From the NCBI GenBank assembly GCA_963804995.1, contig CAWDSK010000001.1, forward strand, positions 96,001 through 160,000: 64,000 nt of DNA, written 5' to 3'. Source of the stretch: an uncultured Acidobacteriota bacterium (GTDB lineage: Bacteria > Acidobacteriota > Terriglobia > UBA7540). Positions within the stretch are counted from its first letter, which is position 1. The number at the start of each line of letters is the position of its first letter. The translations under genes were made by a program, and so were the position numbers. This document shows positions 1 to 64,000 of this stretch, piece by piece. Below the pieces are notes generated by a model, which made no database searches, was not told where the DNA came from, and was given only the letters and a program-made list of their open reading frames with translations.

Positions 1-9
1 GAACAAAGC

Positions 10-1389
10 ATGCCAGATGCCGGTCCTGCGGATGCCGCTGTCCGTGAAACCGACGAAGATACGAGCCCTAGCCGCATGAGTCACGGGGGAGCAGCGCGGC
101 CAGAGCCCGCAACGAAAGGTGACGGGAAAGCCTGCCAAGGGTTCTCGCGCCGGATAGCGACTTTGAAAGACGTTGTGGACTGGGGTCTATGTACCGGCTG
201 CGGGGCCTGCTATTACGCCTGCCCCAAGCAAGGAATCTCCCTGGTGAATATCGAATCGGTCGGAATTCGGCCGCGGTTTGACTCCGCCGCATGCGCGGGA
301 TGCACTGATTGCCTCTCCATCTGTCCTGGCTATTCGGTGGATGGCGAGTTGGCCACAGGCCATTTTCTTAACGAGGCCGAAGCTCACCCTTCGGTCGGTC
401 CTGTATTGGAGGTTTGGGAGGGGTATGCCAGCGATCCTGAGATTCGCTATCAGGGGTCGTCTGGGGGAGTGCTGTCAGCGCTGGCGCTCTACTGCCTGGA
501 ATGCGAAGACATGGAGTTTGTGTTGCACACGGGAGTGGATGAGGCAAAGCCTTGGGCCAACAGAACCGTCCAAAGCAGGAATCGAAGCGAAATTCTGGCG
601 CGAACGGGATCTCGCTACGCGCCCGCTTCTCCCTGTGACGGGCTGGGCCTGATTGAAAAGAGCCCCCGGCCCTGCGTGTTTGTGGGAAAGCCTTGCGATA
701 CGGCCGCGGTGACCATGCTCCGCAACCAGCGCCCGGATCTGGATCGAAAGCTCGGGCTGGTCCTCACGTTCTTTTGTGCCGGGACCCCGAGCACTCAAGG
801 GACACTCGATTTGCTGAAGAGGCTGGATGTTCCTCTCCAGGAAGTGACTTCTGTGCGTTACCGGGGCGAGGGCTGGCCCGGAGAGTTCAAGGTGCGTTCC
901 CAGAACGAGGCGCCTGGAAAGTCGTTGTCCTATGCGGAGTCATGGGGACGTCTCACCGGATACCGACCCTTGCGATGCCATCTTTGCCCCGATGGCTTGG
1001 GGAGGGTGGCGGACATTTCCTGTGGGGACGCTTGGGAAAGACTGGATAATGGCTGGGACGCGGGGCGCTCGATTGTCGTCGTACGGACCGAGATAGGCCA
1101 GGAAATTCTGCACAGAGCCATGGCTGCGAAGTATGTAGAACTGGAGCCGGTAGGACCAGCCGCTGTTTTGGCGGCCCAGCCAAATCAAATCGCGAGGCAC
1201 CGGGAGCTATTGAGCAGGTTGCTGGGGATGCGGCTACTGTTTGTTCCTGTTCCGAGGTTTGTGGGGTTCTCGCTCTTTAACACTTGGAGTGAGTTGCCCT
1301 TCTTGAGAAAGGTGCGGACCATCCTCGGAACCATAAGACGGGTGGCCTTACGAGGCTTGTGGCGGAGACGCCCGATCCTCCAAGGGTGA
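10..1389 (+). CDS. Coenzyme F420 hydrogenase beta-subunit (FrhB)-like Fe-S protein of polysaccharide loci
   Basis: Two ferredoxin motifs (CTGCGAC..ACP, CAGCTDCLSICP), SSGG, GSRY, VGKPC, FFCAGTPS, CHLCPD..ADISCGDAW. True start may lie downstream of 10. Confidence 0.85.
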   Translation: MPDAGPADAAVRETDEDTSPSRMSHGGAARPEPATKGDGKACQGFSRRIATLKDVVDWGLCTGCGACYYACPKQGISLVNIESVGIRPRFDSAACAGCTDCLSICPGYSVDGELATGHFLNEAEAHPSVGPVLEVWEGYASDPEIRYQGSSGGVLSALALYCLECEDMEFVLHTGVDEAKPWANRTVQSRNRSEILARTGSRYAPASPCDGLGLIEKSPRPCVFVGKPCDTAAVTMLRNQRPDLDRKLGLVLTFFCAGTPSTQGTLDLLKRLDVPLQEVTSVRYRGEGWPGEFKVRSQNEAPGKSLSYAESWGRLTGYRPLRCHLCPDGLGRVADISCGDAWERLDNGWDAGRSIVVVRTEIGQEILHRAMAAKYVELEPVGPAAVLAAQPNQIARHRELLSRLLGMRLLFVPVPRFVGFSLFNTWSELPFLRKVRTILGTIRRVALRGLWRRRPILQG

Positions 1390-1422
1390 ATCTGCGCTTT
1401 GGACCCTAGCGCGCATTTCTCA

Positions 1423-3342
<1,920 letters not shown>

Positions 3343-3371
3343 CCACGCTTGGATACTCTAAAGGAATTGCC

Positions 3372-3401
3372 GGAAGGGCGGCGCTGAAGCCCCGCCCTTC
3401 C
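3372..3401. repeat. REP-like GC hairpin
   Basis: GGAAGGGCGG..CCGCCCTTCC perfect 10-bp inverted repeat just downstream of the intron. Confidence 0.6.
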
Positions 3402-3554
3402 AAACCCGTCGTGAGATATCCGGGCTAGCTGGGATGGCTTCAATCCTTTTATCGCGCGATACCTGAAGTGGAGGATAGAGCTTTTATCGATTAGGTGAGA
3501 AAGCAGCAGATGCGGCGACTCTTGCTGCAAGACAGCATCTGAAAATGAATCGGT

Positions 3555-4280
3555 ATGGTGACGGAACCTGTAACCCCCACTGACGAACTTACATACTGGG
3601 AAAGGGTAAATCTAACCACGAAGTGGGGCCGCTATTTGACCGAAATTGAGACCCGTACGGTTGTCTCGGCAACCAAAACGGCTGGCGGCCCCGGAACTGT
3701 ACTCGAAATTGGCACTGACGGCGGACGATGGTCCGGGGCTCTAATGAATCAGGGGTGGAAAGTCATCTGCACCGATGTTCGGCCCGAGGCCCTGGAGATA
3801 TGCCAACGCAGACTGCCGGGGGCGAAATGCATTCTTGTAAGACCAACAGATACGAGCTTGCCCTGCGCCACAGACACCCTAAATTTGGTTCTTTGTATGG
3901 AGGTTGATGCGGTAACCAGTTCTGAATGGTTCATCGAGGAAGCTTCGCGAGTTCTGACGGCTGGCGGGATCCTGGTGGCTACGATAAACAATAGGTCCTC
4001 CCTTAGAGCTGCCTTTCACGAGGCGTTCAGGCCCGGTGACGCGATCACAAGAAAAGAGCTGGGATTCTACCAGATTAGCTATCGTGACCGTAGAACGAGG
4101 CTCTTGCGATGTGGATTCGAGGTCATTCATGAGGAAGGCTGCTGCTGGTCCCCATTCCCACGCGATAGCAACTCTTTCCTCGTACCCCACTTTGTGCGAT
4201 TTGAGAAATATTTAGGCCTCAGGAGACTGACGAGCCTTAGTCCTTGGGTTGTCTTTGCGGCCCAGAAGGGACAGGCCTAG
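3555..4280 (+). CDS. Class I SAM-dependent methyltransferase
   Basis: VLEIGTDGG motif I; RVLTAGG-type post-motif. Confidence 0.8.
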   Translation: MVTEPVTPTDELTYWERVNLTTKWGRYLTEIETRTVVSATKTAGGPGTVLEIGTDGGRWSGALMNQGWKVICTDVRPEALEICQRRLPGAKCILVRPTDTSLPCATDTLNLVLCMEVDAVTSSEWFIEEASRVLTAGGILVATINNRSSLRAAFHEAFRPGDAITRKELGFYQISYRDRRTRLLRCGFEVIHEEGCCWSPFPRDSNSFLVPHFVRFEKYLGLRRLTSLSPWVVFAAQKGQA

Positions 4281-4449
4281 ATCCATTCATGGTGCACATC
4301 GTTGCAATTTTTCCATGGCCGCTCAGCGAGTCTATCGGGCACGCCCTCCGGGATGGGGAGCACGGCATATCCCCTATGTCCGTTCTGCGAAGCAAAGAGA
4401 TTTCTGATTCCTGCCTTGGGATTCCCGCCGCAGGGAAGGAGATCTAAAG

Positions 4450-5652
4450 ATGCGGGTCTGCATGCTGTCCTATTCGTTTTACGGAGACGACACACGCGTG
4501 CAGCAATATGCCAGCGCTCTTGTGGAACGCGGGGACGAAGTGGATGTTCTCGCTTTGAGTCGAGAAGGGTACCCGGCGGAAGAGGTTGTAGATGGCATGA
4601 AAGTCTTTAGGATCCAATCCAGGAGGCGTGACGAGCGCGGGCCACTTGCTTACCTTTACAGGGTCGTTCGCTTCCTAATTCGCTCCTCGATCATTATGAC
4701 CAGGCAGCACAGGGCCCGCCCCTATGATCTCATTCACGTTCACTCGGTTCCGGATTTCCTGGTTTTTGCGGCCTTGATTCCGAAATTGTCGGGAGCCCGA
4801 GTCATTCTGGATATCCACGACATTCTTCCGGAACTCTATGCGAGTAAGTTCAAGGTGAGCCAATCTTCCTTTGTATTCCGGCTCCTGAAACTCATTGAGA
4901 GATGCTCGATTGGCTTTGCGCATCACGTGATCATTGCCAATCACCTGTGGTACGAATGCCTCATCTCGCGATCGCTACGGCGCGAAAAGTGCACGCCCAT
5001 TTGCCACTACCCTGACTTGCGTTGTTTCTTCCCACACGCCAGAACCAGAACTGACGGGAAGTTCATCATGATGTATCCCGGAACGTTGAACTGGCATCAG
5101 GGATTGGATGTGGCGGTCAAGGCATTTGCAAAGATCGTCAATCAGGCCCCCAACGCGGAATTTCATATCTATGGTGAAGGTCCGACCAAGTCCATGCTGG
5201 CAGACCTCGCTCAAAACTTGGGATTAGACGGCAGAATTTATTTCTACGATTTTAAGCCAACACATGACATTGCCCAGATCATGAGTCAGGCCGATTTGGC
5301 CGTGGTTCCAAAACGCGCCGATTCCTTCGGGAATGAAGCGGTGAGCACGAAAGTCTCGGAATTCATGGCGCTTGGGATCCCCGTGCTTCAGTCGCGGACC
5401 AAAGTGGGAACCTACTACGATACGGAGTCCAGAGTGAGGTTTTTCGAGTCCGAGAACGTGGATGACCTGGCGAAGTGCATGCTCTTGCTCATCCGCGATC
5501 GACCACTCAGGGAGCGTCTGGCTGCTGCTGCCTTGGAATATGTGAAGGAAAACAACTGGGCGGTCAAGAAGTATGAGTACCTCGAACTAGTGGATTCGCT
5601 GACGGGTCGGGGCACCGGTCGTGAAGAGACGCGCGTCCCGGCGGTTGTCTGA
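4450..5652 (+). CDS. Glycosyltransferase family 4
   Basis: GT-B fold: DLIHVH, DIHD, YPGTL..QGLD, KVSEFMALGIPV. Confidence 0.92.
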   Translation: MRVCMLSYSFYGDDTRVQQYASALVERGDEVDVLALSREGYPAEEVVDGMKVFRIQSRRRDERGPLAYLYRVVRFLIRSSIIMTRQHRARPYDLIHVHSVPDFLVFAALIPKLSGARVILDIHDILPELYASKFKVSQSSFVFRLLKLIERCSIGFAHHVIIANHLWYECLISRSLRREKCTPICHYPDLRCFFPHARTRTDGKFIMMYPGTLNWHQGLDVAVKAFAKIVNQAPNAEFHIYGEGPTKSMLADLAQNLGLDGRIYFYDFKPTHDIAQIMSQADLAVVPKRADSFGNEAVSTKVSEFMALGIPVLQSRTKVGTYYDTESRVRFFESENVDDLAKCMLLLIRDRPLRERLAAAALEYVKENNWAVKKYEYLELVDSLTGRGTGREETRVPAVV

Positions 5653-5761
5653 GAAGGGCCGGCCGGTGCTCTTCGGATCTTCCACCAGGGATCCTTGACG
5701 AATTCGCTGGCTTGCCCTTGCGCGCCGCTGGTTCGCCTCCCTTTGTCCAAGCCGAAACCCG

Positions 5762-6604
5762 ATGCTAAATTTCCATTTCGACCGCACCCTCAGCGTCTAC
5801 TTGTGTCACCCATTCGCGCGGGGACGCGACGGAGGCCGCCGGCTGCGCATCCCGATTCTGATGTACCACGGCATCAGGGAAGGGAGCGAGGGTCATCATC
5901 CTTACTATGAAACGAACACGTCTCCCCGGGTTTTTGCCCAGCACATGAAGTTTCTCCACGAAAACGGTTATAGGGCACTGGGGTGGGACGAGGTACTGCT
6001 GGATTCGGCTGGATGTCCTCCCCCCAAATCTGTGGTCATTACTTTTGACGATGGATATGCGGATTTCTATCGCCACGCATTTCCCATCTTGAGCCAGTGC
6101 AGTTTTACCGCTACCGTGTTCGTGATAACGGCGCTTCTGAAGCCCCAGAGGATGTATTTCAAGGGGACCGAATGTCTGACTTTATCGGAAGTCCGCGAGT
6201 TACATTCCCAAGGTATTAGCATCGGCTCCCATACCGTCACCCACCCCCAACTCAAGTTCTTGAAGCAGGACGAAGTGGAGAACGAGCTATCCGGGTCGAA
6301 GAAGTCCCTGGAGGACGCGCTGGGGGCTCCCGTCAAATCCTTCGCCTACCCGTTCGCGTTTCCGGAGGCCGACCGCGGGTTTGTGAGCAGGCTGGCGGAC
6401 CTCCTGAACAAGTGCGGTTACGAGAATGGTGTAACCACCATCGTGGGGACCGCCAAACCCGGCGCCAACCGATGGTTTTTGCCGCGATTGCCCGTCAACT
6501 CCTGGGATGATCTCCGCTTCTTCCGCGCCAAACTCGAGGGCGCCTATGACTGGCTGCATGGCCCCCAATATCTTGTCAAAACCCTCGAAGGCTTCCTGTC
6601 GTAA
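5762..6604 (+). CDS. Polysaccharide deacetylase (CE4)
   Basis: PILMYH, ITFDDGY, GSHTVTHP, FAYPF motifs. Confidence 0.92.
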   Translation: MLNFHFDRTLSVYLCHPFARGRDGGRRLRIPILMYHGIREGSEGHHPYYETNTSPRVFAQHMKFLHENGYRALGWDEVLLDSAGCPPPKSVVITFDDGYADFYRHAFPILSQCSFTATVFVITALLKPQRMYFKGTECLTLSEVRELHSQGISIGSHTVTHPQLKFLKQDEVENELSGSKKSLEDALGAPVKSFAYPFAFPEADRGFVSRLADLLNKCGYENGVTTIVGTAKPGANRWFLPRLPVNSWDDLRFFRAKLEGAYDWLHGPQYLVKTLEGFLS

Positions 6605-6633
6605 GCAGGGTGCGGAGTGGATTTGAATTTACC

Positions 6634-6716
6634 GCCCTCTCCCCCAAGGGGGCGAGGGAAGAAGGGTTCTTGGAGTTGGTGCTGCAATCGAGAGCCTCTC
6701 ACCCAGGGGGAGAGGT
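6634..6716. repeat. Paired palindromic intergenic repeats (CCCTCTC..GAGAGG type)
   Basis: CCCTCTCCCCCAAGGGGGCGAGGG and CCTCTCACCCAGGGGGAGAGG; a related copy lies at ~60484-60551. Confidence 0.55.
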
Positions 6717-6746
6717 CACTGACGGTCGAATACTGAGAACTGACAG

Positions 6747-7637
6747 ATGAACTCCGTGAATTCTGGCAAACAGACCCGATACGTCATCATCACGCCTGTG
6801 CGCGATGAGGCGCAGCATATCGAAGAGACCATCAAGAGTGTCACTCAGCAGACCATCAAGCCAACCGAATGGGTGATCGTGGACGACGGTTCCACCGACG
6901 GCACCTGGGAAATTATCGATCGTCTATCTGTCGAATGGCCTTGGATAAGACCCTTCCATCAGCCTAACAGAGGTTTTCGCGATGCCGATACGGGTGCAGT
7001 CGGCGCCTCTCTTGCGGGGTATCGGTTCCTCAAATCGGCGGACTGGGAATTCCTCGTCAATCTGGACGGAGATCTCAGTCTGGAATCTCAGTATTTTGAG
7101 AAGTGTTTCAGGGAGTTTGAAAAAGACCCAAGGTTGGGAATTGGCGGGGGATCGCTATACCATTTCAACGGTTCGGGTGCTAGGGAAGATGAGGCCTGCC
7201 CGCGATTTCACGTGCATGGTGCAACCAAGATCTACCGGCGAGCGTGCTGGGATGCCTTCGGGGGCTTGGCGGCGGTTCCCGCCTGGGATACGTTCGATGA
7301 AGTCAAGGCACACATGGCCGGCTGGCGCGTTCGGAGCTTTCCAAATTTGAGGGCTCTCCACCGGCGGCCTACGGGCGCCTCAAGCGGCGCGTGGCGCGAC
7401 TCCGTCAAGAACGGTCGCTGCGACTATTTCCTCGGTTACCACCCGGTGTTTATGCTTCTGAAGTGCCTCCGCCGAATCTTCCAGAAACCGTTTCTGGTCA
7501 TCGGAGCCGGCCATCTTTACGGTTTCATCAGAGGCTACCTTGATCGACGGCCGCAAGTTGAGGATGCAGCATTGATTCGGTACGTTCGGCGGCAGCAAAT
7601 GCGGCGTCTACTCCTTATGGGGTCGATGTGGAAGTAG
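6747..7637 (+). CDS. Glycosyltransferase family 2
   Basis: IITPVRDE, VDDGSTD, LDGD, WD motifs. Confidence 0.92.
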   Translation: MNSVNSGKQTRYVIITPVRDEAQHIEETIKSVTQQTIKPTEWVIVDDGSTDGTWEIIDRLSVEWPWIRPFHQPNRGFRDADTGAVGASLAGYRFLKSADWEFLVNLDGDLSLESQYFEKCFREFEKDPRLGIGGGSLYHFNGSGAREDEACPRFHVHGATKIYRRACWDAFGGLAAVPAWDTFDEVKAHMAGWRVRSFPNLRALHRRPTGASSGAWRDSVKNGRCDYFLGYHPVFMLLKCLRRIFQKPFLVIGAGHLYGFIRGYLDRRPQVEDAALIRYVRRQQMRRLLLMGSMWK

Positions 7638-7650
7638 TGCCGTTGGTTCT

Positions 7651-7706
7651 CTGTTGCGGCGCTCTATGAGCGCCGAAAATCCGGCGGTCGTAGACCGCCG
7701 CTACAG
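7651..7706. repeat. REP doublet-like palindrome
   Basis: CTGTTGCGGCGCTCTATGAGCGCCG ... CGGCGGTCGTAGACCGCCGCTACAG: two inverted hairpin units with GTAG/CTAC-like tails. Confidence 0.6.
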
Positions 7707-7739
7707 CAGGGGTTGTCCATGCGGAAGTGGATAGAGACC

Positions 7740-8681
7740 ATGGATCTCTCCATTATCATCGTCAATTGGAATTCAGCAGGATTTGCGACCCAATGCCTTT
7801 CCAGCATTTATTCTCAGACGCACGACTTGGGGTTCGAAGTCCTGGTTGTCGATAACGCTTCTACGGACGATTCATGTTGGGTCATTCAAGACCGCTGCCC
7901 CTCGGTCACGCTGATCCGTAGCCCCCAAAACCTCGGTTTTGCCAGGGCGAACAATCTGGGGTTCCAGAACTCCTCGGGACGTATTCTGCTGTTCCTTAAC
8001 CCGGACACTGAATTGCGTGGCCCGGCCATTAATCTGATGCAGGCTTGCCTCGACTCTTCGGCAGACATCGGGGTTTTAGGCTGCCGGCTCCTGAATTCGG
8101 ACCTAAGTGTGCAGACCAGTGCCATCCAGCCCTTCCCGACGATCCTGAACCAGCTTGCCGACCTTGAGCAGTTGCGGCGGCTCACTCCCCGGCTGAACTT
8201 GTGGGGCATGCGGCCCCTGTTCGAATCTGACCACGGAAGACCCGTCGAAGTGGAGGCGGTGTCCGGGGCCTGCATTATGGTTAAAAGGCAAATCTTCGAA
8301 CAAGTGGGCAAGTTCAGCACCGACTACTTTATGTACGCGGAAGACCTCGACCTCTGCTACAAAGTCAAGAAGGTTGGGAAAAAAGTCTGTTACCTGGGCG
8401 CGGCGACCATCGTGCATCATGGCGGGCAGAGTTCCAAGCAACGGGGCGGGGAGGCCTTTGCCGGCCCCTTAATGAAGGAGGCGTCGCTGAGGTTTTTGCA
8501 AAAGACGCGCGGGCCTTTCTATGCGGCTCTCTATCGTCTCGCCATGTTCCTGATTTCCATCCTCCGCATCGCCGTCCTGGGAGTGCTTATACCCATTCCC
8601 TCCGCAAGACTCGACAAAGAGTCCCTCCGCCACTCGCTGGCAAAATGGTGCAGGATTCTGCGCTGGAGCGTGGGGCTCTGA
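7740..8681 (+). CDS. Glycosyltransferase family 2 (WbbL/rhamnosyltransferase-like)
   Basis: IIIVNWN, VDNAS, GFARANN, LNPD, FMYAEDLDLC. Confidence 0.9.
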   Translation: MDLSIIIVNWNSAGFATQCLSSIYSQTHDLGFEVLVVDNASTDDSCWVIQDRCPSVTLIRSPQNLGFARANNLGFQNSSGRILLFLNPDTELRGPAINLMQACLDSSADIGVLGCRLLNSDLSVQTSAIQPFPTILNQLADLEQLRRLTPRLNLWGMRPLFESDHGRPVEVEAVSGACIMVKRQIFEQVGKFSTDYFMYAEDLDLCYKVKKVGKKVCYLGAATIVHHGGQSSKQRGGEAFAGPLMKEASLRFLQKTRGPFYAALYRLAMFLISILRIAVLGVLIPIPSARLDKESLRHSLAKWCRILRWSVGL

Positions 8682-8780
8682 AGCGTGGACGCGGCAAATG
8701 GGGAAACCCGCCGCGAGCCAGCCAACAGGATCGTGAGTTTGAAGGCGACCAACGGATAGCGTGGATCACTAAACCCAATC

Positions 8781-10208
8781 ATGGCACTCATAATTGCGAT
8801 TATGCTCATCTCGGTCGGCGCTCTTGTCGCCATCACCCTGACCAAGGGTTTTGAACGAGCGCTGCCGTTCTTCGCCTTTCTGGTGATTGTGCTGCCGGGG
8901 GAATCCATGATTCCATTGCCGGGGCTGTTTGACTTGACCGCGACACGAGTTGCAACTGCCACGCTTGCTGTCCTCTACGTCGTTTTTGGAAACCAGCGTC
9001 CAGAGAGTCACCGCAACAATAAACTACCACTGAAGTATATTCTGCTGCTTTACGTGGGGTGGTGTGTGGTCTCGACCCTCAATTCTATTGTCTTTGCCAT
9101 CAGCCTGAAAGCAGTGCTTTCTACTGTCTTGGACTTCTACGTCATCTACTACGTCTACTCGAAATCCGTCACCAGTGTTGAGACCATCCACAAGATCCTT
9201 GCTGCCTCTGTCGCCGCTCTGGTGGTCTGCTGTGTTTTCGGGGTGATAGAACGTTTCACTGGCTGGAGAGCGGCCGACTTGTTTCCGGCACTCACGCATC
9301 GATTTGGGCCAGGAGCAGGAGAAGGAGGGGGAGAATCCGGCAGGATCTCATCAACCTTCCCGGTTATGATACTGTTCGGGAATGCTCTGGCCTTGGGCAT
9401 ACCCTGGGCACTCTACCTTCTAGGAATGGCCAAAACCGGAGCTCAGAAAGTCTACCTGTGGGTGGCTATTATCATGATGTTTTATAATATTTACAAGACC
9501 GATAGCCGTGGGCCATGGCTGGCACTAATCTTGTCAATTGTGCTGCTGCTTCTCTTCTCCTCAGGCCGCATCCGCAAGTACTTGGTTGTTATTTCTCTTC
9601 TTACGGTCGCGACGCTGATCATACGACCCGGTGTCTGGGAAACGCTGGAAAACATCTATCTTGAGACCCTCAACCCTGATTCAGAGCGTGGACTATCCTA
9701 TCAATACCGATACGACTTGATGCGCGTGGCTAGGGAGGCGCTGGCTAAAGATCCTAGCCGCGCGGTTGGGGGGTTTGGACCCGAATCGTTCTACTACGGG
9801 GGTTTAGAGGGGATAAATCCCGGCACCGGTAACGTTGTACCCTTTGATAGCTGCGACAGTGCATTCGTAGCGATCATGTTCGAGACCGGGTACGTGGGAC
9901 TCCTTCTGGTGGCAGCGTTGTTGATAAAGGCAGCTTTGTTCTCGTTGCACGGGTTTGCCCGCGTGCCCAAGCCAGCGAATCTCCTTTGCTTGATATTTCT
10001 GACCAATATAGTCTCCTACGCCTTCATGATGGCAAGCGTCGAGAATTTTGGGTGGGGGCAGCAGACGCAAATGCTGTGGATCATCCTTGCCTTATCCATG
10101 GTCTATCCTGGCTTGGTCCAACCCAAAAGCTTGGCGAAGGAGCTCGCAGTCTTTCCTTGGCAAGAAACGCGCCCGCAGTTGGCAGCAGTGAGGCAGCCCC
10201 GAGCATAG
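8781..10208 (+). CDS. O-antigen ligase/Wzy polymerase family membrane protein
   Basis: About 12 hydrophobic segments; T-x-SRG motif; GFG..F loop; ETGYVG. Confidence 0.85.
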   Translation: MALIIAIMLISVGALVAITLTKGFERALPFFAFLVIVLPGESMIPLPGLFDLTATRVATATLAVLYVVFGNQRPESHRNNKLPLKYILLLYVGWCVVSTLNSIVFAISLKAVLSTVLDFYVIYYVYSKSVTSVETIHKILAASVAALVVCCVFGVIERFTGWRAADLFPALTHRFGPGAGEGGGESGRISSTFPVMILFGNALALGIPWALYLLGMAKTGAQKVYLWVAIIMMFYNIYKTDSRGPWLALILSIVLLLLFSSGRIRKYLVVISLLTVATLIIRPGVWETLENIYLETLNPDSERGLSYQYRYDLMRVAREALAKDPSRAVGGFGPESFYYGGLEGINPGTGNVVPFDSCDSAFVAIMFETGYVGLLLVAALLIKAALFSLHGFARVPKPANLLCLIFLTNIVSYAFMMASVENFGWGQQTQMLWIILALSMVYPGLVQPKSLAKELAVFPWQETRPQLAAVRQPRA

Positions 10209-10225
10209 GGCAGGATATTCCTGCA

Positions 10226-11380
10226 ATGGAAGGGCAAATCGTCACCAAAGTGGTGCGCCGTCTCGAAGAAGTCGAAGGAATCGCCGAAGTTTGGCGTTCA
10301 TGGCAGTGCCACCCCAATTCCGACCTTGACTATTATCTGACTATTCTTTGCTCGCGACCTGAGATCCTTCGCCCTCATATCCTTGTTCTTTGTCGCGACG
10401 GGCATCCCGAGGCCATGCTCATCGGCAGGCTTGATAAGAGGCGGGTGGAACTGAGAGTCGGGTACAAGACCTTGCTCACCGTGGGCGCCCGCTCGCTGAC
10501 CTTCATTTATGGGGGGGGGCTCGGTGACCACAGCCCTGAAAATTCGATCATTTTCGTGCGCGAGGTTGTCAAGTCGCTGCGGTTGGGCGAAGCCGACATG
10601 GCATACTTCAGCCATCTGAAGGTTGGCTCGCCAACCTATGAATCGATCCAGAGTATGGCGGGATTCCTCACGCGCGAGCACTTTCTGGCCTCCGGCGTCC
10701 ATCGCAGCATGGCGCTTCCAGCTTCGGCTGAGGAGTTTCAACGTCGGCTCCCCTCGAAGGCGAGGCAAAAGCAGAGGAAGCTGCTAGGTGCGCTCGGCGA
10801 CTCGCTTCGAGTGGTCTGCTACCGCACGGCTGAAGAACTGGAAACTGTGTGTCGAGATGTTGAGACAATTGCAAGAAAGACGTATCAGCGAGGACTTGGG
10901 GTGGGGTTTGTCGACAATGACGAGATTAGACAACGGATGCACCTGGCGGCCGCGCGCGGGTGGCTCCGCGCCTATCTGCTTTACTTCGGCACGCGGCCGG
11001 CAGCCTTCTGGATTGGAACCGTGTACGGCGAAAAATTCCATAGCGACTACATGGGCTATGACCCCGAGTTGGCAGAGCGCTCGCCTGGCATCTTCCTGGT
11101 GACGAAGGCGATCGAGGAGATTTGCGACCGGCAACGCGAGTGGGGTACCCTGGAAATAGACTGGGGGTTCGGGGACGCGCAGTACAAGGAGATGCTCGGC
11201 ACCTGCGAATGGAAGGAAGCGTCCGTGCACATCTTTGCCCCCAGCATCAGAGGGGTGGCTTTGAACGCCGTACGGACGCCGGGCGCGCTTGTCGAGCACG
11301 TTTCCAAGGATCTTCTCGGAAAGTGGAGTGTGGTCTCCTGGGTGAAAAAGAGATGGCGCCAGCGTTTGGCTCGGGCCTAG
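10226..11380 (+). CDS. GNAT family (CelD/BcsL-like) acyltransferase
   Basis: GYDPELAERSPG and DWGFGDAQYK motifs; ATG at 10226 follows the upstream stop. Confidence 0.8.
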   Translation: MEGQIVTKVVRRLEEVEGIAEVWRSWQCHPNSDLDYYLTILCSRPEILRPHILVLCRDGHPEAMLIGRLDKRRVELRVGYKTLLTVGARSLTFIYGGGLGDHSPENSIIFVREVVKSLRLGEADMAYFSHLKVGSPTYESIQSMAGFLTREHFLASGVHRSMALPASAEEFQRRLPSKARQKQRKLLGALGDSLRVVCYRTAEELETVCRDVETIARKTYQRGLGVGFVDNDEIRQRMHLAAARGWLRAYLLYFGTRPAAFWIGTVYGEKFHSDYMGYDPELAERSPGIFLVTKAIEEICDRQREWGTLEIDWGFGDAQYKEMLGTCEWKEASVHIFAPSIRGVALNAVRTPGALVEHVSKDLLGKWSVVSWVKKRWRQRLARA

Positions 11381-11392
11381 GCCAGCGTTAAC

Positions 11393-12094
11393 ATGTACAG
11401 CCTCGGACGCCCAATTGGAAAGGCGATAAATCTCCTGCGGCCCCTGTGGACGATGCTTAACGAGGTCGTTCTCAACATCCGCACGATCTCGCCCAGCACC
11501 GCCGCCGATACCCCACCGGACCCGGTAAAGCCAAAATGGCGCGGTCCATTTTCACGGACGGTAAAACATGACGACAACTTTGAATACGCCTCCCCCGACT
11601 ACTGGTATATTCGTGCGATTGCCAATCGCTTGAAACTCGCCCGCGAAGATGTGTTCTATGATATTGGATGCGGCATGGGTCGCATCCTCTGCGTTGTGGC
11701 TCGCCGGCGGATACGAAAGTGCGTCGGGATTGAACTCCTCGAACCTCTGTGTGAGAAAGCGCGGCGCAACGCGCTTCGCCTCCGGGGACGGAAGGCTCCC
11801 ATCGAGATTATTTGCGCTGATGCCGCGACGGCAGATTTGTCAGAGGGAACAATTTATTTCCTTTTTAATCCGTTTGGAAAAGATACATTGCGGGTCCTCC
11901 TTGCCAATCTCCAAACTTCCATTTCACGGGACCCGCGAAAAGTGACGCTTGTCTACTACAACTCGGTTCATGAATCAGTCCTGGAAGCGTCGGGATGGCT
12001 TGACAAGTCTGATGAGTTTAACACCCTCTCGGGTCTCCACGTGACCTTTTGGAAGAGTTGTGGCGGCCGCTCTGCCCCAGACTATTCCGCGTAG
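11393..12094 (+). CDS. Class I SAM-dependent methyltransferase
   Basis: FYDIGCGMGR, GIEL, ADA, FLFNPF. Confidence 0.85.
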   Translation: MYSLGRPIGKAINLLRPLWTMLNEVVLNIRTISPSTAADTPPDPVKPKWRGPFSRTVKHDDNFEYASPDYWYIRAIANRLKLAREDVFYDIGCGMGRILCVVARRRIRKCVGIELLEPLCEKARRNALRLRGRKAPIEIICADAATADLSEGTIYFLFNPFGKDTLRVLLANLQTSISRDPRKVTLVYYNSVHESVLEASGWLDKSDEFNTLSGLHVTFWKSCGGRSAPDYSA

Positions 12095-12311
12095 ACGATC
12101 TGCTCTGACTTTCCCCCGAGCAACCTGGACGGACGGGGAGGACTTGCTTTCATGGGTTTAGGAGCCCAGCCATTAGGCCTGCGGCCGGTTTGCGAAGTGT
12201 TTTCGATATAGCTTCCCACAGACACGAGGATTCTTGTCGCGTACGGCTCCCGGGATGCGTAAACCATGGCAAGGGAAATGTCAGGGCACTTAACGGGTGC
12301 AAGAATTCGAG

Positions 12312-14048
12312 CTAGTGGCCGGTGGCACGCACGTCCGTAGGTGGATTTGGCCGGGCGAACTCGAAAGCCCCCCGCTCCCACGTTCCATCCGCGCCGCGTG
12401 TCACGCCGAGCAAGTCCAGGTTATAAGGCGAGGAAAGGATTACCCCGTCGTTCAAGTGGGGGTCCACGGTTTCGCTGGAAAGACGAAAGTTTTTGCTCGA
12501 AGTGCTGACGAAGGGGTTTGCCTTTCGAGTCAGGTTGAAGTCATGCCTTCCGGCAAGCACCCCGATAGTGCCAGCGTTGTTAATGACCGTATTATAGTCC
12601 TCTACAATGCCCGGTCCAGCAAAAGTAGATTGGCAAGTTGACCCATATACCAGGTTGTTCTCCGCCACGGCCCCCGTGGAAGATGCGCTTATGAGGGAAA
12701 GCCCAGTGGTTACACAATTGTGCTGGTTGTAGAAGGTATTCCCATAAACTTTGATATTCGTGATGGGATTGTAGCCGTTGTTGTCTGTAATCGTTTGGGA
12801 TACACCGCACTGCGGACTCGCGGCGGTATCCACTGCCCCCGAACCGTCCGAGCAGAAGAAAACGTTGTTGTAGACACGCAGGTCGTTCACCGTGGCATTA
12901 CCAGGCAGGCTCTCGATGTCCCCGGAGCCTTCGATGTCCTCGAAAATGTTGTTGGCGATGATGGACGGGCTGCCACAAGCTGTGCTATAGCATGTGGCTT
13001 GAATGCCGTTTGTATGCTGTGTCGGTGTGCTGTGGTTGCGGGCCATCCAATTTCTTTCACTGTCTGAGTTGCTTGCGTTATTAATTACAAAGGCTCCACC
13101 GGCAACGTCGTGGATATAGTTATCTGTAATAGTGAGGTCTTGAATGGCTTTGTTTCCTCCCGCCTCAATTGCGACGCCTGGAGAATAGTCAAGCGTTGCA
13201 AATCCGGGCGTCGAGCAAGTCTCGTTAGGCGTTCCTGTCTGAGCTATAACGATATTCAAGCCTGAAATAGAATTGATTGTGCAGCCCGGTGCGCCGCAAT
13301 TAAAACCTGAAGGGGTTGTGTTCCAAACATCCAATGGGTCTCCCGATAGCCAATAGTCATTTGCTCGGTCATGCTGCATCACCAGAGTGACGGTTGAACC
13401 CGCACCGTTCCTCGTGCAAGAAACGATGTTGTTACCGTAATTCGGATTGACCCCATTGAACTCGATGTGTTTAATGGTCACGCCAACTACCGTACTTGTT
13501 GGTACCTGGCTGCATCCCGTGGCGACACCAATGATCGTGACTCGATTCGGACTCTGAAGTTGAATGCCGAAACCTGAAGTTGCGGGCGTCCCTGTGAGCG
13601 GCGTCACCCCATCCACAAGATAATTTCCGCCGCAGATTCTCAGCATGGAGCCATCGATATTCTTTAAGTCACTCGCGGTCTGGCTAAAGACGGCTTGTGA
13701 AGTTCCATAACGGGCTTGCCATCCTGCAATGGTCGCTGGATTGGTTGCTCCGCAGTAAGGAGCATTCGTCACTGAGCAGTCTACTGCCTTATAAACGCTT
13801 ACGGTCGAGTTTCCATTGCAGTCTGTATCCCATTCGGGAGCCTGACCAGAGACATCGTAACTGCCACCCGCGATGAAGTAGGAGTTGCCACAAGAAACGC
13901 TCGTTGGCAGACCGGACAGGGCGTTGTTCCAATCGGCCCCCGTCTTGGCACCAGCGCCGCTAGGAGTGATGTAGAAATTCGCTGCGAGGACAGCTTCAGA
14001 AACGGCCAGCGATAAAAGAATTACAAAGAGTCTCGTCAGGTTTTTCAT
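12312..14048 (-). CDS. Secreted right-handed beta-helix (pectin-lyase-fold) protein
   Basis: Signal peptide ending AVLA; Asn-rich repeats (ITDNYIHD, IANNIFED, VYNNVF, VYGNTFYN); C-terminal DLLGVTR..WERGAFEF. Confidence 0.7.
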   Translation of the reverse strand: MKNLTRLFVILLSLAVSEAVLAANFYITPSGAGAKTGADWNNALSGLPTSVSCGNSYFIAGGSYDVSGQAPEWDTDCNGNSTVSVYKAVDCSVTNAPYCGATNPATIAGWQARYGTSQAVFSQTASDLKNIDGSMLRICGGNYLVDGVTPLTGTPATSGFGIQLQSPNRVTIIGVATGCSQVPTSTVVGVTIKHIEFNGVNPNYGNNIVSCTRNGAGSTVTLVMQHDRANDYWLSGDPLDVWNTTPSGFNCGAPGCTINSISGLNIVIAQTGTPNETCSTPGFATLDYSPGVAIEAGGNKAIQDLTITDNYIHDVAGGAFVINNASNSDSERNWMARNHSTPTQHTNGIQATCYSTACGSPSIIANNIFEDIEGSGDIESLPGNATVNDLRVYNNVFFCSDGSGAVDTAASPQCGVSQTITDNNGYNPITNIKVYGNTFYNQHNCVTTGLSLISASSTGAVAENNLVYGSTCQSTFAGPGIVEDYNTVINNAGTIGVLAGRHDFNLTRKANPFVSTSSKNFRLSSETVDPHLNDGVILSSPYNLDLLGVTRGADGTWERGAFEFARPNPPTDVRATGH

Positions 14049-14277
14049 AGTTTATTCCTTCATGTGCAAAACAACCAGCGCCAGGATCGCCGAGAGCGAA
14101 GCGATCCCCTGACTCGCCCCTCCGGGCCACGAGCGGTGCGTGCTTGGTTGGGCCGCAAGTACGGGCATAGCTTAATACAATACAGCGGTCCGTTCAATGG
14201 CCGCGACGGCAGCATCCACGAAGTCGAACCACCCGTGGTGCCTAGCCTGAACGGGCAGGTTCAACCTGGAGCTACGA

Positions 14278-16212
14278 ATGGAAGGTAAAGTCTCGGTCGT
14301 AATCCCAACTTACAATCGCGCAAATCTGGTAATTAACGCCATCGAGAGCGCGCTGGGGCAAACCTTTCGCGACCTCGAAGTGGTCGTCGTCGATGATGGC
14401 TCGACGGACGGGACCGGAGAAATTCTTCGTCATGAATACGGCGAGCGAATTCGATACTTCTACCAGCCGAATCAGGGACAGAGCGCCGCACGGAACAGAG
14501 GGCTCGGGGAGGCGCGGGGCGAATGGGTTGCCTTTCTCGACTCAGATGACGTTTGGCTCCCCGAGAAGCTCCAGTACCAGCTTCAGGCTCTCGAACTCTT
14601 CCGGGGAAGATGTGAGGCCTGCTTTACCGACGTAGATTTTGCGGGCAGCTCGGAGCTCACCTCGACGGTGTTTCATCTGCGCGGCGAAGAGGGCAGGGAT
14701 CTCATGGGAATGGTTGCCGACCCCGTCCGGCTGATGCTGGACCGCCAGCGGATGCCGCCCGTGTGGCTGCCCTCGGTCGTGGTTCGGCGGGACCTGGCCA
14801 GAAGAGTGGGCGGCTTCGATCCGAAGATTCGCGGTGTTGGGGAGGATGAGGAATTTCTATTCCGTCTGGCTCGCGAAACCGGCTTTTGCTTTGTCAATAA
14901 GCCGCTCCTTGTCGCGGATCGATCACCCGTTGCCCAAAGGCACGCCGGTCCCAGCGCCTTGTGGGACCAGGCAGACTTTCAGCTCGCACAAACCCAATAC
15001 CGTTTTGAAAAGCAGCTTCGATTGAGCGAGGGAATGCCGCCGTACGTCCAACGACTGATCCGCAAAGAGCTCGCCTTGCTCCACAGCGCCTGGGCAAACT
15101 GGCATCTCCGCAAGGGCAATACGCCGAGGGCTCGAGAGGCGATGTCCATTTCGCTTGGATACGGGTTTTCGCCCATCCTGGCGGTTAAGCGCATTTTAGT
15201 CTCGGCTGACCCGAAGCTCGCCTTGCGGCTTGTGGCTCTGAACGCGGTGCGAAAGTCGAAGGAAAACCATATCGTGCCGACGAGTTCACCATCTGCGACC
15301 CGAGGGGGCCTGCTGGCTTGGCACGTCCCGGCGTTTGTGAGAAACCTGCTGCCTGCCGCAGCGCTGGACAGGATTCGTCGGGTCAGGGTCGGCCTGTTAA
15401 GCCGGCATTTGCCGCGCCACGCAGAATTCGCCCAGTCTCGGGAGGAGGTGGAAGCGAGCGCCGGCATGTCGGTGATTGTTCCGATCCGCGATGCGCCAGA
15501 AGTTACGCGCCGCTGCTTGGGAAGCCTGGAAAAGTATGCGACCCAAGCCCAGATCGTCCTTGTTGACGATGGATCAGTCCTTCCGGCGACCTTGGCGATG
15601 GTCGCGGAATTTAGTGTCCGCAACGGGTGGGAAGTCGTTCGGCATGAGCAGTCTCACGGGCATAGCCAAGCTTGTGCGGCCGGTGCGCGGCTTGCAGCGC
15701 GGCCGTACCTATGTCTCCTCAACTCCGACACTGTGGTTACGCCCTGGTGCTGGCGAGGTCCCAAGGAGCTGTTCGAAATAGAACCCAATATCGGCGTAGC
15801 GGGGCCATCCACCAGCCTTTCGCCAACTGCCCAGGCACTACCTCTGGCGAACTATTGTCGCCATTACTGGACCGATAGCGAGATTTGGGGGTTCGCAAGC
15901 GTTACGACGGGCAACTGTCCGGAACCTGTCTGGGTGGAGTTGCCTTGGGTTTCAGGCTGTGCCCTTTTCATCCGACGCGGCCTGTGGGAGGAACTGGGGG
16001 GATTTGATCCGCATCTGCCCGACTACGGAAATGAAGTGGAGCTTTGCAAGCGCGTATCCAAGATGGGCTACCGAAGCGTCTGGGTTCGAAACAGTTACAT
16101 CCATCATTTCGGGCAGCAGAGCTACGGGACGTTGCGCGAGCGGAGCATCTTCTCACGAATCCTTGCTGCTAAACGCTATATCGCCCGGAAGCATGGGGCG
16201 GAAGGGAAGTAG
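14278..16212 (+). CDS. Two-domain glycosyltransferase (GT2-GT2 fusion)
   Basis: First domain VSVVIPTYNR, DDGS, FLDSDD; second domain SVIVP, VDDGS, LLNSD, GGFD..YGNEVELC. Confidence 0.88.
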   Translation: MEGKVSVVIPTYNRANLVINAIESALGQTFRDLEVVVVDDGSTDGTGEILRHEYGERIRYFYQPNQGQSAARNRGLGEARGEWVAFLDSDDVWLPEKLQYQLQALELFRGRCEACFTDVDFAGSSELTSTVFHLRGEEGRDLMGMVADPVRLMLDRQRMPPVWLPSVVVRRDLARRVGGFDPKIRGVGEDEEFLFRLARETGFCFVNKPLLVADRSPVAQRHAGPSALWDQADFQLAQTQYRFEKQLRLSEGMPPYVQRLIRKELALLHSAWANWHLRKGNTPRAREAMSISLGYGFSPILAVKRILVSADPKLALRLVALNAVRKSKENHIVPTSSPSATRGGLLAWHVPAFVRNLLPAAALDRIRRVRVGLLSRHLPRHAEFAQSREEVEASAGMSVIVPIRDAPEVTRRCLGSLEKYATQAQIVLVDDGSVLPATLAMVAEFSVRNGWEVVRHEQSHGHSQACAAGARLAARPYLCLLNSDTVVTPWCWRGPKELFEIEPNIGVAGPSTSLSPTAQALPLANYCRHYWTDSEIWGFASVTTGNCPEPVWVELPWVSGCALFIRRGLWEELGGFDPHLPDYGNEVELCKRVSKMGYRSVWVRNSYIHHFGQQSYGTLRERSIFSRILAAKRYIARKHGAEGK

Positions 16213-16408
16213 GCAGAAGGCAGTAAGCAGAAGGCAGTGGGCAGTAGGCAGTAGGCGGAAGGCAGGAAGGGGCGCCCTGGAAATACAGCGCATACGAGTT
16301 TTTCCGCAGCCTCCCAAGCCGGTTGCTACGAACGGTGCCCGCTTTCTGCCCACTGGCACCTGCCCACTGCCCACTGCTCTTCTGCGGGCCGCCTTCAGAC
16401 TGCCAACT
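16212..16408. repeat. Inverted pair of heptamer tandem-repeat tracts
   Basis: (AGGCAGW)-type units at ~16211-16267; complementary (CTGCCCA)-type units at ~16346-16409. Confidence 0.7.
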
Positions 16409-17851
16409 GTGAAAATTATCGAAAACATCGGCTATCGCACCGCGGCTCGATTGTTGACTCTACCCCTTCAGGCAGCCACCAGTGTAGTCCTCGCTCGGTA
16501 TCTTTCCGCACGCGATTACGGGATCGTGGGGTATGCGGTTATTTTTGTGTCTTTTCTCGCGGGATTTAAGGATTTGGGCTTGGGGAGTGCGCTGGTACAA
16601 AGGAAAGAGCTTGACGCCCGAACCGCGAATATCGCGTGGTCGTTGCGGGTAGTACTTGGAGCCGCGGCATTCGGCCTGGCGTTCCTGGCGTCACGACTTG
16701 CGGCAGTTGGTTTCGGAGATCCTGTCGTATCGGTCGTAGTCGTGGTGCTCTCATTGGATTTCCTCATCAGCAGCATCGGTTTTGTTCCAAGTTCTCTCAT
16801 GGTGCGGGGATTGGATTACCGGCGATGGATTCAACCGATGATCGCCGGGGCCTTCGTGCGCGCGGCCGCAGCGTGTTGGCTGGCAGTCATTGGGTTTCGT
16901 TTCTGGAGCATCGTTATAGCCCAACTCGCGTCGTCCATTGCTGAGGCGGTTTACTTTGTATGCCTCGACCACCGGAAACTCCAGTTCCAATGGGATAAGG
17001 CGATCGCTCGGGAGCTCTTAATCTTTGGGGTTCCTCTGTTTTCGTCCGGACTACTGACCTTCGCCCTGTTCAACGCCGATAACTTCATCGTGGGTGTGGT
17101 TTCGGGAGCTGTGGTGCTGGGATACTACGCCCTGGCATTTAATTGGGGTGCGATGGTTTCCACAACTGTGTCGGAGCTTGTTCATTCTGTGCTGTTTCCC
17201 GCGTTCGCGCGCATGCAACATGACCGGGAGCGCTTGCGGCAAGGCTATCTTCGCGTGTTGGAACAGTTAAGCGCACTGGGGGTGCTCGTCTACGTGGGAC
17301 TATTCTGCTGTGCGCGAGAGTTCTTGGTCATCGTGCTGGGACGTGGCGGTGAAAAGTGGTTGCCGGCTTGTCACGCCCTACAGATTTTTTGCGTTTACGG
17401 CGTGGTGCGACTGATGCTCGAGCCTTTGGGCAATGTGCTGGTGGCGCTGGGACGAACACGGCTGTTATTTCGCGCCACGCTCATCGCCGCATGTAGTGAA
17501 ATGGTTCTCTTGTATCCCGCTCTGGTTTGGGGTGGCATTGACGCCGTTGCCGTGGTGGTTACGATTTCCTATGCCGTCCAATGGTTCGTGTATTGGCCGG
17601 CGATTCGCCAAGACTTGAATGTGGGCATCACGGATCTGAGAAGAGTCCTTTTCCCTCCCTGTGCCGCTGGAGTTTGTGCTTGGGCAGCCGGCGCGGCCGT
17701 TCAGTCTGCTCTGCCTTTTGGCATCCCGACCTTTGGGTTAATGGTGGTTACCATCACCGTGGTATTTGTGGTCATCCAAGGCTGGCTCAGTTCCTGGCGT
17801 TGGTTTGGAGAGTGGAGGCAACTTTACTTGGCTCGGACCCGATGTGCGTGA
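16409..17851 (+). CDS. Wzx polysaccharide flippase (PST family)
   Basis: LARYLS..DYGIV, DLGLGSALVQRK, NADNFIVG, LGYYALA, VLFPAFAR; many TM helices; GTG start inferred. Confidence 0.9.
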   Translation: MKIIENIGYRTAARLLTLPLQAATSVVLARYLSARDYGIVGYAVIFVSFLAGFKDLGLGSALVQRKELDARTANIAWSLRVVLGAAAFGLAFLASRLAAVGFGDPVVSVVVVVLSLDFLISSIGFVPSSLMVRGLDYRRWIQPMIAGAFVRAAAACWLAVIGFRFWSIVIAQLASSIAEAVYFVCLDHRKLQFQWDKAIARELLIFGVPLFSSGLLTFALFNADNFIVGVVSGAVVLGYYALAFNWGAMVSTTVSELVHSVLFPAFARMQHDRERLRQGYLRVLEQLSALGVLVYVGLFCCAREFLVIVLGRGGEKWLPACHALQIFCVYGVVRLMLEPLGNVLVALGRTRLLFRATLIAACSEMVLLYPALVWGGIDAVAVVVTISYAVQWFVYWPAIRQDLNVGITDLRRVLFPPCAAGVCAWAAGAAVQSALPFGIPTFGLMVVTITVVFVVIQGWLSSWRWFGEWRQLYLARTRCA

Positions 17852-17935
17852 CCAGACTCCGGCCTCGAAAATGATATGGTCTGGCGATAACCACTCTTGA
17901 GTGGAGTGTCCTTTGCCCAGTTTGGAGTTTTTCGA

Positions 17936-18652
17936 ATGAACATCGGAAGGGCTAGGCCCGCTGACCTTACGGGGAAGTATCCCGAGTATTATCAATGGTC
18001 TCGTGCAGAAGTATTGCCCTTTGTTCCGCGCGAGGTCAGCAAAGTCCTGGAAGTCGGGTGTGGCGAGGGGCGGTTCGGTCTCGCCATCAAGCAGACCAGG
18101 AACGCGGAAGTGTGGGGGATTGAAACCGTCCCCGAAGTCGCTCAGCAAGCCGCGCAGCGGTTGGACAAAGTTCTTTTGGGTGACGTGGAACATGATCACC
18201 TGGAATTGCCGAGCGAATATTTCGACTGCATCATCTTCAACGATGTCCTCGAACACCTGACGTATCCATGGGCGGTACTCAAAATACTGCGTGACGCGCT
18301 TCAAACCTCGGGTTATGTTGTCGCCTCCATTCCCAATATCAGGTATTACCCGATATTGAAAGCGTTGGTTTTGCACAAGGAATGGGATTACACCCGAGAC
18401 GGCACTCTCGACCGTACCCATTTCCGGTTTTTTACTCAGAGGAGCATACCCAAGTTCTTCCAGGACTCCGGTTACGAGCTGGTCAGAATGGAAGGGATCA
18501 ACCCTCTGGAGCTTTCGTGGAAATTAAACCTCGCCTTTAAATTCCTGGGCGGTGCCATAGATGATACGCGCTACCTGCAGTTCGCGTGCGTGGCGCGGAA
18601 ACTCAGGAATACATCAGTGGTACGAGGAGGAAATGCCAACCCCCTCCTTTAG
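17936..18652 (+). CDS. Class I SAM-dependent methyltransferase
   Basis: VLEVGCGEG, FNDVLEHL, SIPN, THFRFFT. Confidence 0.9.
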   Translation: MNIGRARPADLTGKYPEYYQWSRAEVLPFVPREVSKVLEVGCGEGRFGLAIKQTRNAEVWGIETVPEVAQQAAQRLDKVLLGDVEHDHLELPSEYFDCIIFNDVLEHLTYPWAVLKILRDALQTSGYVVASIPNIRYYPILKALVLHKEWDYTRDGTLDRTHFRFFTQRSIPKFFQDSGYELVRMEGINPLELSWKLNLAFKFLGGAIDDTRYLQFACVARKLRNTSVVRGGNANPLL

Positions 18653-19313
18653 TGAGATAGCCCGGTACCGAGGCGAGGCGCCTGAACTCATGACGGTCGT
18701 CGTCACTCACGACATGATCGGGCGACACGGCAAAATCGCCCCAGTGCTTCTCGGCCAACTCGAGCGGGCTGGTGCGCGGGGTGCTTTAAGGGTACTGGAC
18801 GTGGGCGCCTATGACCGGGCTTTCGGGCGGGCCATCGACCGGTGCGGATTGCCCTGCACTTATCACAGCGTGGATGTGGACGGATCAAGGGCCCATGATT
18901 TTCGGGACCTCTCCCAGGTGACGGGTTCCTACGATGTAATCGCCATGTTCGAACTGATCGAGCATTTGCCTTACGAAGACGTGGACAAACTTCTTCATCA
19001 AGCCTGGGCTCTGCTCTCGCCGGAGGGGCGGCTGTTCATTTCCACCCCGCATCCGTTCCACCCCACCCGGTACTTCTCCGACGTCAGCCACAAGCAGCAC
19101 TGGCCGCCAGACGACCTGTACGCTCTCTTACGCCACGTGGGCTTCGCCGGAGAGAATATTCAGGCATTCGGCGTGATCTACTTGCCATCTAATCCCTTGC
19201 GAAGTTGCATCACGCGAATCAGGAATCTGATCTGGCGAATAATTGGTTTGGAAATCTGCGGCGGAATTCTGGCTATTGCGAAGAAGGGACGGTCCGAAAG
19301 GGAAAAGGGATGA
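18633..19313 (+). CDS. Class I SAM-dependent methyltransferase
   Basis: VLDVGA, FELIEHL, LSPEGRLFISTP; RBS GAGGAGG before ATG 18633. Confidence 0.8.
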   Translation: MPTPSFSEIARYRGEAPELMTVVVTHDMIGRHGKIAPVLLGQLERAGARGALRVLDVGAYDRAFGRAIDRCGLPCTYHSVDVDGSRAHDFRDLSQVTGSYDVIAMFELIEHLPYEDVDKLLHQAWALLSPEGRLFISTPHPFHPTRYFSDVSHKQHWPPDDLYALLRHVGFAGENIQAFGVIYLPSNPLRSCITRIRNLIWRIIGLEICGGILAIAKKGRSEREKG

Positions 19314-20134
19314 ATTTCTCGACACCCTCAAGTCCGCCTCAGTCGCCGGCCCACTCATTCTCCGAGTGGACTCTAATCGTCGCTGTAAATCATGAGGAGG
19401 TTCTCCAGGGAACGCTGTTGAAATCGCCCGACATAGACGACCGCTGCCAGCTCGTCCTGAAGCGCGGCTATGCAAGTGCCGGGCAGGCATACGAAGCAGG
19501 GATTGCGGAAGCGAAGAATGAAATTCTGGTATTCGCGCATCAGGACGTTTACCTTCCGCAGGGCTGGCTCAACGGTGTGCGGGGGTGTATGGCGCAATTG
19601 CATCATCGAGATCCGAACTGGGGAGTTCTCGGACCCTCGGGAGTTGCGAACTCAACTGATTTCGTGGGGTATGTGCATTCGACGGGATTACGTCGGACCT
19701 TGGGCGCCCCGTTCGATCGGCCGATTGAATGTCTTACTCTCGATGAAATGCTTCTTATCATGCGTCGGTCATCAGGCCTGATGTTTGATGACCGATTGCC
19801 GGGCTTCCATTTGTATGGAACCGACATCTGCTTGCAGGCTCGCAGGCGAAATGTGAAGAGCTACGTCATTCCGGCTTTTTGCATTCATAACAGCAACGGC
19901 ATCGTCCGTTTGCCGAAGTCATTTTGGCAGGCGTATCTCTACCTGCGCCGCAAGTGGTGGAAGCAACTCCCCATCTCCACCACTTGTACCACGATTACGA
20001 GGTGGTGCGGGCCGTTGGGGTGGTCGGTCCTGCGTGGGACGATCAATGCAATGTTTTTCAGTAACGCTGTCGGAAAGCGGACCGCGGATCCGGAACGTCT
20101 TTCGAAGGACCTGCTCAATGCAACCGGCACATGA
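19310..20134 (+). CDS. GT-A glycosyltransferase-like protein
   Basis: LVFAHQDVYL, LDE, FHLYGTDICL; ATGA overlap with the upstream stop. Confidence 0.8.
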   Translation: MNFSTPSSPPQSPAHSFSEWTLIVAVNHEEVLQGTLLKSPDIDDRCQLVLKRGYASAGQAYEAGIAEAKNEILVFAHQDVYLPQGWLNGVRGCMAQLHHRDPNWGVLGPSGVANSTDFVGYVHSTGLRRTLGAPFDRPIECLTLDEMLLIMRRSSGLMFDDRLPGFHLYGTDICLQARRRNVKSYVIPAFCIHNSNGIVRLPKSFWQAYLYLRRKWWKQLPISTTCTTITRWCGPLGWSVLRGTINAMFFSNAVGKRTADPERLSKDLLNATGT

Positions 20135-20156
20135 AAATTCAAGCCATCAAGGCCGC

Positions 20157-21515
20157 ATGAAGATCTGCCTCTTAGGCGCGGCATTCGACACTGAAAACTT
20201 GGGCGTCAGAGCGCTGGCGGTGGGGACGGTTCGCGCCATCCTGCACTGCTACCCCCAGGCGGAAGTTTTCTTTCTCAACTACGAGAAGTTCAGGACGGTT
20301 TACACCATCAAGTGCCCCGACCGGCAGGTTGCAATTCCGCTGGTCAACATGCGCTTTTCCTGGAGGTTTTGGCTTCGCCACAATATTGCTTTCCTGGTGT
20401 TCCTGACCGTTCTGATGAAGCTGCTTCCCATCCCCGCACTCCGGCGGCGATGGATTGCCGGGAACGACTGCCTGCGCCATCTCGATGGGTCGGACCTGGT
20501 GGTGGCTATTTCCGGCGGGGACAGTTTCAGTGACATCTACGGCCTCGGGCGGCTACTTTATGTATCTCTGCCGCAGATTCTGGCGTTGTGGGCGGGCAAG
20601 CGGCTGATCCTGCTGCCGCAGACGCTCGGGCCCTTCAAGAGCCGCTTTGCGCGGGCGATTGCGAAATACATCATGAAGCGCGCCGAGGTGATCTATTCGA
20701 GGGACTATGCCGGAATCAAGCATGTGGAAAACTGGCTGGGGCTGGACGCTCGCGCGGGCAGGCTGAAATTCTGCTACGACGTGGGCTTCGTAGTGGATTC
20801 CATTCCACCGGCCCGAATCGACCTCGTCGGGCTCCCCTTGGAGCAGATGGAAGCCAAACAGCTTGTGGGGCTGAACGTCAGCGGCCTCCTCGACATGGGA
20901 GGCTATGCCGGGAAAAATATGTTCGGGCTAAAGACGGATTACCGAGCCTTCATTTACACCCTCATCGATTTCCTGATCGAAAAGAAGCAGGCGAATGTCG
21001 TTCTGATCCCCCATGTGTTGGGAATAGGCGGCGAATGCGATTCGCCGGTCTGTGACCGAGTCTTCGAAGAGCTAAGGGACAAATATCCCGACCGGATTGG
21101 AGTGGTGCGAGGACGCTATAACCAGAGCGAAATCAAGTATATCATCGGGTCGTGCGACTTTTTCATCGGGGCCAGGATGCACGCGTGCATCGCTGCACTC
21201 TCGCAGGGCATTCCGGCGGTTGCTATTGCGTATAGCGACAAATTTACCGGGGTCATGCAGACGGTGGAAGTTGAGGGGCTGGTCGTCGATCCCCGCACCA
21301 TGGGAGAGGAGCAGATCCTGAACGCGATCGGGGATGCCTTCGACCGCAGGGCCGCATTGCGCCGACAGCTTGAGGAAACCCTTCCAGGCGTCAAACAAGC
21401 TGTATTAGATCTCTTTAAGGACTTAGTAACTCCTGTAAGCAATTGTCAAGGCTTGCCGGTCACGGCTGGGCAAGAGTGTCAGGGCATCGAGAAGGGAGAG
21501 GGACTGAAAGCATAA
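20157..21515 (+). CDS. Polysaccharide pyruvyl transferase family protein
   Basis: NLG, SGGDSFSDIYG, LPQTLGPF, SRD, GARMHACIAALSQGIP..AYSDK. Confidence 0.9.
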   Translation: MKICLLGAAFDTENLGVRALAVGTVRAILHCYPQAEVFFLNYEKFRTVYTIKCPDRQVAIPLVNMRFSWRFWLRHNIAFLVFLTVLMKLLPIPALRRRWIAGNDCLRHLDGSDLVVAISGGDSFSDIYGLGRLLYVSLPQILALWAGKRLILLPQTLGPFKSRFARAIAKYIMKRAEVIYSRDYAGIKHVENWLGLDARAGRLKFCYDVGFVVDSIPPARIDLVGLPLEQMEAKQLVGLNVSGLLDMGGYAGKNMFGLKTDYRAFIYTLIDFLIEKKQANVVLIPHVLGIGGECDSPVCDRVFEELRDKYPDRIGVVRGRYNQSEIKYIIGSCDFFIGARMHACIAALSQGIPAVAIAYSDKFTGVMQTVEVEGLVVDPRTMGEEQILNAIGDAFDRRAALRRQLEETLPGVKQAVLDLFKDLVTPVSNCQGLPVTAGQECQGIEKGEGLKA

Positions 21516-21526
21516 GGGAGACGTTC

Positions 21527-22573
21527 GTGCCCGTTGATGAATTGAACCCGCTGGCAGACCCTCGATGGGGGGAGTTTCTAGAAAGACATCCGCAGACCTC
21601 GGTATTCCACACGTCGGGGTGGCTGGAGGCGCTGCGGCGGACCTACGATTATGAGCCTTTCGTTGTGACTACCGCGGCTCCCGGCGAAGAGCTGAAGAAC
21701 GGAATCGTGTTTTGCCGTGTCAAGAGCTGGCTGACGGGCAATCGTGTCGTGTCCCTCCCCTTCGCCGATCATTGCCAGCCGCTCGTGGAGAGTCCGGAGA
21801 GCCTTGCAACGTTGATAGCTGCGCTAAGGGAAGAGCAGGCGCGCGCGAAATGGAAATACATCGAGCTAAGACCGCTCACCTCAAATGGCCACTTGGAAGA
21901 CGGGATGTCCTTCGGGAAGAGCGCGAAGTTTCATTTTCACATGCTCGATCTGCGGCCCGATCTGGACTCTCTCTATCGCGGCCTTCACAAAAGCTGTGTG
22001 CGGAGGAAGATCCAACGCGCCGAGCAGGAAAATCTTGCATATGAGGAAGGGCGCTCAGACTCCATTCTTGCGAGCTTCTACCACCTCCTTCTCCTGACGC
22101 GCCGCCGCCATCAGCTTCCGCCGCAGCCGCTGGGATGGTTTCGGAATCTTCTCGACTGCCTGGGTGATCGAGCCAGAATCCACATGGTATCGAAAGATCG
22201 CCAACCTATCGCCAGCATCCTCACATTGTTCCATAAGCAAACTCTTGTCTATAAGTATGGCTGCTCGGATAGCAGGTTCCATAGCTTGGGAGGGATGCCG
22301 CTCCTCTTCTGGAAGGCCATTCAGGAGGGCAAGCGGCTGGGGGCCAGAGAATTCGATCTCGGCCGCTCGGATACTGATAATCCCGGCGTGGCGGCCTTCA
22401 AGGGACATTTGGGCGCCACCTGTTCCACGCTCACTTATTTCAGCTATCCGCCCCGGGTGCCGTCAAGCCCTGCTTCAGGTTGGAAAATGAAGATCGTTAC
22501 TAGTGCGTTTGGCTGGCTGCCCGATACGCTTCTGATTACGGCAGGCAGTCTATTGTATCGACATGTGGGGTAA
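21527..22573 (+). CDS. FemAB-like GNAT protein (exosortase/EPS associated)
   Basis: FHTSGW, SLPFADHC, FDLGRS, FKGHLGA; GTG start inferred. Confidence 0.8.
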   Translation: MPVDELNPLADPRWGEFLERHPQTSVFHTSGWLEALRRTYDYEPFVVTTAAPGEELKNGIVFCRVKSWLTGNRVVSLPFADHCQPLVESPESLATLIAALREEQARAKWKYIELRPLTSNGHLEDGMSFGKSAKFHFHMLDLRPDLDSLYRGLHKSCVRRKIQRAEQENLAYEEGRSDSILASFYHLLLLTRRRHQLPPQPLGWFRNLLDCLGDRARIHMVSKDRQPIASILTLFHKQTLVYKYGCSDSRFHSLGGMPLLFWKAIQEGKRLGAREFDLGRSDTDNPGVAAFKGHLGATCSTLTYFSYPPRVPSSPASGWKMKIVTSAFGWLPDTLLITAGSLLYRHVG

Positions 22574-22596
22574 CAATGCTTCAGGAGGGGAAGAAC

Positions 22597-24020
22597 ATGA
22601 GCCTGAATAAAGCGCTGATGGATTACTTTCGATGTCCTGAAGCCTTTGCGGATTTCGCTCTCCGAGGAGATCTGTGCCCGGGTAAGGGATATTTTCGCTT
22701 CGGGCCGGATGTTATCTGTTATGGGCAATCGTCCCCGGGCTATTATGCCGAAACGCCCGAGGAGGCAACTTGTGATCTCGCATACCATACCCGGACGGAA
22801 GGGACAACTTGCTACATTCCCTTCGACCCTTCGGCGGTGGTCGACAATTTGCGGTGCGAACGCTACCTTGGCCTCAACCCGGACAATGGGAGGGAGAAGG
22901 AACAGATAAGCTGGGTACGCAAAGCGTATTATCGTCTTCGCCCGCACCTGGGAGTCCCCATTCGCAAGCAACTGCAGCGATTGTGGTTGAGGGGCCGCGA
23001 AAAGAGGCGCTTTCCGAGCTGGCCCGTTGATCGAACCGTCGACCTATTGCTGGAGAAGCTTCTGGTCCTCTCCATGAAGGCACACCGGGTCGAGAGAATT
23101 CCCTTCATCTGGTTTTGGCCCAACGGTCAGAAAAGCTGTGCGATCCTGACGCACGATGTGGAAGAATCGTCTGGGGTTGATTTTTGTCCTTCGCTCATGG
23201 ATATCGATGATTCCTTCGGAATCAAATCGTCATTCCAGTTCATTCCGGAGGAACGATATGCCATTTCCCGAACCCTTTTGGAGCGCATCCGGGAGAGAGG
23301 GTTTGAGGTTAACATTCACGACCTCAAGCATGATGGCCATCTATACGACAGTAGGGAAGCATTCCTTCGCTGCGCTCTCAGGATCAACAAATACGCGAAG
23401 GAGTACGGCGCCCTGGGGTTCCGGGCCGGAGCACTTTATCGCAGACTCGATTGGTACGATGCCTATGACTTTTCCTACGACATGTCGGTTCCCAATGTGG
23501 GGCACCTGGACCCTCAATTCGGCGGGTGCTGTACCGTGATGCCTTATTTCATCGGGAATGTGCTGGAGCTTCCTCTGACAACGACGCAGGACTACACCCT
23601 CTTCAATATCATTTCTGACTATTCGCTCGACCTTTGGCAACGACAGATCAGACTTATCACTGAGAACCATGGCCTCCTCAGTTTCATCGTACATCCTGAC
23701 TATGTCCTCAGAGAAGGGCACGCGATACTTATGCTAGACTGCTGGCGCATCTCTCGCGATTGCGCAGTCAGGGAGAAGTCTGGATAGCTCTGCCCAAAGA
23801 GGTCGACCGCTGGTGGAGAGAGCGAGCCAGGATGACGATTGTGTGCGAAGCCGGACGATGGCGGATCAAAGGCCTGGGCCAGGAACGGGCAAGGCTGGCT
23901 TACGCGTGCCTCGACGGCGATCAGATCTCGTACACCTTCGAACCCCTCATCGGCGGAAAAACCACAGCCGCCCACGGCCGTCACATCGTGATCGCATCAT
24001 CGGGCATCGCTCTGCCATAA
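22597..24020 (+). pseudogene. Deacetylase-like EPS-locus protein, frameshifted near 23710
   Basis: LTHDVE, HDLKHDG, GFRAG, ELPLT, FIVHPDY; the C-terminus (RARDTYARLL..VWIALPKEVDRWW) continues in the -1 frame. Confidence 0.7.
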
Positions 24021-24064
24021 GACCTTCTATCAAGTCACCCTTCGCCTCCCAAGGTTTCGTGCAA

Positions 24065-25018
24065 ATGTCGATTCCATCGTTTGGTGCTTCGGTCCCGCCT
24101 GCGGGGCAAGACCCGCCCCCCCGGCTTGGAGCCACGTCGATCGCCCAGTATGCGGCGGGAGTAGGTTCCCCAAGAAATGTACTTTTCTTGTTCCTTGTAA
24201 TCGTGTCCCTTTTCGTGTTTTGGACGCCGCTGAGGACACTGCTGGATTACTCCTTGCGGGGACAGCATGAGTACGACAAGTACTCTCACACCGTGTTGAT
24301 CCCCTTCATCAGTATGGTACTGGTGTTTTTGGGAAGGAAAAGAACCTTTGCGAGTGTCCAATACGATTTTCGAATTGGCGCCATTCTGCTCTTCGCGGGA
24401 CTCATTGTGAATTGGTCAGCGGGGTGGGGTCTAAATCAGCTCGGAGCGGAGAACTCTCTCTCCGTACGGGTACTAGGACTGGTTGTATTCTGGATTGCTG
24501 GATTCATCCTTTGCTACGGAACACGAGCTTATCGGGCCGGCGCATTCCCACTCTTGTCCCTCCTTCTGGCAGTACCTATCCCTAACCTATTGCTCGACGC
24601 CCCGCTATCGGCTGTGCGGTACGGATCAACGGAGGTGTGCTCGCTGGTATTCAACCTGGCCGGCGTGCCGTTTCTGCGGAATGGGCTTGAATTCGCCCTG
24701 CCCAGCATCAGTATTGAAGTGGCGAAGGAGTGCAGTGGGATTCATTCAACCTTAGCCCTCTTTATCGTCAGCCTCATCGCAGGACACCTTTTCCTTACAT
24801 ACCTCTGGAAGAAAGTCCTTCTGGTTCTGTTCGTCCTTCCCGTTGTGTGCATCACCAATGGCTTGCGGATTGCCGGATTGACGTTGCTCGCGGTGTATGT
24901 CGATCCAAGATTCATGCACAGTAGTCTTCATCGCGAGGGAGGCATCGGTTTCTTTGTGCTGGCCCTACTATTATTGTTTGCGGTTCTTCACCTCCTGCAA
25001 TGGGGACAAAGGGTATAG
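24065..25018 (+). CDS. Exosortase family transpeptidase
   Basis: Catalytic Cys (VAKECSG), Arg (NGLRI) and His (LHREGG); YSH motif; multiple TM helices. Confidence 0.9.
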   Translation: MSIPSFGASVPPAGQDPPPRLGATSIAQYAAGVGSPRNVLFLFLVIVSLFVFWTPLRTLLDYSLRGQHEYDKYSHTVLIPFISMVLVFLGRKRTFASVQYDFRIGAILLFAGLIVNWSAGWGLNQLGAENSLSVRVLGLVVFWIAGFILCYGTRAYRAGAFPLLSLLLAVPIPNLLLDAPLSAVRYGSTEVCSLVFNLAGVPFLRNGLEFALPSISIEVAKECSGIHSTLALFIVSLIAGHLFLTYLWKKVLLVLFVLPVVCITNGLRIAGLTLLAVYVDPRFMHSSLHREGGIGFFVLALLLLFAVLHLLQWGQRV

Positions 25019-25481
25019 GAGTCTCGAGGTGAAATCTCCTGCTATTCCCGTGATCGCCTGATTTGGTGCTTTACGGAAGCGTTCGAAACCAATACAAGCG
25101 CCGCGTGGGCAGAATACGCTCGGGACCTCTTTAGGCGGTCACGGGACAAGCGAAGATCCGCCAACAGTTCGCGCAAGGCAGACAAGGCCGGAGCTCATGG
25201 AAGACCTGAAGTTGGATTCAACGGGTTAAATATTCATGAATTAAATAGTATTCTCAAGATAGATTAAATAAAAGTCAATATACCATTGGTGCCGGCTTAT
25301 AGTCCTTTAGTGCCATCCAACGAAAATGTCGCAGCACTTTCAGCGTTTCCTTGCTATCACTAGCACTCAGAACAAGAAAATGTTACCTGTTTTCCTCGGA
25401 CAATTCGCTCATTATTAGATTGCCCCCACACCCCTGAAGCCGAGAGGATTCCAATATTCCCAACGCGGGCATGGGATGGGG

Positions 25482-26627
25482 TCAATTCGTGTGCGGCGCC
25501 ACTTGCCCTTTTCCAGCAGTTCCCACGATGTGCGCCCAAATTCTCGCGAATAGGACTCGCCTAAGGTTGAATTGATATAACCAAACCCCAAAACAAGTGC
25601 CCAAGGTATTGGTGATGAGATCCGTTGTGCCGGAATCCCGCGTCGGCAGGAATGCCTGAAGAGATTCGATCGTAAGGCTGACCGCGAACCCTAGAAGGAT
25701 TGTGACCAGCGCCGGCCTTTTGATCCGTCCGGCCAGCGAAAAGTAGGCGCAGAAAAGGAACCCGAAGGGAGCAAAACCTGCAATGTTGACCAGCACGTCC
25801 TCCCAATAGCCCCAACTTGGACGGAATTCCTCCCAGAATGGCTCTAGGAAAACCTCCTTCACAACCAAATAGCGGTCCGGAATATACAAGTCGGTTGCCG
25901 AGGACACTTGGTTATGAATGACACGACCCGCCCGCTCATCAAATAGATAAAGCCCCACGGCACGCTCATTTTCGGAAACATCTGGTCGTCCCTTTTCTAT
26001 CCAGGTCGCGTAGTGGTGAAAGACCTGCGCCGGAGAGAGCTCTTGGTCATAAATGGCAAGCCCCCGCAAAAGACCAGACCAGCTATTATCTTTTATGGGC
26101 GAGTTGGCGATTACGAGTTCGCCGTCAAAATCCCTGCCGGAAAGCGGAAATTTGAGGGATGTTCGGCCCAGCGCACCATCAATATAGACTGACGTTCGCC
26201 CTCCGTTCGACGTGACCGTTATGAACAAGCGCTTTCCCCGATGGAAAACGTCATCAACATAGAGTCTGGTGGCACGAGTTCGATTGCGCTCGTCTCGAAT
26301 GTCACTTTGCAAGGCAAGGTCAGCAATGGATTGGCGCAGCGAAAACTGCCGAGGGCGCCTAGGAGCGTAGAAAGCAATGAGAGTGCTGGAGGCCGCAGTG
26401 AATTCCGGTTCTAACCAGACCTCTAAGCTGCACGGGGTGTCCTCTTGCGCATTCGGCGCCCGGAATTTGCTGGAACTCAGTATCGTCCCATGACGACCAA
26501 AGTGCAAACCGTTGCTACCATCGAGCCATGTCACCTGATTCCTGGGAGAGTGAAAGGGCCAGAGTCCTGCCACGAACAGCCCCCCTAAGACCAATCCACA
26601 AACCACGCCGAGAACCTTCGTGCTCAT
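25482..26627 (-). CDS. VanZ-family membrane protein with LamG/ConA-like periplasmic domain
   Basis: N-terminal GLWPF TM; VYIDG..IYDQELS lectin-like region; NIAGFAPFG, IESLQAFLPTR, DLITNTLG. Confidence 0.85.
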   Translation of the reverse strand: MSTKVLGVVCGLVLGGLFVAGLWPFHSPRNQVTWLDGSNGLHFGRHGTILSSSKFRAPNAQEDTPCSLEVWLEPEFTAASSTLIAFYAPRRPRQFSLRQSIADLALQSDIRDERNRTRATRLYVDDVFHRGKRLFITVTSNGGRTSVYIDGALGRTSLKFPLSGRDFDGELVIANSPIKDNSWSGLLRGLAIYDQELSPAQVFHHYATWIEKGRPDVSENERAVGLYLFDERAGRVIHNQVSSATDLYIPDRYLVVKEVFLEPFWEEFRPSWGYWEDVLVNIAGFAPFGFLFCAYFSLAGRIKRPALVTILLGFAVSLTIESLQAFLPTRDSGTTDLITNTLGTCFGVWLYQFNLRRVLFARIWAHIVGTAGKGQVAPHTN

Positions 26628-27016
26628 CACCTCCCGGTTAACCTCGCCGATCTTTTGTTGAATTCCGGAGGTAATGCCTTGCCAGCCGGCTGCGGCGTTG
26701 CCTTGTTTCTTTTGAATCATTCGGCTCACCTGCTAGCCCTCTTTCGCCAGACGATAACAGGCAATCTTCAATTCACTATAACGCAATTGTTTCCTAAACT
26801 GTGGCTCCGCCGACGTGAAAGCATTTTCTCCCTTATCGCGCCGCTGTCCAAGCAATCTCAATTCAAATTTGCTGGGCGAAAAGCTGAAGCAGACTCCTTG
26901 CCATCCGTCGGGCAGCAGATTCCAAAGTCTCTGTTACCACGATCAAATCCCTTCTGCGGCGGCTCGTTCGAGAGTACCTCCACTACTACAACTACGCTTC
27001 ATACTGCCCCACCTCG

Positions 27017-29092
27017 CTATGTAGTTGAAAAACCTAACTTCCTTTGTTCAGACGTTGATATTGCGGGTCCCCGATTGCTGCCACGGACACGCGCGACGAA
27101 CTTTGCTGCGGCTTCTGTCTCCAGTGCACGCTGGCTAAAAACCCAGGGCCCATCGGCAAGGGGATGATCGGCTTCAATCTCGCCTCGTTCCACCGCCAGG
27201 CGGAGCGTCCGGGAACTCACGCCTAAGATGCAGGCCGCTTCCGTCAGGTTCATCCATTCTTCCGACTCGCCCCTGTCGATCGAGTGACCAGGAATCGCGT
27301 GATGACTGCGTAGTGAGGTCACCCGTTCCCGCGTCCAGCGATTACCTCGCCCAGTCAGTAGACCGCTCCGATTTAGCGCGCCGGCCAGCTGATCATCCGA
27401 ACAGATCCGCGCCAATACTCTTACCGCCTCGACGGTCTCTTTCGAGGTGTGACTGCTATTCTGTCCACGCCGCCGCCGGGGTAAACGCAGGTCGGTGTGC
27501 ACGCCCCCCTTCCAGTGAATCATCAGAATGATTTCACCTGCCTGCGCATCCACATCGACGACGATCTCATGGATCAGCGTTCGTACAATGCGTTTTTTCA
27601 GGCGAATATCGGCTCCCGGGTCATTCCACACGGCTTCAAGGTCGGCCGCCAAGTTCTCGAATTCTTCCCGCGTGGGTGCAGCTGCCTGACCCTGGTCCTG
27701 GACGTGCTGTTCGATTCGTAGTTCGATTTCGTGCACTCGCTGCAGGGCTTGGTCCCAGCGACGCTCCAATTCTTCTGTCACCAAGCGGTTTTCCGGGTCC
27801 GCGGCATCGTACTGTTTCTGGGCACGCTGCGCGGCATAGCGTGCTGCCTCCAGATCTCGTCCCAGGGCCTCCAAGACCTCGTCGCGCTGACGCGCTTGTT
27901 CTTCGCTGGCCAGCACTGCCGCTTCTATCGCTGCCGGTTGCACGACCCGCACCACTTCCTTTGCCATGATTTCGTCAACCAGCCTTCCGCCAAAGGCGAT
28001 GCAACGCGCTTCGCCATTGTCCAGCCAGCCTCGACGGCACCCGTAGCGGAGCACGTCATGCTCGTTCCCCGTATACCAGACGGTCAGCTTACGACCACAG
28101 CGCCGGCAACGCAACAGACCGGCCAACAAAGCCGGACCACTTCGGACGGCGCCCGCTTGACCCCATCCGCGAACATTCTCCGCCATCGCCTGTTGAATCC
28201 GCTCAAACTCTTGCCAACTCACGTAACCTTCATGAGCGTTCGGAATCAACGCCAGCCACTGCTCCCGCGGTTTGCGCCGAGAACCTCGGCGGGGCTCGCC
28301 GTTTTCATAATGCAATGACAGTTCGGTCTTTCCGTACGCATAGGCACCGCCGTAGATCGGGTTGGCGAGCAAGCGGTGGATCGTGCCATAAGAAGGACGC
28401 TTCCAGCCTGTTTCACCTTGGGGGGTGTGCACCGGAAGCTGCAAGCCGTGTTCCAGGAACTACAACAAGGTCTGACGAACGCTCCCCAGCTCGAGAAATT
28501 TGTGAAACACCAGCAGGAGGGCTTGCTGTACCCGACGGTCGGGATCTTTTTCCAAACCTGACTCTTCGGTCTTGAGATAACCGACCGGTGCGGCCACCAG
28601 CAACTCGCCCCGGCGCGCCTTTTCGCGTCGTGCTTCCACCGAGCGCTGGCGCAGCAGGTCCAGTTCATATTCGTTCAGGCTCCCCTTCAGCCCCAACAGT
28701 AATCGATCGTTACTGTGCCGGGGCGAATAAACCGTCTCCTGGTCGATCAACACCGTATCGACGACACGGCACACTTCCACCAACTGCTGCCAGTCTCGGC
28801 TGTTGCGAGCGAAGCGGGAGACCTCTCGAGCGGCCACCGCTCCGACCTTGCCCAAACACACCTCCGCCACCATGCGTTCGAAACCGGCGCGCGTTACCGT
28901 CCCGGCCGCGGACCGGCCCAGGTCTTCATCCACGACCTCGATCTCGCGCCAGCCTAGCTGTGCGAGGCGTTCCTGCATGGCATACTGCAACTTCTGGCTT
29001 TCCAGGTTATGGCTGACCTGATAAGCCGACGACTGACGAACATACAGGATCGCCTTGCGTTCCAGATGCTGCGTTTTGATCTTGTCACTCAT
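27017..29092 (-). pseudogene. Large serine recombinase with an in-frame amber stop
   Basis: YVRQS catalytic motif, DEDLGRSA, EVSRFARN, LLANPIYGG, CRRC/YGC zinc ribbon, coiled coil; TAG at 28460-28462 (RQTLL*FLEHG) between two in-frame halves. Confidence 0.9.
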
Positions 29093-29282
29093 TCCGCGCC
29101 TCCTTCTGATGGCCGGAGGCGAGGACCGGGCTTAAGTGCTCGCGCAGCAGTTGCGCCAGCAGCTTCAGGGTCTTCTGCTGGATTTCCTGAGGCAGTCTCT
29201 GCCAGGACGGACTCAGGTGGGGCGGATGAAACAATTTGAATTGATTGGCTGTCGGTCGGCTCTCTGACGTTCGCATCAGCAC
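29085..29282 (-). CDS. Small accessory ORF upstream of the recombinase
   Basis: 65 aa, helical (WQRLPQEIQQKTLKLLAQLLREH); overlaps the recombinase start, in the same position as 41143-41448 in element 2. Confidence 0.5.
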   Translation of the reverse strand: MLMRTSESRPTANQFKLFHPPHLSPSWQRLPQEIQQKTLKLLAQLLREHLSPVLASGHQKEARNE

Positions 29283-29618
29283 CTCCTGGGACTAGCAAGG
29301 AATGATGCTGAGCTTGTAGCACAACCTCTGGGCTGACCTGGGGGGCACCTCGAAGCAGGTCCTTCAAATCCAGCAATGCTTCGCAGGACACCGTGGGAAC
29401 TGCCATCTTACGCATCCGACAGCAGGTTGCAGAATCAAACATCCATTGCGGCACGTCCAAGCACCGAGCATCCGGGCTCTCCTCGATGCCGCACCGATAT
29501 ACCGCTTGCCTATTCTTGACGAGAGTTTCATAAGTCCAGACCGAACGACCGTACCACGGATGCCACGGGTAAAAGACTTCTCGAGATTCAGTACTATGGG
29601 TGTTGAGTTGTCGAGTTG
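29089..29618 (-). CDS. Startless body of att-split HP-motif (DUF5372-like) gene of element 1
   Basis: Open from the element edge: TRQLNTHSTESREVFYPWHPWYGR..LDVPQWMFD..; its ATG is at 27002 at the other end; its stop overlaps the recombinase ATG (ATGA). Confidence 0.75.
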
Positions 29619-29974
29619 TACCACGAAGATCGCGTCCATGACGCCCTGAACAAAGATACGCCTACCGGCCGTTTTCTCGAACGGAGGCGACCGATGCAGC
29701 AAGAGTTCTGGCTTACCTCGCGTCGGTGGCCTCCATCACCGCTATCAATGGCGGACAGCCGCCTGGAGTGCATACGCGATCAAGCCGTTGCCCATCTGTC
29801 GCCGTCTTCTTCCTGTGGAGTCAAAGCCAAGCCTGTCAGAACTCCATCAAAAACTGCCGAAACTCCGTCTGCGCGTGCGCCCTCGTCATGTGGACAAAGG
29901 AGGGCGCGAGGTGGCGGAGAGATCACCCCTTTTCTCAGGCGGCTTATTTTTGAGGACACACAAGTTGCCTGCTC

Positions 29975-30784
29975 TTACGGCGCGGAGAAAATGACCTTCT
30001 CATTGGGGTCCAGGAAGGCCAAGACGGGGCCGGACGGATTCGCCGCCAGCCCGGCTCGAATCTTCCCTTCGGCATCGTAGAAACCCAGGGCTGGCCCGTC
30101 AGCTGTCACGGCAAGCCCTGCTCGTCTCTTCTCGTTCGCATCGTAAAGAGCAAAGACAGGTCCCAGCTCCTCGAGTCCCAAGGCCAGCCGTGCTTTACCG
30201 TTTGCGTCACGGATGCGGAGGGTAGGTTCTTCCCCTTGCAGGCTGAGTCGGACTCGCCCCTCACCTTTCTCGTCGAACAAGGTGAGGTTCATGCCCGCTG
30301 CCGAAGCGCAGAGTTCCACGCGTTGTTGGGCCCGAACTCCTTGCACGATAAGTCCGCTCAAATCCTTCGTCGCGTACAGCCAGGATTGTGACCTTCCGTT
30401 CGCATCGAAGAGGATGACGGCAGGTCCATTCGAGCCCAGTCCGATAGCTAATCTTCTTTTTCCCTCCGTGTCAAAGAAACTCAAACTCGGCCCACTTGGG
30501 GTCATGCCGAGAACGGCGCCGGTTCTTCCCCTTTCGTCCTTGAGGACGAGTTTCTCCGCCTCCACAACCCGGGGCGATTTCCCAACCGCCATCATCAGAA
30601 AACCCCCAGCGAGCACCGAAAAGACGAGAATCACCTCCCTGGCGAGAATCCCTTTCGTCACCCAGGGCACGTTGGCCATCAGCAGGACAGCCAGGCAGAT
30701 CGCCGTCACAAGGCAGATTCTTTTCCCTGCCACATTCGCGAGCAGTGCTTTAATCGTCTCTTGACCGGCTTTCAGTTGTGTCAT
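29975..30784 (-). CDS. Membrane-anchored beta-repeat hypothetical protein
   Basis: Two N-terminal TM segments, then about eight ~22-aa repeats (GPxLxxxDxxGKxRxxL). Confidence 0.65.
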   Translation of the reverse strand: MTQLKAGQETIKALLANVAGKRICLVTAICLAVLLMANVPWVTKGILAREVILVFSVLAGGFLMMAVGKSPRVVEAEKLVLKDERGRTGAVLGMTPSGPSLSFFDTEGKRRLAIGLGSNGPAVILFDANGRSQSWLYATKDLSGLIVQGVRAQQRVELCASAAGMNLTLFDEKGEGRVRLSLQGEEPTLRIRDANGKARLALGLEELGPVFALYDANEKRRAGLAVTADGPALGFYDAEGKIRAGLAANPSGPVLAFLDPNEKVIFSAP

Positions 30785-30863
30785 ATGGGCTCCTACGCCT
30801 GGGGCTAGAAAGATGAGCTGACCGGGATTTTGTACCACCGCAAGTGAGAGAGTCTACATCATT

Positions 30864-31279
30864 TGAGTGGTCTGGGTTTTTTGTACCACTTTCAGAGTGA
30901 GTTTTCGGCTCCTTCGGGGCCTGTCAGGTTGCGGCTAGCCGCGACCTGACAGGCGAATTCGGTCGGCGTCCGCTCTCCGAGAGCCCGGTGAGGACGGCTC
31001 TCATTGTACTCCCTCCTCCAAGCCTCGATGATCGCTTTGGCCTCACTCAGCGTCATGAACCAATGGGCGTTCAGGCATTCCCGTCGAAAGGTGCCGTTGA
31101 AGGATTCCACGTGGGCATTGTCGGTGAGCTTGCCCGGCCTGGAAAAGTCGATCCGCACGCCGCTCTGATATGCCCACAAGTCCATCGCCTGACTGGAAAA
31201 TTCGCAGCCGTTGTCGCAGAACAGCAGCTTCGGCGCTCCCCGTTGCGCCTGGATCCGGTTCAACACCCTTACGACGGCC
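30864..31279 (-). mobile_element. IS3-family transposase 3' fragment with one terminal IR
   Basis: CDNG.EF, SRPGK.TDNAHVESFNG.FRRECLN, WRREYN..RPH; terminus TGAGTGGTCTGGG at 30864; truncated at 31279. Confidence 0.85.
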
Positions 31280-31795
31280 TGTCCGTGGCGGATTGCTAAT
31301 TTGCCTGGAATTCCGCGAATTTTCAGTTTCTTGCTACGATACGGATATGCGCGATCTCGTGATCCTTTTCATCCATCTCATCACGACCGTCGCCCGACTT
31401 GCAAGTCCCGGCGGCGTCCGTTCCGTAGTTGCCGAGTCCGTCCTCGTCAAACATCAACTGCTGATCCTCAATCGCTCGCGCCAGCGCGCTCCCCATCTCC
31501 GCCTATCGGATCGCACCGTCGCCGGTTGGTGCGCTCTGTTTATGCGGCCGTCCCGGCTGATCCGTTCGGCCATCGTTCTGAAACCTTCGACTCTCTTGAG
31601 CCTCCAGCAGGCCCTGAGGAACCGAAAGTATCGCCGGCTCTTCTCATCCGAGCGCAAGGGAAGGCCCGGCCCAAAAGGACCCAACAAAGAACTCATTGAA
31701 GCCGTTGTCCAAATGAAGCAGCGCAATCCCACCTGGGGCTGTCCGCGAATTGCTCAACAGATTGCCTGGGCCTTCGACATCCCCATCGACAAAGA

Positions 31796-33740
31796 GGTTG
31801 TGTCAAGAATTTTTGTCCCCTAAGGCGATAACCCATTGAATTGCTGGGAGAAACTGGATTTTCTGCTTTCTCCCCCCTCCGGGTGCGCTTGACTAGGACG
31901 TTGGCGTGAGGTGCGGTCGGGTTGCCGCGCTTAAGTTCCTGGACGTAACTGCGTCGTGGGGCTTGACGGCAAACAAAAAGGGCGGTGAAGTCTCTCTTTC
32001 CCAATCCACCTTGTAGGGAACCCGCCAGGTTCCCGAGAGACTCACCGCCATGGGCAAGATACCACGATTGGTGCTTTGGCTCTGTAGGAAATTTACCCGC
32101 CAGGATTTGCAGGAACTGGTCGAGCAACTGCAAGAGATTCTCGCCGGGCGCCAGCCCGAGCCTCAACCCCGCGACGACTTTCGCCAGCAGCATCCACACT
32201 ATCGCGACTTCTACGTTGACCCTCTGGCTCCCTTGACCCAGCCGCCTCCGGCACCTCGCACCTGGAACTGGCGGCAGTTGCTGGCTCAGTACCAGCGCCA
32301 GCACCGCCGACCGTTGGCTCCGATTCAGCGTTCTGGCGCCCACCCCCTGCCTCCCACTTGTCGTTGTGCCCACTGCGGCGCACCGCGCGACTTCCTCTAC
32401 CTCAACGATGGCCGTCACGCCCGCCAACTGCGCTGCAAAGTCTGTGGCCGGCTGTCGCAAATCGCTCGTCGTCATCGCCCGACGAAAACTCCTTACTGGT
32501 GCCCCTACTGCGGCAGCTCCCTCTTCCGCTGGAAGCAGCGTGCCGATTGCACCATCTACAAATGTCCTGGCGAGCGTTGTCCTCACTATCTCCAGAAGCA
32601 GCAAGCCCTGCACTGGAACGAGAAGTTGCTCCAGAAGCTGCGCCGCACGCAGTTCAAGCTGCGTTACCAGTATCGCGAATACCACTTTCAACCCGCCCAA
32701 CTGGCCCCCACCGCTCCCGATCCGCCCACCGTCGACCTCACCCGTCTGCATCGTTCTTCCGATGTCTTGGGCCTGGTGTTGGCCTTCCACATCTCTTTCG
32801 CCCTCTCCGCCCGCAAGACCGCCCAGGTCCTGCGGCAAGTCTTCGGCGTGCCTCTCAGCTACCAGTCCGTTCTCAACTATGCCCAGGCCGCCGCTTACTA
32901 CTGCCACGCCTTCAACCTCCGCTACAAAGCCCCGCTCAGCGCCACCGCCACCGGCGACGAGACTTATATTCGCGTCGCGGGGAAGCACCCATACACGTTC
33001 TTCTTTCTCGATCCCCAAGGGCATCGCATCACGTCCTATCACGTGGCGCCGGAGCGCGATGCCTTGGCCGCCACCGTGGCCCTGGGCGAGGCCGCGCGCA
33101 CCTTGCCCGAAGATCAGGCCCTGCGTTTCATCACCGACGGCAACCCCGCTTATCAGGCCGGCGTACACTTCCTCAACGCTCACCGCACCGCTTCCCAACC
33201 TCCCCATACCTTGCGGCAGGTCATCGGCCTGGAAAACCTCGACGCGGTCTCCAAGGAATTCCGCCCCTTCAAGCAACTCATCGAACGTCTCAATCGCACC
33301 TACAAATACCACGTCCGCCCGGCTTGCGGCTTTGCCACGCGCAACGGCGCCGTGGCCCTCACCACCCTGTTCGTCACCCACTACAACTTCCTTCGCCCCC
33401 ATCTGGCCCTGGGCTACCGCGTACCCATCCCCTTGCCGGAGTTGAGTTCCCTCACCACCTTGCAAGGCCAGTGGAACAAGATCCTCGCTCTCGCCCTGGC
33501 GGCCTGAGCCCGGTGGGAGTAAACTTCGCGGTGGCCGGGGCGGAGGATAGGGCTCCGCAGGGATGCGACCTGAGCGCCGACCCCGGGGCCGAGATCGGTC
33601 GGGAGCGAGCCCCACTCGCTCCCCCAGTCCAGACCCATCTTGGCACCAAAGCGATAAATCCTGGGGGTCTGGGGGCAAATCCCCCAGCTCTACCCACCTC
33701 CCGACCCTTCATTACCTTTCATAAAACTTTTGACAGAACC
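31796..33740 (+). mobile_element. 1945-bp IS with GG ends and 8-bp target duplication (IS6/IS1-like)
   Basis: IRs GGTTGTGTCAAGAATTTT / GGTTCTGTCAAAAGTTTT; GACAAAGA duplicated at 31788-31795 and 33741-33748. Confidence 0.92.
32050..33507 (+). CDS. DDE transposase with N-terminal zinc ribbons
   Basis: CAHC, CKVC, CPYC, CPGERC; GDETY, ITDGNPAY, IERLNRTYK, YNFLRPH. Confidence 0.9.
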   Translation: MGKIPRLVLWLCRKFTRQDLQELVEQLQEILAGRQPEPQPRDDFRQQHPHYRDFYVDPLAPLTQPPPAPRTWNWRQLLAQYQRQHRRPLAPIQRSGAHPLPPTCRCAHCGAPRDFLYLNDGRHARQLRCKVCGRLSQIARRHRPTKTPYWCPYCGSSLFRWKQRADCTIYKCPGERCPHYLQKQQALHWNEKLLQKLRRTQFKLRYQYREYHFQPAQLAPTAPDPPTVDLTRLHRSSDVLGLVLAFHISFALSARKTAQVLRQVFGVPLSYQSVLNYAQAAAYYCHAFNLRYKAPLSATATGDETYIRVAGKHPYTFFFLDPQGHRITSYHVAPERDALAATVALGEAARTLPEDQALRFITDGNPAYQAGVHFLNAHRTASQPPHTLRQVIGLENLDAVSKEFRPFKQLIERLNRTYKYHVRPACGFATRNGAVALTTLFVTHYNFLRPHLALGYRVPIPLPELSSLTTLQGQWNKILALALAA

Positions 33741-34556
33741 GACAAAGACGTGGTTCGAAGGATTCTCGCCCGTCACTATCGACCGGGACAGGACTCTGGT
33801 GGTCCATCTCCGACAACGATCCGCTTTATCGTTTTCATCAATGGCAAGCCAACCTGCGAATCCTGGATGTGGCCGAAATCAAGACCGTGCCCTACGTTCC
33901 TTTGTCCCATCCCTTTGTGGAGCGGTTGGTCGGCACCCTCCGCCGAGAGTGTTTGGATCGTACGCTGTTCTGGACAACCGCCGATCTCAAGAGCAAGCTG
34001 CTCGATTTCAAAAGCTATTTTAACCACCATCGCACGCATAGCGCACGGGCGGGGCGACCGCCAGAGGACGCACCGCCTCGGCCGGTCGCCAACCTCCAAT
34101 CTTATCGATGGGAATCTCACTGCCGGGGACTGTATCAAACCCCGATAGCTGCCTGATTCCCAAGAAACCTAAAACACCGGCCTCGTGGCATTGATGGCGT
34201 CACGTTCGACGCATTGCGATGCCGAAGTGTAGAAGCAACTGTCTAGGGTCTCGGTGAAGATGGATGAAACGGCGGTCAGATCCGCGTGCCCGCGGCATAA
34301 CAAGATTGCGAAATGCAGAAAACCTCAGGAAACTAGAAATTCGCCAGGTCCAAGTGACCACCAGAGCAAGATGAGGAGTTGCACCGCACTGGGGTTGTTT
34401 TCGAGTAGGTTTGAGGCGAGTAACATGCATCGTTCGAACGACACGGATATGAATCTGAAAGGAGTTGATGAGTGGCGGAAAGTCGCCTACCAAATTCGTC
34501 TTTCTGACTCGAAGCAGCTATAGATTGGCAACTGCCCTTGTGGGATTCGGAACGCT

Positions 34557-35213
34557 CTAGAACTGCACAATCTTATTGCGCAGGGCGTAGCGAATCACGC
34601 CGGTCAAGGAATGGGTGCCGAGCTTGTGCATGATGTTGCTTCGGTGGGTTTCTACCGTGTGAACACTGAGCCCCAAGGTTGCCGCGATCTCCTTGTTACT
34701 CTTCTCCTCGGCCAGAAGCTGGACAACTTCTCGCTCGCGAGGGGTCAATAGGTCACGAGTGAGGTTCGTTCTGCCGGTTGTCTTGCCCCCTTTCAGGAAG
34801 CTCTCCACTACAACCGTTGCTACCTCGGATGAGAAAAAACCTTTGTGCCGGCCAAGCGCCGCCACGCCCTCCGCCAAGTTTCGTCCTGCGTCGGACTTCA
34901 GGATGTAGGCACGAGCGCCTGATTCGACCACCCTGCGTATTAACTGTTCGGACTCATGAAGCGTGAGGATAAGCACCTCGGTTCTAGGGAGGGCTTTCAG
35001 GATTTGTCGCGTCGCTTCCAAGCCGTTCAATTCCGGCATGCTGATATCCATCACCACCACGTCAGGCTTCGTCTGTTTAGCCCGTTCAACCGCCTCCCGG
35101 CCATTGGCCGCCTCCGCGCAGATTTCCCATTCGGGACAGACTTCCAAAAGGGCTCGCATTCCCTTCCGCACGACCTCGTGATCATCTGCCACCAGAATAC
35201 GAAGCGTTTTCAC
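34557..35213 (-). CDS. NarL/FixJ-family response regulator
   Basis: ADDH, MDISMP, LK receiver motifs; LTPREREV..TVETHR LuxR HTH. Confidence 0.95.
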   Translation of the reverse strand: MKTLRILVADDHEVVRKGMRALLEVCPEWEICAEAANGREAVERAKQTKPDVVVMDISMPELNGLEATRQILKALPRTEVLILTLHESEQLIRRVVESGARAYILKSDAGRNLAEGVAALGRHKGFFSSEVATVVVESFLKGGKTTGRTNLTRDLLTPREREVVQLLAEEKSNKEIAATLGLSVHTVETHRSNIMHKLGTHSLTGVIRYALRNKIVQF

Positions 35214-37027
35214 GGAACAACCTCGGGATTCGGGATCACCACTCGGACGGTTGTGCCTCGGCCGCTTGAATCGATTTCCAGCCGACCCCCGAGTTGTCGG
35301 GCGCGCTCGCTCATGCCCATAATGCCCACTCCAAGCTTTCCGCTTTTCTGATTGCCCGAGTGGAGGGCCTTTGCGGGCATCCCCCGGCCTTTGTCCGCTA
35401 TTTCTAACTTCACCTCCGTCGCGCGCCGGGAAAGCCGTATCCTGGCTGTAGGACTTTTGGAGTGGCGGTGGACGTTTGTAAGGCCTTCCTGCACTACGCG
35501 AAAAAGGGTTGTCTCTGCCTCCTGGGGCAGTCGGCCAAATTGGGGAGACACTTTGAGGTCGACCTTGATTCCGCTTCGCTCGGCAAACCCCTTAACGTAC
35601 CAAGCCAAGGCTGAAGCCAAGCCATCTTCATCAAGCAGTGGCGGGTGTAACAAATAGGAGAGGGTGCGCATCTCCTTTAGGGACCGCTCTGCCACCTCAA
35701 GACTTCCAGACAGAGCTTGGCGTACTTTCGGATCAAGCTTACGAGCCGACTTGCGCGCCAAGGTGAGGTTCGCCACCAAACCGACGAGGTTCTGGCCTAT
35801 GGCGTCGTGGAGTTCCCGGGCAATGCGCCGCCGCTCCTCATCCTGCAACTGCAGCAAACGTGTAGAAAGCCCGCGGAGGGCCTTTTCAGCTTGCTTGCGT
35901 TCGGTGAGGTCCCGCATGACGGCCAACACACAAGGTGATCCCGTCCCATCACCAATAGGGACCGCATAAGTCTCCGCCCACCTTCGCGCCCCTTTGAGCC
36001 CGACAATCTCGAATTCCAAATTGGCATTATTGCCGCTGCAAACTCCCTGCAAGAGAGCTTTGAACGCCGCCCTGTGCTCGGGCACAATCAAGGGAAGCAC
36101 TGACTTTCCACTAACTTCGGCAAAGCTCTCAGCCTCGATCAGGGCCAGGCCCGCCGGGTTTATTTGAAGAAAGTCGCCGTTGCACGCGACCTTCGCGACA
36201 CATTCCGGCTCGGTTTCAACGATGGCACGCAGGTGACTTTCACTTTGCCGGAGCGCCTCCTCCGCCTCCTTACGCCGGGTAATATCGATGATGGTCCCTA
36301 AGATGAACGGTTGGCTGCCCGCCTCCCCTTCAATCAGATTCTCGTTAGCTAGAACCCAAACCGGGCTCCCATCTTTTCGCTTAAGGCGCAATTCTAGATT
36401 CGAGAGGGTCTTTTCCGCTCTTATGCGGGTGGTGATTGCCTCCGGCTCGCGGGGATCAAAGTAGAATTCCTGCACTGGATGAGCTAAGACCTCTTCACGA
36501 GAGGCAAACCCGAAGACCTTGACGAAAGCTTCATTACAGTCCGTGATGCGGCGGTCTAGGGCAGTGCGGTATACGCCCGCAAGGTTTCTTTCAAAAAGCA
36601 GGCGATACTGCTGCTCGCTTCTCTCGAGAGTTGCCTTCGCGTGCATCCGCTCAACTGCAAAGAGGACGGCGCGGCAAATCCACTCGCCACTCACCTTTCC
36701 TATGACCAGGTAATCCTGCGCCCCTTCCCGGACTGCTTGGAGGCCAAGCTTTTCATCGGTAAGATCCGTTAGCACTACGATGGGAGTGCCGGGGAATTGA
36801 TTGTGTAACTCCACAAAAGTGCTAATGCCCTGGCTGTCTGGAAGCCCGAGATCCAATAACACCGCGTCGATTCCCCCCTTCGCCAGCCGCTCGATCGCCG
36901 TCAGTAAGCTTGGGGCATCCTCCAGGTCAGCCAAGGCGGGCTTCGCTTCCTTCAGCATTTCCCGGATTAGGCTGATATTTTCCGGATTATCCTCCACCAG
37001 CAAGACCTTAATCGGCTCGGATGTCAT
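35210..37027 (-). CDS. REC-PAS-PAS HisKA_3 sensor histidine kinase
   Basis: LVED/LLDLGLPD receiver; two PAS/PAC domains; ERRRIARELHD; QEGLTNV, DKGRG, GxG boxes. Confidence 0.93.
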   Translation of the reverse strand: MTSEPIKVLLVEDNPENISLIREMLKEAKPALADLEDAPSLLTAIERLAKGGIDAVLLDLGLPDSQGISTFVELHNQFPGTPIVVLTDLTDEKLGLQAVREGAQDYLVIGKVSGEWICRAVLFAVERMHAKATLERSEQQYRLLFERNLAGVYRTALDRRITDCNEAFVKVFGFASREEVLAHPVQEFYFDPREPEAITTRIRAEKTLSNLELRLKRKDGSPVWVLANENLIEGEAGSQPFILGTIIDITRRKEAEEALRQSESHLRAIVETEPECVAKVACNGDFLQINPAGLALIEAESFAEVSGKSVLPLIVPEHRAAFKALLQGVCSGNNANLEFEIVGLKGARRWAETYAVPIGDGTGSPCVLAVMRDLTERKQAEKALRGLSTRLLQLQDEERRRIARELHDAIGQNLVGLVANLTLARKSARKLDPKVRQALSGSLEVAERSLKEMRTLSYLLHPPLLDEDGLASALAWYVKGFAERSGIKVDLKVSPQFGRLPQEAETTLFRVVQEGLTNVHRHSKSPTARIRLSRRATEVKLEIADKGRGMPAKALHSGNQKSGKLGVGIMGMSERARQLGGRLEIDSSGRGTTVRVVIPNPEVVP

Positions 37028-37677
37028 GGCGTTTTTCCTCACGGGAGTTTCACGATCGTCAACCAAAAATCTTCAACCGACTTCACAACCTGGACAAGAT
37101 GATGATTAACCCTCGCCACTCGTCCAAGAGAGGACACTCAGACTCTGTTAGATGCCGAGTGTGAAGGATTCTCAAACGCCGGGCAGCGGAGTTGATGTTG
37201 ACGCACTTCTTAACGATAATCAAGCTTCATACGTACCAATCCACTGCCATATATGTCTCTACTGTAGATTATGTAGAGACACCTAGAGGTTCGGGCGCTC
37301 AACGTACTGTCGAATACTCAATGTGCAGAATTGTGCCTGTCCCTGCTATCAAGATAAGCTGCTAGGCGGCGCCAGGAGGGTGCTAAGTCGGGGAAGGTCG
37401 TTACCGAGAACGAAGCATTCGGGGGATGACGAGTGAGCAGCCCAATCGCACCCTGAAACTCCCTTGGAGTTAATCCGACCCGCGAGGTGATCCAGCGTGG
37501 TCGCCAAAATCCCATTCCTTCTGACACCACGGGCGCGCCCTTAGCAGGCAGAGGAGGGTTGTTATGGCTAAGAGAAGCCAGCCTGCCGATTGGGCCCTCG
37601 CGGGAATCACCGGCGAGAATGCGGTTCTGGAATACGCCGCGAACCGCGATATCTTCAGCAAGCAGACGGAGGGTGTT

Positions 37678-38403
37678 ATGACGCCACAGAAGAGCCCGCC
37701 TGAGGTTGACATGGCCAATGGCAAAGGCAAGCCTCCACTTGCTACAGCAAGCGAGAAAATTCAGACCGTCGATTGGGCAGCATTTCTCGCAGGAATCTCG
37801 CGCGGAAAAACCGTTCTAGAATACGGCGCGGGCCGCACGATCTTCGTGCAGGGAGACCCTGCGGATTCCGTGTTCTATCTCCACCATGGCGAGGTGAAAC
37901 TCGCGGTGACATCCCAACAAGGCAAGGAAGCGATCGTCACCGTTCTGGGCGACAACGAGTTCTTCGGCGAGGGATGCCTGGCAGGCCAGCTGCTGCGTAT
38001 CTCAACGGCTATCGCGGTGAGCGATTGCACTCTTTACAGAATCGAGAAGGCGTTGATGGTGCGTTTGCTCCACGAGCAGCACGGAATCTCGGAATTGTTC
38101 ATCACGCACCTCCTTTCACGCAACATTCGATTTGAAGGGGATCTGGTCGACCAGCTTTTCAACTCCAGCGAAAAGCGCCTGGCCCGGATTCTCTTATTGC
38201 TGGCGCATTTTGGCAAGGAAAGCAGAACCGAAACGGTCCATCCCGGAATCAATCAGGAACACCTGGCCCAAATGGTCGGCACCACCCGGTCACGGGTCAG
38301 TTATTTCATGAACAAGTTCCGCACACTGGGCTTTGTCAATTACGCGGGCAGCGGCGAGTTGACGGTTAACAGTGGCCTCTTGAGCGTGGTCCTGAGTGAC
38401 TAG
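37678..38403 (+). CDS. Crp/Fnr-family transcriptional regulator
   Basis: FFGEGCL cNMP-binding fold; QEHLAQMVGTTRSRVS HTH; RBS GGAGGG. Confidence 0.92.
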   Translation: MTPQKSPPEVDMANGKGKPPLATASEKIQTVDWAAFLAGISRGKTVLEYGAGRTIFVQGDPADSVFYLHHGEVKLAVTSQQGKEAIVTVLGDNEFFGEGCLAGQLLRISTAIAVSDCTLYRIEKALMVRLLHEQHGISELFITHLLSRNIRFEGDLVDQLFNSSEKRLARILLLLAHFGKESRTETVHPGINQEHLAQMVGTTRSRVSYFMNKFRTLGFVNYAGSGELTVNSGLLSVVLSD

Positions 38404-38759
38404 CCCCGTATAGCCGAAATAGGTATAACCGGGAGGCTTGGCCTGCCATGCTGAGCGGGGTAGCGCTGAGGAAAGCATTCGGTTTGATGGGGTGCTCTCC
38501 AAGGGATAGCCCTCGCTCAGGCTCAGGAAAAAAGCCACCGCATTGTGCCACTTTCCTACGTAACGAAGCACCCGTATCCATGTCAAACCCTCGGTAATTC
38601 CCACCGGCCGCCCAAAACGCAGTTCCCCCTCACTAACTGGCATGAGTAATTCTGACCAGACGTCTGTGCAATATTGAACTGACCCCGCGAGTTGCCCGCG
38701 AGTAGTGTGTTGTGATGGCTGGGTAGGCGCAGAAAGATGGCTGTCAAGGATGAACCCTA

Positions 38760-39584
38760 ATGCGCAAATCGAAAGAGCCTAAAACACACTTCGAGCAGAT
38801 TCCGGTGGAGATAGTCAAAAAGATTGCGGAAGAAGACATTCCGGACGACGAAGAGAACGGACCCAACGTGACCGTCAAACCTCAGGTTGTCAGGGCCAAC
38901 GGCAAAGGCAAGCCCAGGCTTGCTGCAGCAAACGAGAAGACTCAGCCCGTCGATTGGACAGCATTCCTTGCCAGAATCTCGCGCGGGAAAACCGTTCTAA
39001 AATACGGCGCGAACCGCACGATCTTCGCGCAGGGAGACCCTGCGGATTCCGTGTTCTATCTCCACCAAGGCAAGGTGAAACTCTCGGTGACATCCCAACA
39101 AGGCAAGGAAGCGATCGTCACTATTCTGGGCCCCGACGAGTTCTTCGGTGAGGGATGCCTTGCCGGCCAGCTTTTGCGCATCTCAACGGCTATGGCGGTG
39201 ACGGATTGCAGTCTTTACAGGATCGAGAAGTCACTGATGGTGCGTATGCTCCACGAGCAGCACGGAATCTCGGAATTGTTCATCACGCACCTGCTTACCC
39301 GCAACATTCGATTTGAAGAGGATCTGGTCGACCAGCTTTTCAGCTCCAGCGAAAAGCGCCTGGCCCGGATTCTCTTATTGCTTGCGCATTTTGGCAAGGA
39401 AAGCAGAACCGAAACTCTCCATCCCGGAATCAATCAGGAACACCTGGCCCAAATGGTCGGTACCACCCGGTCACGGGTCAGTCATTACATGAACAAGTTC
39501 CGGACGCTGGGCTTTCTCGATTACACGGGCAACGGCGCGTTGACGGTTAACAATGGCCTCTTGAGCGTACTCCTGAGCGACTAA
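38760..39584 (+). CDS. Crp/Fnr-family regulator, tandem paralog
   Basis: Near-identical to the preceding gene from ANGKGKP onward; different acidic N-terminus. Confidence 0.92.
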   Translation: MRKSKEPKTHFEQIPVEIVKKIAEEDIPDDEENGPNVTVKPQVVRANGKGKPRLAAANEKTQPVDWTAFLARISRGKTVLKYGANRTIFAQGDPADSVFYLHQGKVKLSVTSQQGKEAIVTILGPDEFFGEGCLAGQLLRISTAMAVTDCSLYRIEKSLMVRMLHEQHGISELFITHLLTRNIRFEEDLVDQLFSSSEKRLARILLLLAHFGKESRTETLHPGINQEHLAQMVGTTRSRVSHYMNKFRTLGFLDYTGNGALTVNNGLLSVLLSD

Positions 39585-40165
39585 CATACGATAACCGGCA
39601 TAGGTATTACCGGCCCGCTTAGCCTCCCATCCTGAGGGGGGCATGGCGGAGCGAAGTATCTCGCTTGGAGGGCTGGTCGCGGTAGGGATACCGGTTGCCC
39701 GGTACCCTGTCCTTCGCCAATACACGATAATGCTGCATTCGCTGCAAAAGTGGCCGCCCAAAGACCGCAGTCTCCGCTTGTCGCTCTGTGCCTTGGTCTC
39801 TGGTCCGAGAGGTCATCGGGCTGGTCGCGCCTTTGCGCCGACAAGCACCCGCCTGGCGCGAGACAGGTTGCAGTTTTCGAGGTAAGGGAACGGCAGGCCG
39901 ATGCTGCCCTCGGTCAGGCAGCGCGCCGTTCGTAGCGATGGTGCAGGCCACCGACCTGCGGGATCTCCACCATCTCTCCGGCCTCCGGTCCCTGCACGAC
40001 CCGAGGGGTCGGAGCGTCCTTGGCTAAGGAGAGGTGAGTTCTTGAACCCAGATAGTAATCGAAATAACTTTTCAGGATTCGTCGCAGATGCTTCTCTCCC
40101 AGCACGATCACGTGATCCACGTACTCACGTCGGATGGAGCCCACCAGCCTTTCCGCAAACGGATT

Positions 40166-40458
40166 GGATCAGGTCGTCAACTACACACCATAGAGACTAT
40201 TCAAAACGACGTTTCCGAGTAACTCACCCTTACCATCCACTGTTCCAACGTGAATTCGAATGGGTGGACTACCGCCAGAACTGGGGGGAGGACCGAGTGT
40301 ATTTCTACGACGAAGGAGGCCAGTTGACCTCGCTACCGGCGCGGTGGACGAGTGTCGTGGGGGAGGACCCATTCGTGGTCATAGGGGGAGGCCGCTCGTA
40401 TTTTCGCGTTGAGGACCTGATTGAATTGGTGCGTTTGGTGGAGGGTTTACGGTCCTGA
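40166..40458 (+). CDS. Startless body of att-split DUF5372-like gene of element 2
   Basis: IRSSTTHH..FRVTHPYHPLF..NWGEDRV..SLPARWT..DPF..GRSYFRVEDL; no ATG before the motif inside the element; its ATG is at 43528. Confidence 0.8.
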
Positions 40459-40608
40459 AGCCCCGGAAGGTCTGTAAAGGGAATTACGCCGTTTGTGTTA
40501 AAGGGATTATGTCGGAGCTTGAGCCGAAGTCCAGAGTTTTCGGTGGGTGTGTGAGTGCAATATCCGCTTATTGTGCAACACAAATTCGGGTCGGAGGATA
40601 GAAAAGGC

Positions 40609-40637
40609 TTGACAGGGAGCAAGAGAATGTATATAAT
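40609..40637 (+). promoter_or_regulatory. Consensus sigma70 promoter
   Basis: TTGACA (40609-14), 17-nt spacer, TATAAT (40632-37); 41 nt upstream of the HTH gene. Confidence 0.9.
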
Positions 40638-40678
40638 TAACATTACACTCGTTTGCCGGATTTGCTCCGGAGGAGCCC

Positions 40679-41146
40679 ATGTCCCCTTCCTCACGCCACG
40701 ATGCCAAGCGCCATATCCTGCGCTCCCAAGGTACCTTGAATCCCCGCCCGCAGGAGGTGGCCCACGCCCTGTTCCAGGACAGCGACTTCTTCAATCCCCG
40801 GGACTTGCTGCAGGTCAAGTACGAGATGCTGCGCCAAGTGAGGGTCGAAAACCAAGCGGTGAGCCAAGCGGCGGAGGCTTTTGGTTTCTCCAGACCCTCC
40901 TTCTACCTCGCCCAGGCGGGCTTCGTAGCCAGGGGACTCGCAGGATTGATTCCCCAGAAACGGGGACCTCGGCACGCCCACAAGCTCACGGCCGAGGTAA
41001 TGGAGTTCGTCCGGCAGGCCCGAGCTGCCGAACCCTCCTTGCGGAGCGAGGAACTGGCGGCCCGGGTGAAGAAAGCCTTCCGTCTACGGGTCCATCCTCG
41101 CAGCTTGGAGCGCCGGCTTCGGCAGCAGCAAAAAAAACGACGTTGA
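40679..41146 (+). CDS. Helix-turn-helix protein of LSR element 2
   Basis: FFNPRDLLQVKYEMLR; VSQAAEAFGFSRPSFY HTH; KRGPR..HKL; VHPRSLER; RBS GGAGGAG. Confidence 0.88.
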   Translation: MSPSSRHDAKRHILRSQGTLNPRPQEVAHALFQDSDFFNPRDLLQVKYEMLRQVRVENQAVSQAAEAFGFSRPSFYLAQAGFVARGLAGLIPQKRGPRHAHKLTAEVMEFVRQARAAEPSLRSEELAARVKKAFRLRVHPRSLERRLRQQQKKRR

Positions 41147-41448
41147 GCGACCCTCCCGTTGCTCCCCTGATGGCCCAGGAGGGGATCGTAAACCAATATG
41201 AGGAACTCCGGCGACAAGTGCGGGGTGAGTTAGGCGGCAGGCGCGGAGCCTTGGGCCTGGCGCTGTTTATTCGCCAGGGGATGAAAGGCTGGATGGAAGC
41301 CTGGTCCCACTGCCTGCCGGGTGGGATTCCGATGAAACCCCAGAATCCGTCCGGCCCTGAGGAGAGGGTTCCTCTCGATCTGCACACGGAAGTGGTTACG
41401 ATTCTGGCGAGCATGGTACTTCACAGTCGGCCGGAGGTGAGAGGATGA
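41143..41448 (+). CDS. Small accessory ORF (possible -1 frameshift extension of the HTH protein)
   Basis: YEELRRQ..GLALFIRQGMKGW..ILASMVL; TTGA overlap upstream and ATGA overlap with the recombinase. Confidence 0.7.
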   Translation: MSDPPVAPLMAQEGIVNQYEELRRQVRGELGGRRGALGLALFIRQGMKGWMEAWSHCLPGGIPMKPQNPSGPEERVPLDLHTEVVTILASMVLHSRPEVRG

Positions 41449-43538
41449 GAACCGAAATGCCGCAGAAGGTTCAAGCCCACCATTTGAAACGCGACGCCTA
41501 CCTGTATATCCGGCAGTCCACGCTTCGGCAGGTCTTTGAGAATACCGAGAGCACCCAGCGCCAGTACGCGTTACGCCAACAGGCCGTGGCCCTGGGCTGG
41601 CCTTTGGAACGGATCATCGTGATCGACAACGATCAAGGCCAGTCGGGAGCTTCGGCGGTAGACCGAGAGGGATTTCAAAGGTTGGTGAGTGAAGTGGGGA
41701 TGGGGCGAGCAGGGATCGTTCTGGGTCTCGAGGTGTCGCGCCTGGCGCGCAACTCCACGGACTGGCATCGACTGCTGGAGATCTGCGCGCTCACCGACAC
41801 GCTCATTTTGGATGAAGATGGCATCTACGACCCGGCGCACTTTAATGACCGCCTGCTGTTGGGGCTGAAAGGCACGATGAGCGAGGCGGAACTGCACGTG
41901 CTGCGAGCCCGGTTGCGAGGCGGAATCCTCAGCAAAGCTCGGCGCGGTGAGTTGGAGATCCCACCTCCGGTCGGCTTGGTCTATAACGGCTCGGGGCAAC
42001 TCGTTCTCGATCCGGACCAGCAGGTGCAACAGGGCCTTCGACTCTTGTTTGAAACCTTCCGTCGTACGGGATCCGCCCTGGCCACGGTGAAGGCCTTTCG
42101 CCAGCAGGGGCTGCTGTTTCCCCGCCGCCTGCGGGCGGGGCCCCACCAAGGAGAGTTGGTATGGGTGGAACTTGTTCACAGCCATGTCCTGCGCGTTTTG
42201 CACAATCCTCGGTATGCCGGGGCCTACGTCTTTGGCCGGAGTCAGACGCGCAAGAAGCTGGAGGGTGGCGTGACGGTGAAGTGGTTGCCTCGCGAGGAGT
42301 GGGACACTTGCCTTCCTGGGGCCCATGCGGGTTACCTCTCCTGGGAAGAATATGAGAGCAATCAGCGGCGGTTACGGGAATCCGCGCAAGCTTGGGGTCC
42401 CGACCGTCGTCAAAGCCCTCCGCGGGAAGGTCCAGCGCTTCTGCAGGGATTAGTGATCTGTGGCCGCTGTGGGAATCGGATGACCGTGCGTTATCATGTT
42501 CACCGGTCACGCCTGGCCCCCCATTATGTGTGTCAGCGGTACGGTATCGAACACGCTCAAACCATCTGCCAGACGGTTCCTGGAGCGGGTATCGACCAGG
42601 CCATCGGGGAACTGCTGATCGAAGTGGTCACTCCGTTAGCCCTGGAGGTGGCGCTGAGCGTGCAGCAAGAACTTCAGTCTCGTTGGGAAGAAGCGGATCG
42701 GTTGCGCCAAACCCAAGTCGAGCGCGCCCGGTATGAGGCGGAGCTGGCCGAGCGGCGCTACTTGCGTTGCGATCCCGACAACCGGCTCGTGGCGGATTCG
42801 CTCGAGGCCGACTGGAACCACAAGCTGCGTGCTCTGGGAGAGGCTCAGCAAGAGTATCAACGTCAACGTCAGGTCGACCGTGGGTTGTGTCGGGAAGAGG
42901 AACGCGCTCAGATTTTTGCCCTGGCCACAGACTTCCCTCGGCTGTGGCGCGATGCGAAAACGCCACATCGAGAACGGAAGCGTATGGTCCGCCTTCTATT
43001 GGAAGACGTCACGTTGACCCGCAACCATGAGATCACGCTTCAGATCCGCTTCAAGGGGGGAGCTACAAAGACCCTGCATTTGCCCATCCCCCTCAATGCC
43101 TGGAAACAGCGCACCACCAAGCCGGAGGTGGTGGCGGAGATCGACCGGCTCCTGGATCAACGTACCGATCGGCAGATCGCTAGCCTGCTGAATGAACGCG
43201 GCTGGCTCTCGGGCGAAGGCAGGCCCTTCAGCCCTCACATCGTCGCGCGCATACGGCGTAACTATGCCTTGAAGAGCGGTTACACTCGCCTACGCGGAGC
43301 CGGCCTGTTGACCCTGCAAGAGATGGCTAAGCTGCTCGGCATCTCCACCGGGTGGGTGAAAGTCTGGCGGGACCATGGTCTGTTAAGAGCTCAAGCCTAC
43401 AACGAGAAAAACGAGTGTTTATATGAACACCCCGGCGATGATCCGCCGCGCAAGATGCAAGGGACGAAGCTCGCTGCCAGGCAGCGATTCTTCGAGGACC
43501 CCTCGAATCATACCAATGAGGTGCAGTATGAAGCATAA
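41445..43538 (+). CDS. Large serine recombinase, apparently intact
   Basis: YIRQS, DNDQGQSG, EVSRLARN, LHNPRYAG, CGRC/YVC zinc ribbon, coiled coil, C-terminal HTH; 697 aa. Confidence 0.95.
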   Translation: MRTEMPQKVQAHHLKRDAYLYIRQSTLRQVFENTESTQRQYALRQQAVALGWPLERIIVIDNDQGQSGASAVDREGFQRLVSEVGMGRAGIVLGLEVSRLARNSTDWHRLLEICALTDTLILDEDGIYDPAHFNDRLLLGLKGTMSEAELHVLRARLRGGILSKARRGELEIPPPVGLVYNGSGQLVLDPDQQVQQGLRLLFETFRRTGSALATVKAFRQQGLLFPRRLRAGPHQGELVWVELVHSHVLRVLHNPRYAGAYVFGRSQTRKKLEGGVTVKWLPREEWDTCLPGAHAGYLSWEEYESNQRRLRESAQAWGPDRRQSPPREGPALLQGLVICGRCGNRMTVRYHVHRSRLAPHYVCQRYGIEHAQTICQTVPGAGIDQAIGELLIEVVTPLALEVALSVQQELQSRWEEADRLRQTQVERARYEAELAERRYLRCDPDNRLVADSLEADWNHKLRALGEAQQEYQRQRQVDRGLCREEERAQIFALATDFPRLWRDAKTPHRERKRMVRLLLEDVTLTRNHEITLQIRFKGGATKTLHLPIPLNAWKQRTTKPEVVAEIDRLLDQRTDRQIASLLNERGWLSGEGRPFSPHIVARIRRNYALKSGYTRLRGAGLLTLQEMAKLLGISTGWVKVWRDHGLLRAQAYNEKNECLYEHPGDDPPRKMQGTKLAARQRFFEDPSNHTNEVQYEA

Positions 43539-44391
43539 GCCTTTTGCCAAGGGCTCTGCGGCGCGGTCAGGACTTCGGTGATGTCCATGTCGCTGAGAAG
43601 ATTGCGGAAACCTTCCCCGTAGATCTGGTCCCGGTCTCGGATCAAATAGCGTGGCGCCGTGTCTTCGGGGAACGCTTCCAGGATTTGCTGAGTGGCCCAA
43701 GCCGCCGTCGGATGCTCGGTCACGTTGAAATGCACGACACGCCGGCGATGATGAGCCAGCACGACAAAAACGAATAACACTCGAAAACTGACCGTGGGCA
43801 CCGTGAAGAAGTCAACCGAGACCAAACCCTGAACATGGTTATTCAAGAAGGCCTTCCAAGTCTGGGAAGGTGGCTTCCGGCACTTGGGCATCAATCGGGA
43901 AACCGTGCGCTCGGAAACCTCCATTCCCAGCTTGAGCAGTTCCCCGTGAATGCGAGGGGCGCCCCAATACGGGTTCGCGGTCGCCATCTGCTTGACCAGG
44001 GCTCGGACTTCTGAACTGAGTTGTGGTCGACCTGAACTTCCCCGCTGCGAGATCCTCGCCCAATAGATTCGGAAGGCCTTTTGCTGCCAGCCGACAACAG
44101 TATCACCGTTCACCACATGCAAGGCCTGTCGCCAAGGGGCCCAGACTCGGGAAAGCACCACCCAAAACAATCGATCTTTCCTCTTCAGTCTCGGCACGCC
44201 CTTCCTTCTCTTTAGCACTCCCAGCTGTTGTCGCAAAGCCAGATTTTCCAAGGCCAAGTCACGGCGTTCTCTAAGAGCTGCAATTATGAAAATGACCAGC
44301 CATCGTAATGTCTCGATCATGGGTTGGAGTGTGGAGGTAACGACCTGAATAATCAACGGATTTCGAGCCGATGGAGTTTTGGCGATGGACA

Positions 44392-45095
44392 GCTGGCTCG
44401 AACGAGCGACCTGGGGAAAGTATCTCCTGATCCCGCCTGACCAGGGGCCGGACGCCCTGGGCGACAGCAATCTCTTGGCCCTCGCGAGCCGTATCACTAG
44501 CCGGTACTACTTCGGCCTCGGCACCGCCGCAGCGCACTATGGGCTGACAACTCAGCACCGCAACGTGATCTTTGTTGTAACGCCGCAGCGCCCGCGCGCG
44601 CGCACCGTCGGAGAATCGCGGGTCCGGATCGTCAATCAGGCGGAGAGCAAGTTCTTCGGATTTGAGCCGGTCGACGTGCTCGGCTACAAGGTGATGATCT
44701 CGGACCGCGAAAAGACTGCCATCGACTGTATTGATCACCCACCACTCGCCGGAGGCGTGGGGGAGGCCGCCACCATTCTTGCCACCGCGACTCGCCGCTT
44801 CGACTGGAACAAAGCTGCTGATTACCTCGAACGGATAGGCACCGGCGCGCTGGTGCGCCGATTCGGCTGGCTGGCCGACCACGTCAAGGCGGATATTCCG
44901 CCCTCCACACGCGAGCGCCTGCTCAGGTTGGCGGCGCGAAGCCGCAAAACGTGGCTCGGCGCCGCTCCCGAACACGCTATGCCGGGCGCAATCGGTTATG
45001 ACGAGACATGGCGCCTGTTCGTGAATGTTTCGCGCGAAGAGCTGCAAGGCAGCGTCGGCCTCGGACAGCGGAAAACGGTCAGGGGAGGTGCGTAG
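44392..45095 (+). pseudogene. AbiEi-like antitoxin/regulator, 5'-truncated
   Basis: WLER..GKYL, TAAAHYGLT, KFFG, ISDREKTAIDC, RRFGWL; begins directly at the IS end. Confidence 0.75.
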
Positions 45096-45097
45096 CC

Positions 45098-45241
45098 ATG
45101 CTTACGCAGCCCCAGGTTCAGCGCTATGCCATCGAATCCGGCCTTCGCAACATCATGATCGCGGAAAAGGAAGTGGTGCTGACGTCTCTGCTGCAGGTTC
45201 TCGCCGAGCGTGGCCTTCCCTTAGTCGGCCATAGCCAGTAG
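45098..45241 (+). pseudogene. Probable AbiEii-like toxin N-terminal stub
   Basis: RBS GGAGG then MLTQPQVQRYA..AEKEVVLT.LL; breaks off after ~40 aa. Confidence 0.55.
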
Positions 45242-45315
45242 CGCGCCGCAGTGCACTGCCTCTCTATGATGGGCGGCCCTTGGCCGAAAGCGCTGCAGCC
45301 CATCGCCATGCACAA

Positions 45316-45483
45316 GGACTTGAAGCCATTCCTTGATTACCTGCCCGCTCTTGGCTGAGACCGTAACGAAAGGGAGATCGGGGCGCACGGCCTGAATGTT
45401 GCGGGCGGCACTGGCTGAATCAAATTCCACAGCCTCTGCCAAGTCCACTTTGGTGATCACCGCCGGGGCGGTGGCGTGAAAAA
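45316..45483 (-). pseudogene. hypB: HypB-like GTPase C-terminal fragment
   Basis: VITKVDLAEAVEFD..NIQAVRP..VSAKSG..W. Confidence 0.7.
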
Positions 45484-45695
45484 TGGGCGGGCATTTCAAG
45501 GGTTTGTCCTCACCATCGGAACGGGCGCGATGGCGAAGCAGGATGAATCGGATTTTGCGGGAAAAAACGGCACCAGAAATCCTTGCCCATTTCCTTGCCC
45601 AAAACGTTGCCGACTACGCCCGAATGAGGCCATTCTACCCTACGAATACCGGCGTAAATCGCTGAAAACACATGAACCCGACCCATGACAAGACA

Positions 45696-45735
<40 letters not shown>

Positions 45736-45849
45736 GCGCCTCAGCCACAGGCAATGCCCTCTAACTTGGAATTAGCGCACTTACCCCGAAGCTCGATGGC
45801 CGCCGCGGAGTAATCGAGCCAATCTCCAACCTGCACTGCCAATCCTCAC

Positions 45850-45878
45850 AAGTTACCATCCGCAGCCGGAACTGACAA
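45850..45878 (-). promoter_or_regulatory. Candidate sigma70 promoter of the tRNA
   Basis: TTGTCA-N17-TAACTT on the minus strand, ~115 nt upstream of the tRNA half. Confidence 0.45.
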
Positions 45879-46198
45879 GCCGGAGCTGAGGTGAGTGACA
45901 CCCCATGTTATGGAGAATTTCGTTTTGCTCGTGGCCAATAGTGGAGCCCCACAGCCGTAGATTCTCCCGGGAATCGTGGCCCCACTAGGTTGGCGGCCCT
46001 TGGGATATTCCGGCCTTCACCCGTGGGCACAGCAGGTCTTTGGCGCGGTTGCCCACCTCACGGCGTAGAGGGTTGCATCCCACCACTCAAGGATTTTCGA
46101 TCCGGCATCTTGGGCGAGGGTTGCCCTCGGGAACTGGTCTCGTACATCGTCGCCCCAGCGCCACCCGCACCATTCCAACCGAGGCTGCATCAGCTTGG

Positions 46199-46660
46199 CT
46201 AATCCGACCAAGCCAGATAGCCGGGTACGATTAATCCGACCAGGGGCACGATGAGCAGGATTCCCCACCAATTGGGTTTGCCGCGCGCCTCCGCAATGGC
46301 CATCCAGACCATGATCCCGATCACGATGTTCACGAACGGGACGAGTAGAAGGATGAACCACCAGACCGGCTTCTTGGCGACATTCAACATGAGGATCGCA
46401 TTGAGGATGGGGACCCAGGCCCACCAGGCGTTCTCCGTGTTGGTCTTTTTGGCGATGGTCTGGAGTGCCAGGGCAAAGTACACATAGGCCGCAATGGCGA
46501 ACACAACAAATACGAGCATCATCACACCCAGCACGGCGGCTCCGGCCCCTCGCTGATCAAACTGCGCATACGCCGGGACTGCCGTCAGCAGGCCTATGCT
46601 GGCGAGAACCGATAAGCAAATCAGGGTCGGGGCCGATCGATGCCTGGAAAGTTTTCTCAT
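46199..46660 (-). CDS. DUF5684-like membrane protein
   Basis: IAKK..AWWAWVPILN and KPxWW repeats; TM helices. Confidence 0.75.
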   Translation of the reverse strand: MRKLSRHRSAPTLICLSVLASIGLLTAVPAYAQFDQRGAGAAVLGVMMLVFVVFAIAAYVYFALALQTIAKKTNTENAWWAWVPILNAILMLNVAKKPVWWFILLLVPFVNIVIGIMVWMAIAEARGKPNWWGILLIVPLVGLIVPGYLAWSD

Positions 46661-47038
46661 AGATTGTTTCCCTTTCAGGTCAGACCACGGCCGAGGTCGC
46701 GTGGTTAGACGGAGTTGATTTCGATTTTCAGCTAGCCGAACGCTATCTCCCATTTTTCTGCCCGGTCGGAAGGTTCATCCCTCTGAGCGCTTGAATCGTT
46801 GAAGATCACCCAGGCCCCTAGCGTCACACCGGTCAGGGATCACACTTCGAATTTCGGGCATCCTACCTGAACTCTGGCTAGTCGGCTGTATACACCGGTT
46901 TGGCGGGCAAAGCAAGTGGTACGAGTTCGATGTGTCGTTAAGGATGTGGCGCTGGGCAGCGGCGCGTGGTATAAAAAGGCACCTGTGTGTGCTAGCATCC
47001 AGACAACCGGGCAGAAACCCAATATCAAGGAGGATTTC

Positions 47039-47713
47039 ATGGGAGACGTGAAGGCAATCCGCATCACCCGGCTCATTGCAGTTCCCGTCGTGATCACGCT
47101 GGCCGTGACCATCCTGCGGCTGATCGGCGAGCTTGCTCACTGGCCCGCGCCGTTGTTCAACGCGGCGCCCGGCGGTGGAATGGCAATCGTCGGCATTTCC
47201 TGGCTGCCGATCATCTTCGGCCCGTACTTTGCGCTGAAGCTCGCGGGGGCGGGCAGTGGCCCTCCGAGCAATGGGAAAGCCATCATGATGGCGATGATTG
47301 GCTTGGTGGTCTTTGTTCTCGGTGGGGTTATTTTCGCCACGACCATTGCGCATCCGTCCTACCTGACCGCCGCCGCACTCCTCTTGATGTTGGCTGCGGC
47401 ATTTGTTCCGGCCCTCGGTTGGCGGTCCCTGGGGATAACCCTGTTGGCGTATGCGTTCGCGGCGCGAATTCCGGTTCTGGTCGTCATGTACTTCGCGATG
47501 AGCGGGAACGGCGGCGCGGGATGGGGAACGCATTATGACGGCATGCCTCCGGCGCTGGCTCATGTCCCGTTCGGGACGGCGTTTCTTTACGGGGCGGTTA
47601 TGCCCCAGATGACCTTGTGGATTGGTTTTACGGTGGTGGTGGGCGCCATCATTGGCACCCTCGTCGTTGCCATCATGGGTCGGGGGAAGCAGCCGACGCA
47701 GGCCAGCGCGTGA
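47039..47713 (+). CDS. Hypothetical membrane protein
   Basis: RBS AGGAGG; about six TM helices; WGTHYD loop. Confidence 0.7.
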   Translation: MGDVKAIRITRLIAVPVVITLAVTILRLIGELAHWPAPLFNAAPGGGMAIVGISWLPIIFGPYFALKLAGAGSGPPSNGKAIMMAMIGLVVFVLGGVIFATTIAHPSYLTAAALLLMLAAAFVPALGWRSLGITLLAYAFAARIPVLVVMYFAMSGNGGAGWGTHYDGMPPALAHVPFGTAFLYGAVMPQMTLWIGFTVVVGAIIGTLVVAIMGRGKQPTQASA

Positions 47714-47772
47714 GTTTGCTTCCGCGCTGACCTGCAACTCGTGTGGCTTCCGGTGTGGCGGTCAAGGGGAGT

Positions 47773-48627
47773 CTACTTGGCGGCTGCCTTAAACCACTCC
47801 GCTTTCACGTCCGCGATGACTTCCTGGGCGGCCTGCTCAACCTGCTGCGCCCCCCACGCGCTGTCAGAGTGGGTGCGTGGATCTTGTGCTTCGCGCAAGG
47901 TGTGATCGGGCGTGGGGACACAGTCGAAGGTGTCGCCATCCACGATGGCATAGTCCACGTTGCGGAGCTTGCCGGTCGCGGGGAGTCTCGAAACATCGGT
48001 GCTGCCCGGCCACATGGCTTCGAGCATCGAAGTCTCCTCAGAAGCCGCATGGCCAATCGCTCCAGCCACCAGGGAGCGGGGAAATCCGGGATAAACCCAC
48101 ATAACCCGCTTGGGCTTGAGGCCGGTGTTGAATTCGCGGCATAACCGGTCGAGAGTGCCCCGCTGGTTGTCGGCGCCGTGCCCGTTTACAATCAGGACAT
48201 GGCGGAAGTGCATCCGGTCGAAAAGGATGTTCAGGATGTCACGCAGGACCGCCGCAAAAACCTCCTCACGAAAATAGGCGCTGGCTACCGAATTCTTGGG
48301 AAAGTCCATTCCTTCAATGAAGGCATCGCGGCTGAACCCCAGCGACTCCAGCATGTTCGGATGACGCTCCCTTTCGGTGCCAACAAAAAGTGGTGGATAA
48401 TAGGGGCATTCGAGCTCGCGGGCCAGGCGGCGGGCAAAGGCATGGGCCAGCAGGTTATCGCATCCCATGGCCAGGTGCGGTCCGTGCCACTCCAAGGGAG
48501 CCACGGGTAGCAGCACCAAGCCATTGCGTTCCCGGGCAGCCGCCACTTCATCGGGGAACATGAAAGCCATGTTCCAGTCCCCTTGCTCAATAGGACGTTT
48601 AATATTCGGTTTATTTACATCTGCCAT
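47773..48627 (-). CDS. Creatininase-family amidohydrolase
   Basis: LEWHGPHL..D, NGHG..N, GHA..EETS. Confidence 0.88.
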   Translation of the reverse strand: MADVNKPNIKRPIEQGDWNMAFMFPDEVAAARERNGLVLLPVAPLEWHGPHLAMGCDNLLAHAFARRLARELECPYYPPLFVGTERERHPNMLESLGFSRDAFIEGMDFPKNSVASAYFREEVFAAVLRDILNILFDRMHFRHVLIVNGHGADNQRGTLDRLCREFNTGLKPKRVMWVYPGFPRSLVAGAIGHAASEETSMLEAMWPGSTDVSRLPATGKLRNVDYAIVDGDTFDCVPTPDHTLREAQDPRTHSDSAWGAQQVEQAAQEVIADVKAEWFKAAAK

Positions 48628-48706
48628 AATGATTCCTCCTATGAAAATATGCTCAGCGATCAAACCCTAAGAAACCAAGAAGCAATTCCCAGGGGGACTT
48701 CTTCTG

Positions 48707-49192
48707 CTAACCACCGTACAGCGTTTCAGTACTGACCGGCAATCCCAGCAGCTTCAGATAGGTAAAGAGTTGCATCTTGTGATTGTTAAAGTGCCCGAGG
48801 AAGTTGACACTCATAATCTCCATCTTGGCCTTCCACCCCCAGGGCACGGAAACCACGCGATTAGTAAAGTCATCTTCGCTTAAGCCATCCATCACCGCCC
48901 GCAGAGTCGCCTGGTCCTTCGCGAGCTTCGCCAGCGCCTCGGGAACTCCACAGGAGGGCATGTTTTCCAGTTTCATACCGACTTCCATTTCTTCCATGGG
49001 CGGCCACTTGCCACTCACCAACATTTCCAGTCCGCCGCCGATTCCGTCGCTCAGGTGGCTAATGACTTGGCCGATGCTCATGAACTTCGGCCCCGGTTTC
49101 CAATCCAGTTTGTCGGCCGGAACCATGCCGATCAGCTTTTCGGCAGGCTGAGTTGATTGCAAAACGATTTCACAGAATTCATTCTTGGTCAT
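48707..49192 (-). CDS. DinB-family protein
   Basis: WKP..MSIGQVISHL; HFNNHKMQLFTYLKLLG. Confidence 0.85.
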   Translation of the reverse strand: MTKNEFCEIVLQSTQPAEKLIGMVPADKLDWKPGPKFMSIGQVISHLSDGIGGGLEMLVSGKWPPMEEMEVGMKLENMPSCGVPEALAKLAKDQATLRAVMDGLSEDDFTNRVVSVPWGWKAKMEIMSVNFLGHFNNHKMQLFTYLKLLGLPVSTETLYGG

Positions 49193-49314
49193 GGATTCTC
49201 CTCCATTACTGTGTCTTGTGCATCGCGCGCGGTGGAACAGCCACCCTCCGCTCATTACAACTGTTTTGCCGCGAGGAGACTTTAGCGCAAATTCTCCGGC
49301 CAAGCCAGCATGGC

Positions 49315-49674
49315 TCACAACATTCGGTTGCCGTACTGGCCGCAGGACTCGAAAACGGAAAGCAGGTTGGTCATGCCAAGGAGTTCCTGGACTTTCTTGG
49401 ACAGGTTGATGAGTTGAAGCTCGCAGTTGGTTTTCTTTGTGGTAACGTAAACGCCGATGATGGCGCCGAGCCCGGAGCTATCCAGAAACGCCACTTCGTT
49501 CAAGTCCAAAACGATCCGCTTCGTCTGCGGAATCAAAGCCCGGACCTCTTGCTTAAATTCTGCGGCGATATCGGCCGTTAGTCGACCGCTACACCTTACC
49601 AAGGTCGACTCCGGGCCGGGTTGAATACGCAGCTTGAAGCGTGAAGAGGGAACAACCGGCGGATTCGTGGACAT
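49315..49674 (-). CDS. STAS anti-sigma-factor antagonist
   Basis: VLDLNEVAFLDSSGLG..V.ELL.MT.L. Confidence 0.92.
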   Translation of the reverse strand: MSTNPPVVPSSRFKLRIQPGPESTLVRCSGRLTADIAAEFKQEVRALIPQTKRIVLDLNEVAFLDSSGLGAIIGVYVTTKKTNCELQLINLSKKVQELLGMTNLLSVFESCGQYGNRML

Positions 49675-49883
49675 GGTAAACCTCTCCTTCCAGGCTCGGC
49701 TGCTGGGATTTGTCTGCGGTTAGGCGCTTACACAAACAAGCGAGACAGCACCTCGTCTCCGCGAAAGTTTATGCCAATACTGCGATGCCCTGGGGATCCA
49801 TTGTACCTGAAATCCACTCTCCTGCGGGACATCCACCGGCGACGGGCAGTGACTCATTTTGAGGTGCCACGGGCGTCCGATGG

Positions 49884-50000
49884 TGTGAAAAAATACCATT
49901 TTCACCGCTGAGACGCTGAGACGCAGAGAAATGACCCTTTGTTTTCAAACCTCTGCGCCTCCGCGTCTCCGCGGTGAAAGGTTTGATGGGATTTTTTCAC
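49884..50000. repeat. Long imperfect palindrome built from 9-mer units (MITE-like)
   Basis: TGTGAAAAAATACCAT..TTTCACCGC..GAGACGC..CGCAGAG mirrored by CTCTGCG..GCGTCTC.GCGGTGAAA..ATGGGATTTTTTCACA. Confidence 0.7.
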
Positions 50001-50078
50001 AGCTTCTCCCGCCCGTGTCCAGACACGGCCAAGACCCCGATGGATCGGGGCAGGTAGGCCGTGGCACGGAAAGCGAAC

Positions 50079-51350
50079 TTAAGCGCGCGCCGCTTCCATC
50101 AGCACCTCGCGCAGCCTTCGGGCAACCACCAAATCCTCGCCGGGCTGGAGCATCCACACCCCGACGACGATCGTGTTAGGCCCGCCTTCCAGGCCTTTGC
50201 TGGCGGGGCCACCTCCCGTCGCCGGGTTCAGTTGGATGCGCGGGGTTCCCTCCCGCAATTTTTCCGCGACCTCTTTCCCTGTGAGCTTGATCCGGCTGGG
50301 GTCGTAAGTAATCAACAGGTGCGACACATGATTGGCTACGGGCGGAACGAAAATCTTAGTTTGGACGCTCGGAAGACTCTTCAGGCGCTGCGCAATGCGT
50401 TCGGCACGCTGGTGGAACTCCTTCTGCAGAGTGGCTTCGTCCTGGGCCAGTAGCCAATCCACGGCTGCCACGAGTCCAATGATTTCCTCCTTGGCAACTT
50501 TCATGCCTCGGCCAACCGTGTTGGAGTTGGGGGAATTGTTCTTCACGGCGGCGTCGATCAGGTCCTTCTTTCCCAGGAGCAGCCCCGTACACTGCGGGCC
50601 ACGGATGCCTTTCCCTCCCGAAAACGTCACCAGGTCGAAGCCCATTTTGGTGTAATTCCACAAATTCGCAATGGGAGGAACATCCGCTGAGGCGTCGTTG
50701 AAACAGGGCACATCATGTTGATGCGCCACGCGTATCCAGTCCTCGCGGCTGATTTCGCCTCCTTCTGCAGCATTGAAGAAGTGTGCCATTACGGTCCGCT
50801 CGTTAAACGCCGCGTCGTACTCTGCAAGCGTTTCTACTTCTACAAAGCGAATCCCGCAATTCCGGAGGGCGTGATCGTACTCGTAGCGATGCGCCTTCTG
50901 GACGATAACCTCGTTCTTCAGCCCCTTCAGGTCGAGGGGTATGTTCACAATCGCGTCGGCATTTCCACGCGTAACGCAGGCGGCCGTGCCCAGCGTGAGC
51001 GCGGAGGCGGCCCCCGCCGTTACCAAGGCAGCCTCGCACTGCAAGCGCTTCGCTAAATACTCACCGGAGGCGCGCAACAACTCCTCGAGTTGGACGGGAT
51101 ACTTTGACGCGATGCTGATGGCGGCCTGAACTTCCTCCGGCATCGTCGAGGCTGAGAGGACAGTGTAAGTGCCCGCGGCGTTAATGAAGGGCTTGACGCC
51201 CAGTTTCTCGTAATAGTTAACGCCTTTCGCCGGACTATGCGTCGCACCACGGGCGGCGAAGACCGAGCCGCTGTATACCGCCGTGCCGCCCACCGCAAGC
51301 GCCTGACCAGTCTTGCCCATAAACTTTCGTCGTGTCATGACTTTGGACAT
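50079..51350 (-). CDS. SelA/DgaE-like PLP-dependent enzyme with a twin-arginine-like leader
   Basis: INAAGT.T, FSGGKG.RGPQ.TG, GRGMKV.KEE; N-terminal TRRKFM. Confidence 0.85.
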   Translation of the reverse strand: MSKVMTRRKFMGKTGQALAVGGTAVYSGSVFAARGATHSPAKGVNYYEKLGVKPFINAAGTYTVLSASTMPEEVQAAISIASKYPVQLEELLRASGEYLAKRLQCEAALVTAGAASALTLGTAACVTRGNADAIVNIPLDLKGLKNEVIVQKAHRYEYDHALRNCGIRFVEVETLAEYDAAFNERTVMAHFFNAAEGGEISREDWIRVAHQHDVPCFNDASADVPPIANLWNYTKMGFDLVTFSGGKGIRGPQCTGLLLGKKDLIDAAVKNNSPNSNTVGRGMKVAKEEIIGLVAAVDWLLAQDEATLQKEFHQRAERIAQRLKSLPSVQTKIFVPPVANHVSHLLITYDPSRIKLTGKEVAEKLREGTPRIQLNPATGGGPASKGLEGGPNTIVVGVWMLQPGEDLVVARRLREVLMEAARA

Positions 51351-51644
51351 GGGAATTTCCTCTCTTGTCAACGCGAGAGGTGGAACCTGGGGAACATAGC
51401 CCCTGATCGTCCTTTACGCGTTTTAAGATACTGTCGTCTGATTAACACGTGGGGCGACAAGTGTCAACCCGTGCGTCAGGAGTTGGAGGCTCGTCCGGGC
51501 GGCCAGTAATACTCGGGTGGTTATTTTGGTTTGATCTGATATCATTTCTCTTTCCGTTTGGACTGATAGTCGCGAAAGCCAGTGAAGCCGTGGGCGGTTC
51601 CTGTTCAAATCATAAAAGGGACCCTGGTTTAGAGGAGAGTCATT

Positions 51645-52688
51645 ATGGAAAAGCAGCAGTTGGCCACCAACAGTCCGGCCTTAAACAAGAACGACTTGAT
51701 TGTCATCGCAGGAGCGGGCGGGTTTATTGCCGGCTCCCTCACGCGGTATTTCCACGAGCGTGGATTCACCCGGATTCGCGCCGTTGATAAGAAGCCCTTA
51801 CGCGAGTGGTATCAACATGTGCCGGGTGTGGAGAGCCTGTGCCTGGATCTGAGCGTGGAGAAGAACTGTGTTCGCGCCTGCGAAGGCGCTGTGGAAGTTT
51901 ACAACCTCGCCGCTGATATGGGTGGCATGGGCTTTATCGAGCGGTTCCGCATCGAGTGCTTGCGGAGCGTGTTGATTAATACCCACCTGATTGAGGCGGC
52001 TTGTCGCGCCGGGGCTGAGCGTTATTTCTATTCCTCCTCGGCTTGCGCTTACAACACGGAGCTGCAAAAGGATCCGAACGTTCGGGCGCTGAAGGAGTCG
52101 GATGCCTACCCGGCCATGGCTGAACGCGGCTACGGGTGGGAAAAGCTCTTCTCCGAAATGGTCTGCCAGGAATATTGGGCAGAGCGTGGAATGAAGACCT
52201 TCATGGCGCGCTTCCACAACGTCTACGGTCCGCACGGCACCTGGGACGGGGGCCGGGAGAAAGCGCCGGCGGCGCTTTGCCGCAAGGTGATCGAGGCCAA
52301 GGACAAAGGGCAAAAGGAAATCATGATCTGGGGTGATGGCACCGCCACCCGCAGTTTCATGTATATCGACAACTGCCTGAAGGGCATCGACATGATCACC
52401 CACTTCGAGGGCCTGATTGCCACGCCCATCAACTTGGGCTCCAGCGAGTTGGTCAGTGTTAACGAATTGGTGGACATTGTAGAGGATATCAGCGGGACCA
52501 AGCTTCACCGCAACTACGATCTCACCGCGCCGCGTGGCGTGGCCGGCCGCAACAGCGACAACACCATGATTCAGAGCATCCTCCATTGGGAACCGCGCAC
52601 CCCGCTGCGGGAGGGAATGGCCAAAACCTACGCCTGGATCGAGCAGCAGTACGCGGACCGCAAAGCCGGCAAGCGGACGGTCAACTAG
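51645..52688 (+). CDS. NAD-dependent epimerase (GDP-mannose 3,5-epimerase-like)
   Basis: [44 protein letters not shown]. Confidence 0.9.
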
Positions 52689-52720
52689 CACTGGGCATGA
52701 CCTCCGGCGGGGGAAACCCT

Positions 52721-53680
52721 ATGGCGAAGAATTTCAAAGACCTTTCGGAGCGGGAAATCCTGGCCTTGGCCATCACGCTGGAGGAAGAAGACTCCCGGGT
52801 CTACAGTGACTTTGCCGATGGGCTGCGCGAATCCTATCCCGCCACGGCTAAGATGTTTGAGGAGATGCAGGCAGAGGAATCCGGACACCGGCGCAGCTTG
52901 ATTGAAACTTTCCGCGAGCGTTTCGGCGAACACATTCCGCTCATCCGCCGGCAGGACGTTAAAGGGTTCGTCAACCACAAGCCGGTTTGGCTGGTGCGGC
53001 CGTTGGGAATTGACACGGTGCGCAAGCAGGCGGAAATCATGGAACTCGAGACGCGGCGCTTTTACGAACACGCCATTGAGAAGGTGACCGACGCGTCGGT
53101 GCGCAAGTTGCTGGGCGACCTCGCCGAAGTGGAGCGCAAGCATTCGGCGATGGCCGAGTCTCTGGAAGAAAAGCTCCTGACGCCGGAGACACGCAGCCAG
53201 GAAGAGGCCGCGAGTCGGCGCTTGTTTGTTTTGCAGATTATCCAGCCGGGTCTGGCCGGGCTGATGGATGGCTCGGTGTCCACGCTGGCCCCGGTCTTCG
53301 CAGCGGCTTTCGCAACGCGCAGCAGCCCCGACGCCTTTCTGGTCGGCCTGGCGGCTTCAGTGGGAGCAGGCATCTCGATGGGTTTCGCCGAAGCCTTGTC
53401 CGACGATGGCTCGCTCACCGGACGCGGGCATCCCTGGGTACGCGGAGCGGTTTGCGGGTTAATGACCGCGGCCGGAGGCATTGGCCACACCCTGCCGTTT
53501 CTGATCCGGGATTTCCGCCTCGCCATGACCGCTGCAGTCGTCGTCGTGGCGGTGGAACTTGGGGCCATCAGTTACATCCGGCACCGTTACATGGACACGC
53601 CCTTTCTTTCCGCGGCGTTTCAGGTGATGGTGGGCGGTGTGCTGGTTTTTCTAACGGGAATTCTGATTGGGAGTTCGTGA
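52721..53680 (+). CDS. mbfA: Rubrerythrin-VIT1 fusion iron exporter
   Basis: Ferritin-like EE..H domain fused to [32 protein letters not shown]. Confidence 0.9.
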
Positions 53681-53725
53681 GGCTGCCGGTGCCTCCGCGA
53701 GCAACCCCGAAAGGACAAGCAACTC

Positions 53726-54187
53726 ATGCGACTCGTATTGGGTGCGGATCACGCCGGGTACGAGATGAAACAGGAATTGGCAGAATACCTACGTGGCTTG
53801 GGCCATGAGGTCGTAGACGTTGGCACCAACAGCACCGTGGCGGTGGATTACCCGGATTACGCACAGGCAGTCGGAGATGCGGTGCTGGACGGTCGCGCCG
53901 AGCGCGGCGTGCTGATTTGTGGGAGCGGCGTGGGCGCGTGCGTAGCAGTAAATAAGATCCCGGGTATCCGCGCCGGCCTCTGCCACGACACCTACTCTGC
54001 GCACCAGGGAGTCGAACACGACGACATGAATGTACTGGTGCTGGGTTCCCGTGTCATCGGGCCGGAATTGGCCAAGGAACTTGTTCGAGATTACCTGCGC
54101 GCTACCTTTTCCGGTGAGGAACGCCACGTCCGGCGGCTGGGAAAAGTTAAAGCGATCGAGGCCCGCTACTTACACAGCGTCCGTTGA
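53726..54187 (+). CDS. rpiB: Ribose-5-phosphate isomerase B
   Basis: GADHAG, DYPD, CGSG.G, NK..GIRA, RH.RR. Confidence 0.95.
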
Positions 54188-54223
54188 AGACGACGCGTGA
54201 CTTCCGCGGGCCTTGGAGAAATT

Positions 54224-54625
54224 ATGAGTACGCCCCTCGAAACTCCGGATCAACAAGAAATTTGGCGGATCCTCCACCTCCTCAACCAGGCGTGGGTGAG
54301 CGGCAGCCCAGCGCAGATGACCAACCTTCTCCACCCTGACGTGGTGTTTGTGACCCCGGACTTCCAGAAGAGAATTCAAGGGCGAGAAGCCTGCATTGCG
54401 AGCTACCAGGATTTTTGCAACCGGGCGAAGATCCAAAGTTTCAGCAAATCCCAGCCCGCCATCGATGTGTGCGGCAACACTGCTGTGGTGATCTATCATT
54501 TCGAAATACGCTATGAAATCAAACAACAGGCTTTTCACGAGACAGGACGAGACCTGTTTGTCTTTGCCCGCGAGGGCGGCGAGTGGAAAGCCGTCTGGCG
54601 GACAATTCTGGGCATAGACAAGTGA
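54224..54625 (+). CDS. NTF2-like (DUF4440/SnoaL) protein
   Basis: LNQAW..LLHPDVV..GRE..GNTAVV..FAREGGEWK. Confidence 0.75.
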   Translation: MSTPLETPDQQEIWRILHLLNQAWVSGSPAQMTNLLHPDVVFVTPDFQKRIQGREACIASYQDFCNRAKIQSFSKSQPAIDVCGNTAVVIYHFEIRYEIKQQAFHETGRDLFVFAREGGEWKAVWRTILGIDK

Positions 54626-54702
54626 GTTGAATTTCCGGAATAGCCCTTGGGGAGTTTTCTCTCTTCTCCTGAGGGCATACCCGGATATGTGCGGAGGCGG
54701 TG

Positions 54703-55098
54703 ATGTCGAAGAAACCCGAATACACTCCCGAACATGCTCGGGGAGGCGTCGGTGTCGAACTGCCTGAGATCGAGACCTGGCCGAACCAATACGTCGGGTA
54801 CGAGATCACCATCACCATTCCTGAATACACCTCCATCTGCCCGCGCACCGGTCTGCCGGATTTCGGAACGATCACCATCCATTACCTTCCCAACAAGCTG
54901 TGCCTGGAACTGAAATCGCTGAAATACTACATCCTTGCCTATCGCAATCTCGGGATCTTTTACGAAAACGCCGTCAACCGGATTCTGGATGACGTGGGGC
55001 ACGCGTGCCATCCAAAGTGGGCAGTCGTGAAAGGCGAGTTCACCACGCGCGGCGGCATGCACACCATGGTAGAGGCCCGTTACCCGCGCAGGAAATAA
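54703..55098 (+). CDS. queF: 7-cyano-7-deazaguanine reductase, type I
   Basis: EYTSICPRTGLPDFG, ELKSLKYY, RGG. Confidence 0.92.
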   Translation: MSKKPEYTPEHARGGVGVELPEIETWPNQYVGYEITITIPEYTSICPRTGLPDFGTITIHYLPNKLCLELKSLKYYILAYRNLGIFYENAVNRILDDVGHACHPKWAVVKGEFTTRGGMHTMVEARYPRRK

Positions 55099-55225
55099 CG
55101 GCGATCCTAAATCCAGCTTATTCATATCGCGGTCGATGCGATTGGGAGTGATCTGAACCGCTGGCGGCCTGCGACCTCCCCCAACTTGTGTTACTCTACA
55201 CGGCCCGACCTCGCTTATGTAACCG

Positions 55226-57007
55226 ATGAAGACTTGCCCCACGTGTCACTCAATCTATCCCACCCATTTTGCGGTCTGCCCGCGTGACGCCGCACCGCTC
55301 ATCGAAGCCGAGGGCTGGGCAGAGGGCACGGTCGTGCGGGGAAAGTATCGCATCCTCGGCAAGATCGGCCAGGGTGGCATGGGCGCCGTATACAAAGCCC
55401 TCCACGTGAAGTTCGACCAGTTACGCGCCCTCAAGGTCATGAGCCGGGATTTGGCCGCCGACCCGGATTTCGTAAAGCGCTTCGAGCGCAAAGCCGTCCT
55501 CATGAGCAAGCTGCAGCATCCCAACGTGGTGCGCGTGGACGACATTGACGAATCAGAAGATGGCTGCCCGTTCATCGTCATGGAATTCGTTGAGGGCCGA
55601 AGCCTGCGGCAAGTTGTCCAGCAGGAGGGCCCGCTCGTGCCGCTGCGTGTTTGCGCGATCGCCAGGCAGGCAGCATCGGGGCTTGAGGCAGCTCACCTTC
55701 TCGGGATGGTGCATCGCGACGTTAAACCCGAAAACATTGTGCTGCTTGACTCCTCCGAGGGCGAGAGGGCCAAGGTCCTGGACTTTGGCATCGCCAAACT
55801 CAAGGAGGCTCGCGCCGGCGAAGGGCTGCGCACGTCGACGGGGGTCATCATCGGCACGCCGCAGTATCTGTCGCCCGAACAGGCCATGGGGAAACGCAGC
55901 GAAGAATTGGACGGCCGCTCGGACCTCTATTCCCTCGGCCTGGTCATGTATCAGATGCTCACGCGCGAGTTGCCTTTTCAAGCTGACTCCGCCGTGGGCT
56001 GGATGTTGGCACGGCTCAATGAACCACCTCGACCGATTCAGTTGGCACGCCCGGATTTGGCTATCCCCGAAGGGCTTGCCGCCTTGGTAATGCGCTGCCT
56101 GGAAAAAGACCGGGACTTGCGGCCAGCCAGTGCTCGGGAGTTAATTGGCGAGATCGAGCGCGTGGAACTGGAAATCCACAAACCCGCCAAACCGGTGCCG
56201 CATCCTCGGCCCACCGTACCAGCTCCAATCCCGCCGCGCCCCGAGTCTGCTAAGGTTGTGAAGCCTTCGCCTGAAACGGCTCCAAGGGCAATCTCAACAT
56301 CACGATGGGCACGAGGCTGGAGATTCTGGGTCGGGCTCACGGCTATCGTGCTCGCGCCCGTAGTCCTGTGGCCGGTTCTTGATCTCACACCCTACACAAG
56401 CCCGCGGGAGTCATTCCCCGCCTACGTGGTGGCTTTAATCGCCCTCATCGGTGGCGGCGGCTGGTGTCTCCTGACGCGCCTGCACTGGGCATTCCGCTTG
56501 ACCGCCTTACTTCCGCTCGGATTATTCGCGTTGGTCCTTTCGGCACGGGTCTCCAATATCTACACTTTGAATAATTCTCCCGGGAGTTTCCGGCCGACGG
56601 ATCCCGCCAGGATTTACCCCATCGCAGAGTTGAAGCAGACCAACCGCAGCCCCATCGAGACTCTGCCAGCTACTCGTGGAGTTGACCAGACCGGACAGGC
56701 CAGTTTCAAACTCGTCTTACAGAACATTTCCACTGACGCCCTGGTGACGGACTGGAAAGCCGACGTGCTTTACTTCGACGACCAAGGGAAATTCCTGAGC
56801 GAATCCTCACCCGTAAATCAAACGCCGATACCAATGGAACCCGGAAAGTCGTACCCTCTGCAGCTCACGGGTGGTGATCTGGGCAAAGCAAAGACGGTCA
56901 AGATGGTCTTCAAAGAGGTGGACTACGATGTAAGGGGGACCGAAGAAAAGGGCCCCTGGATCAATCCTCACTTTCAGGAGGATATCGAGAAAGCCAAGCA
57001 ACCCTGA
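55226..57007 (+). CDS. Hanks-type Ser/Thr kinase with TM segments and a C-terminal domain
   Basis: N-terminal CxxC; GQGGMG, ALK, HRDVKPEN, DFG, GTPQYLSPE, DLYSLG; Pro-rich linker; three TM segments. Confidence 0.9.
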   Translation: MKTCPTCHSIYPTHFAVCPRDAAPLIEAEGWAEGTVVRGKYRILGKIGQGGMGAVYKALHVKFDQLRALKVMSRDLAADPDFVKRFERKAVLMSKLQHPNVVRVDDIDESEDGCPFIVMEFVEGRSLRQVVQQEGPLVPLRVCAIARQAASGLEAAHLLGMVHRDVKPENIVLLDSSEGERAKVLDFGIAKLKEARAGEGLRTSTGVIIGTPQYLSPEQAMGKRSEELDGRSDLYSLGLVMYQMLTRELPFQADSAVGWMLARLNEPPRPIQLARPDLAIPEGLAALVMRCLEKDRDLRPASARELIGEIERVELEIHKPAKPVPHPRPTVPAPIPPRPESAKVVKPSPETAPRAISTSRWARGWRFWVGLTAIVLAPVVLWPVLDLTPYTSPRESFPAYVVALIALIGGGGWCLLTRLHWAFRLTALLPLGLFALVLSARVSNIYTLNNSPGSFRPTDPARIYPIAELKQTNRSPIETLPATRGVDQTGQASFKLVLQNISTDALVTDWKADVLYFDDQGKFLSESSPVNQTPIPMEPGKSYPLQLTGGDLGKAKTVKMVFKEVDYDVRGTEEKGPWINPHFQEDIEKAKQP

Positions 57008-57080
57008 GTCGGGGGAGCCGTAGCCGAGTTCTCACATCACCACCCGAAGGCCGGTCGGGAAGAGCGGTCGCCAGAACCGA

Positions 57081-57608
57081 TCACGAATTCTGGATGTCCT
57101 CCAAGCCATCCTGCCACAGGTCAGCGGTCATTTGCGGCGTTTCAATGGGGATCGCCCGGCCCTTGATTGACTCCTGAAGCGCCACGCTGTATTTCACACG
57201 GGTCTTCGGCGCGAACGGATCGCACAGCTCGGTGGCGATTTGGCGGAAGGCCGCGGAGAGATCGTATTCGTCCCCCGGTTCCGGATTAATGGGCGTCCCG
57301 GCGGCGACTCCTGCATCGGCGCGCGCCGCGTGGCCATCGTCTCGCACGGCGTTGACTTCTACGCGATCGAGCTTTGACATGGCGGGTCCCTTGCACATCA
57401 CGCGCAGCTTGGGGAAGTCGGTTTTGGCTCCGGGATGCCGCGCCAGCTTCACCACCGTCTGAATCCGCGTGGTAACGGTGCGGGTCTTTGCGGGAGGTTG
57501 CTCGTCCGAATTGTCTCGCATCCCTCTCCGCTTCATAACCAGTATGGTGAGGACCGCTATAACACCGAGCATGATGATCAACTGCATGTTGTGGTCGTGT
57601 GGGTTCAT
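57081..57608 (-). CDS. Hypothetical protein with an N-terminal membrane anchor
   Basis: Hydrophobic helix followed by KRR; fills the gap between genes. Confidence 0.55.
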   Translation of the reverse strand: MNPHDHNMQLIIMLGVIAVLTILVMKRRGMRDNSDEQPPAKTRTVTTRIQTVVKLARHPGAKTDFPKLRVMCKGPAMSKLDRVEVNAVRDDGHAARADAGVAAGTPINPEPGDEYDLSAAFRQIATELCDPFAPKTRVKYSVALQESIKGRAIPIETPQMTADLWQDGLEDIQNS

Positions 57609-57822
57609 GCGCGCAGTCTAGCAACCGCAGGCAAGCGATGCAAGGCAGTCGCGGTAGCTCTCCGCCCGCTTGTGGCGTGCTTTCGTGCCTCCCTCCAAGA
57701 TGACAGCACAATAAATCTTATTACGAGCTTATGACAGTTGTAATATCCCGGAAGCATTTCGCCTGCTAGACTTCCAATGATGGGCCGCAATTCTCTTAAA
57801 TAAATGCCCAAGGGAGGCTGCC

Positions 57823-60222
57823 ATGGGTACTTCGTCAAATCGTCCTGCGTCTTCTGAAATCCCCGCCAACATCCTTTCTCAGGAGGAGGCCCGCAAGATG
57901 CACGCTTACTGGCGGGCGGCGAATTATCTTTCGGTCGGGCAGATTTACCTGATGGACAACCCTCTGCTGAAGACCCCGCTCAGAATCGAACACGTCAAGC
58001 CGCGCCTTTTGGGCCATTGGGGAACGACGCCGGGCCTGAACTTCATCTATGTGCATCTGAACCGGGTCATCCGGAAGTATGACCTGAATATGATTTACAT
58101 TGCCGGTCCCGGGCACGGCGGGCCGGGCCTGGTGGCGAACACATATCTGGAGGGCACCTACAGCGAGGTCTACCCGAACATCCCGCAAAGCGCCGCGGGC
58201 ATCCAGCGGCTGTTCAAACAGTTCTCGTTTCCGGGCGGCATCCCCAGCCACGTGGCGCCGGAGACTCCCGGCTCGATTCACGAGGGCGGGGAGCTGGGCT
58301 ATTCGGTTGCGCACGCTTACGGCGCGGTATTTGACAACCCGGACCTGATTGCCGCCTGCGTGGTGGGTGACGGCGAAGCGGAAACGGGTCCGCTCGCAGC
58401 CAGTTGGCATTCCAACAAGTTCCTGAACCCCGCGCGCGACGGCGCCGTCCTGCCCATTCTGCATCTGAACGGATACAAGATCGCAAACCCCACGGTGCTG
58501 GCTCGCATCGGGAACCAGGAGCTGGCGGAACTTTTCCGCGGCTACGGCTACCACCCGTTTTTCGTGGAAGGCGACGAGCCCGGGAAGATGCACCAACTCA
58601 TGGCCGGAACGCTGGAGGCGGTGCTGGCGGAGATTCGATCCCTTCAGCAGGACGCGCGCTCGAAGGGTTTCCGCACCCGGCCACGCTGGCCGATGATCAT
58701 CCTGCGAACGCCCAAAGGCTGGACGGGGCCGAAGACCGTGGACGGCAAACCGGTGGAAGGCTCCTTCCGTTCGCACCAAGTGCCGCTGGCGGATCTGCCC
58801 ACTCACCCCGACCGGTTGAAGATGCTGGAAGAGTGGATGAAGAGCTACAAATCCGAAGAGCTCTTCGACCCGGACGGCAAGCTGCTGCCGGAACTTGCTG
58901 AACTTGCGCCGCAGGGCTCCCGCCGCATGGGCGCCAATCCCCACGCGAACGGCGGCTTGCTGCTGCGTGACCTCATCATGCCGGACTTCTGCGACTATGC
59001 CGTGGAGGTCTCGAAACCTGGCCGCGTGGAAGCCGAGGCGACGCGCGTCATGGGAGTTTTTCTGCGGGATGTGATGAAGCTGAACGCCGAGAGCCGCAAT
59101 TTCCGGGTCGTGGGCCCGGATGAAACCGCCTCCAATCGCCTGGGCGCGCTGCTGGAAGTCACTAACCGCGTTTGGACGGCGGAAATCCTGCCTACGGACG
59201 ACCACCTGTCCCCCGACGGCCGCGTCATGGAAGTGCTGAGCGAGCATCTGTGCCAGGGCTGGCTGGAAGGTTACCTGCTCACCGGGCGGCACGGCCTTTT
59301 CTCCTGTTACGAGGCATTCATACACATCATCGATTCCATGTTCAACCAGCACGCCAAGTGGCTGAAGGTGACACGGCACATCCCCTGGCGGCGGCCCATC
59401 GCCTCGCTGAACTATCTGCTCACCTCGCACGTCTGGCGGCAGGACCACAACGGCTTCAGCCATCAGGACCCGGGGTTCATTGACCACGTCGTGAACAAGA
59501 AGGCGGATATCGTGCGTGTCTATCTGCCCCCCGATGCCAATACGCTGCTCTCGGTCACGGACCACTGCCTGCGCAGCCGCCATTACGTTAACGTGATCGT
59601 GGCGGGCAAGCAGCCGGCCTTGCAGTGGCTCTCCATGGACGCCGCCATCGCCCACTGCACGGCGGGCATCGGCATCTGGGATTGGGCCTCGAACGACGAA
59701 GGCTCGGAACCAGACGTGGTAATGGCCTGCGCGGGCGACGTTCCTACGCTCGAAACGCTGGCCGCAGTGGCCCAACTGCGCCACGACATTCCGGACCTGA
59801 AAATTCGCGTCATCAACGCGGTCGACCTGATGACCTTGCAGCCCGCGAGCGAGCATCCGCACGGGCTTTCCGACCGCGACTTCGATTCGCTGTTCACTTC
59901 CGACAAGCCCATCGTCTTCGCGTTTCACGGCTACCCGTGGCTGATCCATCGGCTTACCTATCGACGCGCCAATCACGCGAACCTGCACGTGCGCGGCTAC
60001 AAGGAAGAAGGTACCACCACCACACCCTTCGATATGGCCGTGCTCAATGAGATCGACCGCTTCCACCTGGCCAGCAACGTCATCGACCGCGTGCCGCGCT
60101 TGCAGAACGTGGCCGCGCTCGCCAAACAGCGCCTGCGCCTTAAGCTGATCGAGCATAAACGGTACATCGAGCGCGTGGGCGAAGACATGCCGGAAATCCG
60201 CGATTGGAAATGGCCGCTTTAA
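57823..60222 (+). CDS. xfp: Phosphoketolase
   Basis: [58 protein letters not shown]. Confidence 0.97.
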
Positions 60223-60239
60223 GGAATCGGGGCAACGCT

Positions 60240-60790
60240 TCATCGGATGATCGGGTGATCCGGCGATCGGGTGATTCGGCGATTGAGTCAGCGGGCCATG
60301 GATTGATTGGTAATATGAAATCTGCGATTTGTGATTTGCGATTCGAAACGTCAGCATTTGATTCATCTTCTCACCTGAGCCGGCCGATAACCGAAGCGGG
60401 GGAGTGTGGGCCGGCGGGGGCTAGCGATCGGTTGATCCGGAGATCGGGCGATCGTTTCATCAGCCCAAGGCGAAAATTCATAGCCCTCTCCGAGGGGAGA
60501 GGGTGGACCGCCGCCGGCGTTTTCACCAGCCGGGGCGGGACGGGTGAGGGGTCAAGCCGCTTGTCACGGGCCACTGAATTTGCCTCATCCCTGGCGTCGA
60601 ACCCGCCGATAACCGATATGGGGGAGTGTGTGCCGGCGGGGGCGAGCGATCGGGAGATCGGGTGATCGGGCCATCGGGTGATCGAATCTTTGGACAGGCG
60701 AATTGCTGCAAATCTCCGGTCGGCCGAATTGGGCTCATGTTCCTGTGCCATCCATCCGATTACCGATGTGGGTGAGTGTGTCACGGGCGC
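60240..60790. repeat. Composite repeat region: octamer and heptamer tracts plus ~55-bp direct repeats
   Basis: GATCGGGT-type octamers; TTTGCGA-type heptamers; CCGATAACCGA..GGGGGAGTGTG units near 60384, 60606 and 60756. Confidence 0.7.
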
Positions 60791-61059
60791 ATGGCATTCG
60801 GTCGGCGGCGTTGGTCGCTCGCGGCGGGTCCCCCGCGCGGGCCGTCGCGCTGCCCGGTCCTTGCAGTGACAACCGGTGGCCGAGGCAGGGGGCTGTGGCG
60901 GGTCGGTTGGGGCAGCGGACATCACCGCTTTTGACGCCCCGTACAACGCCTATTGCACCTTCCGGCCTCACCCCGTTCATCGCGTCACCTGCTCTTGCCA
61001 GCCCCGTCTCCGATGGAGGGTCCCTCTTTTCTCTTTCCTCCGCACTTTCAATAACCCCC

Positions 61060-61432
61060 TTTATTTTCATAAACATCGTGGGTTAGCGACTATAACTAGC
61101 TTATTTTTCATAAACATCGTGGCATTAGTCAAAATGTCACTTCCTTCTTTCTTTGTTTTCAACAACATCGTGGGTTTAACCTTCATTTTTAATTCCCCCT
61201 TTTTCCTCACCCCATTTGCAACAGAATCGATTAACTCTCCTTATTTCAATGAGATAGAATTTTGCCAACTTTCTTCTCCTCTTCGCTAACCCCTTTTGCT
61301 TTCTATAACATCGTGGCTTAGGGGCCTGAGTAAATTTCCGCAGATTGAATTAGTCTTGTTGTTTCAATGAGTTACATTTTGAGAGTTTTTGCTCCTCTTC
61401 GCTAACTCCTTTTGTTATCTGAAACATCGTGG
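61060..61432. repeat. AT-rich region with five AACATCGTGG direct repeats
   Basis: Exact 10-mers at 61072, 61113, 61164, 61307 and 61423. Confidence 0.8.
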
Positions 61433-62333
61433 GATAGGGTGGTGAGCCAACCGGCTGCCGACGGGACGGAATCGATCTCGATCCTATCGGGACGCTGCCC
61501 TTTGGCGAGGTAAACTCGCCGCTACGCCCTCCGTTTGACCCACCACCTTCCGCCCGTCTGCGATGCCCCATCGAGGGTGCGGGATTGCCCAGCTCCAGGC
61601 CGATTGGTGAGCTCAGGTTCGTGTCCCAACCCGCCGATAACCGGAAGTGTTCGGGGAGGGCTCTAAAGGTCGGCGCTGGTTCGCCCCGAATTTCCGCATA
61701 ACCTGTGCATTTTCGGCCAACAATCCCGTTCGATTGTCGTCGATTGTCACAAAACTCCGGAATTTTCTGCAAAAAGGTCGAACAATAGCCTGACAAATTG
61801 TCACCCTCTCCTGTGTTTTCATACACATCCCCGGAGGTTCCTTCATTTTTAACATCTCTACGGATCAGCGCTCCCTTCCCGGACGTTTGTCGGCGTGTTG
61901 GAGAGGCATGGCAGACCCCCGGTTTTGGCGCCCGTGGCTCTTGGGTAGAGACTTCCGCGTGGACACATCATGGCGCTAAGCCTCCTCACCTCCATTGTGC
62001 GCTTCATTGACTGGGCTATGTCAATAGGCAATGTACACATTTGGGCTACCGGTAGCCCAAAAATGAAATAAATCAATCAAATTGCCCGAACGGAGGGCAG
62101 GGGGAGGAGCGAAGGATGCAGAAGATGGAGTCAGGAATTAGAAGGCAGAAGGCGGAAAGCCGGAAGCAGCGAGCGCCGTTTGCACGGCAAATCCAGCGTA
62201 AGCAATCTGCGGCATAATTTCCTTGCTCTCTTCGTGCCTTGGTGTCTTGGTGGTTCAATTTGCTATTACCACCAAGTCACCAAGACACCAAGAAAGCAGG
62301 GGACGAAGGCACCGGCAGGAAAAACGAAGTGCT

Positions 62334-63005
62334 TTAGGGTTTTGGGTTCGGGGTTTCACCGAACTTTTCGTGATAGACAAGAGCTCGCAGGGGGAGCTTG
62401 GGGACGGGCGCCGACAGCGTTTCCTCGCGGAAGCCGATGGGAAGTAGCGCTGCCACCAGGAAGTTATCCGGGACATGGAAATGGGTCTTGATTTTGTGTT
62501 CGTCGAATTCGGTTACCCAGTAGGCCGAAAGGTTGCACTCAGACGCTGCCAGCAGCATTTGATGAATGGCCACGAAGGTATTGGCAAGGGCCGTCCGATT
62601 CGCGACCTCGGGAGACGCCGAGTAGTATTCGCGCAGCTTGCGCAGGGTTTCGTGGGCCTCACCCTCCGTGATTTTCCGGCTCGCGATCATTTCCTGGAGG
62701 TGTTGGGACGCCGACTTCCAGGCCAAGGTATCGGCCAGGCAGATCAAGATGACGGGGGCGGAGCTGATGGGCGCTTTGATATAGGTGACATCCTCGAGCA
62801 GCTTCTTGGCGGATTCGCTGCGCACCACAATCCAACGCCAGGGCTGGAAGTTCCACTCCGAGGGCGACAGGCGAGCGATCTCGATGACGTGCTCCAGACA
62901 CGACTCAGGGATATCCAGCGCGCTAAAGCGTGTGAAGATTGGTCCCACACGCAGCGCGGGTTTGGCTGCGGCACCCTTGTCGCCCGGGCTGTCATGGTCT
63001 TGCAT
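62334..63005 (-). CDS. Nitroreductase family protein
   Basis: ARLSPSEWNFQPWRWIVV; LLAA..L; LLPIGF. Confidence 0.88.
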   Translation of the reverse strand: MQDHDSPGDKGAAAKPALRVGPIFTRFSALDIPESCLEHVIEIARLSPSEWNFQPWRWIVVRSESAKKLLEDVTYIKAPISSAPVILICLADTLAWKSASQHLQEMIASRKITEGEAHETLRKLREYYSASPEVANRTALANTFVAIHQMLLAASECNLSAYWVTEFDEHKIKTHFHVPDNFLVAALLPIGFREETLSAPVPKLPLRALVYHEKFGETPNPKP

Positions 63006-63018
63006 AGGGTGACTCCAC

Positions 63019-63879
63019 TTACCCAAGTTGGATGTGGTAGCCCGCAATGAATAACCCACCGAAGACGATCGCATAAGCCAGCTCACTCATCCCCAACCGA
63101 TGTACCTGCAGCGGCCGGGGGGATTCAAGGAACCATGCGAGACCTCGGATGAGAACCGGCGCAAACGCCAGCAGCGCCAAGCCGGGGAGCCAACCGGCTC
63201 GCCAGGCCATTCCCAGGAGAAACAGGGCGACAACCTGGTGAACCAAAAAGCTTCGCCCGCATACGAGTTTCTCCGCCAGGGTTATCACCCGCGCGGAGTG
63301 GATCCGGAGCTGGACGAAATGAATTTGATTGGCAGCGAAAAGCCAGTTCGCCGCCCAGATCAGCAAAGCCGTCCGGTTCAACTCGCCGGCAGCCAGGTAA
63401 TAGGCTCCCGCTGCCGTGGAGGTAAGCGCGATGGCCCCGGTCAATTGGGCATTCAGGCGCGTCTCCCGGCCCAGTCGTTTCAGAACAGCTTGCAGCAAAA
63501 AAGATGTCGCAGCGGCCGCGCCCAGTAGGAGAAGTCCGTAGGCACGCACCCCGAATATTAGGACGGCCAGAGCCAGGCCGGCAAAGGAGGCGTAAGTATA
63601 AATCGAATAATAAACTAGCCTCCGTTCCACATCGTTCTGCGGACGCAACGGTGAGATTTCTAACCAAGCCTCAACCGGCGTCCTGAGGCAGAAGAGCCCT
63701 AACGCGACCGCGGCGAATAGCAAAATCCAGATAATCCGCTGCCCACTGGGATGGCCCATCACCGCGCCGGTCGCGAGGGGAACCAAAAGCATTCCCCAGG
63801 CGCCGTGTTCACGGGGCCAGACGAATGAGCGAAAGCGGGAGCGATGAAGCGAATGGAGCGCGGGGGTAACACTGGCCAT
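63019..63879 (-). CDS. YwiC-like membrane protein
   Basis: PREHGAWGMLLVP; C-terminal LG.SE; multiple TM helices. Confidence 0.85.
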   Translation of the reverse strand: MASVTPALHSLHRSRFRSFVWPREHGAWGMLLVPLATGAVMGHPSGQRIIWILLFAAVALGLFCLRTPVEAWLEISPLRPQNDVERRLVYYSIYTYASFAGLALAVLIFGVRAYGLLLLGAAAATSFLLQAVLKRLGRETRLNAQLTGAIALTSTAAGAYYLAAGELNRTALLIWAANWLFAANQIHFVQLRIHSARVITLAEKLVCGRSFLVHQVVALFLLGMAWRAGWLPGLALLAFAPVLIRGLAWFLESPRPLQVHRLGMSELAYAIVFGGLFIAGYHIQLG

Positions 63880-64000
63880 GATAATCGGGCCTCAAAATGC
63901 TCGGGCGGTTACCCCCCGGTTTTTGTAAATGGCAGTATTCACTTCTACCAGCAAATCCTCGCAAGTGGCGCCGACCTTACGCGCTGCCATCTCAATCGAG

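Follow-up and report, generated by a model that had tools for sequence, protein, structure and literature searches.

A candidate accessory gene of IS-sized large serine recombinase elements is split between the element ends and joined in frame across them

Element 1, a large serine recombinase (LSR) element of an uncultured Acidobacteriota bacterium, carries next to its recombinase gene an accessory gene, orfA, whose start codon lies at one end of the integrated element and whose body lies at the other, so that a complete reading frame is obtained only when the two ends are joined. This split-gene design is almost certainly real, and the split, its conservation, the selection acting on the orfA body and the targets of insertion are established at the level of sequence. 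The element was analyzed in a window of 64,000 nucleotides (GenBank assembly GCA_963804995.1, contig CAWDSK010000001.1, positions 96,001 to 160,000), in which a second, divergent LSR element (element 2) is also present. The coordinates of the features are given in Table 1.

Table 1. Features of element 1, its target and element 2 in the window.
Feature	Position	Strand	Remarks
Shine-Dalgarno (SD)-like GAGGTGGGG for OrfA	27007..27015	minus	SD-like motif in every clade, spacer variable; putative function
orfA 5' piece, ATG and about 4 codons	26987..27002	minus	when integrated, 19-aa peptide into flank (27002-26943)
orfA start-less body, 176 codons	29089..29619	minus	residues 9-92, SH3-like barrel and helix; unconstrained tail
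orfB, 63 codons, own SD (AGGAGG), +1 frame inside orfA tail	29085..29276	minus	motif in 49/56 non-redundant relatives
LSR, 691 codons: Resolvase, Recombinase, Zn ribbon, C-terminal HTH_17	27017..29092	minus	broken at codon 211
Premature TAG in LSR, codon 211	28460..28462	minus	mutation or assembly error
Element 1, LSR element	26987..29620	minus	2,634 bp core to core
attL crossover core TA	29619..29620	minus	left start common to three genome copies; left end in 108/114 relatives
attR crossover core TA	26987..26988	minus	right-end similarity of relatives ends at TTGTA; target frame restored
Target relic, proximal half (LRRLVREYLHY)	26930..26986	plus	frame rebuilt across TA/TA
Target relic, distal half (3' end), HEDRVHDALNKDTP ... 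PRVGGLHHRY	29621..29775	plus	likeness to targets of relatives
Element 2, 3,380 bp, TT core	40164..43543	plus	in integrase-core transposase between PWQ and NP; four genome copies

On the minus strand, the LSR stop codon ends at 27017 and the orfA ATG at 27002 comes 14 nt later, and joining the ends of element 1 through the shared GTA to 29618 gives an OrfA of 181 codons, the end of which overlaps the LSR start at 29092 in an ATGA. All of this arithmetic, together with the 19-aa peptide of the integrated state, had been given in a preliminary description of this DNA and was confirmed, whereas the accompanying view of the circle as an almost seamless two-gene ring has to be revised to a three-gene ring, since a third conserved gene, orfB, overlaps the OrfA tail. 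The core sits 29 nt beyond the LSR stop, within orfA, with the crossover in the fifth orfA codon, and the flank of the window copy provides no in-frame start for the orfA body. The observation in this single copy is weak, because the orfA join is one among dozens that a 3-nt match allows in frame within the window alone.

The ends of element 1 were placed at a 2-nt core, TA (26988-26987 and 29620-29619), which is the same at both junctions and is not accompanied by target duplication, as is expected of an LSR element. The element lies antisense in the relic of an IS3/IS481-type integrase-core transposase, at a Y-x-x-x-R-x-H motif, and the TA/TA choice restores an open transposase-like frame at the target, LRRLVREYLHY followed by YHEDRVHDALNKDTP, while the joined element ends form the palindrome AGTTG-TA-CAACT. 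The IS3/IS481-type label is taken from the targets of relatives, because the 39-aa target piece by itself gave no Pfam match; a blastn search revealed no intact copy of this target elsewhere in the genome. The genome does carry two further partial copies of element 1, C5 (88%) and C6 (98.9%), with the same left end, and one right end only is present among the three copies. The similarity among the copies extends 14 nt past TA, where the bases vary like those of a conserved target, and a left boundary at 29633, as suggested by blastn, was rejected because the extra bases represent target similarity and not the element. A join at 26984, three bases outward, was likewise rejected; it is in frame, but with it the target motif loses its Tyr and the palindrome is lost. 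None of the three copies is intact, owing to a stop codon in the window, a frameshift and truncation in C5 and a truncation in C6, and the window copy is probably inactive.

The recombinase has the Resolvase, Recombinase and zinc-ribbon domains by which an LSR is recognized, although its gene is not intact. At codon 211, where the window has the stop codon, relatives read Trp, as do all contigs over position 28461 in four sequencing runs, which come from relatives and not from the same strain, and the LSR is intact in 29 of 35 relatives. A DUF4368 domain was not detected in it by Pfam at E 0.1. The att core lies outside the recombinase gene, and element 1 is thus not of the suicidal type.

Relatives of element 1 were fetched with an alignment of the start-less frame. 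This yielded 114 loci, 34 from genomes and the 80 best of 211 metagenome matches, and both ends were found in 36 of them. The order of SD-like bases, ATG, 11 nt and core, with the join in frame, was found in 35 of the 36, a count that is partly by construction, since the end-finding patterns set the register, and that comprises 25 distinct junctions in 11 clusters and not 35 separate tests. The ATG is present in all 25 distinct junctions, and none of the five-codon pieces contains a stop codon. The joined OrfA is 178-182 aa long in the 35 in-frame relatives and ends at +4 relative to the LSR start in 34 of them and at +1 in one. Most relatives measure 2,625-2,634 bp; three contigs (L041, L054 and L103) terminate precisely at the predicted right end ...TTGTA, one relative (L125) has TG at both ends, and the right end of another (L107) is lost. 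In L174, a GTG at -14 is followed by an ATG in frame, which is easier to reconcile with a start codon than with a fixed DNA motif. The dead-end peptide of the integrated relatives varies between 5 and 199 aa. Furthermore, the target frame is recurrent: among 81 distinct left flanks, Y or H is at position 1 in 77, R at position 5 in 74 and H at position 7 in 76, and one annotated plasmid relative is inserted in an IS3 transposase. The element family occurs in 237 plasmid records, mostly of rhizobia, and no OrfA relatives were found in the phage collection.

More distant clades were collected via the recombinase and not via OrfA, with the ends determined in multi-copy genomes by comparison of the copies. 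In 23 of 24 such copies (a set without the fetched loci L147, L148, L153, L155, L163 and L166), the start codon precedes the core by 14 nt and the join is in frame; the remaining copy is L169. Hence, the in-frame junction of the preliminary description is kept by related elements in both sets. The identity of the LSR to that of element 1 falls to 34% in these copies, and five core types (TA, TT, AA, CC and AC) occur. The rebuilt targets carry SPQAKGRIER, NPYDNA, KGKVERAI and PWQNPYVER, which we take to be DDE transposase motifs, and others carry YDADLKGYFD and LGIPTVRDR, presumably group II intron reverse transcriptase motifs. The target of element 2 matches rve and rve_3, and its OrfA is, when joined, a protein of 102 aa and a member of DUF5372 (Pfam PF17342); in this DUF5372 clade, OrfA terminates about 1 kb ahead of the LSR.

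Selection on OrfA was evaluated in 51 open-frame relatives. The pooled pairwise dN/dS values over residues 9-92 were 0.21, 0.29 and 0.37, and the values rose to 0.78 over residues 93-112 and 0.96 over the tail (113-176), which indicates that the constrained protein comprises approximately the first 92 residues. This domain is mildly basic, with a median net charge of +4, and contains the invariant motifs WHPW and PQWMFD; a start codon between the core and the HPW motif is present in only 5 of 56 relatives. The OrfA of element 1 gave no Pfam or NCBIfam match and fell short of the DUF5372 cut-off, although 2 of the 150 members of its alignment matched this model weakly (best E 0.074). In profile-profile comparison with the DUF5372 clade, the probability was 85% and the E value 6.1e-6 over 85 columns, with YPWHPW aligned to THP(F/Y)HPL. 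AlphaFold2 models of the two OrfAs (pLDDT 79 and 82) share one order of secondary structure, with four strands and two helices, and 29 of 30 ESM Atlas feature matches were to DUF5372 (best 0.94), with a recognition value under the mark of the tool, so that they serve as a lead. A wide structural search with the two models gave only generic SH3/KOW barrel matches, the best Z values being 5.3 (rmsd 2.5, 49 aligned) and 5.5 (rmsd 3.3, 54 aligned), and at E 0.001 Foldseek returned nothing. On the evidence of profile, features and fold, the OrfA of element 1 is a remote DUF5372 homologue with an SH3-like barrel. The OrfA profile matches 2,336 cluster representatives; no paper on DUF5372 was found in the literature covered.

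The preliminary description had seen in the two elements one conserved design with parallel motifs, arrived at independently. The motif parallel and the relatedness of the two products are borne out by the profile alignment and the models, and so is the conserved design, but not its independence: the LSRs of elements 1 and 2 are 35% identical and their OrfAs are homologous, and, judged by these similarities, the two elements are a single inherited design and not two origins.

The gene orfB overlaps the last third of OrfA and has a dN/dS of 0.53 in its own frame. Plasmid relatives carry it with the annotation of a hypothetical protein, and its product gave no Pfam or NCBIfam match. Across orfB, the frame of the OrfA tail is free of stop codons in 51 of 56 relatives, whereas synonymous resampling predicts a mean of 0.26; the observed count is inflated, since the ranking of the loci favored full-length matches and the loci are not independent by descent. 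The open tail frame is a hint of translational coupling.

To what extent the joined form exists was judged from database proteins and DNA. Two proteins, P0078 (ENA) and P0309 (JGI), begin with MKRRC in the joined register, which is exact in P0078. P0309 has 180 aa and is 50% identical to the window OrfA over 174 residues; it came from a search that was seeded with the P0078 N-terminus and hence biased, in which 44 of 60 matches had the motif. A protein in the same cluster (P0332) has an N-terminus of the flank type, and another (P0076), which is in the joined register with a different sequence, was not counted. The other database relatives of OrfA have scattered, flank-derived N-termini, 2-179 residues before the motif (139 of 156 with the motif). 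An ATG at -14 is present in none of the 81 distinct left flanks. The two proteins are most simply read as genes called on junction-spanning contigs, which could be tandem copies or circles, and they are the strongest indication that there is a joined form. Junction DNA was found neither in the fetched loci, viral contigs and the own genome nor in 401 genomes of the phylum and 29 of the genus, and an end-to-end joint was absent among the 15 joints listed of 42 in four sequencing runs, whose contigs came from relatives only. The four were drawn from eight candidate runs that all had a word share of 0.05-0.08, with no RNA run listed.

The left flanks were also inspected for starts that could serve the integrated copy. 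An in-frame start was present in 53 of 76 distinct left flanks, 13 of them with an SD-like motif, and absent in 23; these starts are scattered over 6 to 69 codons. It may be possible that the orfA body is translated from the flank in some integrated copies. With regard to a possible promoter at the circle joint, 45 of 56 relatives carry a CATAAT or CATAGT, which also holds a His codon, 22 nt in from the left end, and a promoter scan of the integrated sequence gave nothing inside element 1.

A complex of the two proteins was modelled with the intact LSR of the relative L066, which is 90% identical to the window LSR, and the OrfA domain of L066, each with a 25-row alignment. The complex scored 0.71 and the best of three controls 0.00. 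Among reference pairs, 116 of 157 solved complexes attain the score mark used, as do 2 of 215 mismatched pairs. The runs agreed in at least 82% of contacts, with a partner pLDDT of at least 71. In the modelled interface, the WHPW motif and the last helix of OrfA face LSR residues 329-334, 379-402 and 473-534, which a reading of the domain layout assigns to the zinc ribbon and both coiled-coil ends. Directionality factors of LSRs bind the DBD2/coiled-coil junction, according to PMC12286644, and binding of OrfA in this region of the LSR is predicted on a relative by a model that passes its controls. An LSR-directionality-factor fusion has been solved (PDB 9dxd), and the modelled site may therefore owe something to likeness to that structure. 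OrfA is quite probably an LSR-binding cofactor.

These observations can be combined into a mechanism. In the integrated state, the sequence shows the SD and ATG at the right end leading into the flank and the orfA body start-less at the left end; excision would join the pieces, and the joined N-terminus is that of the two database proteins. On the circle, orfA would lie 14 nt downstream of the LSR, in the position of the final gene in an orfB-LSR-orfA operon. The orfA tail leads into the ATGA shared with the LSR start, where translation may be coupled. OrfA is then predicted to bind the LSR at the zinc-ribbon domain and the coiled-coil base, the site of directionality factors. Because OrfA exists only after excision, it cannot trigger the first one, and the circle, which has no replication gene, has to insert again; for these two reasons, a switch toward integration is favored. 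Most economically, the LSR would excise without OrfA, and the LSR with OrfA would be set for re-integration or kept from re-excision. The best explanation, which we hold to be somewhat better than an even bet, is a state-switch family of IS-sized LSR elements that insert at conserved motifs in the genes of other mobile elements, the clade of element 1 using Y-x-x-x-R-x-H. That the effect of OrfA favors integration seems to us evenly balanced. Going further, directionality may run backwards, with the LSR excising by default and an SH3-fold 'integration factor', the gene of which is assembled by excision, docking at the directionality-factor site and turning it to integration, so that the DNA state of the element would set its own direction; to this we give a little less than an even chance, and a comparison of att-arm spacing for such inverted directionality gave a best p of 0.06. 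Under the same reading, the family would parasitize conserved motifs of IS3, IS481 and IS21 transposases and of group II intron reverse transcriptases.

Other roles of OrfA have to be weighed against the state switch. It could be an ordinary excision factor acting by positive feedback, such that the OrfA of a rare first circle makes sister copies excise and keeps the circle from inserting again at once, and the modelled site is indeed the canonical one, at which known factors promote excision according to PMC12286644. A circle without a replication gene would, however, be lost if integration were blocked, the many copies at new sites argue that circles do integrate, and OrfB, which would be made in the integrated state, is a separate candidate for such a factor; we therefore regard this role as rather unlikely. 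SH3- and chromo-like domains aid the target acceptance of some integrases, and OrfA could similarly be a target-capture or activating subunit that lets the LSR accept very degenerate targets with the direction unchanged. One target arm nearly without consensus, the SH3/KOW-like fold, the mildly basic domain and a barrel that is mostly free in the modelled interface are all consistent with this; the fold matches are nevertheless generic (best Z 5.3 and 5.5) and the interface is, judged by residue numbers, at the coiled-coil base and not at the DNA-facing surface, and we consider such a subunit unlikely.

It is also conceivable that translation and not the protein matters, in that ribosomes entering at the junction reach the ATGA and raise LSR synthesis on the circle, as junction promoters do at the level of transcription. 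The open tail frame (51/56 against 0.26) with its unconstrained residues would be explained in this way, but the purifying selection on residues 9-92 with the invariant WHPW and PQWMFD would not, OrfA of the DUF5372 clade ends about 1 kb before the LSR, and the count itself is inflated. As the sole function of orfA this is very unlikely, and the coupling may operate alongside the state switch. Finally, the ATG and the SD-like bases could be mere recombinase-binding sequence, and integrated copies could make OrfA from starts in the flank or inside the body; the geometry of a protein-DNA contact might account for the fixed 14-nt distance, and most flanks (53/76) do offer an in-frame start. Against this, 23 flanks, and that of the window, have none, the flank starts are scattered, the SD spacer is variable and junction-type proteins are known, which leaves this possibility scarcely credible. 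We accordingly prefer the state switch.

This design would give DUF5372 and its Pfam-invisible sister family a testable role. It also explains the mis-annotation of OrfA, for which gene callers borrow flank starts or skip the gene; among the plasmid matches listed, 23 of 30 had no feature under the match, in a gene table known to be incomplete. If OrfA sets the direction, its logic would be opposite to that of the known serine-integrase cofactors, and when LSRs of this family serve as tools, OrfA might be required for integration. The 2.6-kb system should be easy to rebuild in E. coli, and the element 1 family is a widespread parasite of other mobile elements.

In the literature covered, no LSR accessory gene that gains an SD and a start codon at the junction was found, in a search that did not extend to ISfinder, to most subscription journals or to the PMC10083194 supplements, and nothing relevant was found on NGRIS-4, y4bA or y4bD. 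On this coverage, the element 1 system is a new variation on att-gated genes, an earlier description of the element family being conceivable outside that literature. Within its own family, the closest comparison is DUF5372/Y4bD-Y4pK (PF17342), of which the OrfA of element 2 is a member and that of element 1 a remote homologue in the same position; unlike DUF5372, the latter misses the Pfam model and has a long tail that overlaps orfB. Cp36-type multi-targeting LSRs resemble the element 1 family in that one clade uses many degenerate targets, but that clade is marked by DUF4368, for which the LSR of element 1 has no match, and the main text of PMC10083194 does not mention 'IS3' or 'insertion sequence'.

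Systems in which integration alters a gene are known from other elements. In mycobacteriophage BPs (PMC4557955), attP likewise lies inside an element gene and the integration state alters the protein, but the repressor loses a C-terminal tag and is active when integrated, whereas the accessory gene of element 1 is whole only when excised. The 'suicidal' integrases of archaeal SSV1, pTN3 and pT26-2 (PMC8371274) also split a gene at the element ends by integration; the SSV1 type is, however, a tyrosine recombinase that splits its own gene, whereas the LSR gene of element 1 is kept whole and that of its predicted partner is split. Joined ends that switch on expression are found, according to PMC13023037 and PMC5704250, in Tn4451/Tn4453 (TnpX), ICEclc (Pcir) and ICEKp1 (P3'end), among which Tn4451 further shares with element 1 an LSR, 2-bp cores and a circular intermediate. 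In those elements, the joint provides a promoter for the recombinase, whereas that of element 1 would provide a translation start and a frame for another protein, and element 1 has no conjugation genes. The directionality factors of LSRs (PMC12286644), for example that of SPbeta, are small proteins like OrfA, which is modelled at the same DBD2/coiled-coil junction; the known factors are encoded whole in the integrated element and trigger excision, whereas OrfA would become whole only after excision.

At the left end of these elements, which carries the start-less body of orfA (the gene split by the att core), CATAAT or CATAGT was present in 45 of the 56 left ends, and GC3 was low across the first 12 codons. 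In other clades the motif was not seen. It is possible that it represents a -10 box, pairing with TGTACA at the junction that excision would form, or else a sequence bound by the recombinase. The product of orfB, which overlaps the tail of orfA, had no match to any family; it is made while the element is integrated and is a candidate excision factor.

The recombinase of element 1 has a premature stop and all three copies of this element in the genome were broken, whereas the recombinase of element 2, the related element with a TT core, was intact in three of four copies. Integrase-core transposase pieces were densely clustered in two parts of the window, and a 33-nt stretch has many repeats across the genome. 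No connection to element 1 was seen for the neighbouring Laminin_G_3/VanZ-like gene.

Positions of features in the window
Feature	Window position	Remarks
Gene with Laminin_G_3 and VanZ-like domains	25482-26729	neighbour of element 1
Premature stop, element 1 recombinase	28460-28462
orfB	29085-29276	63 codons, conserved
CATAAT/CATAGT copy	29593-29598
Transposase pieces	30892-34156, 39914-44497
Intact DDE gene	32050-33507	485 codons
33-nt repeated stretch	near 39675-39707

Among the relatives, L162, L164, L165 and L170 (G018, G001) and L167 (G005) target group II intron reverse transcriptase motifs, using two distinct ones, with L167 lying in the sense orientation within its target. In G052, 11 copies (L151-L161) of two TT-core elements were inserted at the same helix of several DDE transposase families. 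The target of the AC-core relative L168 resembles another mobile-element gene, with an AQYHPLGY motif.

Some copies were irregular. In seven (L074, L086, L091, L095, L110, L131 and L132), the left and right flanks apparently come from different transposases, a pattern that chimeric assembly of a repeated element probably explains. The Cupriavidus plasmid copy (L149:2261-4937) holds the orfA body and the recombinase in one frame, an 892-codon open frame, and its orfB appears frameshifted; a 1-nt indel is the probable explanation. An unannotated left-end relic of this type of element was also observed in octopine Ti plasmids (L171:4500, L172:4000), directly beyond the octopine dehydrogenase gene.

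What the first reader, a model, noticed from the sequence alone, without database searches (positions are those of the whole stretch)
26954..44391. Both LSR elements parasitise the same transposase family, antisense, at different conserved motifs
Seen: element 2 splits PWQ/NPFAER, four codons before the likely catalytic Glu, and its removal restores a 342-aa ORF between intact IRs. Element 1 splits EYLHY/YHEDR, about 37 codons further downstream in a homologous remnant. Both are oriented opposite to the target gene. Inference: these are hyperparasites using IS481-like genes as abundant landing sites. They would reversibly inactivate the IS, could transcribe antisense into it, and might hitch-hike between its IRs.
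Basis: partly seen in the sequence, partly recalled or inferred. Interest (0 to 1): 0.8.

Follow-up and report, generated by a model that had tools for sequence, protein, structure and literature searches.

The report
Recombinase elements targeting transposase catalytic codons
Two small jumping elements in this genome use large serine recombinases to insert, always backwards, into conserved codons of other jumping genes' transposases, and each carries a helper gene whose start signal is restored only when the element is cut out as a circle.

Summary
Confirmed and wider than reported. E2 (40166-43543, 3378 bp) splits the Asn codon four codons before the catalytic Glu of a 342-aa rve transposase; E1 (26989-29620, 2632 bp) splits a Tyr codon 37 codons later. 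All 4 E2 copies and all 3 E1-type ends in this genome do the same, antisense. In 64 relatives of E2, 38 abut an IS domain antisense (rve, ISL3, IS66 TnpB, IS4-like, IS91) and 1 sense. E1 relatives: 49 of 55 far ends at the Y-x-x-x-R-x-H motif, none sense, although the TA core is palindromic, which in studied integrases allows both orientations. A DUF5372-type gene gains its start only across the circle junction (47 of 49) and is predicted to bind the recombinase where directionality factors bind (0.73 vs control 0.00). The NGR234 four-gene repeat (NGRIS-4, recalled) is the same family. The host is below the IS481 cut-off; excision, antisense RNA and hitch-hiking are not shown. This scan already found the family, its transposase targeting and the circle-only gene on other DNA; new here are the second motif, the polarity anomaly and the binding model.

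The parts
26946..26986 (+). 5' remnant of the rve transposase hit by E1 (about 13 codons, ending EYLHY)
   Evidence: six-frame reading; extent judged by eye
26987..26988 (.). E1 crossover dinucleotide TA, recombinase-stop side; first two bases of a Tyr codon
   Evidence: TA at 36 of 39 stop-side junctions of relatives
26989..29620 (-). Element 1 (2632 bp with one core): accessory ORF + large serine recombinase
   Evidence: relatives with both ends are 2596-2639 bp
27000..27015 (-). Stranded ribosome-binding site and ATG of the E1 accessory gene; joins its ORF only across the circle junction
   Evidence: 181-aa ORF across the computed junction; 22 of 24 relatives open for 170-181 aa
27017..29092 (-). 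E1 large serine recombinase, interrupted by one in-frame TAG at 28460-28462
   Evidence: PF00239, PF07508, PF13408; no gaps against three intact relatives across the break
29092..29619 (-). Body of the E1 accessory ORF, distant DUF5372-like
   Evidence: hhalign to DUF5372 alignment probability 73%, E 3e-5; no Pfam or NCBIfam hit
29619..29620 (.). E1 crossover dinucleotide TA, far side
   Evidence: TA at 51 of 55 far junctions of relatives
29621..29760 (+). 3' remnant of the E1 host transposase (YHEDR..., frameshifted before GGLHHRY)
   Evidence: tblastn with intact paralogues, two frames
39708..39724 (+). Terminal inverted repeat at the 3' end of the E2 host IS
   Evidence: 14 of 17 with the other end
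39914..40163 (-). 3' half of the E2 host transposase gene, holding the catalytic Glu
40164..40165 (.). E2 crossover dinucleotide (TT on +, AA in host sense), far side
   Evidence: four genomic copies; public contig of a 96%-like element ends at 40164
40166..43543 (+). Element 2 (3378 bp with one core), four genes; 4 copies over 99.8% identical in this genome
40165..40458 (+). Body of DUF5372 gene, lacking its native start in the integrated state; predicted to bind the recombinase
   Evidence: PF17342 E 2e-22
40609..40637 (+). Perfect sigma-70 consensus promoter ahead of the HTH-ORF3-recombinase operon
   Evidence: 12 of 12 match; consensus match only
40679..41146 (+). 155-aa helix-turn-helix protein, probable autoregulator (inferred)
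   Evidence: HTH_32/29/28
41170..41448 (+). Small ORF overlapping the recombinase start; no family
   Evidence: same position in NGR234 and Burkholderia elements
41445..43538 (+). E2 large serine recombinase, 697 aa, intact; stop codon 3 bp from the core
   Evidence: PF00239, PF07508, PF13408
43518..43530 (+). Stranded ribosome-binding site and ATG of DUF5372, inside the last recombinase codons
   Evidence: 25 of 25 E2-type elements open for 101-124 aa across the computed junction
43542..43543 (.). E2 crossover dinucleotide, recombinase-stop side
43544..44320 (-). 5' half of the E2 host transposase gene (259 codons, ending PWQ)
   Evidence: HTH_32, HTH_21, rve
44376..44391 (-). Terminal inverted repeat at the 5' end of the E2 host IS

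Best explanation
E1 and E2 are two branches (37% identical recombinases) of a family of minimal, multi-copy large-serine-recombinase (LSR) elements that move by excision to a circle and site-specific re-integration. Their target (attB) is a degenerate DNA motif written by the codons of conserved transposase residues: for the E2 branch the Asn/Lys codon four codons before the catalytic Glu (AA core), for the E1 branch the Tyr codon of Y-x-x-x-R-x-H (TA core). Because those residues are conserved across rve-fold transposases, one element finds harmless, self-renewing landing sites in several IS families. SHOWN: ends, 2-bp cores, multi-copy state, target codons, orientation bias, split accessory gene. 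INFERRED: (1) recognition is of DNA, not protein, since off-target sites mimic the motif on the non-coding strand; (2) the element's own promoter drives HTH-ORF3-LSR and, in the circle only, reads on into DUF5372, whose start lies in the last LSR codons; (3) DUF5372 binds the zinc-ribbon/coiled-coil base of the LSR and acts as a directionality factor that reports the circular state; whether it favours excision of sister copies or re-integration is open (about even); (4) in the integrated state the same transcript runs antisense into the dead 5' half of the host.
For: 4 of 4 E2 copies at one codon of four host genes, 3 of 3 E1-type far ends at the Tyr codon. 8 of 8 copies in G279 and 9 of 9 on the two NGR234 plasmids at the N/K codon, read by motif. 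Of 64 genome loci with flank, 38 have an IS domain antisense, 2 more an HTH only, 1 an IS domain sense. E1 relatives: 49 of 55 far ends with the motif in the antisense core frame against 1 in the other five frames; 27 of 37 stop ends rve/rve_3 antisense, 0 sense. Stop-side core TT in 81 of 88 E2-family rows, copies included. E1 motif about 25 bits plus core: 13 of the top 20 genome sites lie in IS coding strands. Off-target mimic in an alpha-amylase-family gene, L123. Circle-junction ORF 25 of 25 and 22 of 24; other frames open in 0 and 2. DUF5372-like ORF upstream in 63 of 65 loci. Complex score 0.73, best of 3 controls 0.00; runs agree in at least 87% of contacts, partner pLDDT at least 71; mark reached by 116 of 157 solved and 2 of 215 mismatched pairs; the interface (LSR 338-343, 394-413, 482-541; partner 69-96) resembles the SPbeta RDF site described in 10.1101/2025.01.03.631226 (passages), so the pass may partly reflect that likeness.
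Against: The pooled E2 motif does not by itself explain the specificity: the four own sites rank 15th to 295th of 827,210 AA sites and only 2-20% of sites scoring as well are in IS sequence. With a palindromic core, A118 integrase gives 35.5-47.5% inversions (PMC3556126, passages), yet E1 relatives show 0 of 39 and 0 of 47 sense junctions; plain LSR chemistry does not predict this. 24 of 64 E2-family loci gave no antisense IS domain by Pfam; several are IS by eye, some are off-target, and L069/L071/L087 look like IS91 read in sense (by eye). A host-derived in-frame ATG/GTG precedes the accessory body in 19 of 34 E1-type and 6 of 20 E2-type integrated sites, including this window, so 'circle-only' refers to the native start. 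No activity assay exists.
Confidence: 0.72

Rival explanations
1. Loose targeting plus purifying selection: the recombinases insert at many motif-like sites in either orientation where chemistry allows, and only insertions in dispensable IS genes, antisense to their promoter, survive.
For: Pooled E2 motif leaves hundreds of non-IS sites of equal score; off-target insertions exist (L123, probably L095, L076); selection could remove sense E1 insertions that put the element under the host promoter.
Against: Dispensable genes and intergenic DNA far exceed the 0.54% IS fraction, yet 4 of 4, 8 of 8 and 9 of 9 copies in three genomes are in IS genes at one codon. For E1 the motif alone already picks IS sites. 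No clear cost of a sense insertion in a gene that is dead either way.
Confidence: 0.15
2. An accessory protein (DUF5372 or the HTH/ORF3 products) or a host-IS feature supplies extra target information and polarity, so integration is a two-component, asymmetric reaction unlike studied serine integrases.
For: Strict polarity with a symmetric core; E1 attB has a strong motif on one arm only; specificity gap for E2; the one accessory gene shared by both branches is complete only in the circle, the substrate of integration, and is predicted to bind the DNA-binding zinc-ribbon domain.
Against: The predicted site is the usual directionality-factor site (abstract), and known factors there promote excision. 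A pooled matrix blurs clade-specific preferences, so the gap may be an artefact of few sites. No guide-like RNA family found.
Confidence: 0.3
3. Few ancient insertions were copied by hitch-hiking inside the host IS or by recombination between copies; the pattern reflects descent, not repeated targeting.
For: Host halves are shuffled among E2 copies here; some G279 and NGR234 copies share host arms.
Against: Near-identical elements sit in unrelated transposase families (G279, NGR234); all 55 E1 far-side host 30-mers differ; target families are scattered over the recombinase tree.
Confidence: 0.04

Closest known systems
The nine-copy four-gene repeat of Sinorhizobium fredii NGR234 plasmids; I recall it as NGRIS-4 in NGRRS-1 (Perret et al. 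1997, J Bacteriol 179:7488; title seen in a reference list; text not held; content recalled)
   Same: Recombinase 54.6% identical over 98%; same DUF5372-HTH-small ORF-recombinase order; 9 matches on pNGR234a/b, all 9 antisense at the Lys codon of IS21- or IS1202-type transposases by motif. As I recall, the 1997 paper said all nine copies lie inside other ISs.
   Different: As I recall it was described as an IS, without the serine-recombinase mechanism, the catalytic-codon rule, the circle-completed gene or an E1-type branch. My link of the name to this repeat rests on recall.
Multi-targeting large serine recombinases (Durrant et al. 2022, PMC10083194; passages and a supplement term search)
   Same: One enzyme, many degenerate attB sites around a 2-bp core, often TT.
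   Different: That clade mostly carries DUF4368, not found here. Their GO test for transposase targets, which excluded multi-targeting enzymes, was not significant (6/1069 vs 2/908). No mention of IS66, rve or insertion sequences in the main text.
Phage serine integrases with directionality factors (Bxb1, phiC31, A118, SPbeta; PMC3783163, PMC3556126, 10.1101/2025.01.03.631226 passages; 10.1101/2024.06.11.598349 abstract)
   Same: Catalytic, recombinase and zinc-ribbon domains; 2-bp core; roughly symmetric circle-junction arms; small partner predicted at the zinc-ribbon/coiled-coil base.
   Different: No phage; many targets; partner gene split by the attachment site; fixed orientation in the E1 branch despite a palindromic core.
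Elements that home into other mobile elements: group II intron RmInt1 in ISRm2011-2, IS4321/IS5075 in Tn21 inverted repeats; TnpX/TndX transposons (all recalled, not read here)
   Same: Use of another element as a safe, renewable site; TnpX/TndX move via a circle with an LSR and gain a junction signal.
   Different: Different chemistry or one fixed target; none recalled to read conserved catalytic codons across IS families.

Membership tests
Large serine recombinase elements | Resolvase + Recombinase + zinc-ribbon domains with catalytic serine motif | tested here: met
   PF00239, PF07508, PF13408 above cut-off for E2; all three in E1 pieces; invariant Y-x-R-Q-S in alignment A1
Large serine recombinase elements | 2-bp crossover core, no target duplication beyond it | tested here: met
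   AA shared at both junctions of 4 copies; TA for E1; 2 shared letters
Large serine recombinase elements | Orientation set solely by the core dinucleotide | tested here: not met
   Consistent for E2 (asymmetric core). For E1 relatives, symmetric TA core but 0 of 39 and 0 of 47 sense junctions; genomic survivors only, so selection is not excluded
Large serine recombinase elements | Circular intermediate and catalytic activity | tested here: inconclusive
   No circle joint among 14 joints listed from contigs of 4 runs; ORF continuity across the computed junction is indirect support
NGR234 four-gene repeat (NGRIS-4, name recalled) | DUF5372-HTH-small ORF-recombinase order, about 3.3 kb | tested here: met
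   E2 3378 bp with the same order; E1 lacks the HTH and small ORF and is a separate branch
NGR234 four-gene repeat (NGRIS-4, name recalled) | Copies lie inside other ISs | tested here: met
   9 of 9 NGR234 matches, 4 of 4 here
DUF4368/TndX-like multi-targeting clade | DUF4368 domain | tested here: not met
   No such Pfam hit on either recombinase
IS481 family (host element) | NCBIfam NF033577 at or above 224 bits | tested here: not met
   Two intact 343-aa paralogues score 77.1 and 69.1; IS3 model 92 and 60 against 160
IS481 family (host element) | Single HTH + rve DDE ORF between TGT...ACA-type inverted repeats (feature recalled) | tested here: met
IS481 family (host element) | Short target duplication | tested here: inconclusive
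   None at the window host or three empty paralogues; a 3-bp match at one host; flanks may be rearranged
Recombination directionality factor (DUF5372) | Binds the zinc-ribbon domain and coiled-coil base of its recombinase | tested here: inconclusive
   Prediction only: 0.73 vs best control 0.00; site like that
Recombination directionality factor (DUF5372) | Switches the reaction to excision | not testable with these tools
   needs an assay

The most novel reading that the evidence does not exclude
A family of serine-recombinase hyperparasites whose branches have partitioned the conserved motifs of transposase genes (catalytic-Glu helix, Y-x-x-x-R-x-H, IS66 TnpB, IstB Walker A, IS91), and in which a protein made only from the excised circle binds the recombinase and confers target choice and one-way orientation even on a palindromic core. 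Excision between non-cognate copies then swaps transposase halves at the catalytic helix, creating hybrid transposases.
Probability: 0.3. Interest if true: 0.9.

Novelty: new variant of a known kind. Interest (0 to 1): 0.76.

Why it matters
It turns a 1997-type observation (one element always found inside other ISs, recalled) into a testable rule at codon resolution, and shows two sister branches sharing one host gene by using different motifs. IS genes become a niche with specialised parasites that may limit transposition. The E1 branch conflicts with the rule that a symmetric core allows both orientations, which bears directly on how serine integrases are used for oriented insertion. A directionality factor whose gene is completed by excision would be a new control logic and gives a function to DUF5372. 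Compact multi-target recombinases that land in dispensable IS genes could be useful delivery tools in environmental bacteria.

Tried and rejected
Viral contigs: no relative by protein or end pattern. My first transposase profile, built from 8 own-genome hosts, found targets in only 3 of 27 loci; it was too narrow and was replaced by reading junctions and Pfam. I first took the E1 recombinase as frameshifted; it is an in-frame stop. The far-end search was faulty (an indel offset) and was redone. No RNA holder listed. No circle joint listed in contigs of 4 runs, which cannot show absence. No Rfam family in 26000-45500. DUF5372 model (pLDDT 80): no Foldseek match at E 0.001; best Z 5.4 to SH3/KOW-like barrels over residues 8-64, too weak to name a fold; the Atlas returned only DUF5372 clusters. 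No sign that the accessory frame is kept open by host antisense sequence more than other frames. Literature: ten searches listed no paper describing LSR targeting of transposase codons or DUF5372; subscription journals are mostly not held, and bioRxiv supplements were not visible (the target tables of the RDF preprint might list a member). Hitch-hiking as the main cause was rejected.
Full report
Observation. The window is G000:C1:96001-160000. Two large serine recombinase (LSR) genes lie at 41445-43538 (+, 697 aa) and 27017-29092 (-) and carry Resolvase, Recombinase and zinc-ribbon domains. Element 2 (E2) is bounded by a 2-bp core at 40164-40165 and 43542-43543; removing 3378 bp restores a 342-aa ORF whose Asn260 codon supplies the core and whose Glu264 is the third DDE residue by comparison with an intact paralogue. 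The host has inverted repeats matching at 14 of 17 positions. Element 1 (E1) is bounded by TA at 26987-26988 and 29619-29620 (2632 bp) and splits EYLHY|YHEDR, 37 codons downstream of the E2 site. Both LSR genes are antisense to the host. Additions: the E1 LSR has one in-frame TAG, its host is a remnant, and the E2 host has no target duplication and unrelated outer flanks.

Own genome. E2 has four copies over 99.8% identical. All four split the same Q|N position in four different host genes, all antisense. Nine stretches of this host family still hold an intact site by a motif test. Two partial E1 relatives also join their far end to the Tyr motif of a host 3' half. Contigs of three of four public runs carry uninterrupted homologues joining 40163 to 43542 with two shared letters, and two runs hold a contig of a closely related element over 40164-43555, confirming the ends.

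E2 family. In 401 genomes of the phylum, 20 had a match. Genome G279 holds 8 copies of an element with a 68% identical LSR; all 8 sit antisense at an AA core in the N/K codon four before a Glu, 4 in IS3-type and 4 in IS1202/ISNCY-type genes, named by motif. From the species-genome collection, the best 80 of 596 confirmed stretches were fetched; 64 had at least 150 nt after the LSR stop. Pfam on 150 of 152 antisense segments gave an IS domain for 38 loci (rve 28, IS66 TnpB 4, ISL3 3, DDE_Tnp_1-type 2, IS91 1) and an HTH only for 2 more. Pfam on 141 sense segments gave one IS hit (L081) and a few non-IS hits. Of the remainder several are transposases by eye, three look like IS91 in sense, and some are off-target; L123 lies in an alpha-amylase-family gene whose opposite strand mimics the target motif, which argues for DNA-level recognition. 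More distant homologues abut IstB Walker A-like sequence by eye. A class-wide end-pattern search added 7 sites, 5 of them IS-like by eye. Target families are scattered across the LSR tree; the 11 E1 relatives included form one clade with E1 (support 1.0), and E1 and E2 LSRs share 246 of 670 aligned residues.

E1 branch. The best 80 of 467 metagenome stretches were fetched; 69 gave at least one junction. At 55 far ends, 51 had TA and 49 read Y/H-x-x-x-R-x-H in the antisense core frame, against 1 in the other five frames. At 39 stop ends, 36 had TA; of 37 scanned, 27 hit rve or rve_3 antisense and none sense. Hosts include the window's family and IS3- and IS481-type genes by motif. An explicit test for flipped insertions found 0 of 39 and 0 of 47. 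This is unexpected: with symmetric cores A118 integrase gives 35.5-47.5% inversions, and arm asymmetry did not set orientation (PMC3556126, passages; PMC3783163, passages). Either sense insertions are lost, or this branch has another source of polarity.

Is the DNA motif enough? For E1, a matrix from 36 left and 51 right arms carries about 25 bits; 13 of the top 20 sites in G000 are on IS coding strands and the window site ranks in the top 6; leave-one-out scores are positive for 22 of 23 sites and negative for all 23 flipped. For E2, pooled matrices without the own sites (16-22 bits) rank the four sites 15th-295th of 827,210, with 2-20% of equally scoring sites in IS sequence against a 0.54% background: strong enrichment but not exclusivity. 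Pooling blurs enzyme-specific preferences, so the gap is open.

Accessory gene. The conserved sequence at the LSR-stop end is a ribosome-binding site and start codon 14 nt before the core. Across the computed circle junction it opens the DUF5372 frame in 25 of 25 E2-type elements (101-124 aa) and a related frame in 22 of 24 E1-type elements (170-181 aa); other frames are open in 0 and 2. A DUF5372-like ORF precedes the LSR in 63 of 65 loci. A perfect sigma-70 match at 40609-40637 and no plus-strand terminator-like site suggest one transcript that reaches DUF5372 in the circle and runs antisense into the host when integrated; no RNA evidence was available. ESMFold2 places DUF5372 residues 69-96 on LSR residues 338-343, 394-413 and 482-541, score 0.73 against best control 0.00, contact agreement at least 87%, partner pLDDT at least 71; the mark was reached by 116 of 157 solved and 2 of 215 mismatched pairs. 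The SPbeta factor binds the zinc-ribbon domain and proximal coiled coil with its C-terminal helix and preceding loop (10.1101/2025.01.03.631226, passages), and unrelated factors converge on one site (10.1101/2024.06.11.598349, abstract). So a directionality role is likely; its sign is not known. Caveat: host-derived in-frame starts exist at 19 of 34 and 6 of 20 integrated sites.

Consequences seen. An uninterrupted gene at C1:67717 switches at the AA core from one host subfamily to a 3' half identical over 433 nt to that of an E2-occupied host. This is what excision between non-cognate copies would leave, and is the only hint of reversibility; it is one case, and recombination within the conserved motif is an alternative.

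What is known. The S. fredii NGR234 plasmids hold a 54.6% identical LSR in the same four-gene order; 9 matches, all at the Lys codon of IS21- or IS1202-type genes, antisense. I recall this as NGRIS-4, reported in 1997 to lie only inside other ISs; I saw only the citation, not the text. Durrant et al. 2022 (passages and supplement term search) do not report transposase targeting. Ten searches listed no description of the codon rule or of DUF5372. Four earlier notes of this scan describe the family, its transposase targets, the circle-completed gene and the NGR234 repeat on other DNA; they are not independent support. The host is an unclassified HTH-rve IS below the IS481 and IS3 cut-offs.

Verdict. 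Real, general and mechanistically coherent: a variant of LSR mobile elements specialised on conserved transposase codons. The strongest open points are the one-way orientation on a palindromic core and the role of the circle-completed partner.

Noticed in passing
window 31788-33748: A third copy of the host family (31347-34156, +) is interrupted by a different element encoding a 485-aa IS6-like DDE protein (32050-33507), with inverted repeats and an 8-bp direct repeat at both ends.
   Followed up: partly
window 44379-45095; G000:C1:53723-53878, C6:779053-779208, C1:68701-69594: The host IS end cuts off the N-terminal ~48 codons of an AbiEi antitoxin-like gene; two empty hosts abut the N-terminal piece of paralogous AbiEi genes and another lies just upstream of an intact one, suggesting the host IS favours this gene.
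   Followed up: partly
G000:C1:67468-68547 (L247): Uninterrupted hybrid transposase with its breakpoint at the E2 core position.
   Followed up: partly
G000:C6:307776-308555: The 5' host half of one E2 copy matches its empty twin for about 600 nt, then its last ~60 nt match another occupied host instead: flank exchange near the junction.
   Followed up: partly
G000:C6:764624-767995: One E2 copy has a one-base frameshift early in its recombinase gene; could be real or an assembly error.
   Followed up: no
L009, L010, L013, L024: More distant homologues (about 40% identity) abut IstB-like Walker A sequence antisense, by eye.
   Followed up: no
L214: An E1 relative with TG instead of TA at both junctions, at a His codon: a natural core variant.
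   Followed up: no
L081: An E2-family element with a TA core lying in sense in an IS21-type C-terminal domain (PF22483).
   Followed up: no
window 30892-31266: IS3-type transposase C-terminal fragment on the minus strand between the two elements.
   Followed up: no
window 37564-39584: Two tandem Crp/Fnr-like genes (by eye), 88% identical over 300 nt, next to the host IS end; similar sequence occurs at several other places in the genome.
   Followed up: no

Follow-up and report, generated by a model that had tools for sequence, protein, structure and literature searches.

A DUF5372 gene split by the attachment site of an IS-like serine recombinase element and its possible role as a circle-state signal

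Excision-dependent switches in other mobile elements

In the Clostridium transposons Tn4451 and Tn4453, which are moved by the large serine recombinase (LSR) TnpX, the joint of the excised circle forms a promoter for the recombinase. Circle-only expression in other transposons reportedly serves the integration step (Lyras and Rood 2000). Integration of mycobacteriophage BPs truncates its repressor gene at the 3' end, and both forms of the product are made. The attP of BPs and its relatives lies inside a regulatory gene, whose product is described as differing according to whether the phage is free or integrated (PMC4557955). As far as PMC8371274 describes them, the 'suicidal' tyrosine integrases of SSV1, pTN3 and pT26-2 occur only in archaea; their attP lies inside the integrase gene, so that integration splits this gene and the free form alone is intact, an arrangement which the same source likens to directionality control. 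For ICEclc (Pcirc) and ICEKp1 (P3'end), excision is described as bringing a promoter across attP to an intact integrase gene (PMC13023037). Finally, the reported binding site of verified directionality factors is the junction of zinc domain and coiled coil (PMC12286644).

Here we describe an IS-like mobile element moved by an LSR in a stretch of 64,000 nucleotides from an uncultured Acidobacteriota bacterium, hereafter the window (Table 1). Its attP would fall within the coding sequence of its own DUF5372 gene, in the 5' part, and integration would therefore split that gene. The likeness to Tn4451/Tn4453 would consist in a small LSR-moved element with a circular intermediate and circle-only expression, but here the promoter is internal and complete and the joint would assemble the coding frame of an accessory gene instead. 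With the SSV1-type elements it would share an attP inside a gene of its own which is whole only in the free form. Their split gene is the tyrosine integrase itself, whereas here the serine recombinase stays intact, a small partner gene is split and only the Shine-Dalgarno site, the start and four codons are removed. BPs is a phage with a tyrosine integrase, whereas here it is the 5' translation signals that are lost, and integrated DUF5372 should therefore give no product. As in ICEclc and ICEKp1, excision would set a signal of one end before a gene at the other end, in this case not a promoter but a ribosome-binding site with its start codon, which would be joined in frame to a gene that has no start. 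DUF5372 also resembles the recombination directionality factors (RDFs) of large serine integrases (SPbeta, phiC31 gp3, LI/A118), which are small proteins of no conserved family, and it is predicted to sit where these are described to sit, at the junction of DBD2 (the zinc domain) and the coiled coil, adding onto the domain sheet (PMC12286644, PMC11722253). The known factors are, however, ordinary genes expressed from the integrated prophage and trigger excision, whereas DUF5372 would be made only after it.

The split DUF5372 gene is a variant of known excision-dependent switches, and the variant itself appears to be undescribed. A literature search on DUF5372 returned no paper and no published description of the switch was found, which agrees with an earlier note on this DNA that knew of none for these elements. 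RefSeq annotation treats the pieces of the element as unrelated ordinary genes. Among 50,697 phage records there was no relative. Relatives were found on 131 plasmid records, mostly of Sinorhizobium and Rhizobium, and a homologue goes by the name 'Y4bD/Y4pK family protein' in one database source. The gene sets y4bA-y4bD and y4pH-y4pK of the rhizobial plasmid pNGR234a, which we take to be a four-gene repeat with a recombinase, are probably the same four-gene element; a literature search on the y4b/y4p gene names yielded no relevant paper.

Two further arrangements were considered and rejected. For a junction promoter of the Tn4451 or IS911 type, the best sigma-70-like score around the in silico joint was 6-8 of 12, and 0 of 70 elements scored at least 9/12 with the -35 and -10 hexamers on opposite sides of the core. 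A self-split recombinase of the SSV1 type was ruled out because the LSR frame is complete when integrated.

The element, its ends and its divided gene

Table 1. Features of the element and its flanks, with positions in the window
Feature	Position	Strand	Description
Left flank	39914-40163	-	3' fragment of interrupted transposase gene (residues after W-Q-N motif); minus-strand ORF 39914-40144
LSR element	40164-43543		3.38 kb; four-gene IS-like type
Left TT crossover dinucleotide (attL core)	40164-40165	+	TT at both ends of 4/4 genomic copies
DUF5372 gene body	40165-40458	+	97 codons and stop, without own start codon
attP P' arm	40166-40189	+	includes outer motif of the inverted repeat (ACTGCACC as consensus) at 15-22 bases from core
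Promoter of HTH-ORF2-LSR operon, sigma-70 type	40609-40637	+	TTGACA-17-TATAAT
Helix-turn-helix (HTH) protein, 155 aa	40679-41146	+	Pfam HTH_32, HTH_29, HTH_28
A8 run, 3' end of HTH gene	41130-41137	+	candidate -1 frameshift or transcriptional slippage site, HTH to ORF2
ORF2, ~100 aa	41143-41448	+	no known family; conserved across 25 elements
LSR, 697 aa	41445-43538	+	catalytic domain, recombinase domain, zinc ribbon, coiled coil, C-terminal extension
attP P arm	43518-43541	+	carries GAGGTG 43518-43523, ATG 43528-43530, first DUF5372 codons
Right TT crossover dinucleotide (attR core)	43542-43543	+	supported by genomic copies, empty-site joint, covariation in relatives
Right flank	43544-44497	-	5' part of interrupted IS481/IS3-like transposase gene; Pfam and NCBIfam

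The genome itself carried four copies of the element which were 99.3-100% identical and had the same ends and four different flanks, and near-identical copies at four sites show recent movement in this genome. All four interrupt an IS481/IS3-like transposase gene at the TT crossover. The empty site was found in peat-metagenome contigs of 4/4 runs, in which 40163 is fused to 43542 with 3378 bases skipped and an ambiguity of 2 bases at the joint. Genomic copies and empty site are two independent lines that confirm both the ends and the 2-bp core. The right flank matched Pfam HTH_32, HTH_21 and rve (the latter below cut-off) as well as the NCBIfam IS481 model up to position 228 of 284, and joining of both flanks in silico gave the motif P-W-Q-N-P-F-A-E-R. 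The TT crossover that inserted the element fell in the codons for the conserved W-Q-N motif of such a transposase gene. In one genomic copy the flank supplies an ATG that lies two codons upstream of the core.

The four near-identical copies and the empty sites are indirect evidence that the recombinase would catalyze both excision to a circle and integration. The earlier note had proposed a sequence search for the junction of the excised circle, and none was found in the contigs searched. The pattern used would match 27 of 45 in silico circle junctions; it had 0 matches in metagenome and viral contigs and was absent from the element's own genome, and among the joints listed for contigs of four metagenome runs there was no circle junction.

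All genes of the element lie on one strand. The promoter, which the earlier note had called perfect, agrees with the consensus at 12/12 positions, while 50 shuffles of the region averaged 0.9 promoter-like sites, and in 41 of 42 related elements a promoter with a score of at least 10/12 was found in the same place. No terminator-like site was detected on the coding strand of the element. The HTH protein is similar to the DNA-binding N-terminal region of IS630/IS481 transposases, with NCBIfam matches that are N-terminal only and below cut-off. In programmed -1 frameshifting of the IS3/IS1 type (OrfA-OrfAB), a slippery run of A ends the upstream frame, and the downstream frame lies in -1 and lacks a start. 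A run of eight or seven A residues was present in 25/25 elements and ORF2 lay in the -1 frame in 21/23; between the run and the conserved motif of ORF2 a start codon was absent in 8 of 23 elements, and some start codon was present in the other 15. ORF2 had no match to Pfam or NCBIfam. Its stop overlaps the LSR start (ATGA) in the window, and such an overlap occurred in 18/25 elements. The LSR scored above all Pfam cut-offs (Resolvase 67.6, Recombinase 53.4 and Zn_ribbon_recom 38.4 bits), and an alignment from 25 elements had a mean column identity of 75%.

The frame at the left end of the element matched Pfam DUF5372 (PF17342) with 79.9 bits at a cut-off of 25. The whole profile is covered, with positions 1-78 of 78 aligned to residues 19-96, and codons 1-19 are the translated P' arm of attP and a linker. 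From the crossover to the HPYHP motif there is no ATG, GTG or TTG. At the right end a ribosome-binding site and an ATG overlap the end of the LSR gene (TAA 43536-43538), and in the integrated state this ATG reads only a peptide of 17 residues that runs into the flank. Fusing both ends through TT yields, as computed, an uninterrupted frame of 5 + 97 codons. Since Shine-Dalgarno site and start lie at the right end and the gene body at the left, the DUF5372 gene is whole only on the circle, where it would, as arranged in the sequence, be the last gene of the HTH-ORF2-LSR operon. Every part of the observation made in the earlier note was thus confirmed.

Conservation of the split in related elements

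The comparison set comprised 161 loci, namely the window, 80 loci from genomes and 80 from metagenomes. Both ends were present in 86 of these, which gave 73 distinct end pairs. In 70 of the 73 the core dinucleotide was identical at both ends, and cores co-varied between the ends (TT in 66, TA in 3 and CG in 1). In silico circularisation, a check suggested in the earlier note, showed an in-frame start (ATG in 38, GTG in 32) in 70/70 elements with matching cores, meaning that the frame is not random, and the fused frame was open for at least 80 codons in 70/70. The start sits five codons upstream of the core, or four in one element in which RTG-AAG has become CAG-GTG, and was preceded by a Shine-Dalgarno-like site in 69/70. 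By this count the in-frame arrangement is far beyond chance, although the 70 elements share ancestry and their count does not stand for 70 independent events.

The in-frame start might be a by-product: the right-end motif would then be kept only as the LSR-binding P arm of attP, and translation of DUF5372 in integrated copies would begin at an internal or non-canonical start, or at the first codons of the domain as in RefSeq. Part of the conservation and the fixed spacing of the right end is indeed expected without a coding role, since the motif also serves as the P arm and its GGTGCAGT is mirrored by ACTGCACC of the left arm at equal distance from the core. The arms form two inverted half-sites around the core which agree at distances 1, 2, 15 and 17-22 (68 elements), and in relatives the motif GGAGGTGCAGTRTGAAGCRTARNCC lies before the core. 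Positions 8-14 (RTGAAGC) and 23 (A of GAGG) from the core, however, were conserved in the right arm only (68 elements). The first base of the start was A or G in 69/70, and the remaining element had a GTG one codon on, which also speaks against a by-product. The LSR stop lies 5 bases before the element end in 35/42 elements, but the motif was kept as well in the 7/42 whose LSR stops elsewhere, including four in which the LSR stop overlaps the start and the last codons are read as another frame. By this comparison the constraint on the right end goes further than attP symmetry would require.

The left end bears on the same question. The distance from core to domain was in phase in 73/73, and related elements could have inherited this phase, which is a point for the by-product reading; the two length variants, however, are +2 and -3 codons. 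Stops within the 19 codons after the core occurred in frame 0 in 0/42 elements, but in 25/42 and 36/42 in the other two frames. Linker codons 9-18 had no third-position pattern (entropy 1.13/1.15/1.24), gene callers and RefSeq begin DUF5372 within the domain or at its edge, and an in-frame ATG, GTG or TTG between core and domain was found in 8/42 elements, all of which would fit translation in the integrated state. On the other hand, these 8 are the only ones, so that most relatives have no start of their own; the window element has none before the invariant H-P-x-H-P. Nor are the existing ones conserved; for example, other members have GCG or TCG in place of the GTG at which gene callers start the 'MTGPVRITHP' subfamily. 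Some database proteins, known as proteins only, start with M at 'MSNAP' or 'MAP', just past the core. Overall we regard a mere by-product as distinctly improbable. The earlier claim that the DUF5372 gene would be intact and last in its operon only after circularisation is supported by the shared frame and the few internal starts.

DUF5372, the recombinase and the direction of recombination

The predicted fold of DUF5372 is an SH3/KOW-like barrel with C-terminal helices (best structural match Z 4.9), and its N-terminal tail is disordered and encoded by attP itself. A predicted complex of DUF5372 with the LSR scored 0.72 in three runs, against 0.00 for the best of 3 controls. The mark set for this score was reached by 116/157 solved complexes and 2/215 mismatched pairs, counts which hold only roughly because our own alignments were used. 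The runs shared at least 72% of contacts with a partner pLDDT of at least 71. The predicted interface comprises residues 338-343, 394-413, 480-518 and 533-541 of the LSR, that is zinc ribbon, base of the coiled coil and the strand 533-541, and residues 22-26 and 68-96 of DUF5372, and many of these are invariant in both alignments. According to the model DUF5372 most likely binds the LSR at the zinc-domain/coiled-coil junction. The complex score is a model confidence and could partly reflect learned LSR-RDF complexes.

A circle-made DUF5372 might instead act off the recombinase, for example as a repressor of the 40609 promoter or through the HTH-ORF2 protein, in which case the complex prediction would be a false positive. 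Such a role would suit a generic barrel with a best match of this order, as well as an element that encodes two other uncharacterised partners, and a few mismatched pairs did pass the complex test with its rough counts. The clear separation from the controls, the consistent contacts and the interface residues invariant in both families argue against it, as does the translational coupling to the LSR that DUF5372 would have on the circle, and we consider it very improbable.

We therefore return to the split gene as a signal to the recombinase. The right end consists of the Shine-Dalgarno site with the ATG and four codons and overlaps the LSR stop, and the left end consists of the other 97 codons. 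Excision to a circle of 3378 bp would rejoin the gene, and DUF5372 would then be the last cistron from the 40609 promoter, translationally coupled to the LSR. From this arrangement we infer its expression from circles. Its protein would be a circle-state signal that sets the direction of the reaction through the predicted LSR binding, and it probably tells the recombinase which state the element is in. We consider this account as a whole, with the gene split, rejoined only on the circle and encoding an LSR-binding signal, to be likely. The earlier suggestion that the protein may control directionality gains from its predicted seat on the LSR, while what we say on the sign of the effect is guesswork.

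One possible sign is that of a canonical RDF, which would be made from a first rare circle, drive the excision of sibling copies and block re-integration, with the integrated copies locked without it. The predicted site is that described for verified excision factors (PMC12286644), the several copies of one genome could be acted on in trans, and for split archaeal integrases it is described that an incoming element of a related kind releases locked integrated copies (PMC8371274). A factor made only from the circle would, however, leave a lone element without a cycle, because excision fails without the factor and integration is inhibited with it. The near-identical copies at four sites testify to recent movement, and circle-only expression in other transposons serves the integration step. 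Circle-only expression would thus argue against the canonical sign (stimulation of attL x attR, inhibition of attP x attB), and we regard a canonical excision factor as unlikely and less likely than an integration-favouring role. A factor at the directionality-factor site that is made only from the circle does not fit the phage paradigm, a point against the circle-state account itself.

By analogy with the circle-only boosts of other transposons, DUF5372 may favour or license integration of the circle and prevent immediate re-excision, a tentative reading to which we would give not quite even weight. A bolder and rather doubtful version is a self-reporting directionality switch of reversed polarity, in which a circle-only protein would turn an excision-competent or bidirectional recombinase into an integrase, and its gene would be split and thereby reset after integration. 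With the recombination site placed in the 5' part of a gene whose protein binds where RDFs bind, synthesis of this protein would directly read out whether the element is a circle or integrated. What holds the excision-competent state might be the co-translated HTH-ORF2 product or the C-terminal extension of the LSR. In this reversed-polarity switch the family would home to DNA encoding the catalytic motif of DDE transposases, and if such homing to DDE transposase genes is true, the element family would be a parasite of other mobile elements.

A DUF5372 gene divided between the ends of the element

The DUF5372 frame (Pfam PF17342) at the left end of the element lacked a start codon. As the earlier note had claimed, no start lay upstream of its HPYHP motif: ATG, GTG and TTG were all absent between the 2-bp crossover core (TT) and this invariant H-P-x-H-P motif. 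A ribosome binding site and an ATG were found at the right end, where the ATG sits 11 bases before the end of the stop codon of the large serine recombinase (LSR). From this ATG an integrated copy reads 17 codons, running into the flank. When the two ends were joined in silico through TT, as on an excised circle, it reads five codons followed by 97 DUF5372 codons, which is the uninterrupted frame that had been proposed. The perfect promoter claimed at 40609 was also found, matching the sigma-70 consensus at every position (see table).

Features of the element and its surroundings (positions in the window)
Feature	Position	Strand	Details
Element	40164-43543	+	3.38 kb
DUF5372 frame, start-less	40165-40458	+	Pfam 79.9 bits vs cut-off 25; profile 1-78 = residues 19-96
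Sigma-70 promoter	40609-40637	+	12/12 match
Helix-turn-helix (HTH) protein	40679-41146	+	
A8 run	41130-41137		3' end of HTH gene
ORF2	41143-41448	+	small, conserved, without known family
LSR	41445-43538	+	697 residues; Resolvase, Recombinase and zinc-ribbon domains
GAGGTG	43518-43523		right end
ATG	43528-43530		right end
LSR stop codon	43536-43538	+	
Transposase gene, two halves	39914-40163 and 43544-44497	-	flanks of the element
AbiEi antitoxin C-terminal domain match	44379-45095		32.1 bits
First Crp-like regulator	37564-38403		cNMP-binding and HTH_Crp_2 domains
Second Crp-like regulator	38760-39584		
Second LSR gene, unrelated	about 28175-28525	-	Recombinase domain 59.7 bits; one in-frame TAG

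On the circle, transcription from this promoter would run through the HTH gene, ORF2 and the recombinase gene and then across attP, the joined ends, into DUF5372. No terminator-like site was found on the plus strand within the element. A promoter with at least 10/12 matches lay 110-185 bases past the DUF5372 stop in 41 of 42 elements, and the stop of ORF2 overlapped the recombinase start as ATGA in 18/25. None of the 70 in-silico joints described below created a promoter at the junction (best score at most 8/12).

Two further features of the operon were observed. The A8 run was present in 25/25 elements (as A7 in one), ORF2 lay in the -1 frame relative to the HTH gene in 21/23, and a start codon ahead of the conserved ORF2 motif was absent in 8/23. 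By its sequence the run is a candidate site for frameshifting of the IS3/IS1 kind or for slippage during transcription, either of which would yield an HTH-ORF2 fusion; a search of the ESM Atlas with ORF2 gave no usable match. The recombinase carried a C-terminal extension of ~140 residues (about 560-697) with a weak HTH_17/MerR-like match below cut-off at residues 621-660, and the idea that such extensions may stand in for a directionality factor is raised in part of PMC12286644.

The boundaries of the element were observed directly. Contigs of a peat metagenome in 4/4 runs joined position 40163 straight to 43542, skipping 3378 bases with a 2-base ambiguity. This joint is the uninterrupted target, and it therefore fixes both ends and the 2-bp crossover. 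The source genome (7.55 Mb, 9 contigs) contained four copies of the element that were 99.3-100% identical, which indicates recent movement; all four shared the start TT-GGATCAGG and the end GCATAAGCC-TT and differed in their flanks. In the copy near G000:C6 885918 (protein P0001) the flank supplied an in-frame ATG two codons ahead of the core, antisense to Pro-Tyr codons of the target. Judged from this reading frame, that copy alone of the four might make the protein while integrated.

The circle itself was searched for in several ways. An IUPAC pattern of the circle junction, which fits 27/45 in-silico junctions, had no match in metagenome and viral contigs, and a 24-base junction word did not occur in the source genome. 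The right-end motif was found directly upstream of DUF5372 in 0/160 related loci. No back-joining joint was among those listed for the contigs of the four runs, in which rare forms are dropped by contig assembly.

Conservation of the split among related elements

A scan of species-representative genomes yielded 492 loci encoding relatives, and a second scan of metagenome contigs, seeded with the subfamily starting 'MTGPVRITHP', yielded at least 471; 80 were kept from each. The left-arm motif served as anchor for the left end, and a 25-letter consensus, matched at 18/25 or more, for the right end. Both ends were recovered in 86 of 161 loci (window included). The others had too little downstream DNA (54), lacked the right-end motif (16) or the left-arm motif (3), or extended beyond the contig on the left (2).

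The 86 two-ended loci represented 73 distinct end pairs. The core was equal at both ends in 70 of these (66 TT, 3 TA, 1 CG), and this co-variation supports the element boundaries. In-silico circularisation of homologous elements, suggested by the earlier note as a check, gave an in-frame start followed by at least 80 open codons in 70/70 equal-core pairs. The start lay five codons ahead of the core as ATG in 38 and as GTG in 31; in the remaining locus, L013, CAG replaces the usual RTG and is followed by GTG, which shifts the start by one codon. Three further end pairs, whose cores differ between the ends, were left out of this count; these copies are probably dead or truncated: L012 (TC/TT) falls out of frame if the nearest TT is used, L055 has AC/TT, and L037 has a truncated left end and a spurious right-end motif (19/25). 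We also checked 27 first-set loci without a right-end motif. Sixteen had too little downstream DNA, in L015 the motif was displaced by a ~1.5-kb insertion, and the rest were truncated or too diverged; none proved to be a complete element that ends differently on the right. The ends of L015 were intact (right-end motif 25/25) and the insertion lay inside the recombinase gene, about 2060-3595 after the core; from its sequence this appears to be an element nested within an element.

Conservation of the right end might also reflect its role as an attachment site. The right-end motif doubles as the P arm of attP, with GGTGCAGT 22-15 bases left of the core mirrored by ACTGCACC 15-22 bases right of it, and this symmetry explains the conserved S-T-A-P residues of the N-terminal tail. 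Five observations nevertheless argue for a coding role, as far as sequence comparison can tell. Conservation at positions 8-14 (RTGAAGC) and at 23, the A making GAGG, was seen in the right arm but not in the left. The first base of the start reads as a Tyr/Cys alternation in the recombinase frame and as an alternation of two start codons in the other frame. The motif was kept in 7/42 elements whose recombinase stop is off its usual place, and in four of these the stop overlapped the start as RTGA, read as another frame. GGAG, GAGG or AGGA occurred within 14 bases of the start in 69/70 elements. Finally, stops within the 19 codons after the core occurred in 0/42 elements in frame 0, but in 25/42 and 36/42 in the other frames. 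Only two variants of linker length occurred, of +2 and -3 codons. Codon-position entropy revealed no third-position pattern in linker codons 9-18, and the coding case for the linker is accordingly drawn from the contrast in stops between frames and from the in-phase indels. Against a coding role, 8/42 elements had some in-frame internal start and some database proteins begin with M just past the core. All these counts come from relatives that share ancestry and are not independent events.

The N-termini of DUF5372 proteins in databases (P0001-P0120) were arbitrary, some being read from flanking antisense transposase DNA and others beginning at internal GTG or ATG codons that are not conserved. 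In the 'MTGP' subfamily gene callers choose a GTG that is replaced by GCG or TCG in other members, and the same split was present. RefSeq treats the copy on a plasmid record (L165) as an ordinary gene for a 'DUF5372 family protein', with its start placed 57 bases past the core codon. The family is widespread, since relatives were found on 131 plasmid records in addition to the genome and metagenome loci, with Sinorhizobium, Rhizobium and Paraburkholderia among the plasmid hosts; none was found on 50,697 phage records.

Transposase genes as targets

On the opposite strand the element cuts a transposase gene in two, and the halves form its flanks. In all four copies the match of the right flank to the NCBIfam transposase models broke off early, at position 228-229 of 284 for IS481 and at position 269-317 of 369 for IS3, and every score was below the family cut-off. 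All four copies (window and L166-L168) were inserted at the same transposase profile position. Rejoining the flanks in silico gave P-W-Q-N-P-F-A-E-R in the window, and x-x-x-[N/K/R]-x-x-x-E-[R/S] at 44/68 distinct insertion sites of related elements. The latter is the sequence conserved around the catalytic glutamate in DDE transposases. The family thus homes to DNA coding for it in IS481/IS3-like genes; insertion there disrupts other insertion sequences and inactivates their transposases. One subfamily had a different conserved target, TT then CG..TCGA. The natural attB was taken from metagenome contigs because the source genome contained no intact host insertion sequence. Logos built from the 68 reconstructed sites were so mixed that they did not show the zinc-domain position on attB.

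Other features were observed nearby. The frame matching AbiEi lies beside the 5' end of the interrupted transposase gene, with some overlap between the two. Just upstream of the element lie tandem paralogous Crp-like regulators, near-identical over their C-terminal two thirds. The unrelated second LSR gene, presumably the 'LSR element 1' of the earlier note, had no DUF5372 partner.

A predicted partner of the recombinase

In an AlphaFold2 model (pLDDT 77, pTM 0.60) the DUF5372 protein begins with eight disordered residues and folds into an SH3/KOW-like barrel that carries C-terminal helices. Foldseek returned no match at E <= 0.001, and fold matches were generic SH3/KOW-like only (best VIA-align Z 4.9). 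Using alignments of 25 recombinases and their 25 partners, the LSR-DUF5372 complex scored 0.72 in three runs, while the best of 3 controls scored 0.00; this mark was reached by 116/157 solved complexes and 2/215 mismatched pairs, counts that are only rough with custom alignments. Contacts agreed by at least 72% between runs, with partner pLDDT of at least 71. DUF5372 is predicted to bind the LSR through residues 22-26 and 68-96, facing the zinc ribbon (338-343), the coiled-coil base (394-413 and 480-518) and a strand (533-541) of the recombinase. Many of these residues were invariant in both alignments. Verified directionality factors, whose folds are unrelated, are reported to sit at the DBD2-coiled-coil junction, often extending the sheet of the domain by one strand (PMC12286644; PMC11722253).

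A canonical excision factor that appears only once the element has excised would trap it in either state, but the four near-identical copies have moved recently. This favours a factor that signals the circle state to the LSR, and we tentatively suggest, a little short of even confidence, that DUF5372 licenses integration or blocks re-excision. A canonical factor that acts in trans on sibling copies is a reading we consider less likely. The rest of our expectation falls to other roles.

Circle-only expression through a junction promoter is reportedly known from Tn4451. Such junction promoters are also described for ICEclc and ICEKp1 in part of PMC13023037, and split genes are known from 'suicidal' archaeal integrases (PMC8371274) and integration-dependent phage immunity (PMC4557955). 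In contrast to the present case, none of the split-gene systems compared is a serine-recombinase element, and in none does a partner protein lose its translation start. The multi-targeting enzymes in the consulted portion of a recombinase survey (PMC10083194) carry DUF4368 and are not the DUF5372-element family. No mention of DUF5372 was found in the literature searched, nor anything relevant on y4b/y4p names, serine recombinase junction start codons or insertion into transposase genes, in keeping with the earlier statement that this switch is undescribed for these elements.

If true, the split DUF5372 gene would add a third way of tying gene expression to element topology to those already known, which use promoters formed at the junction or the splitting of a recombinase or repressor gene. 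It would also be the first example in a serine-recombinase element and the first to involve a partner protein of the directionality type. As a compact 3.4-kb module of recombinase, cognate partner and built-in state reporter, the element would be of interest for recombinase-based memory and genome insertion. Recombinase and DUF5372 together represent a directly testable pair for direction control in transposon-like serine recombinases.
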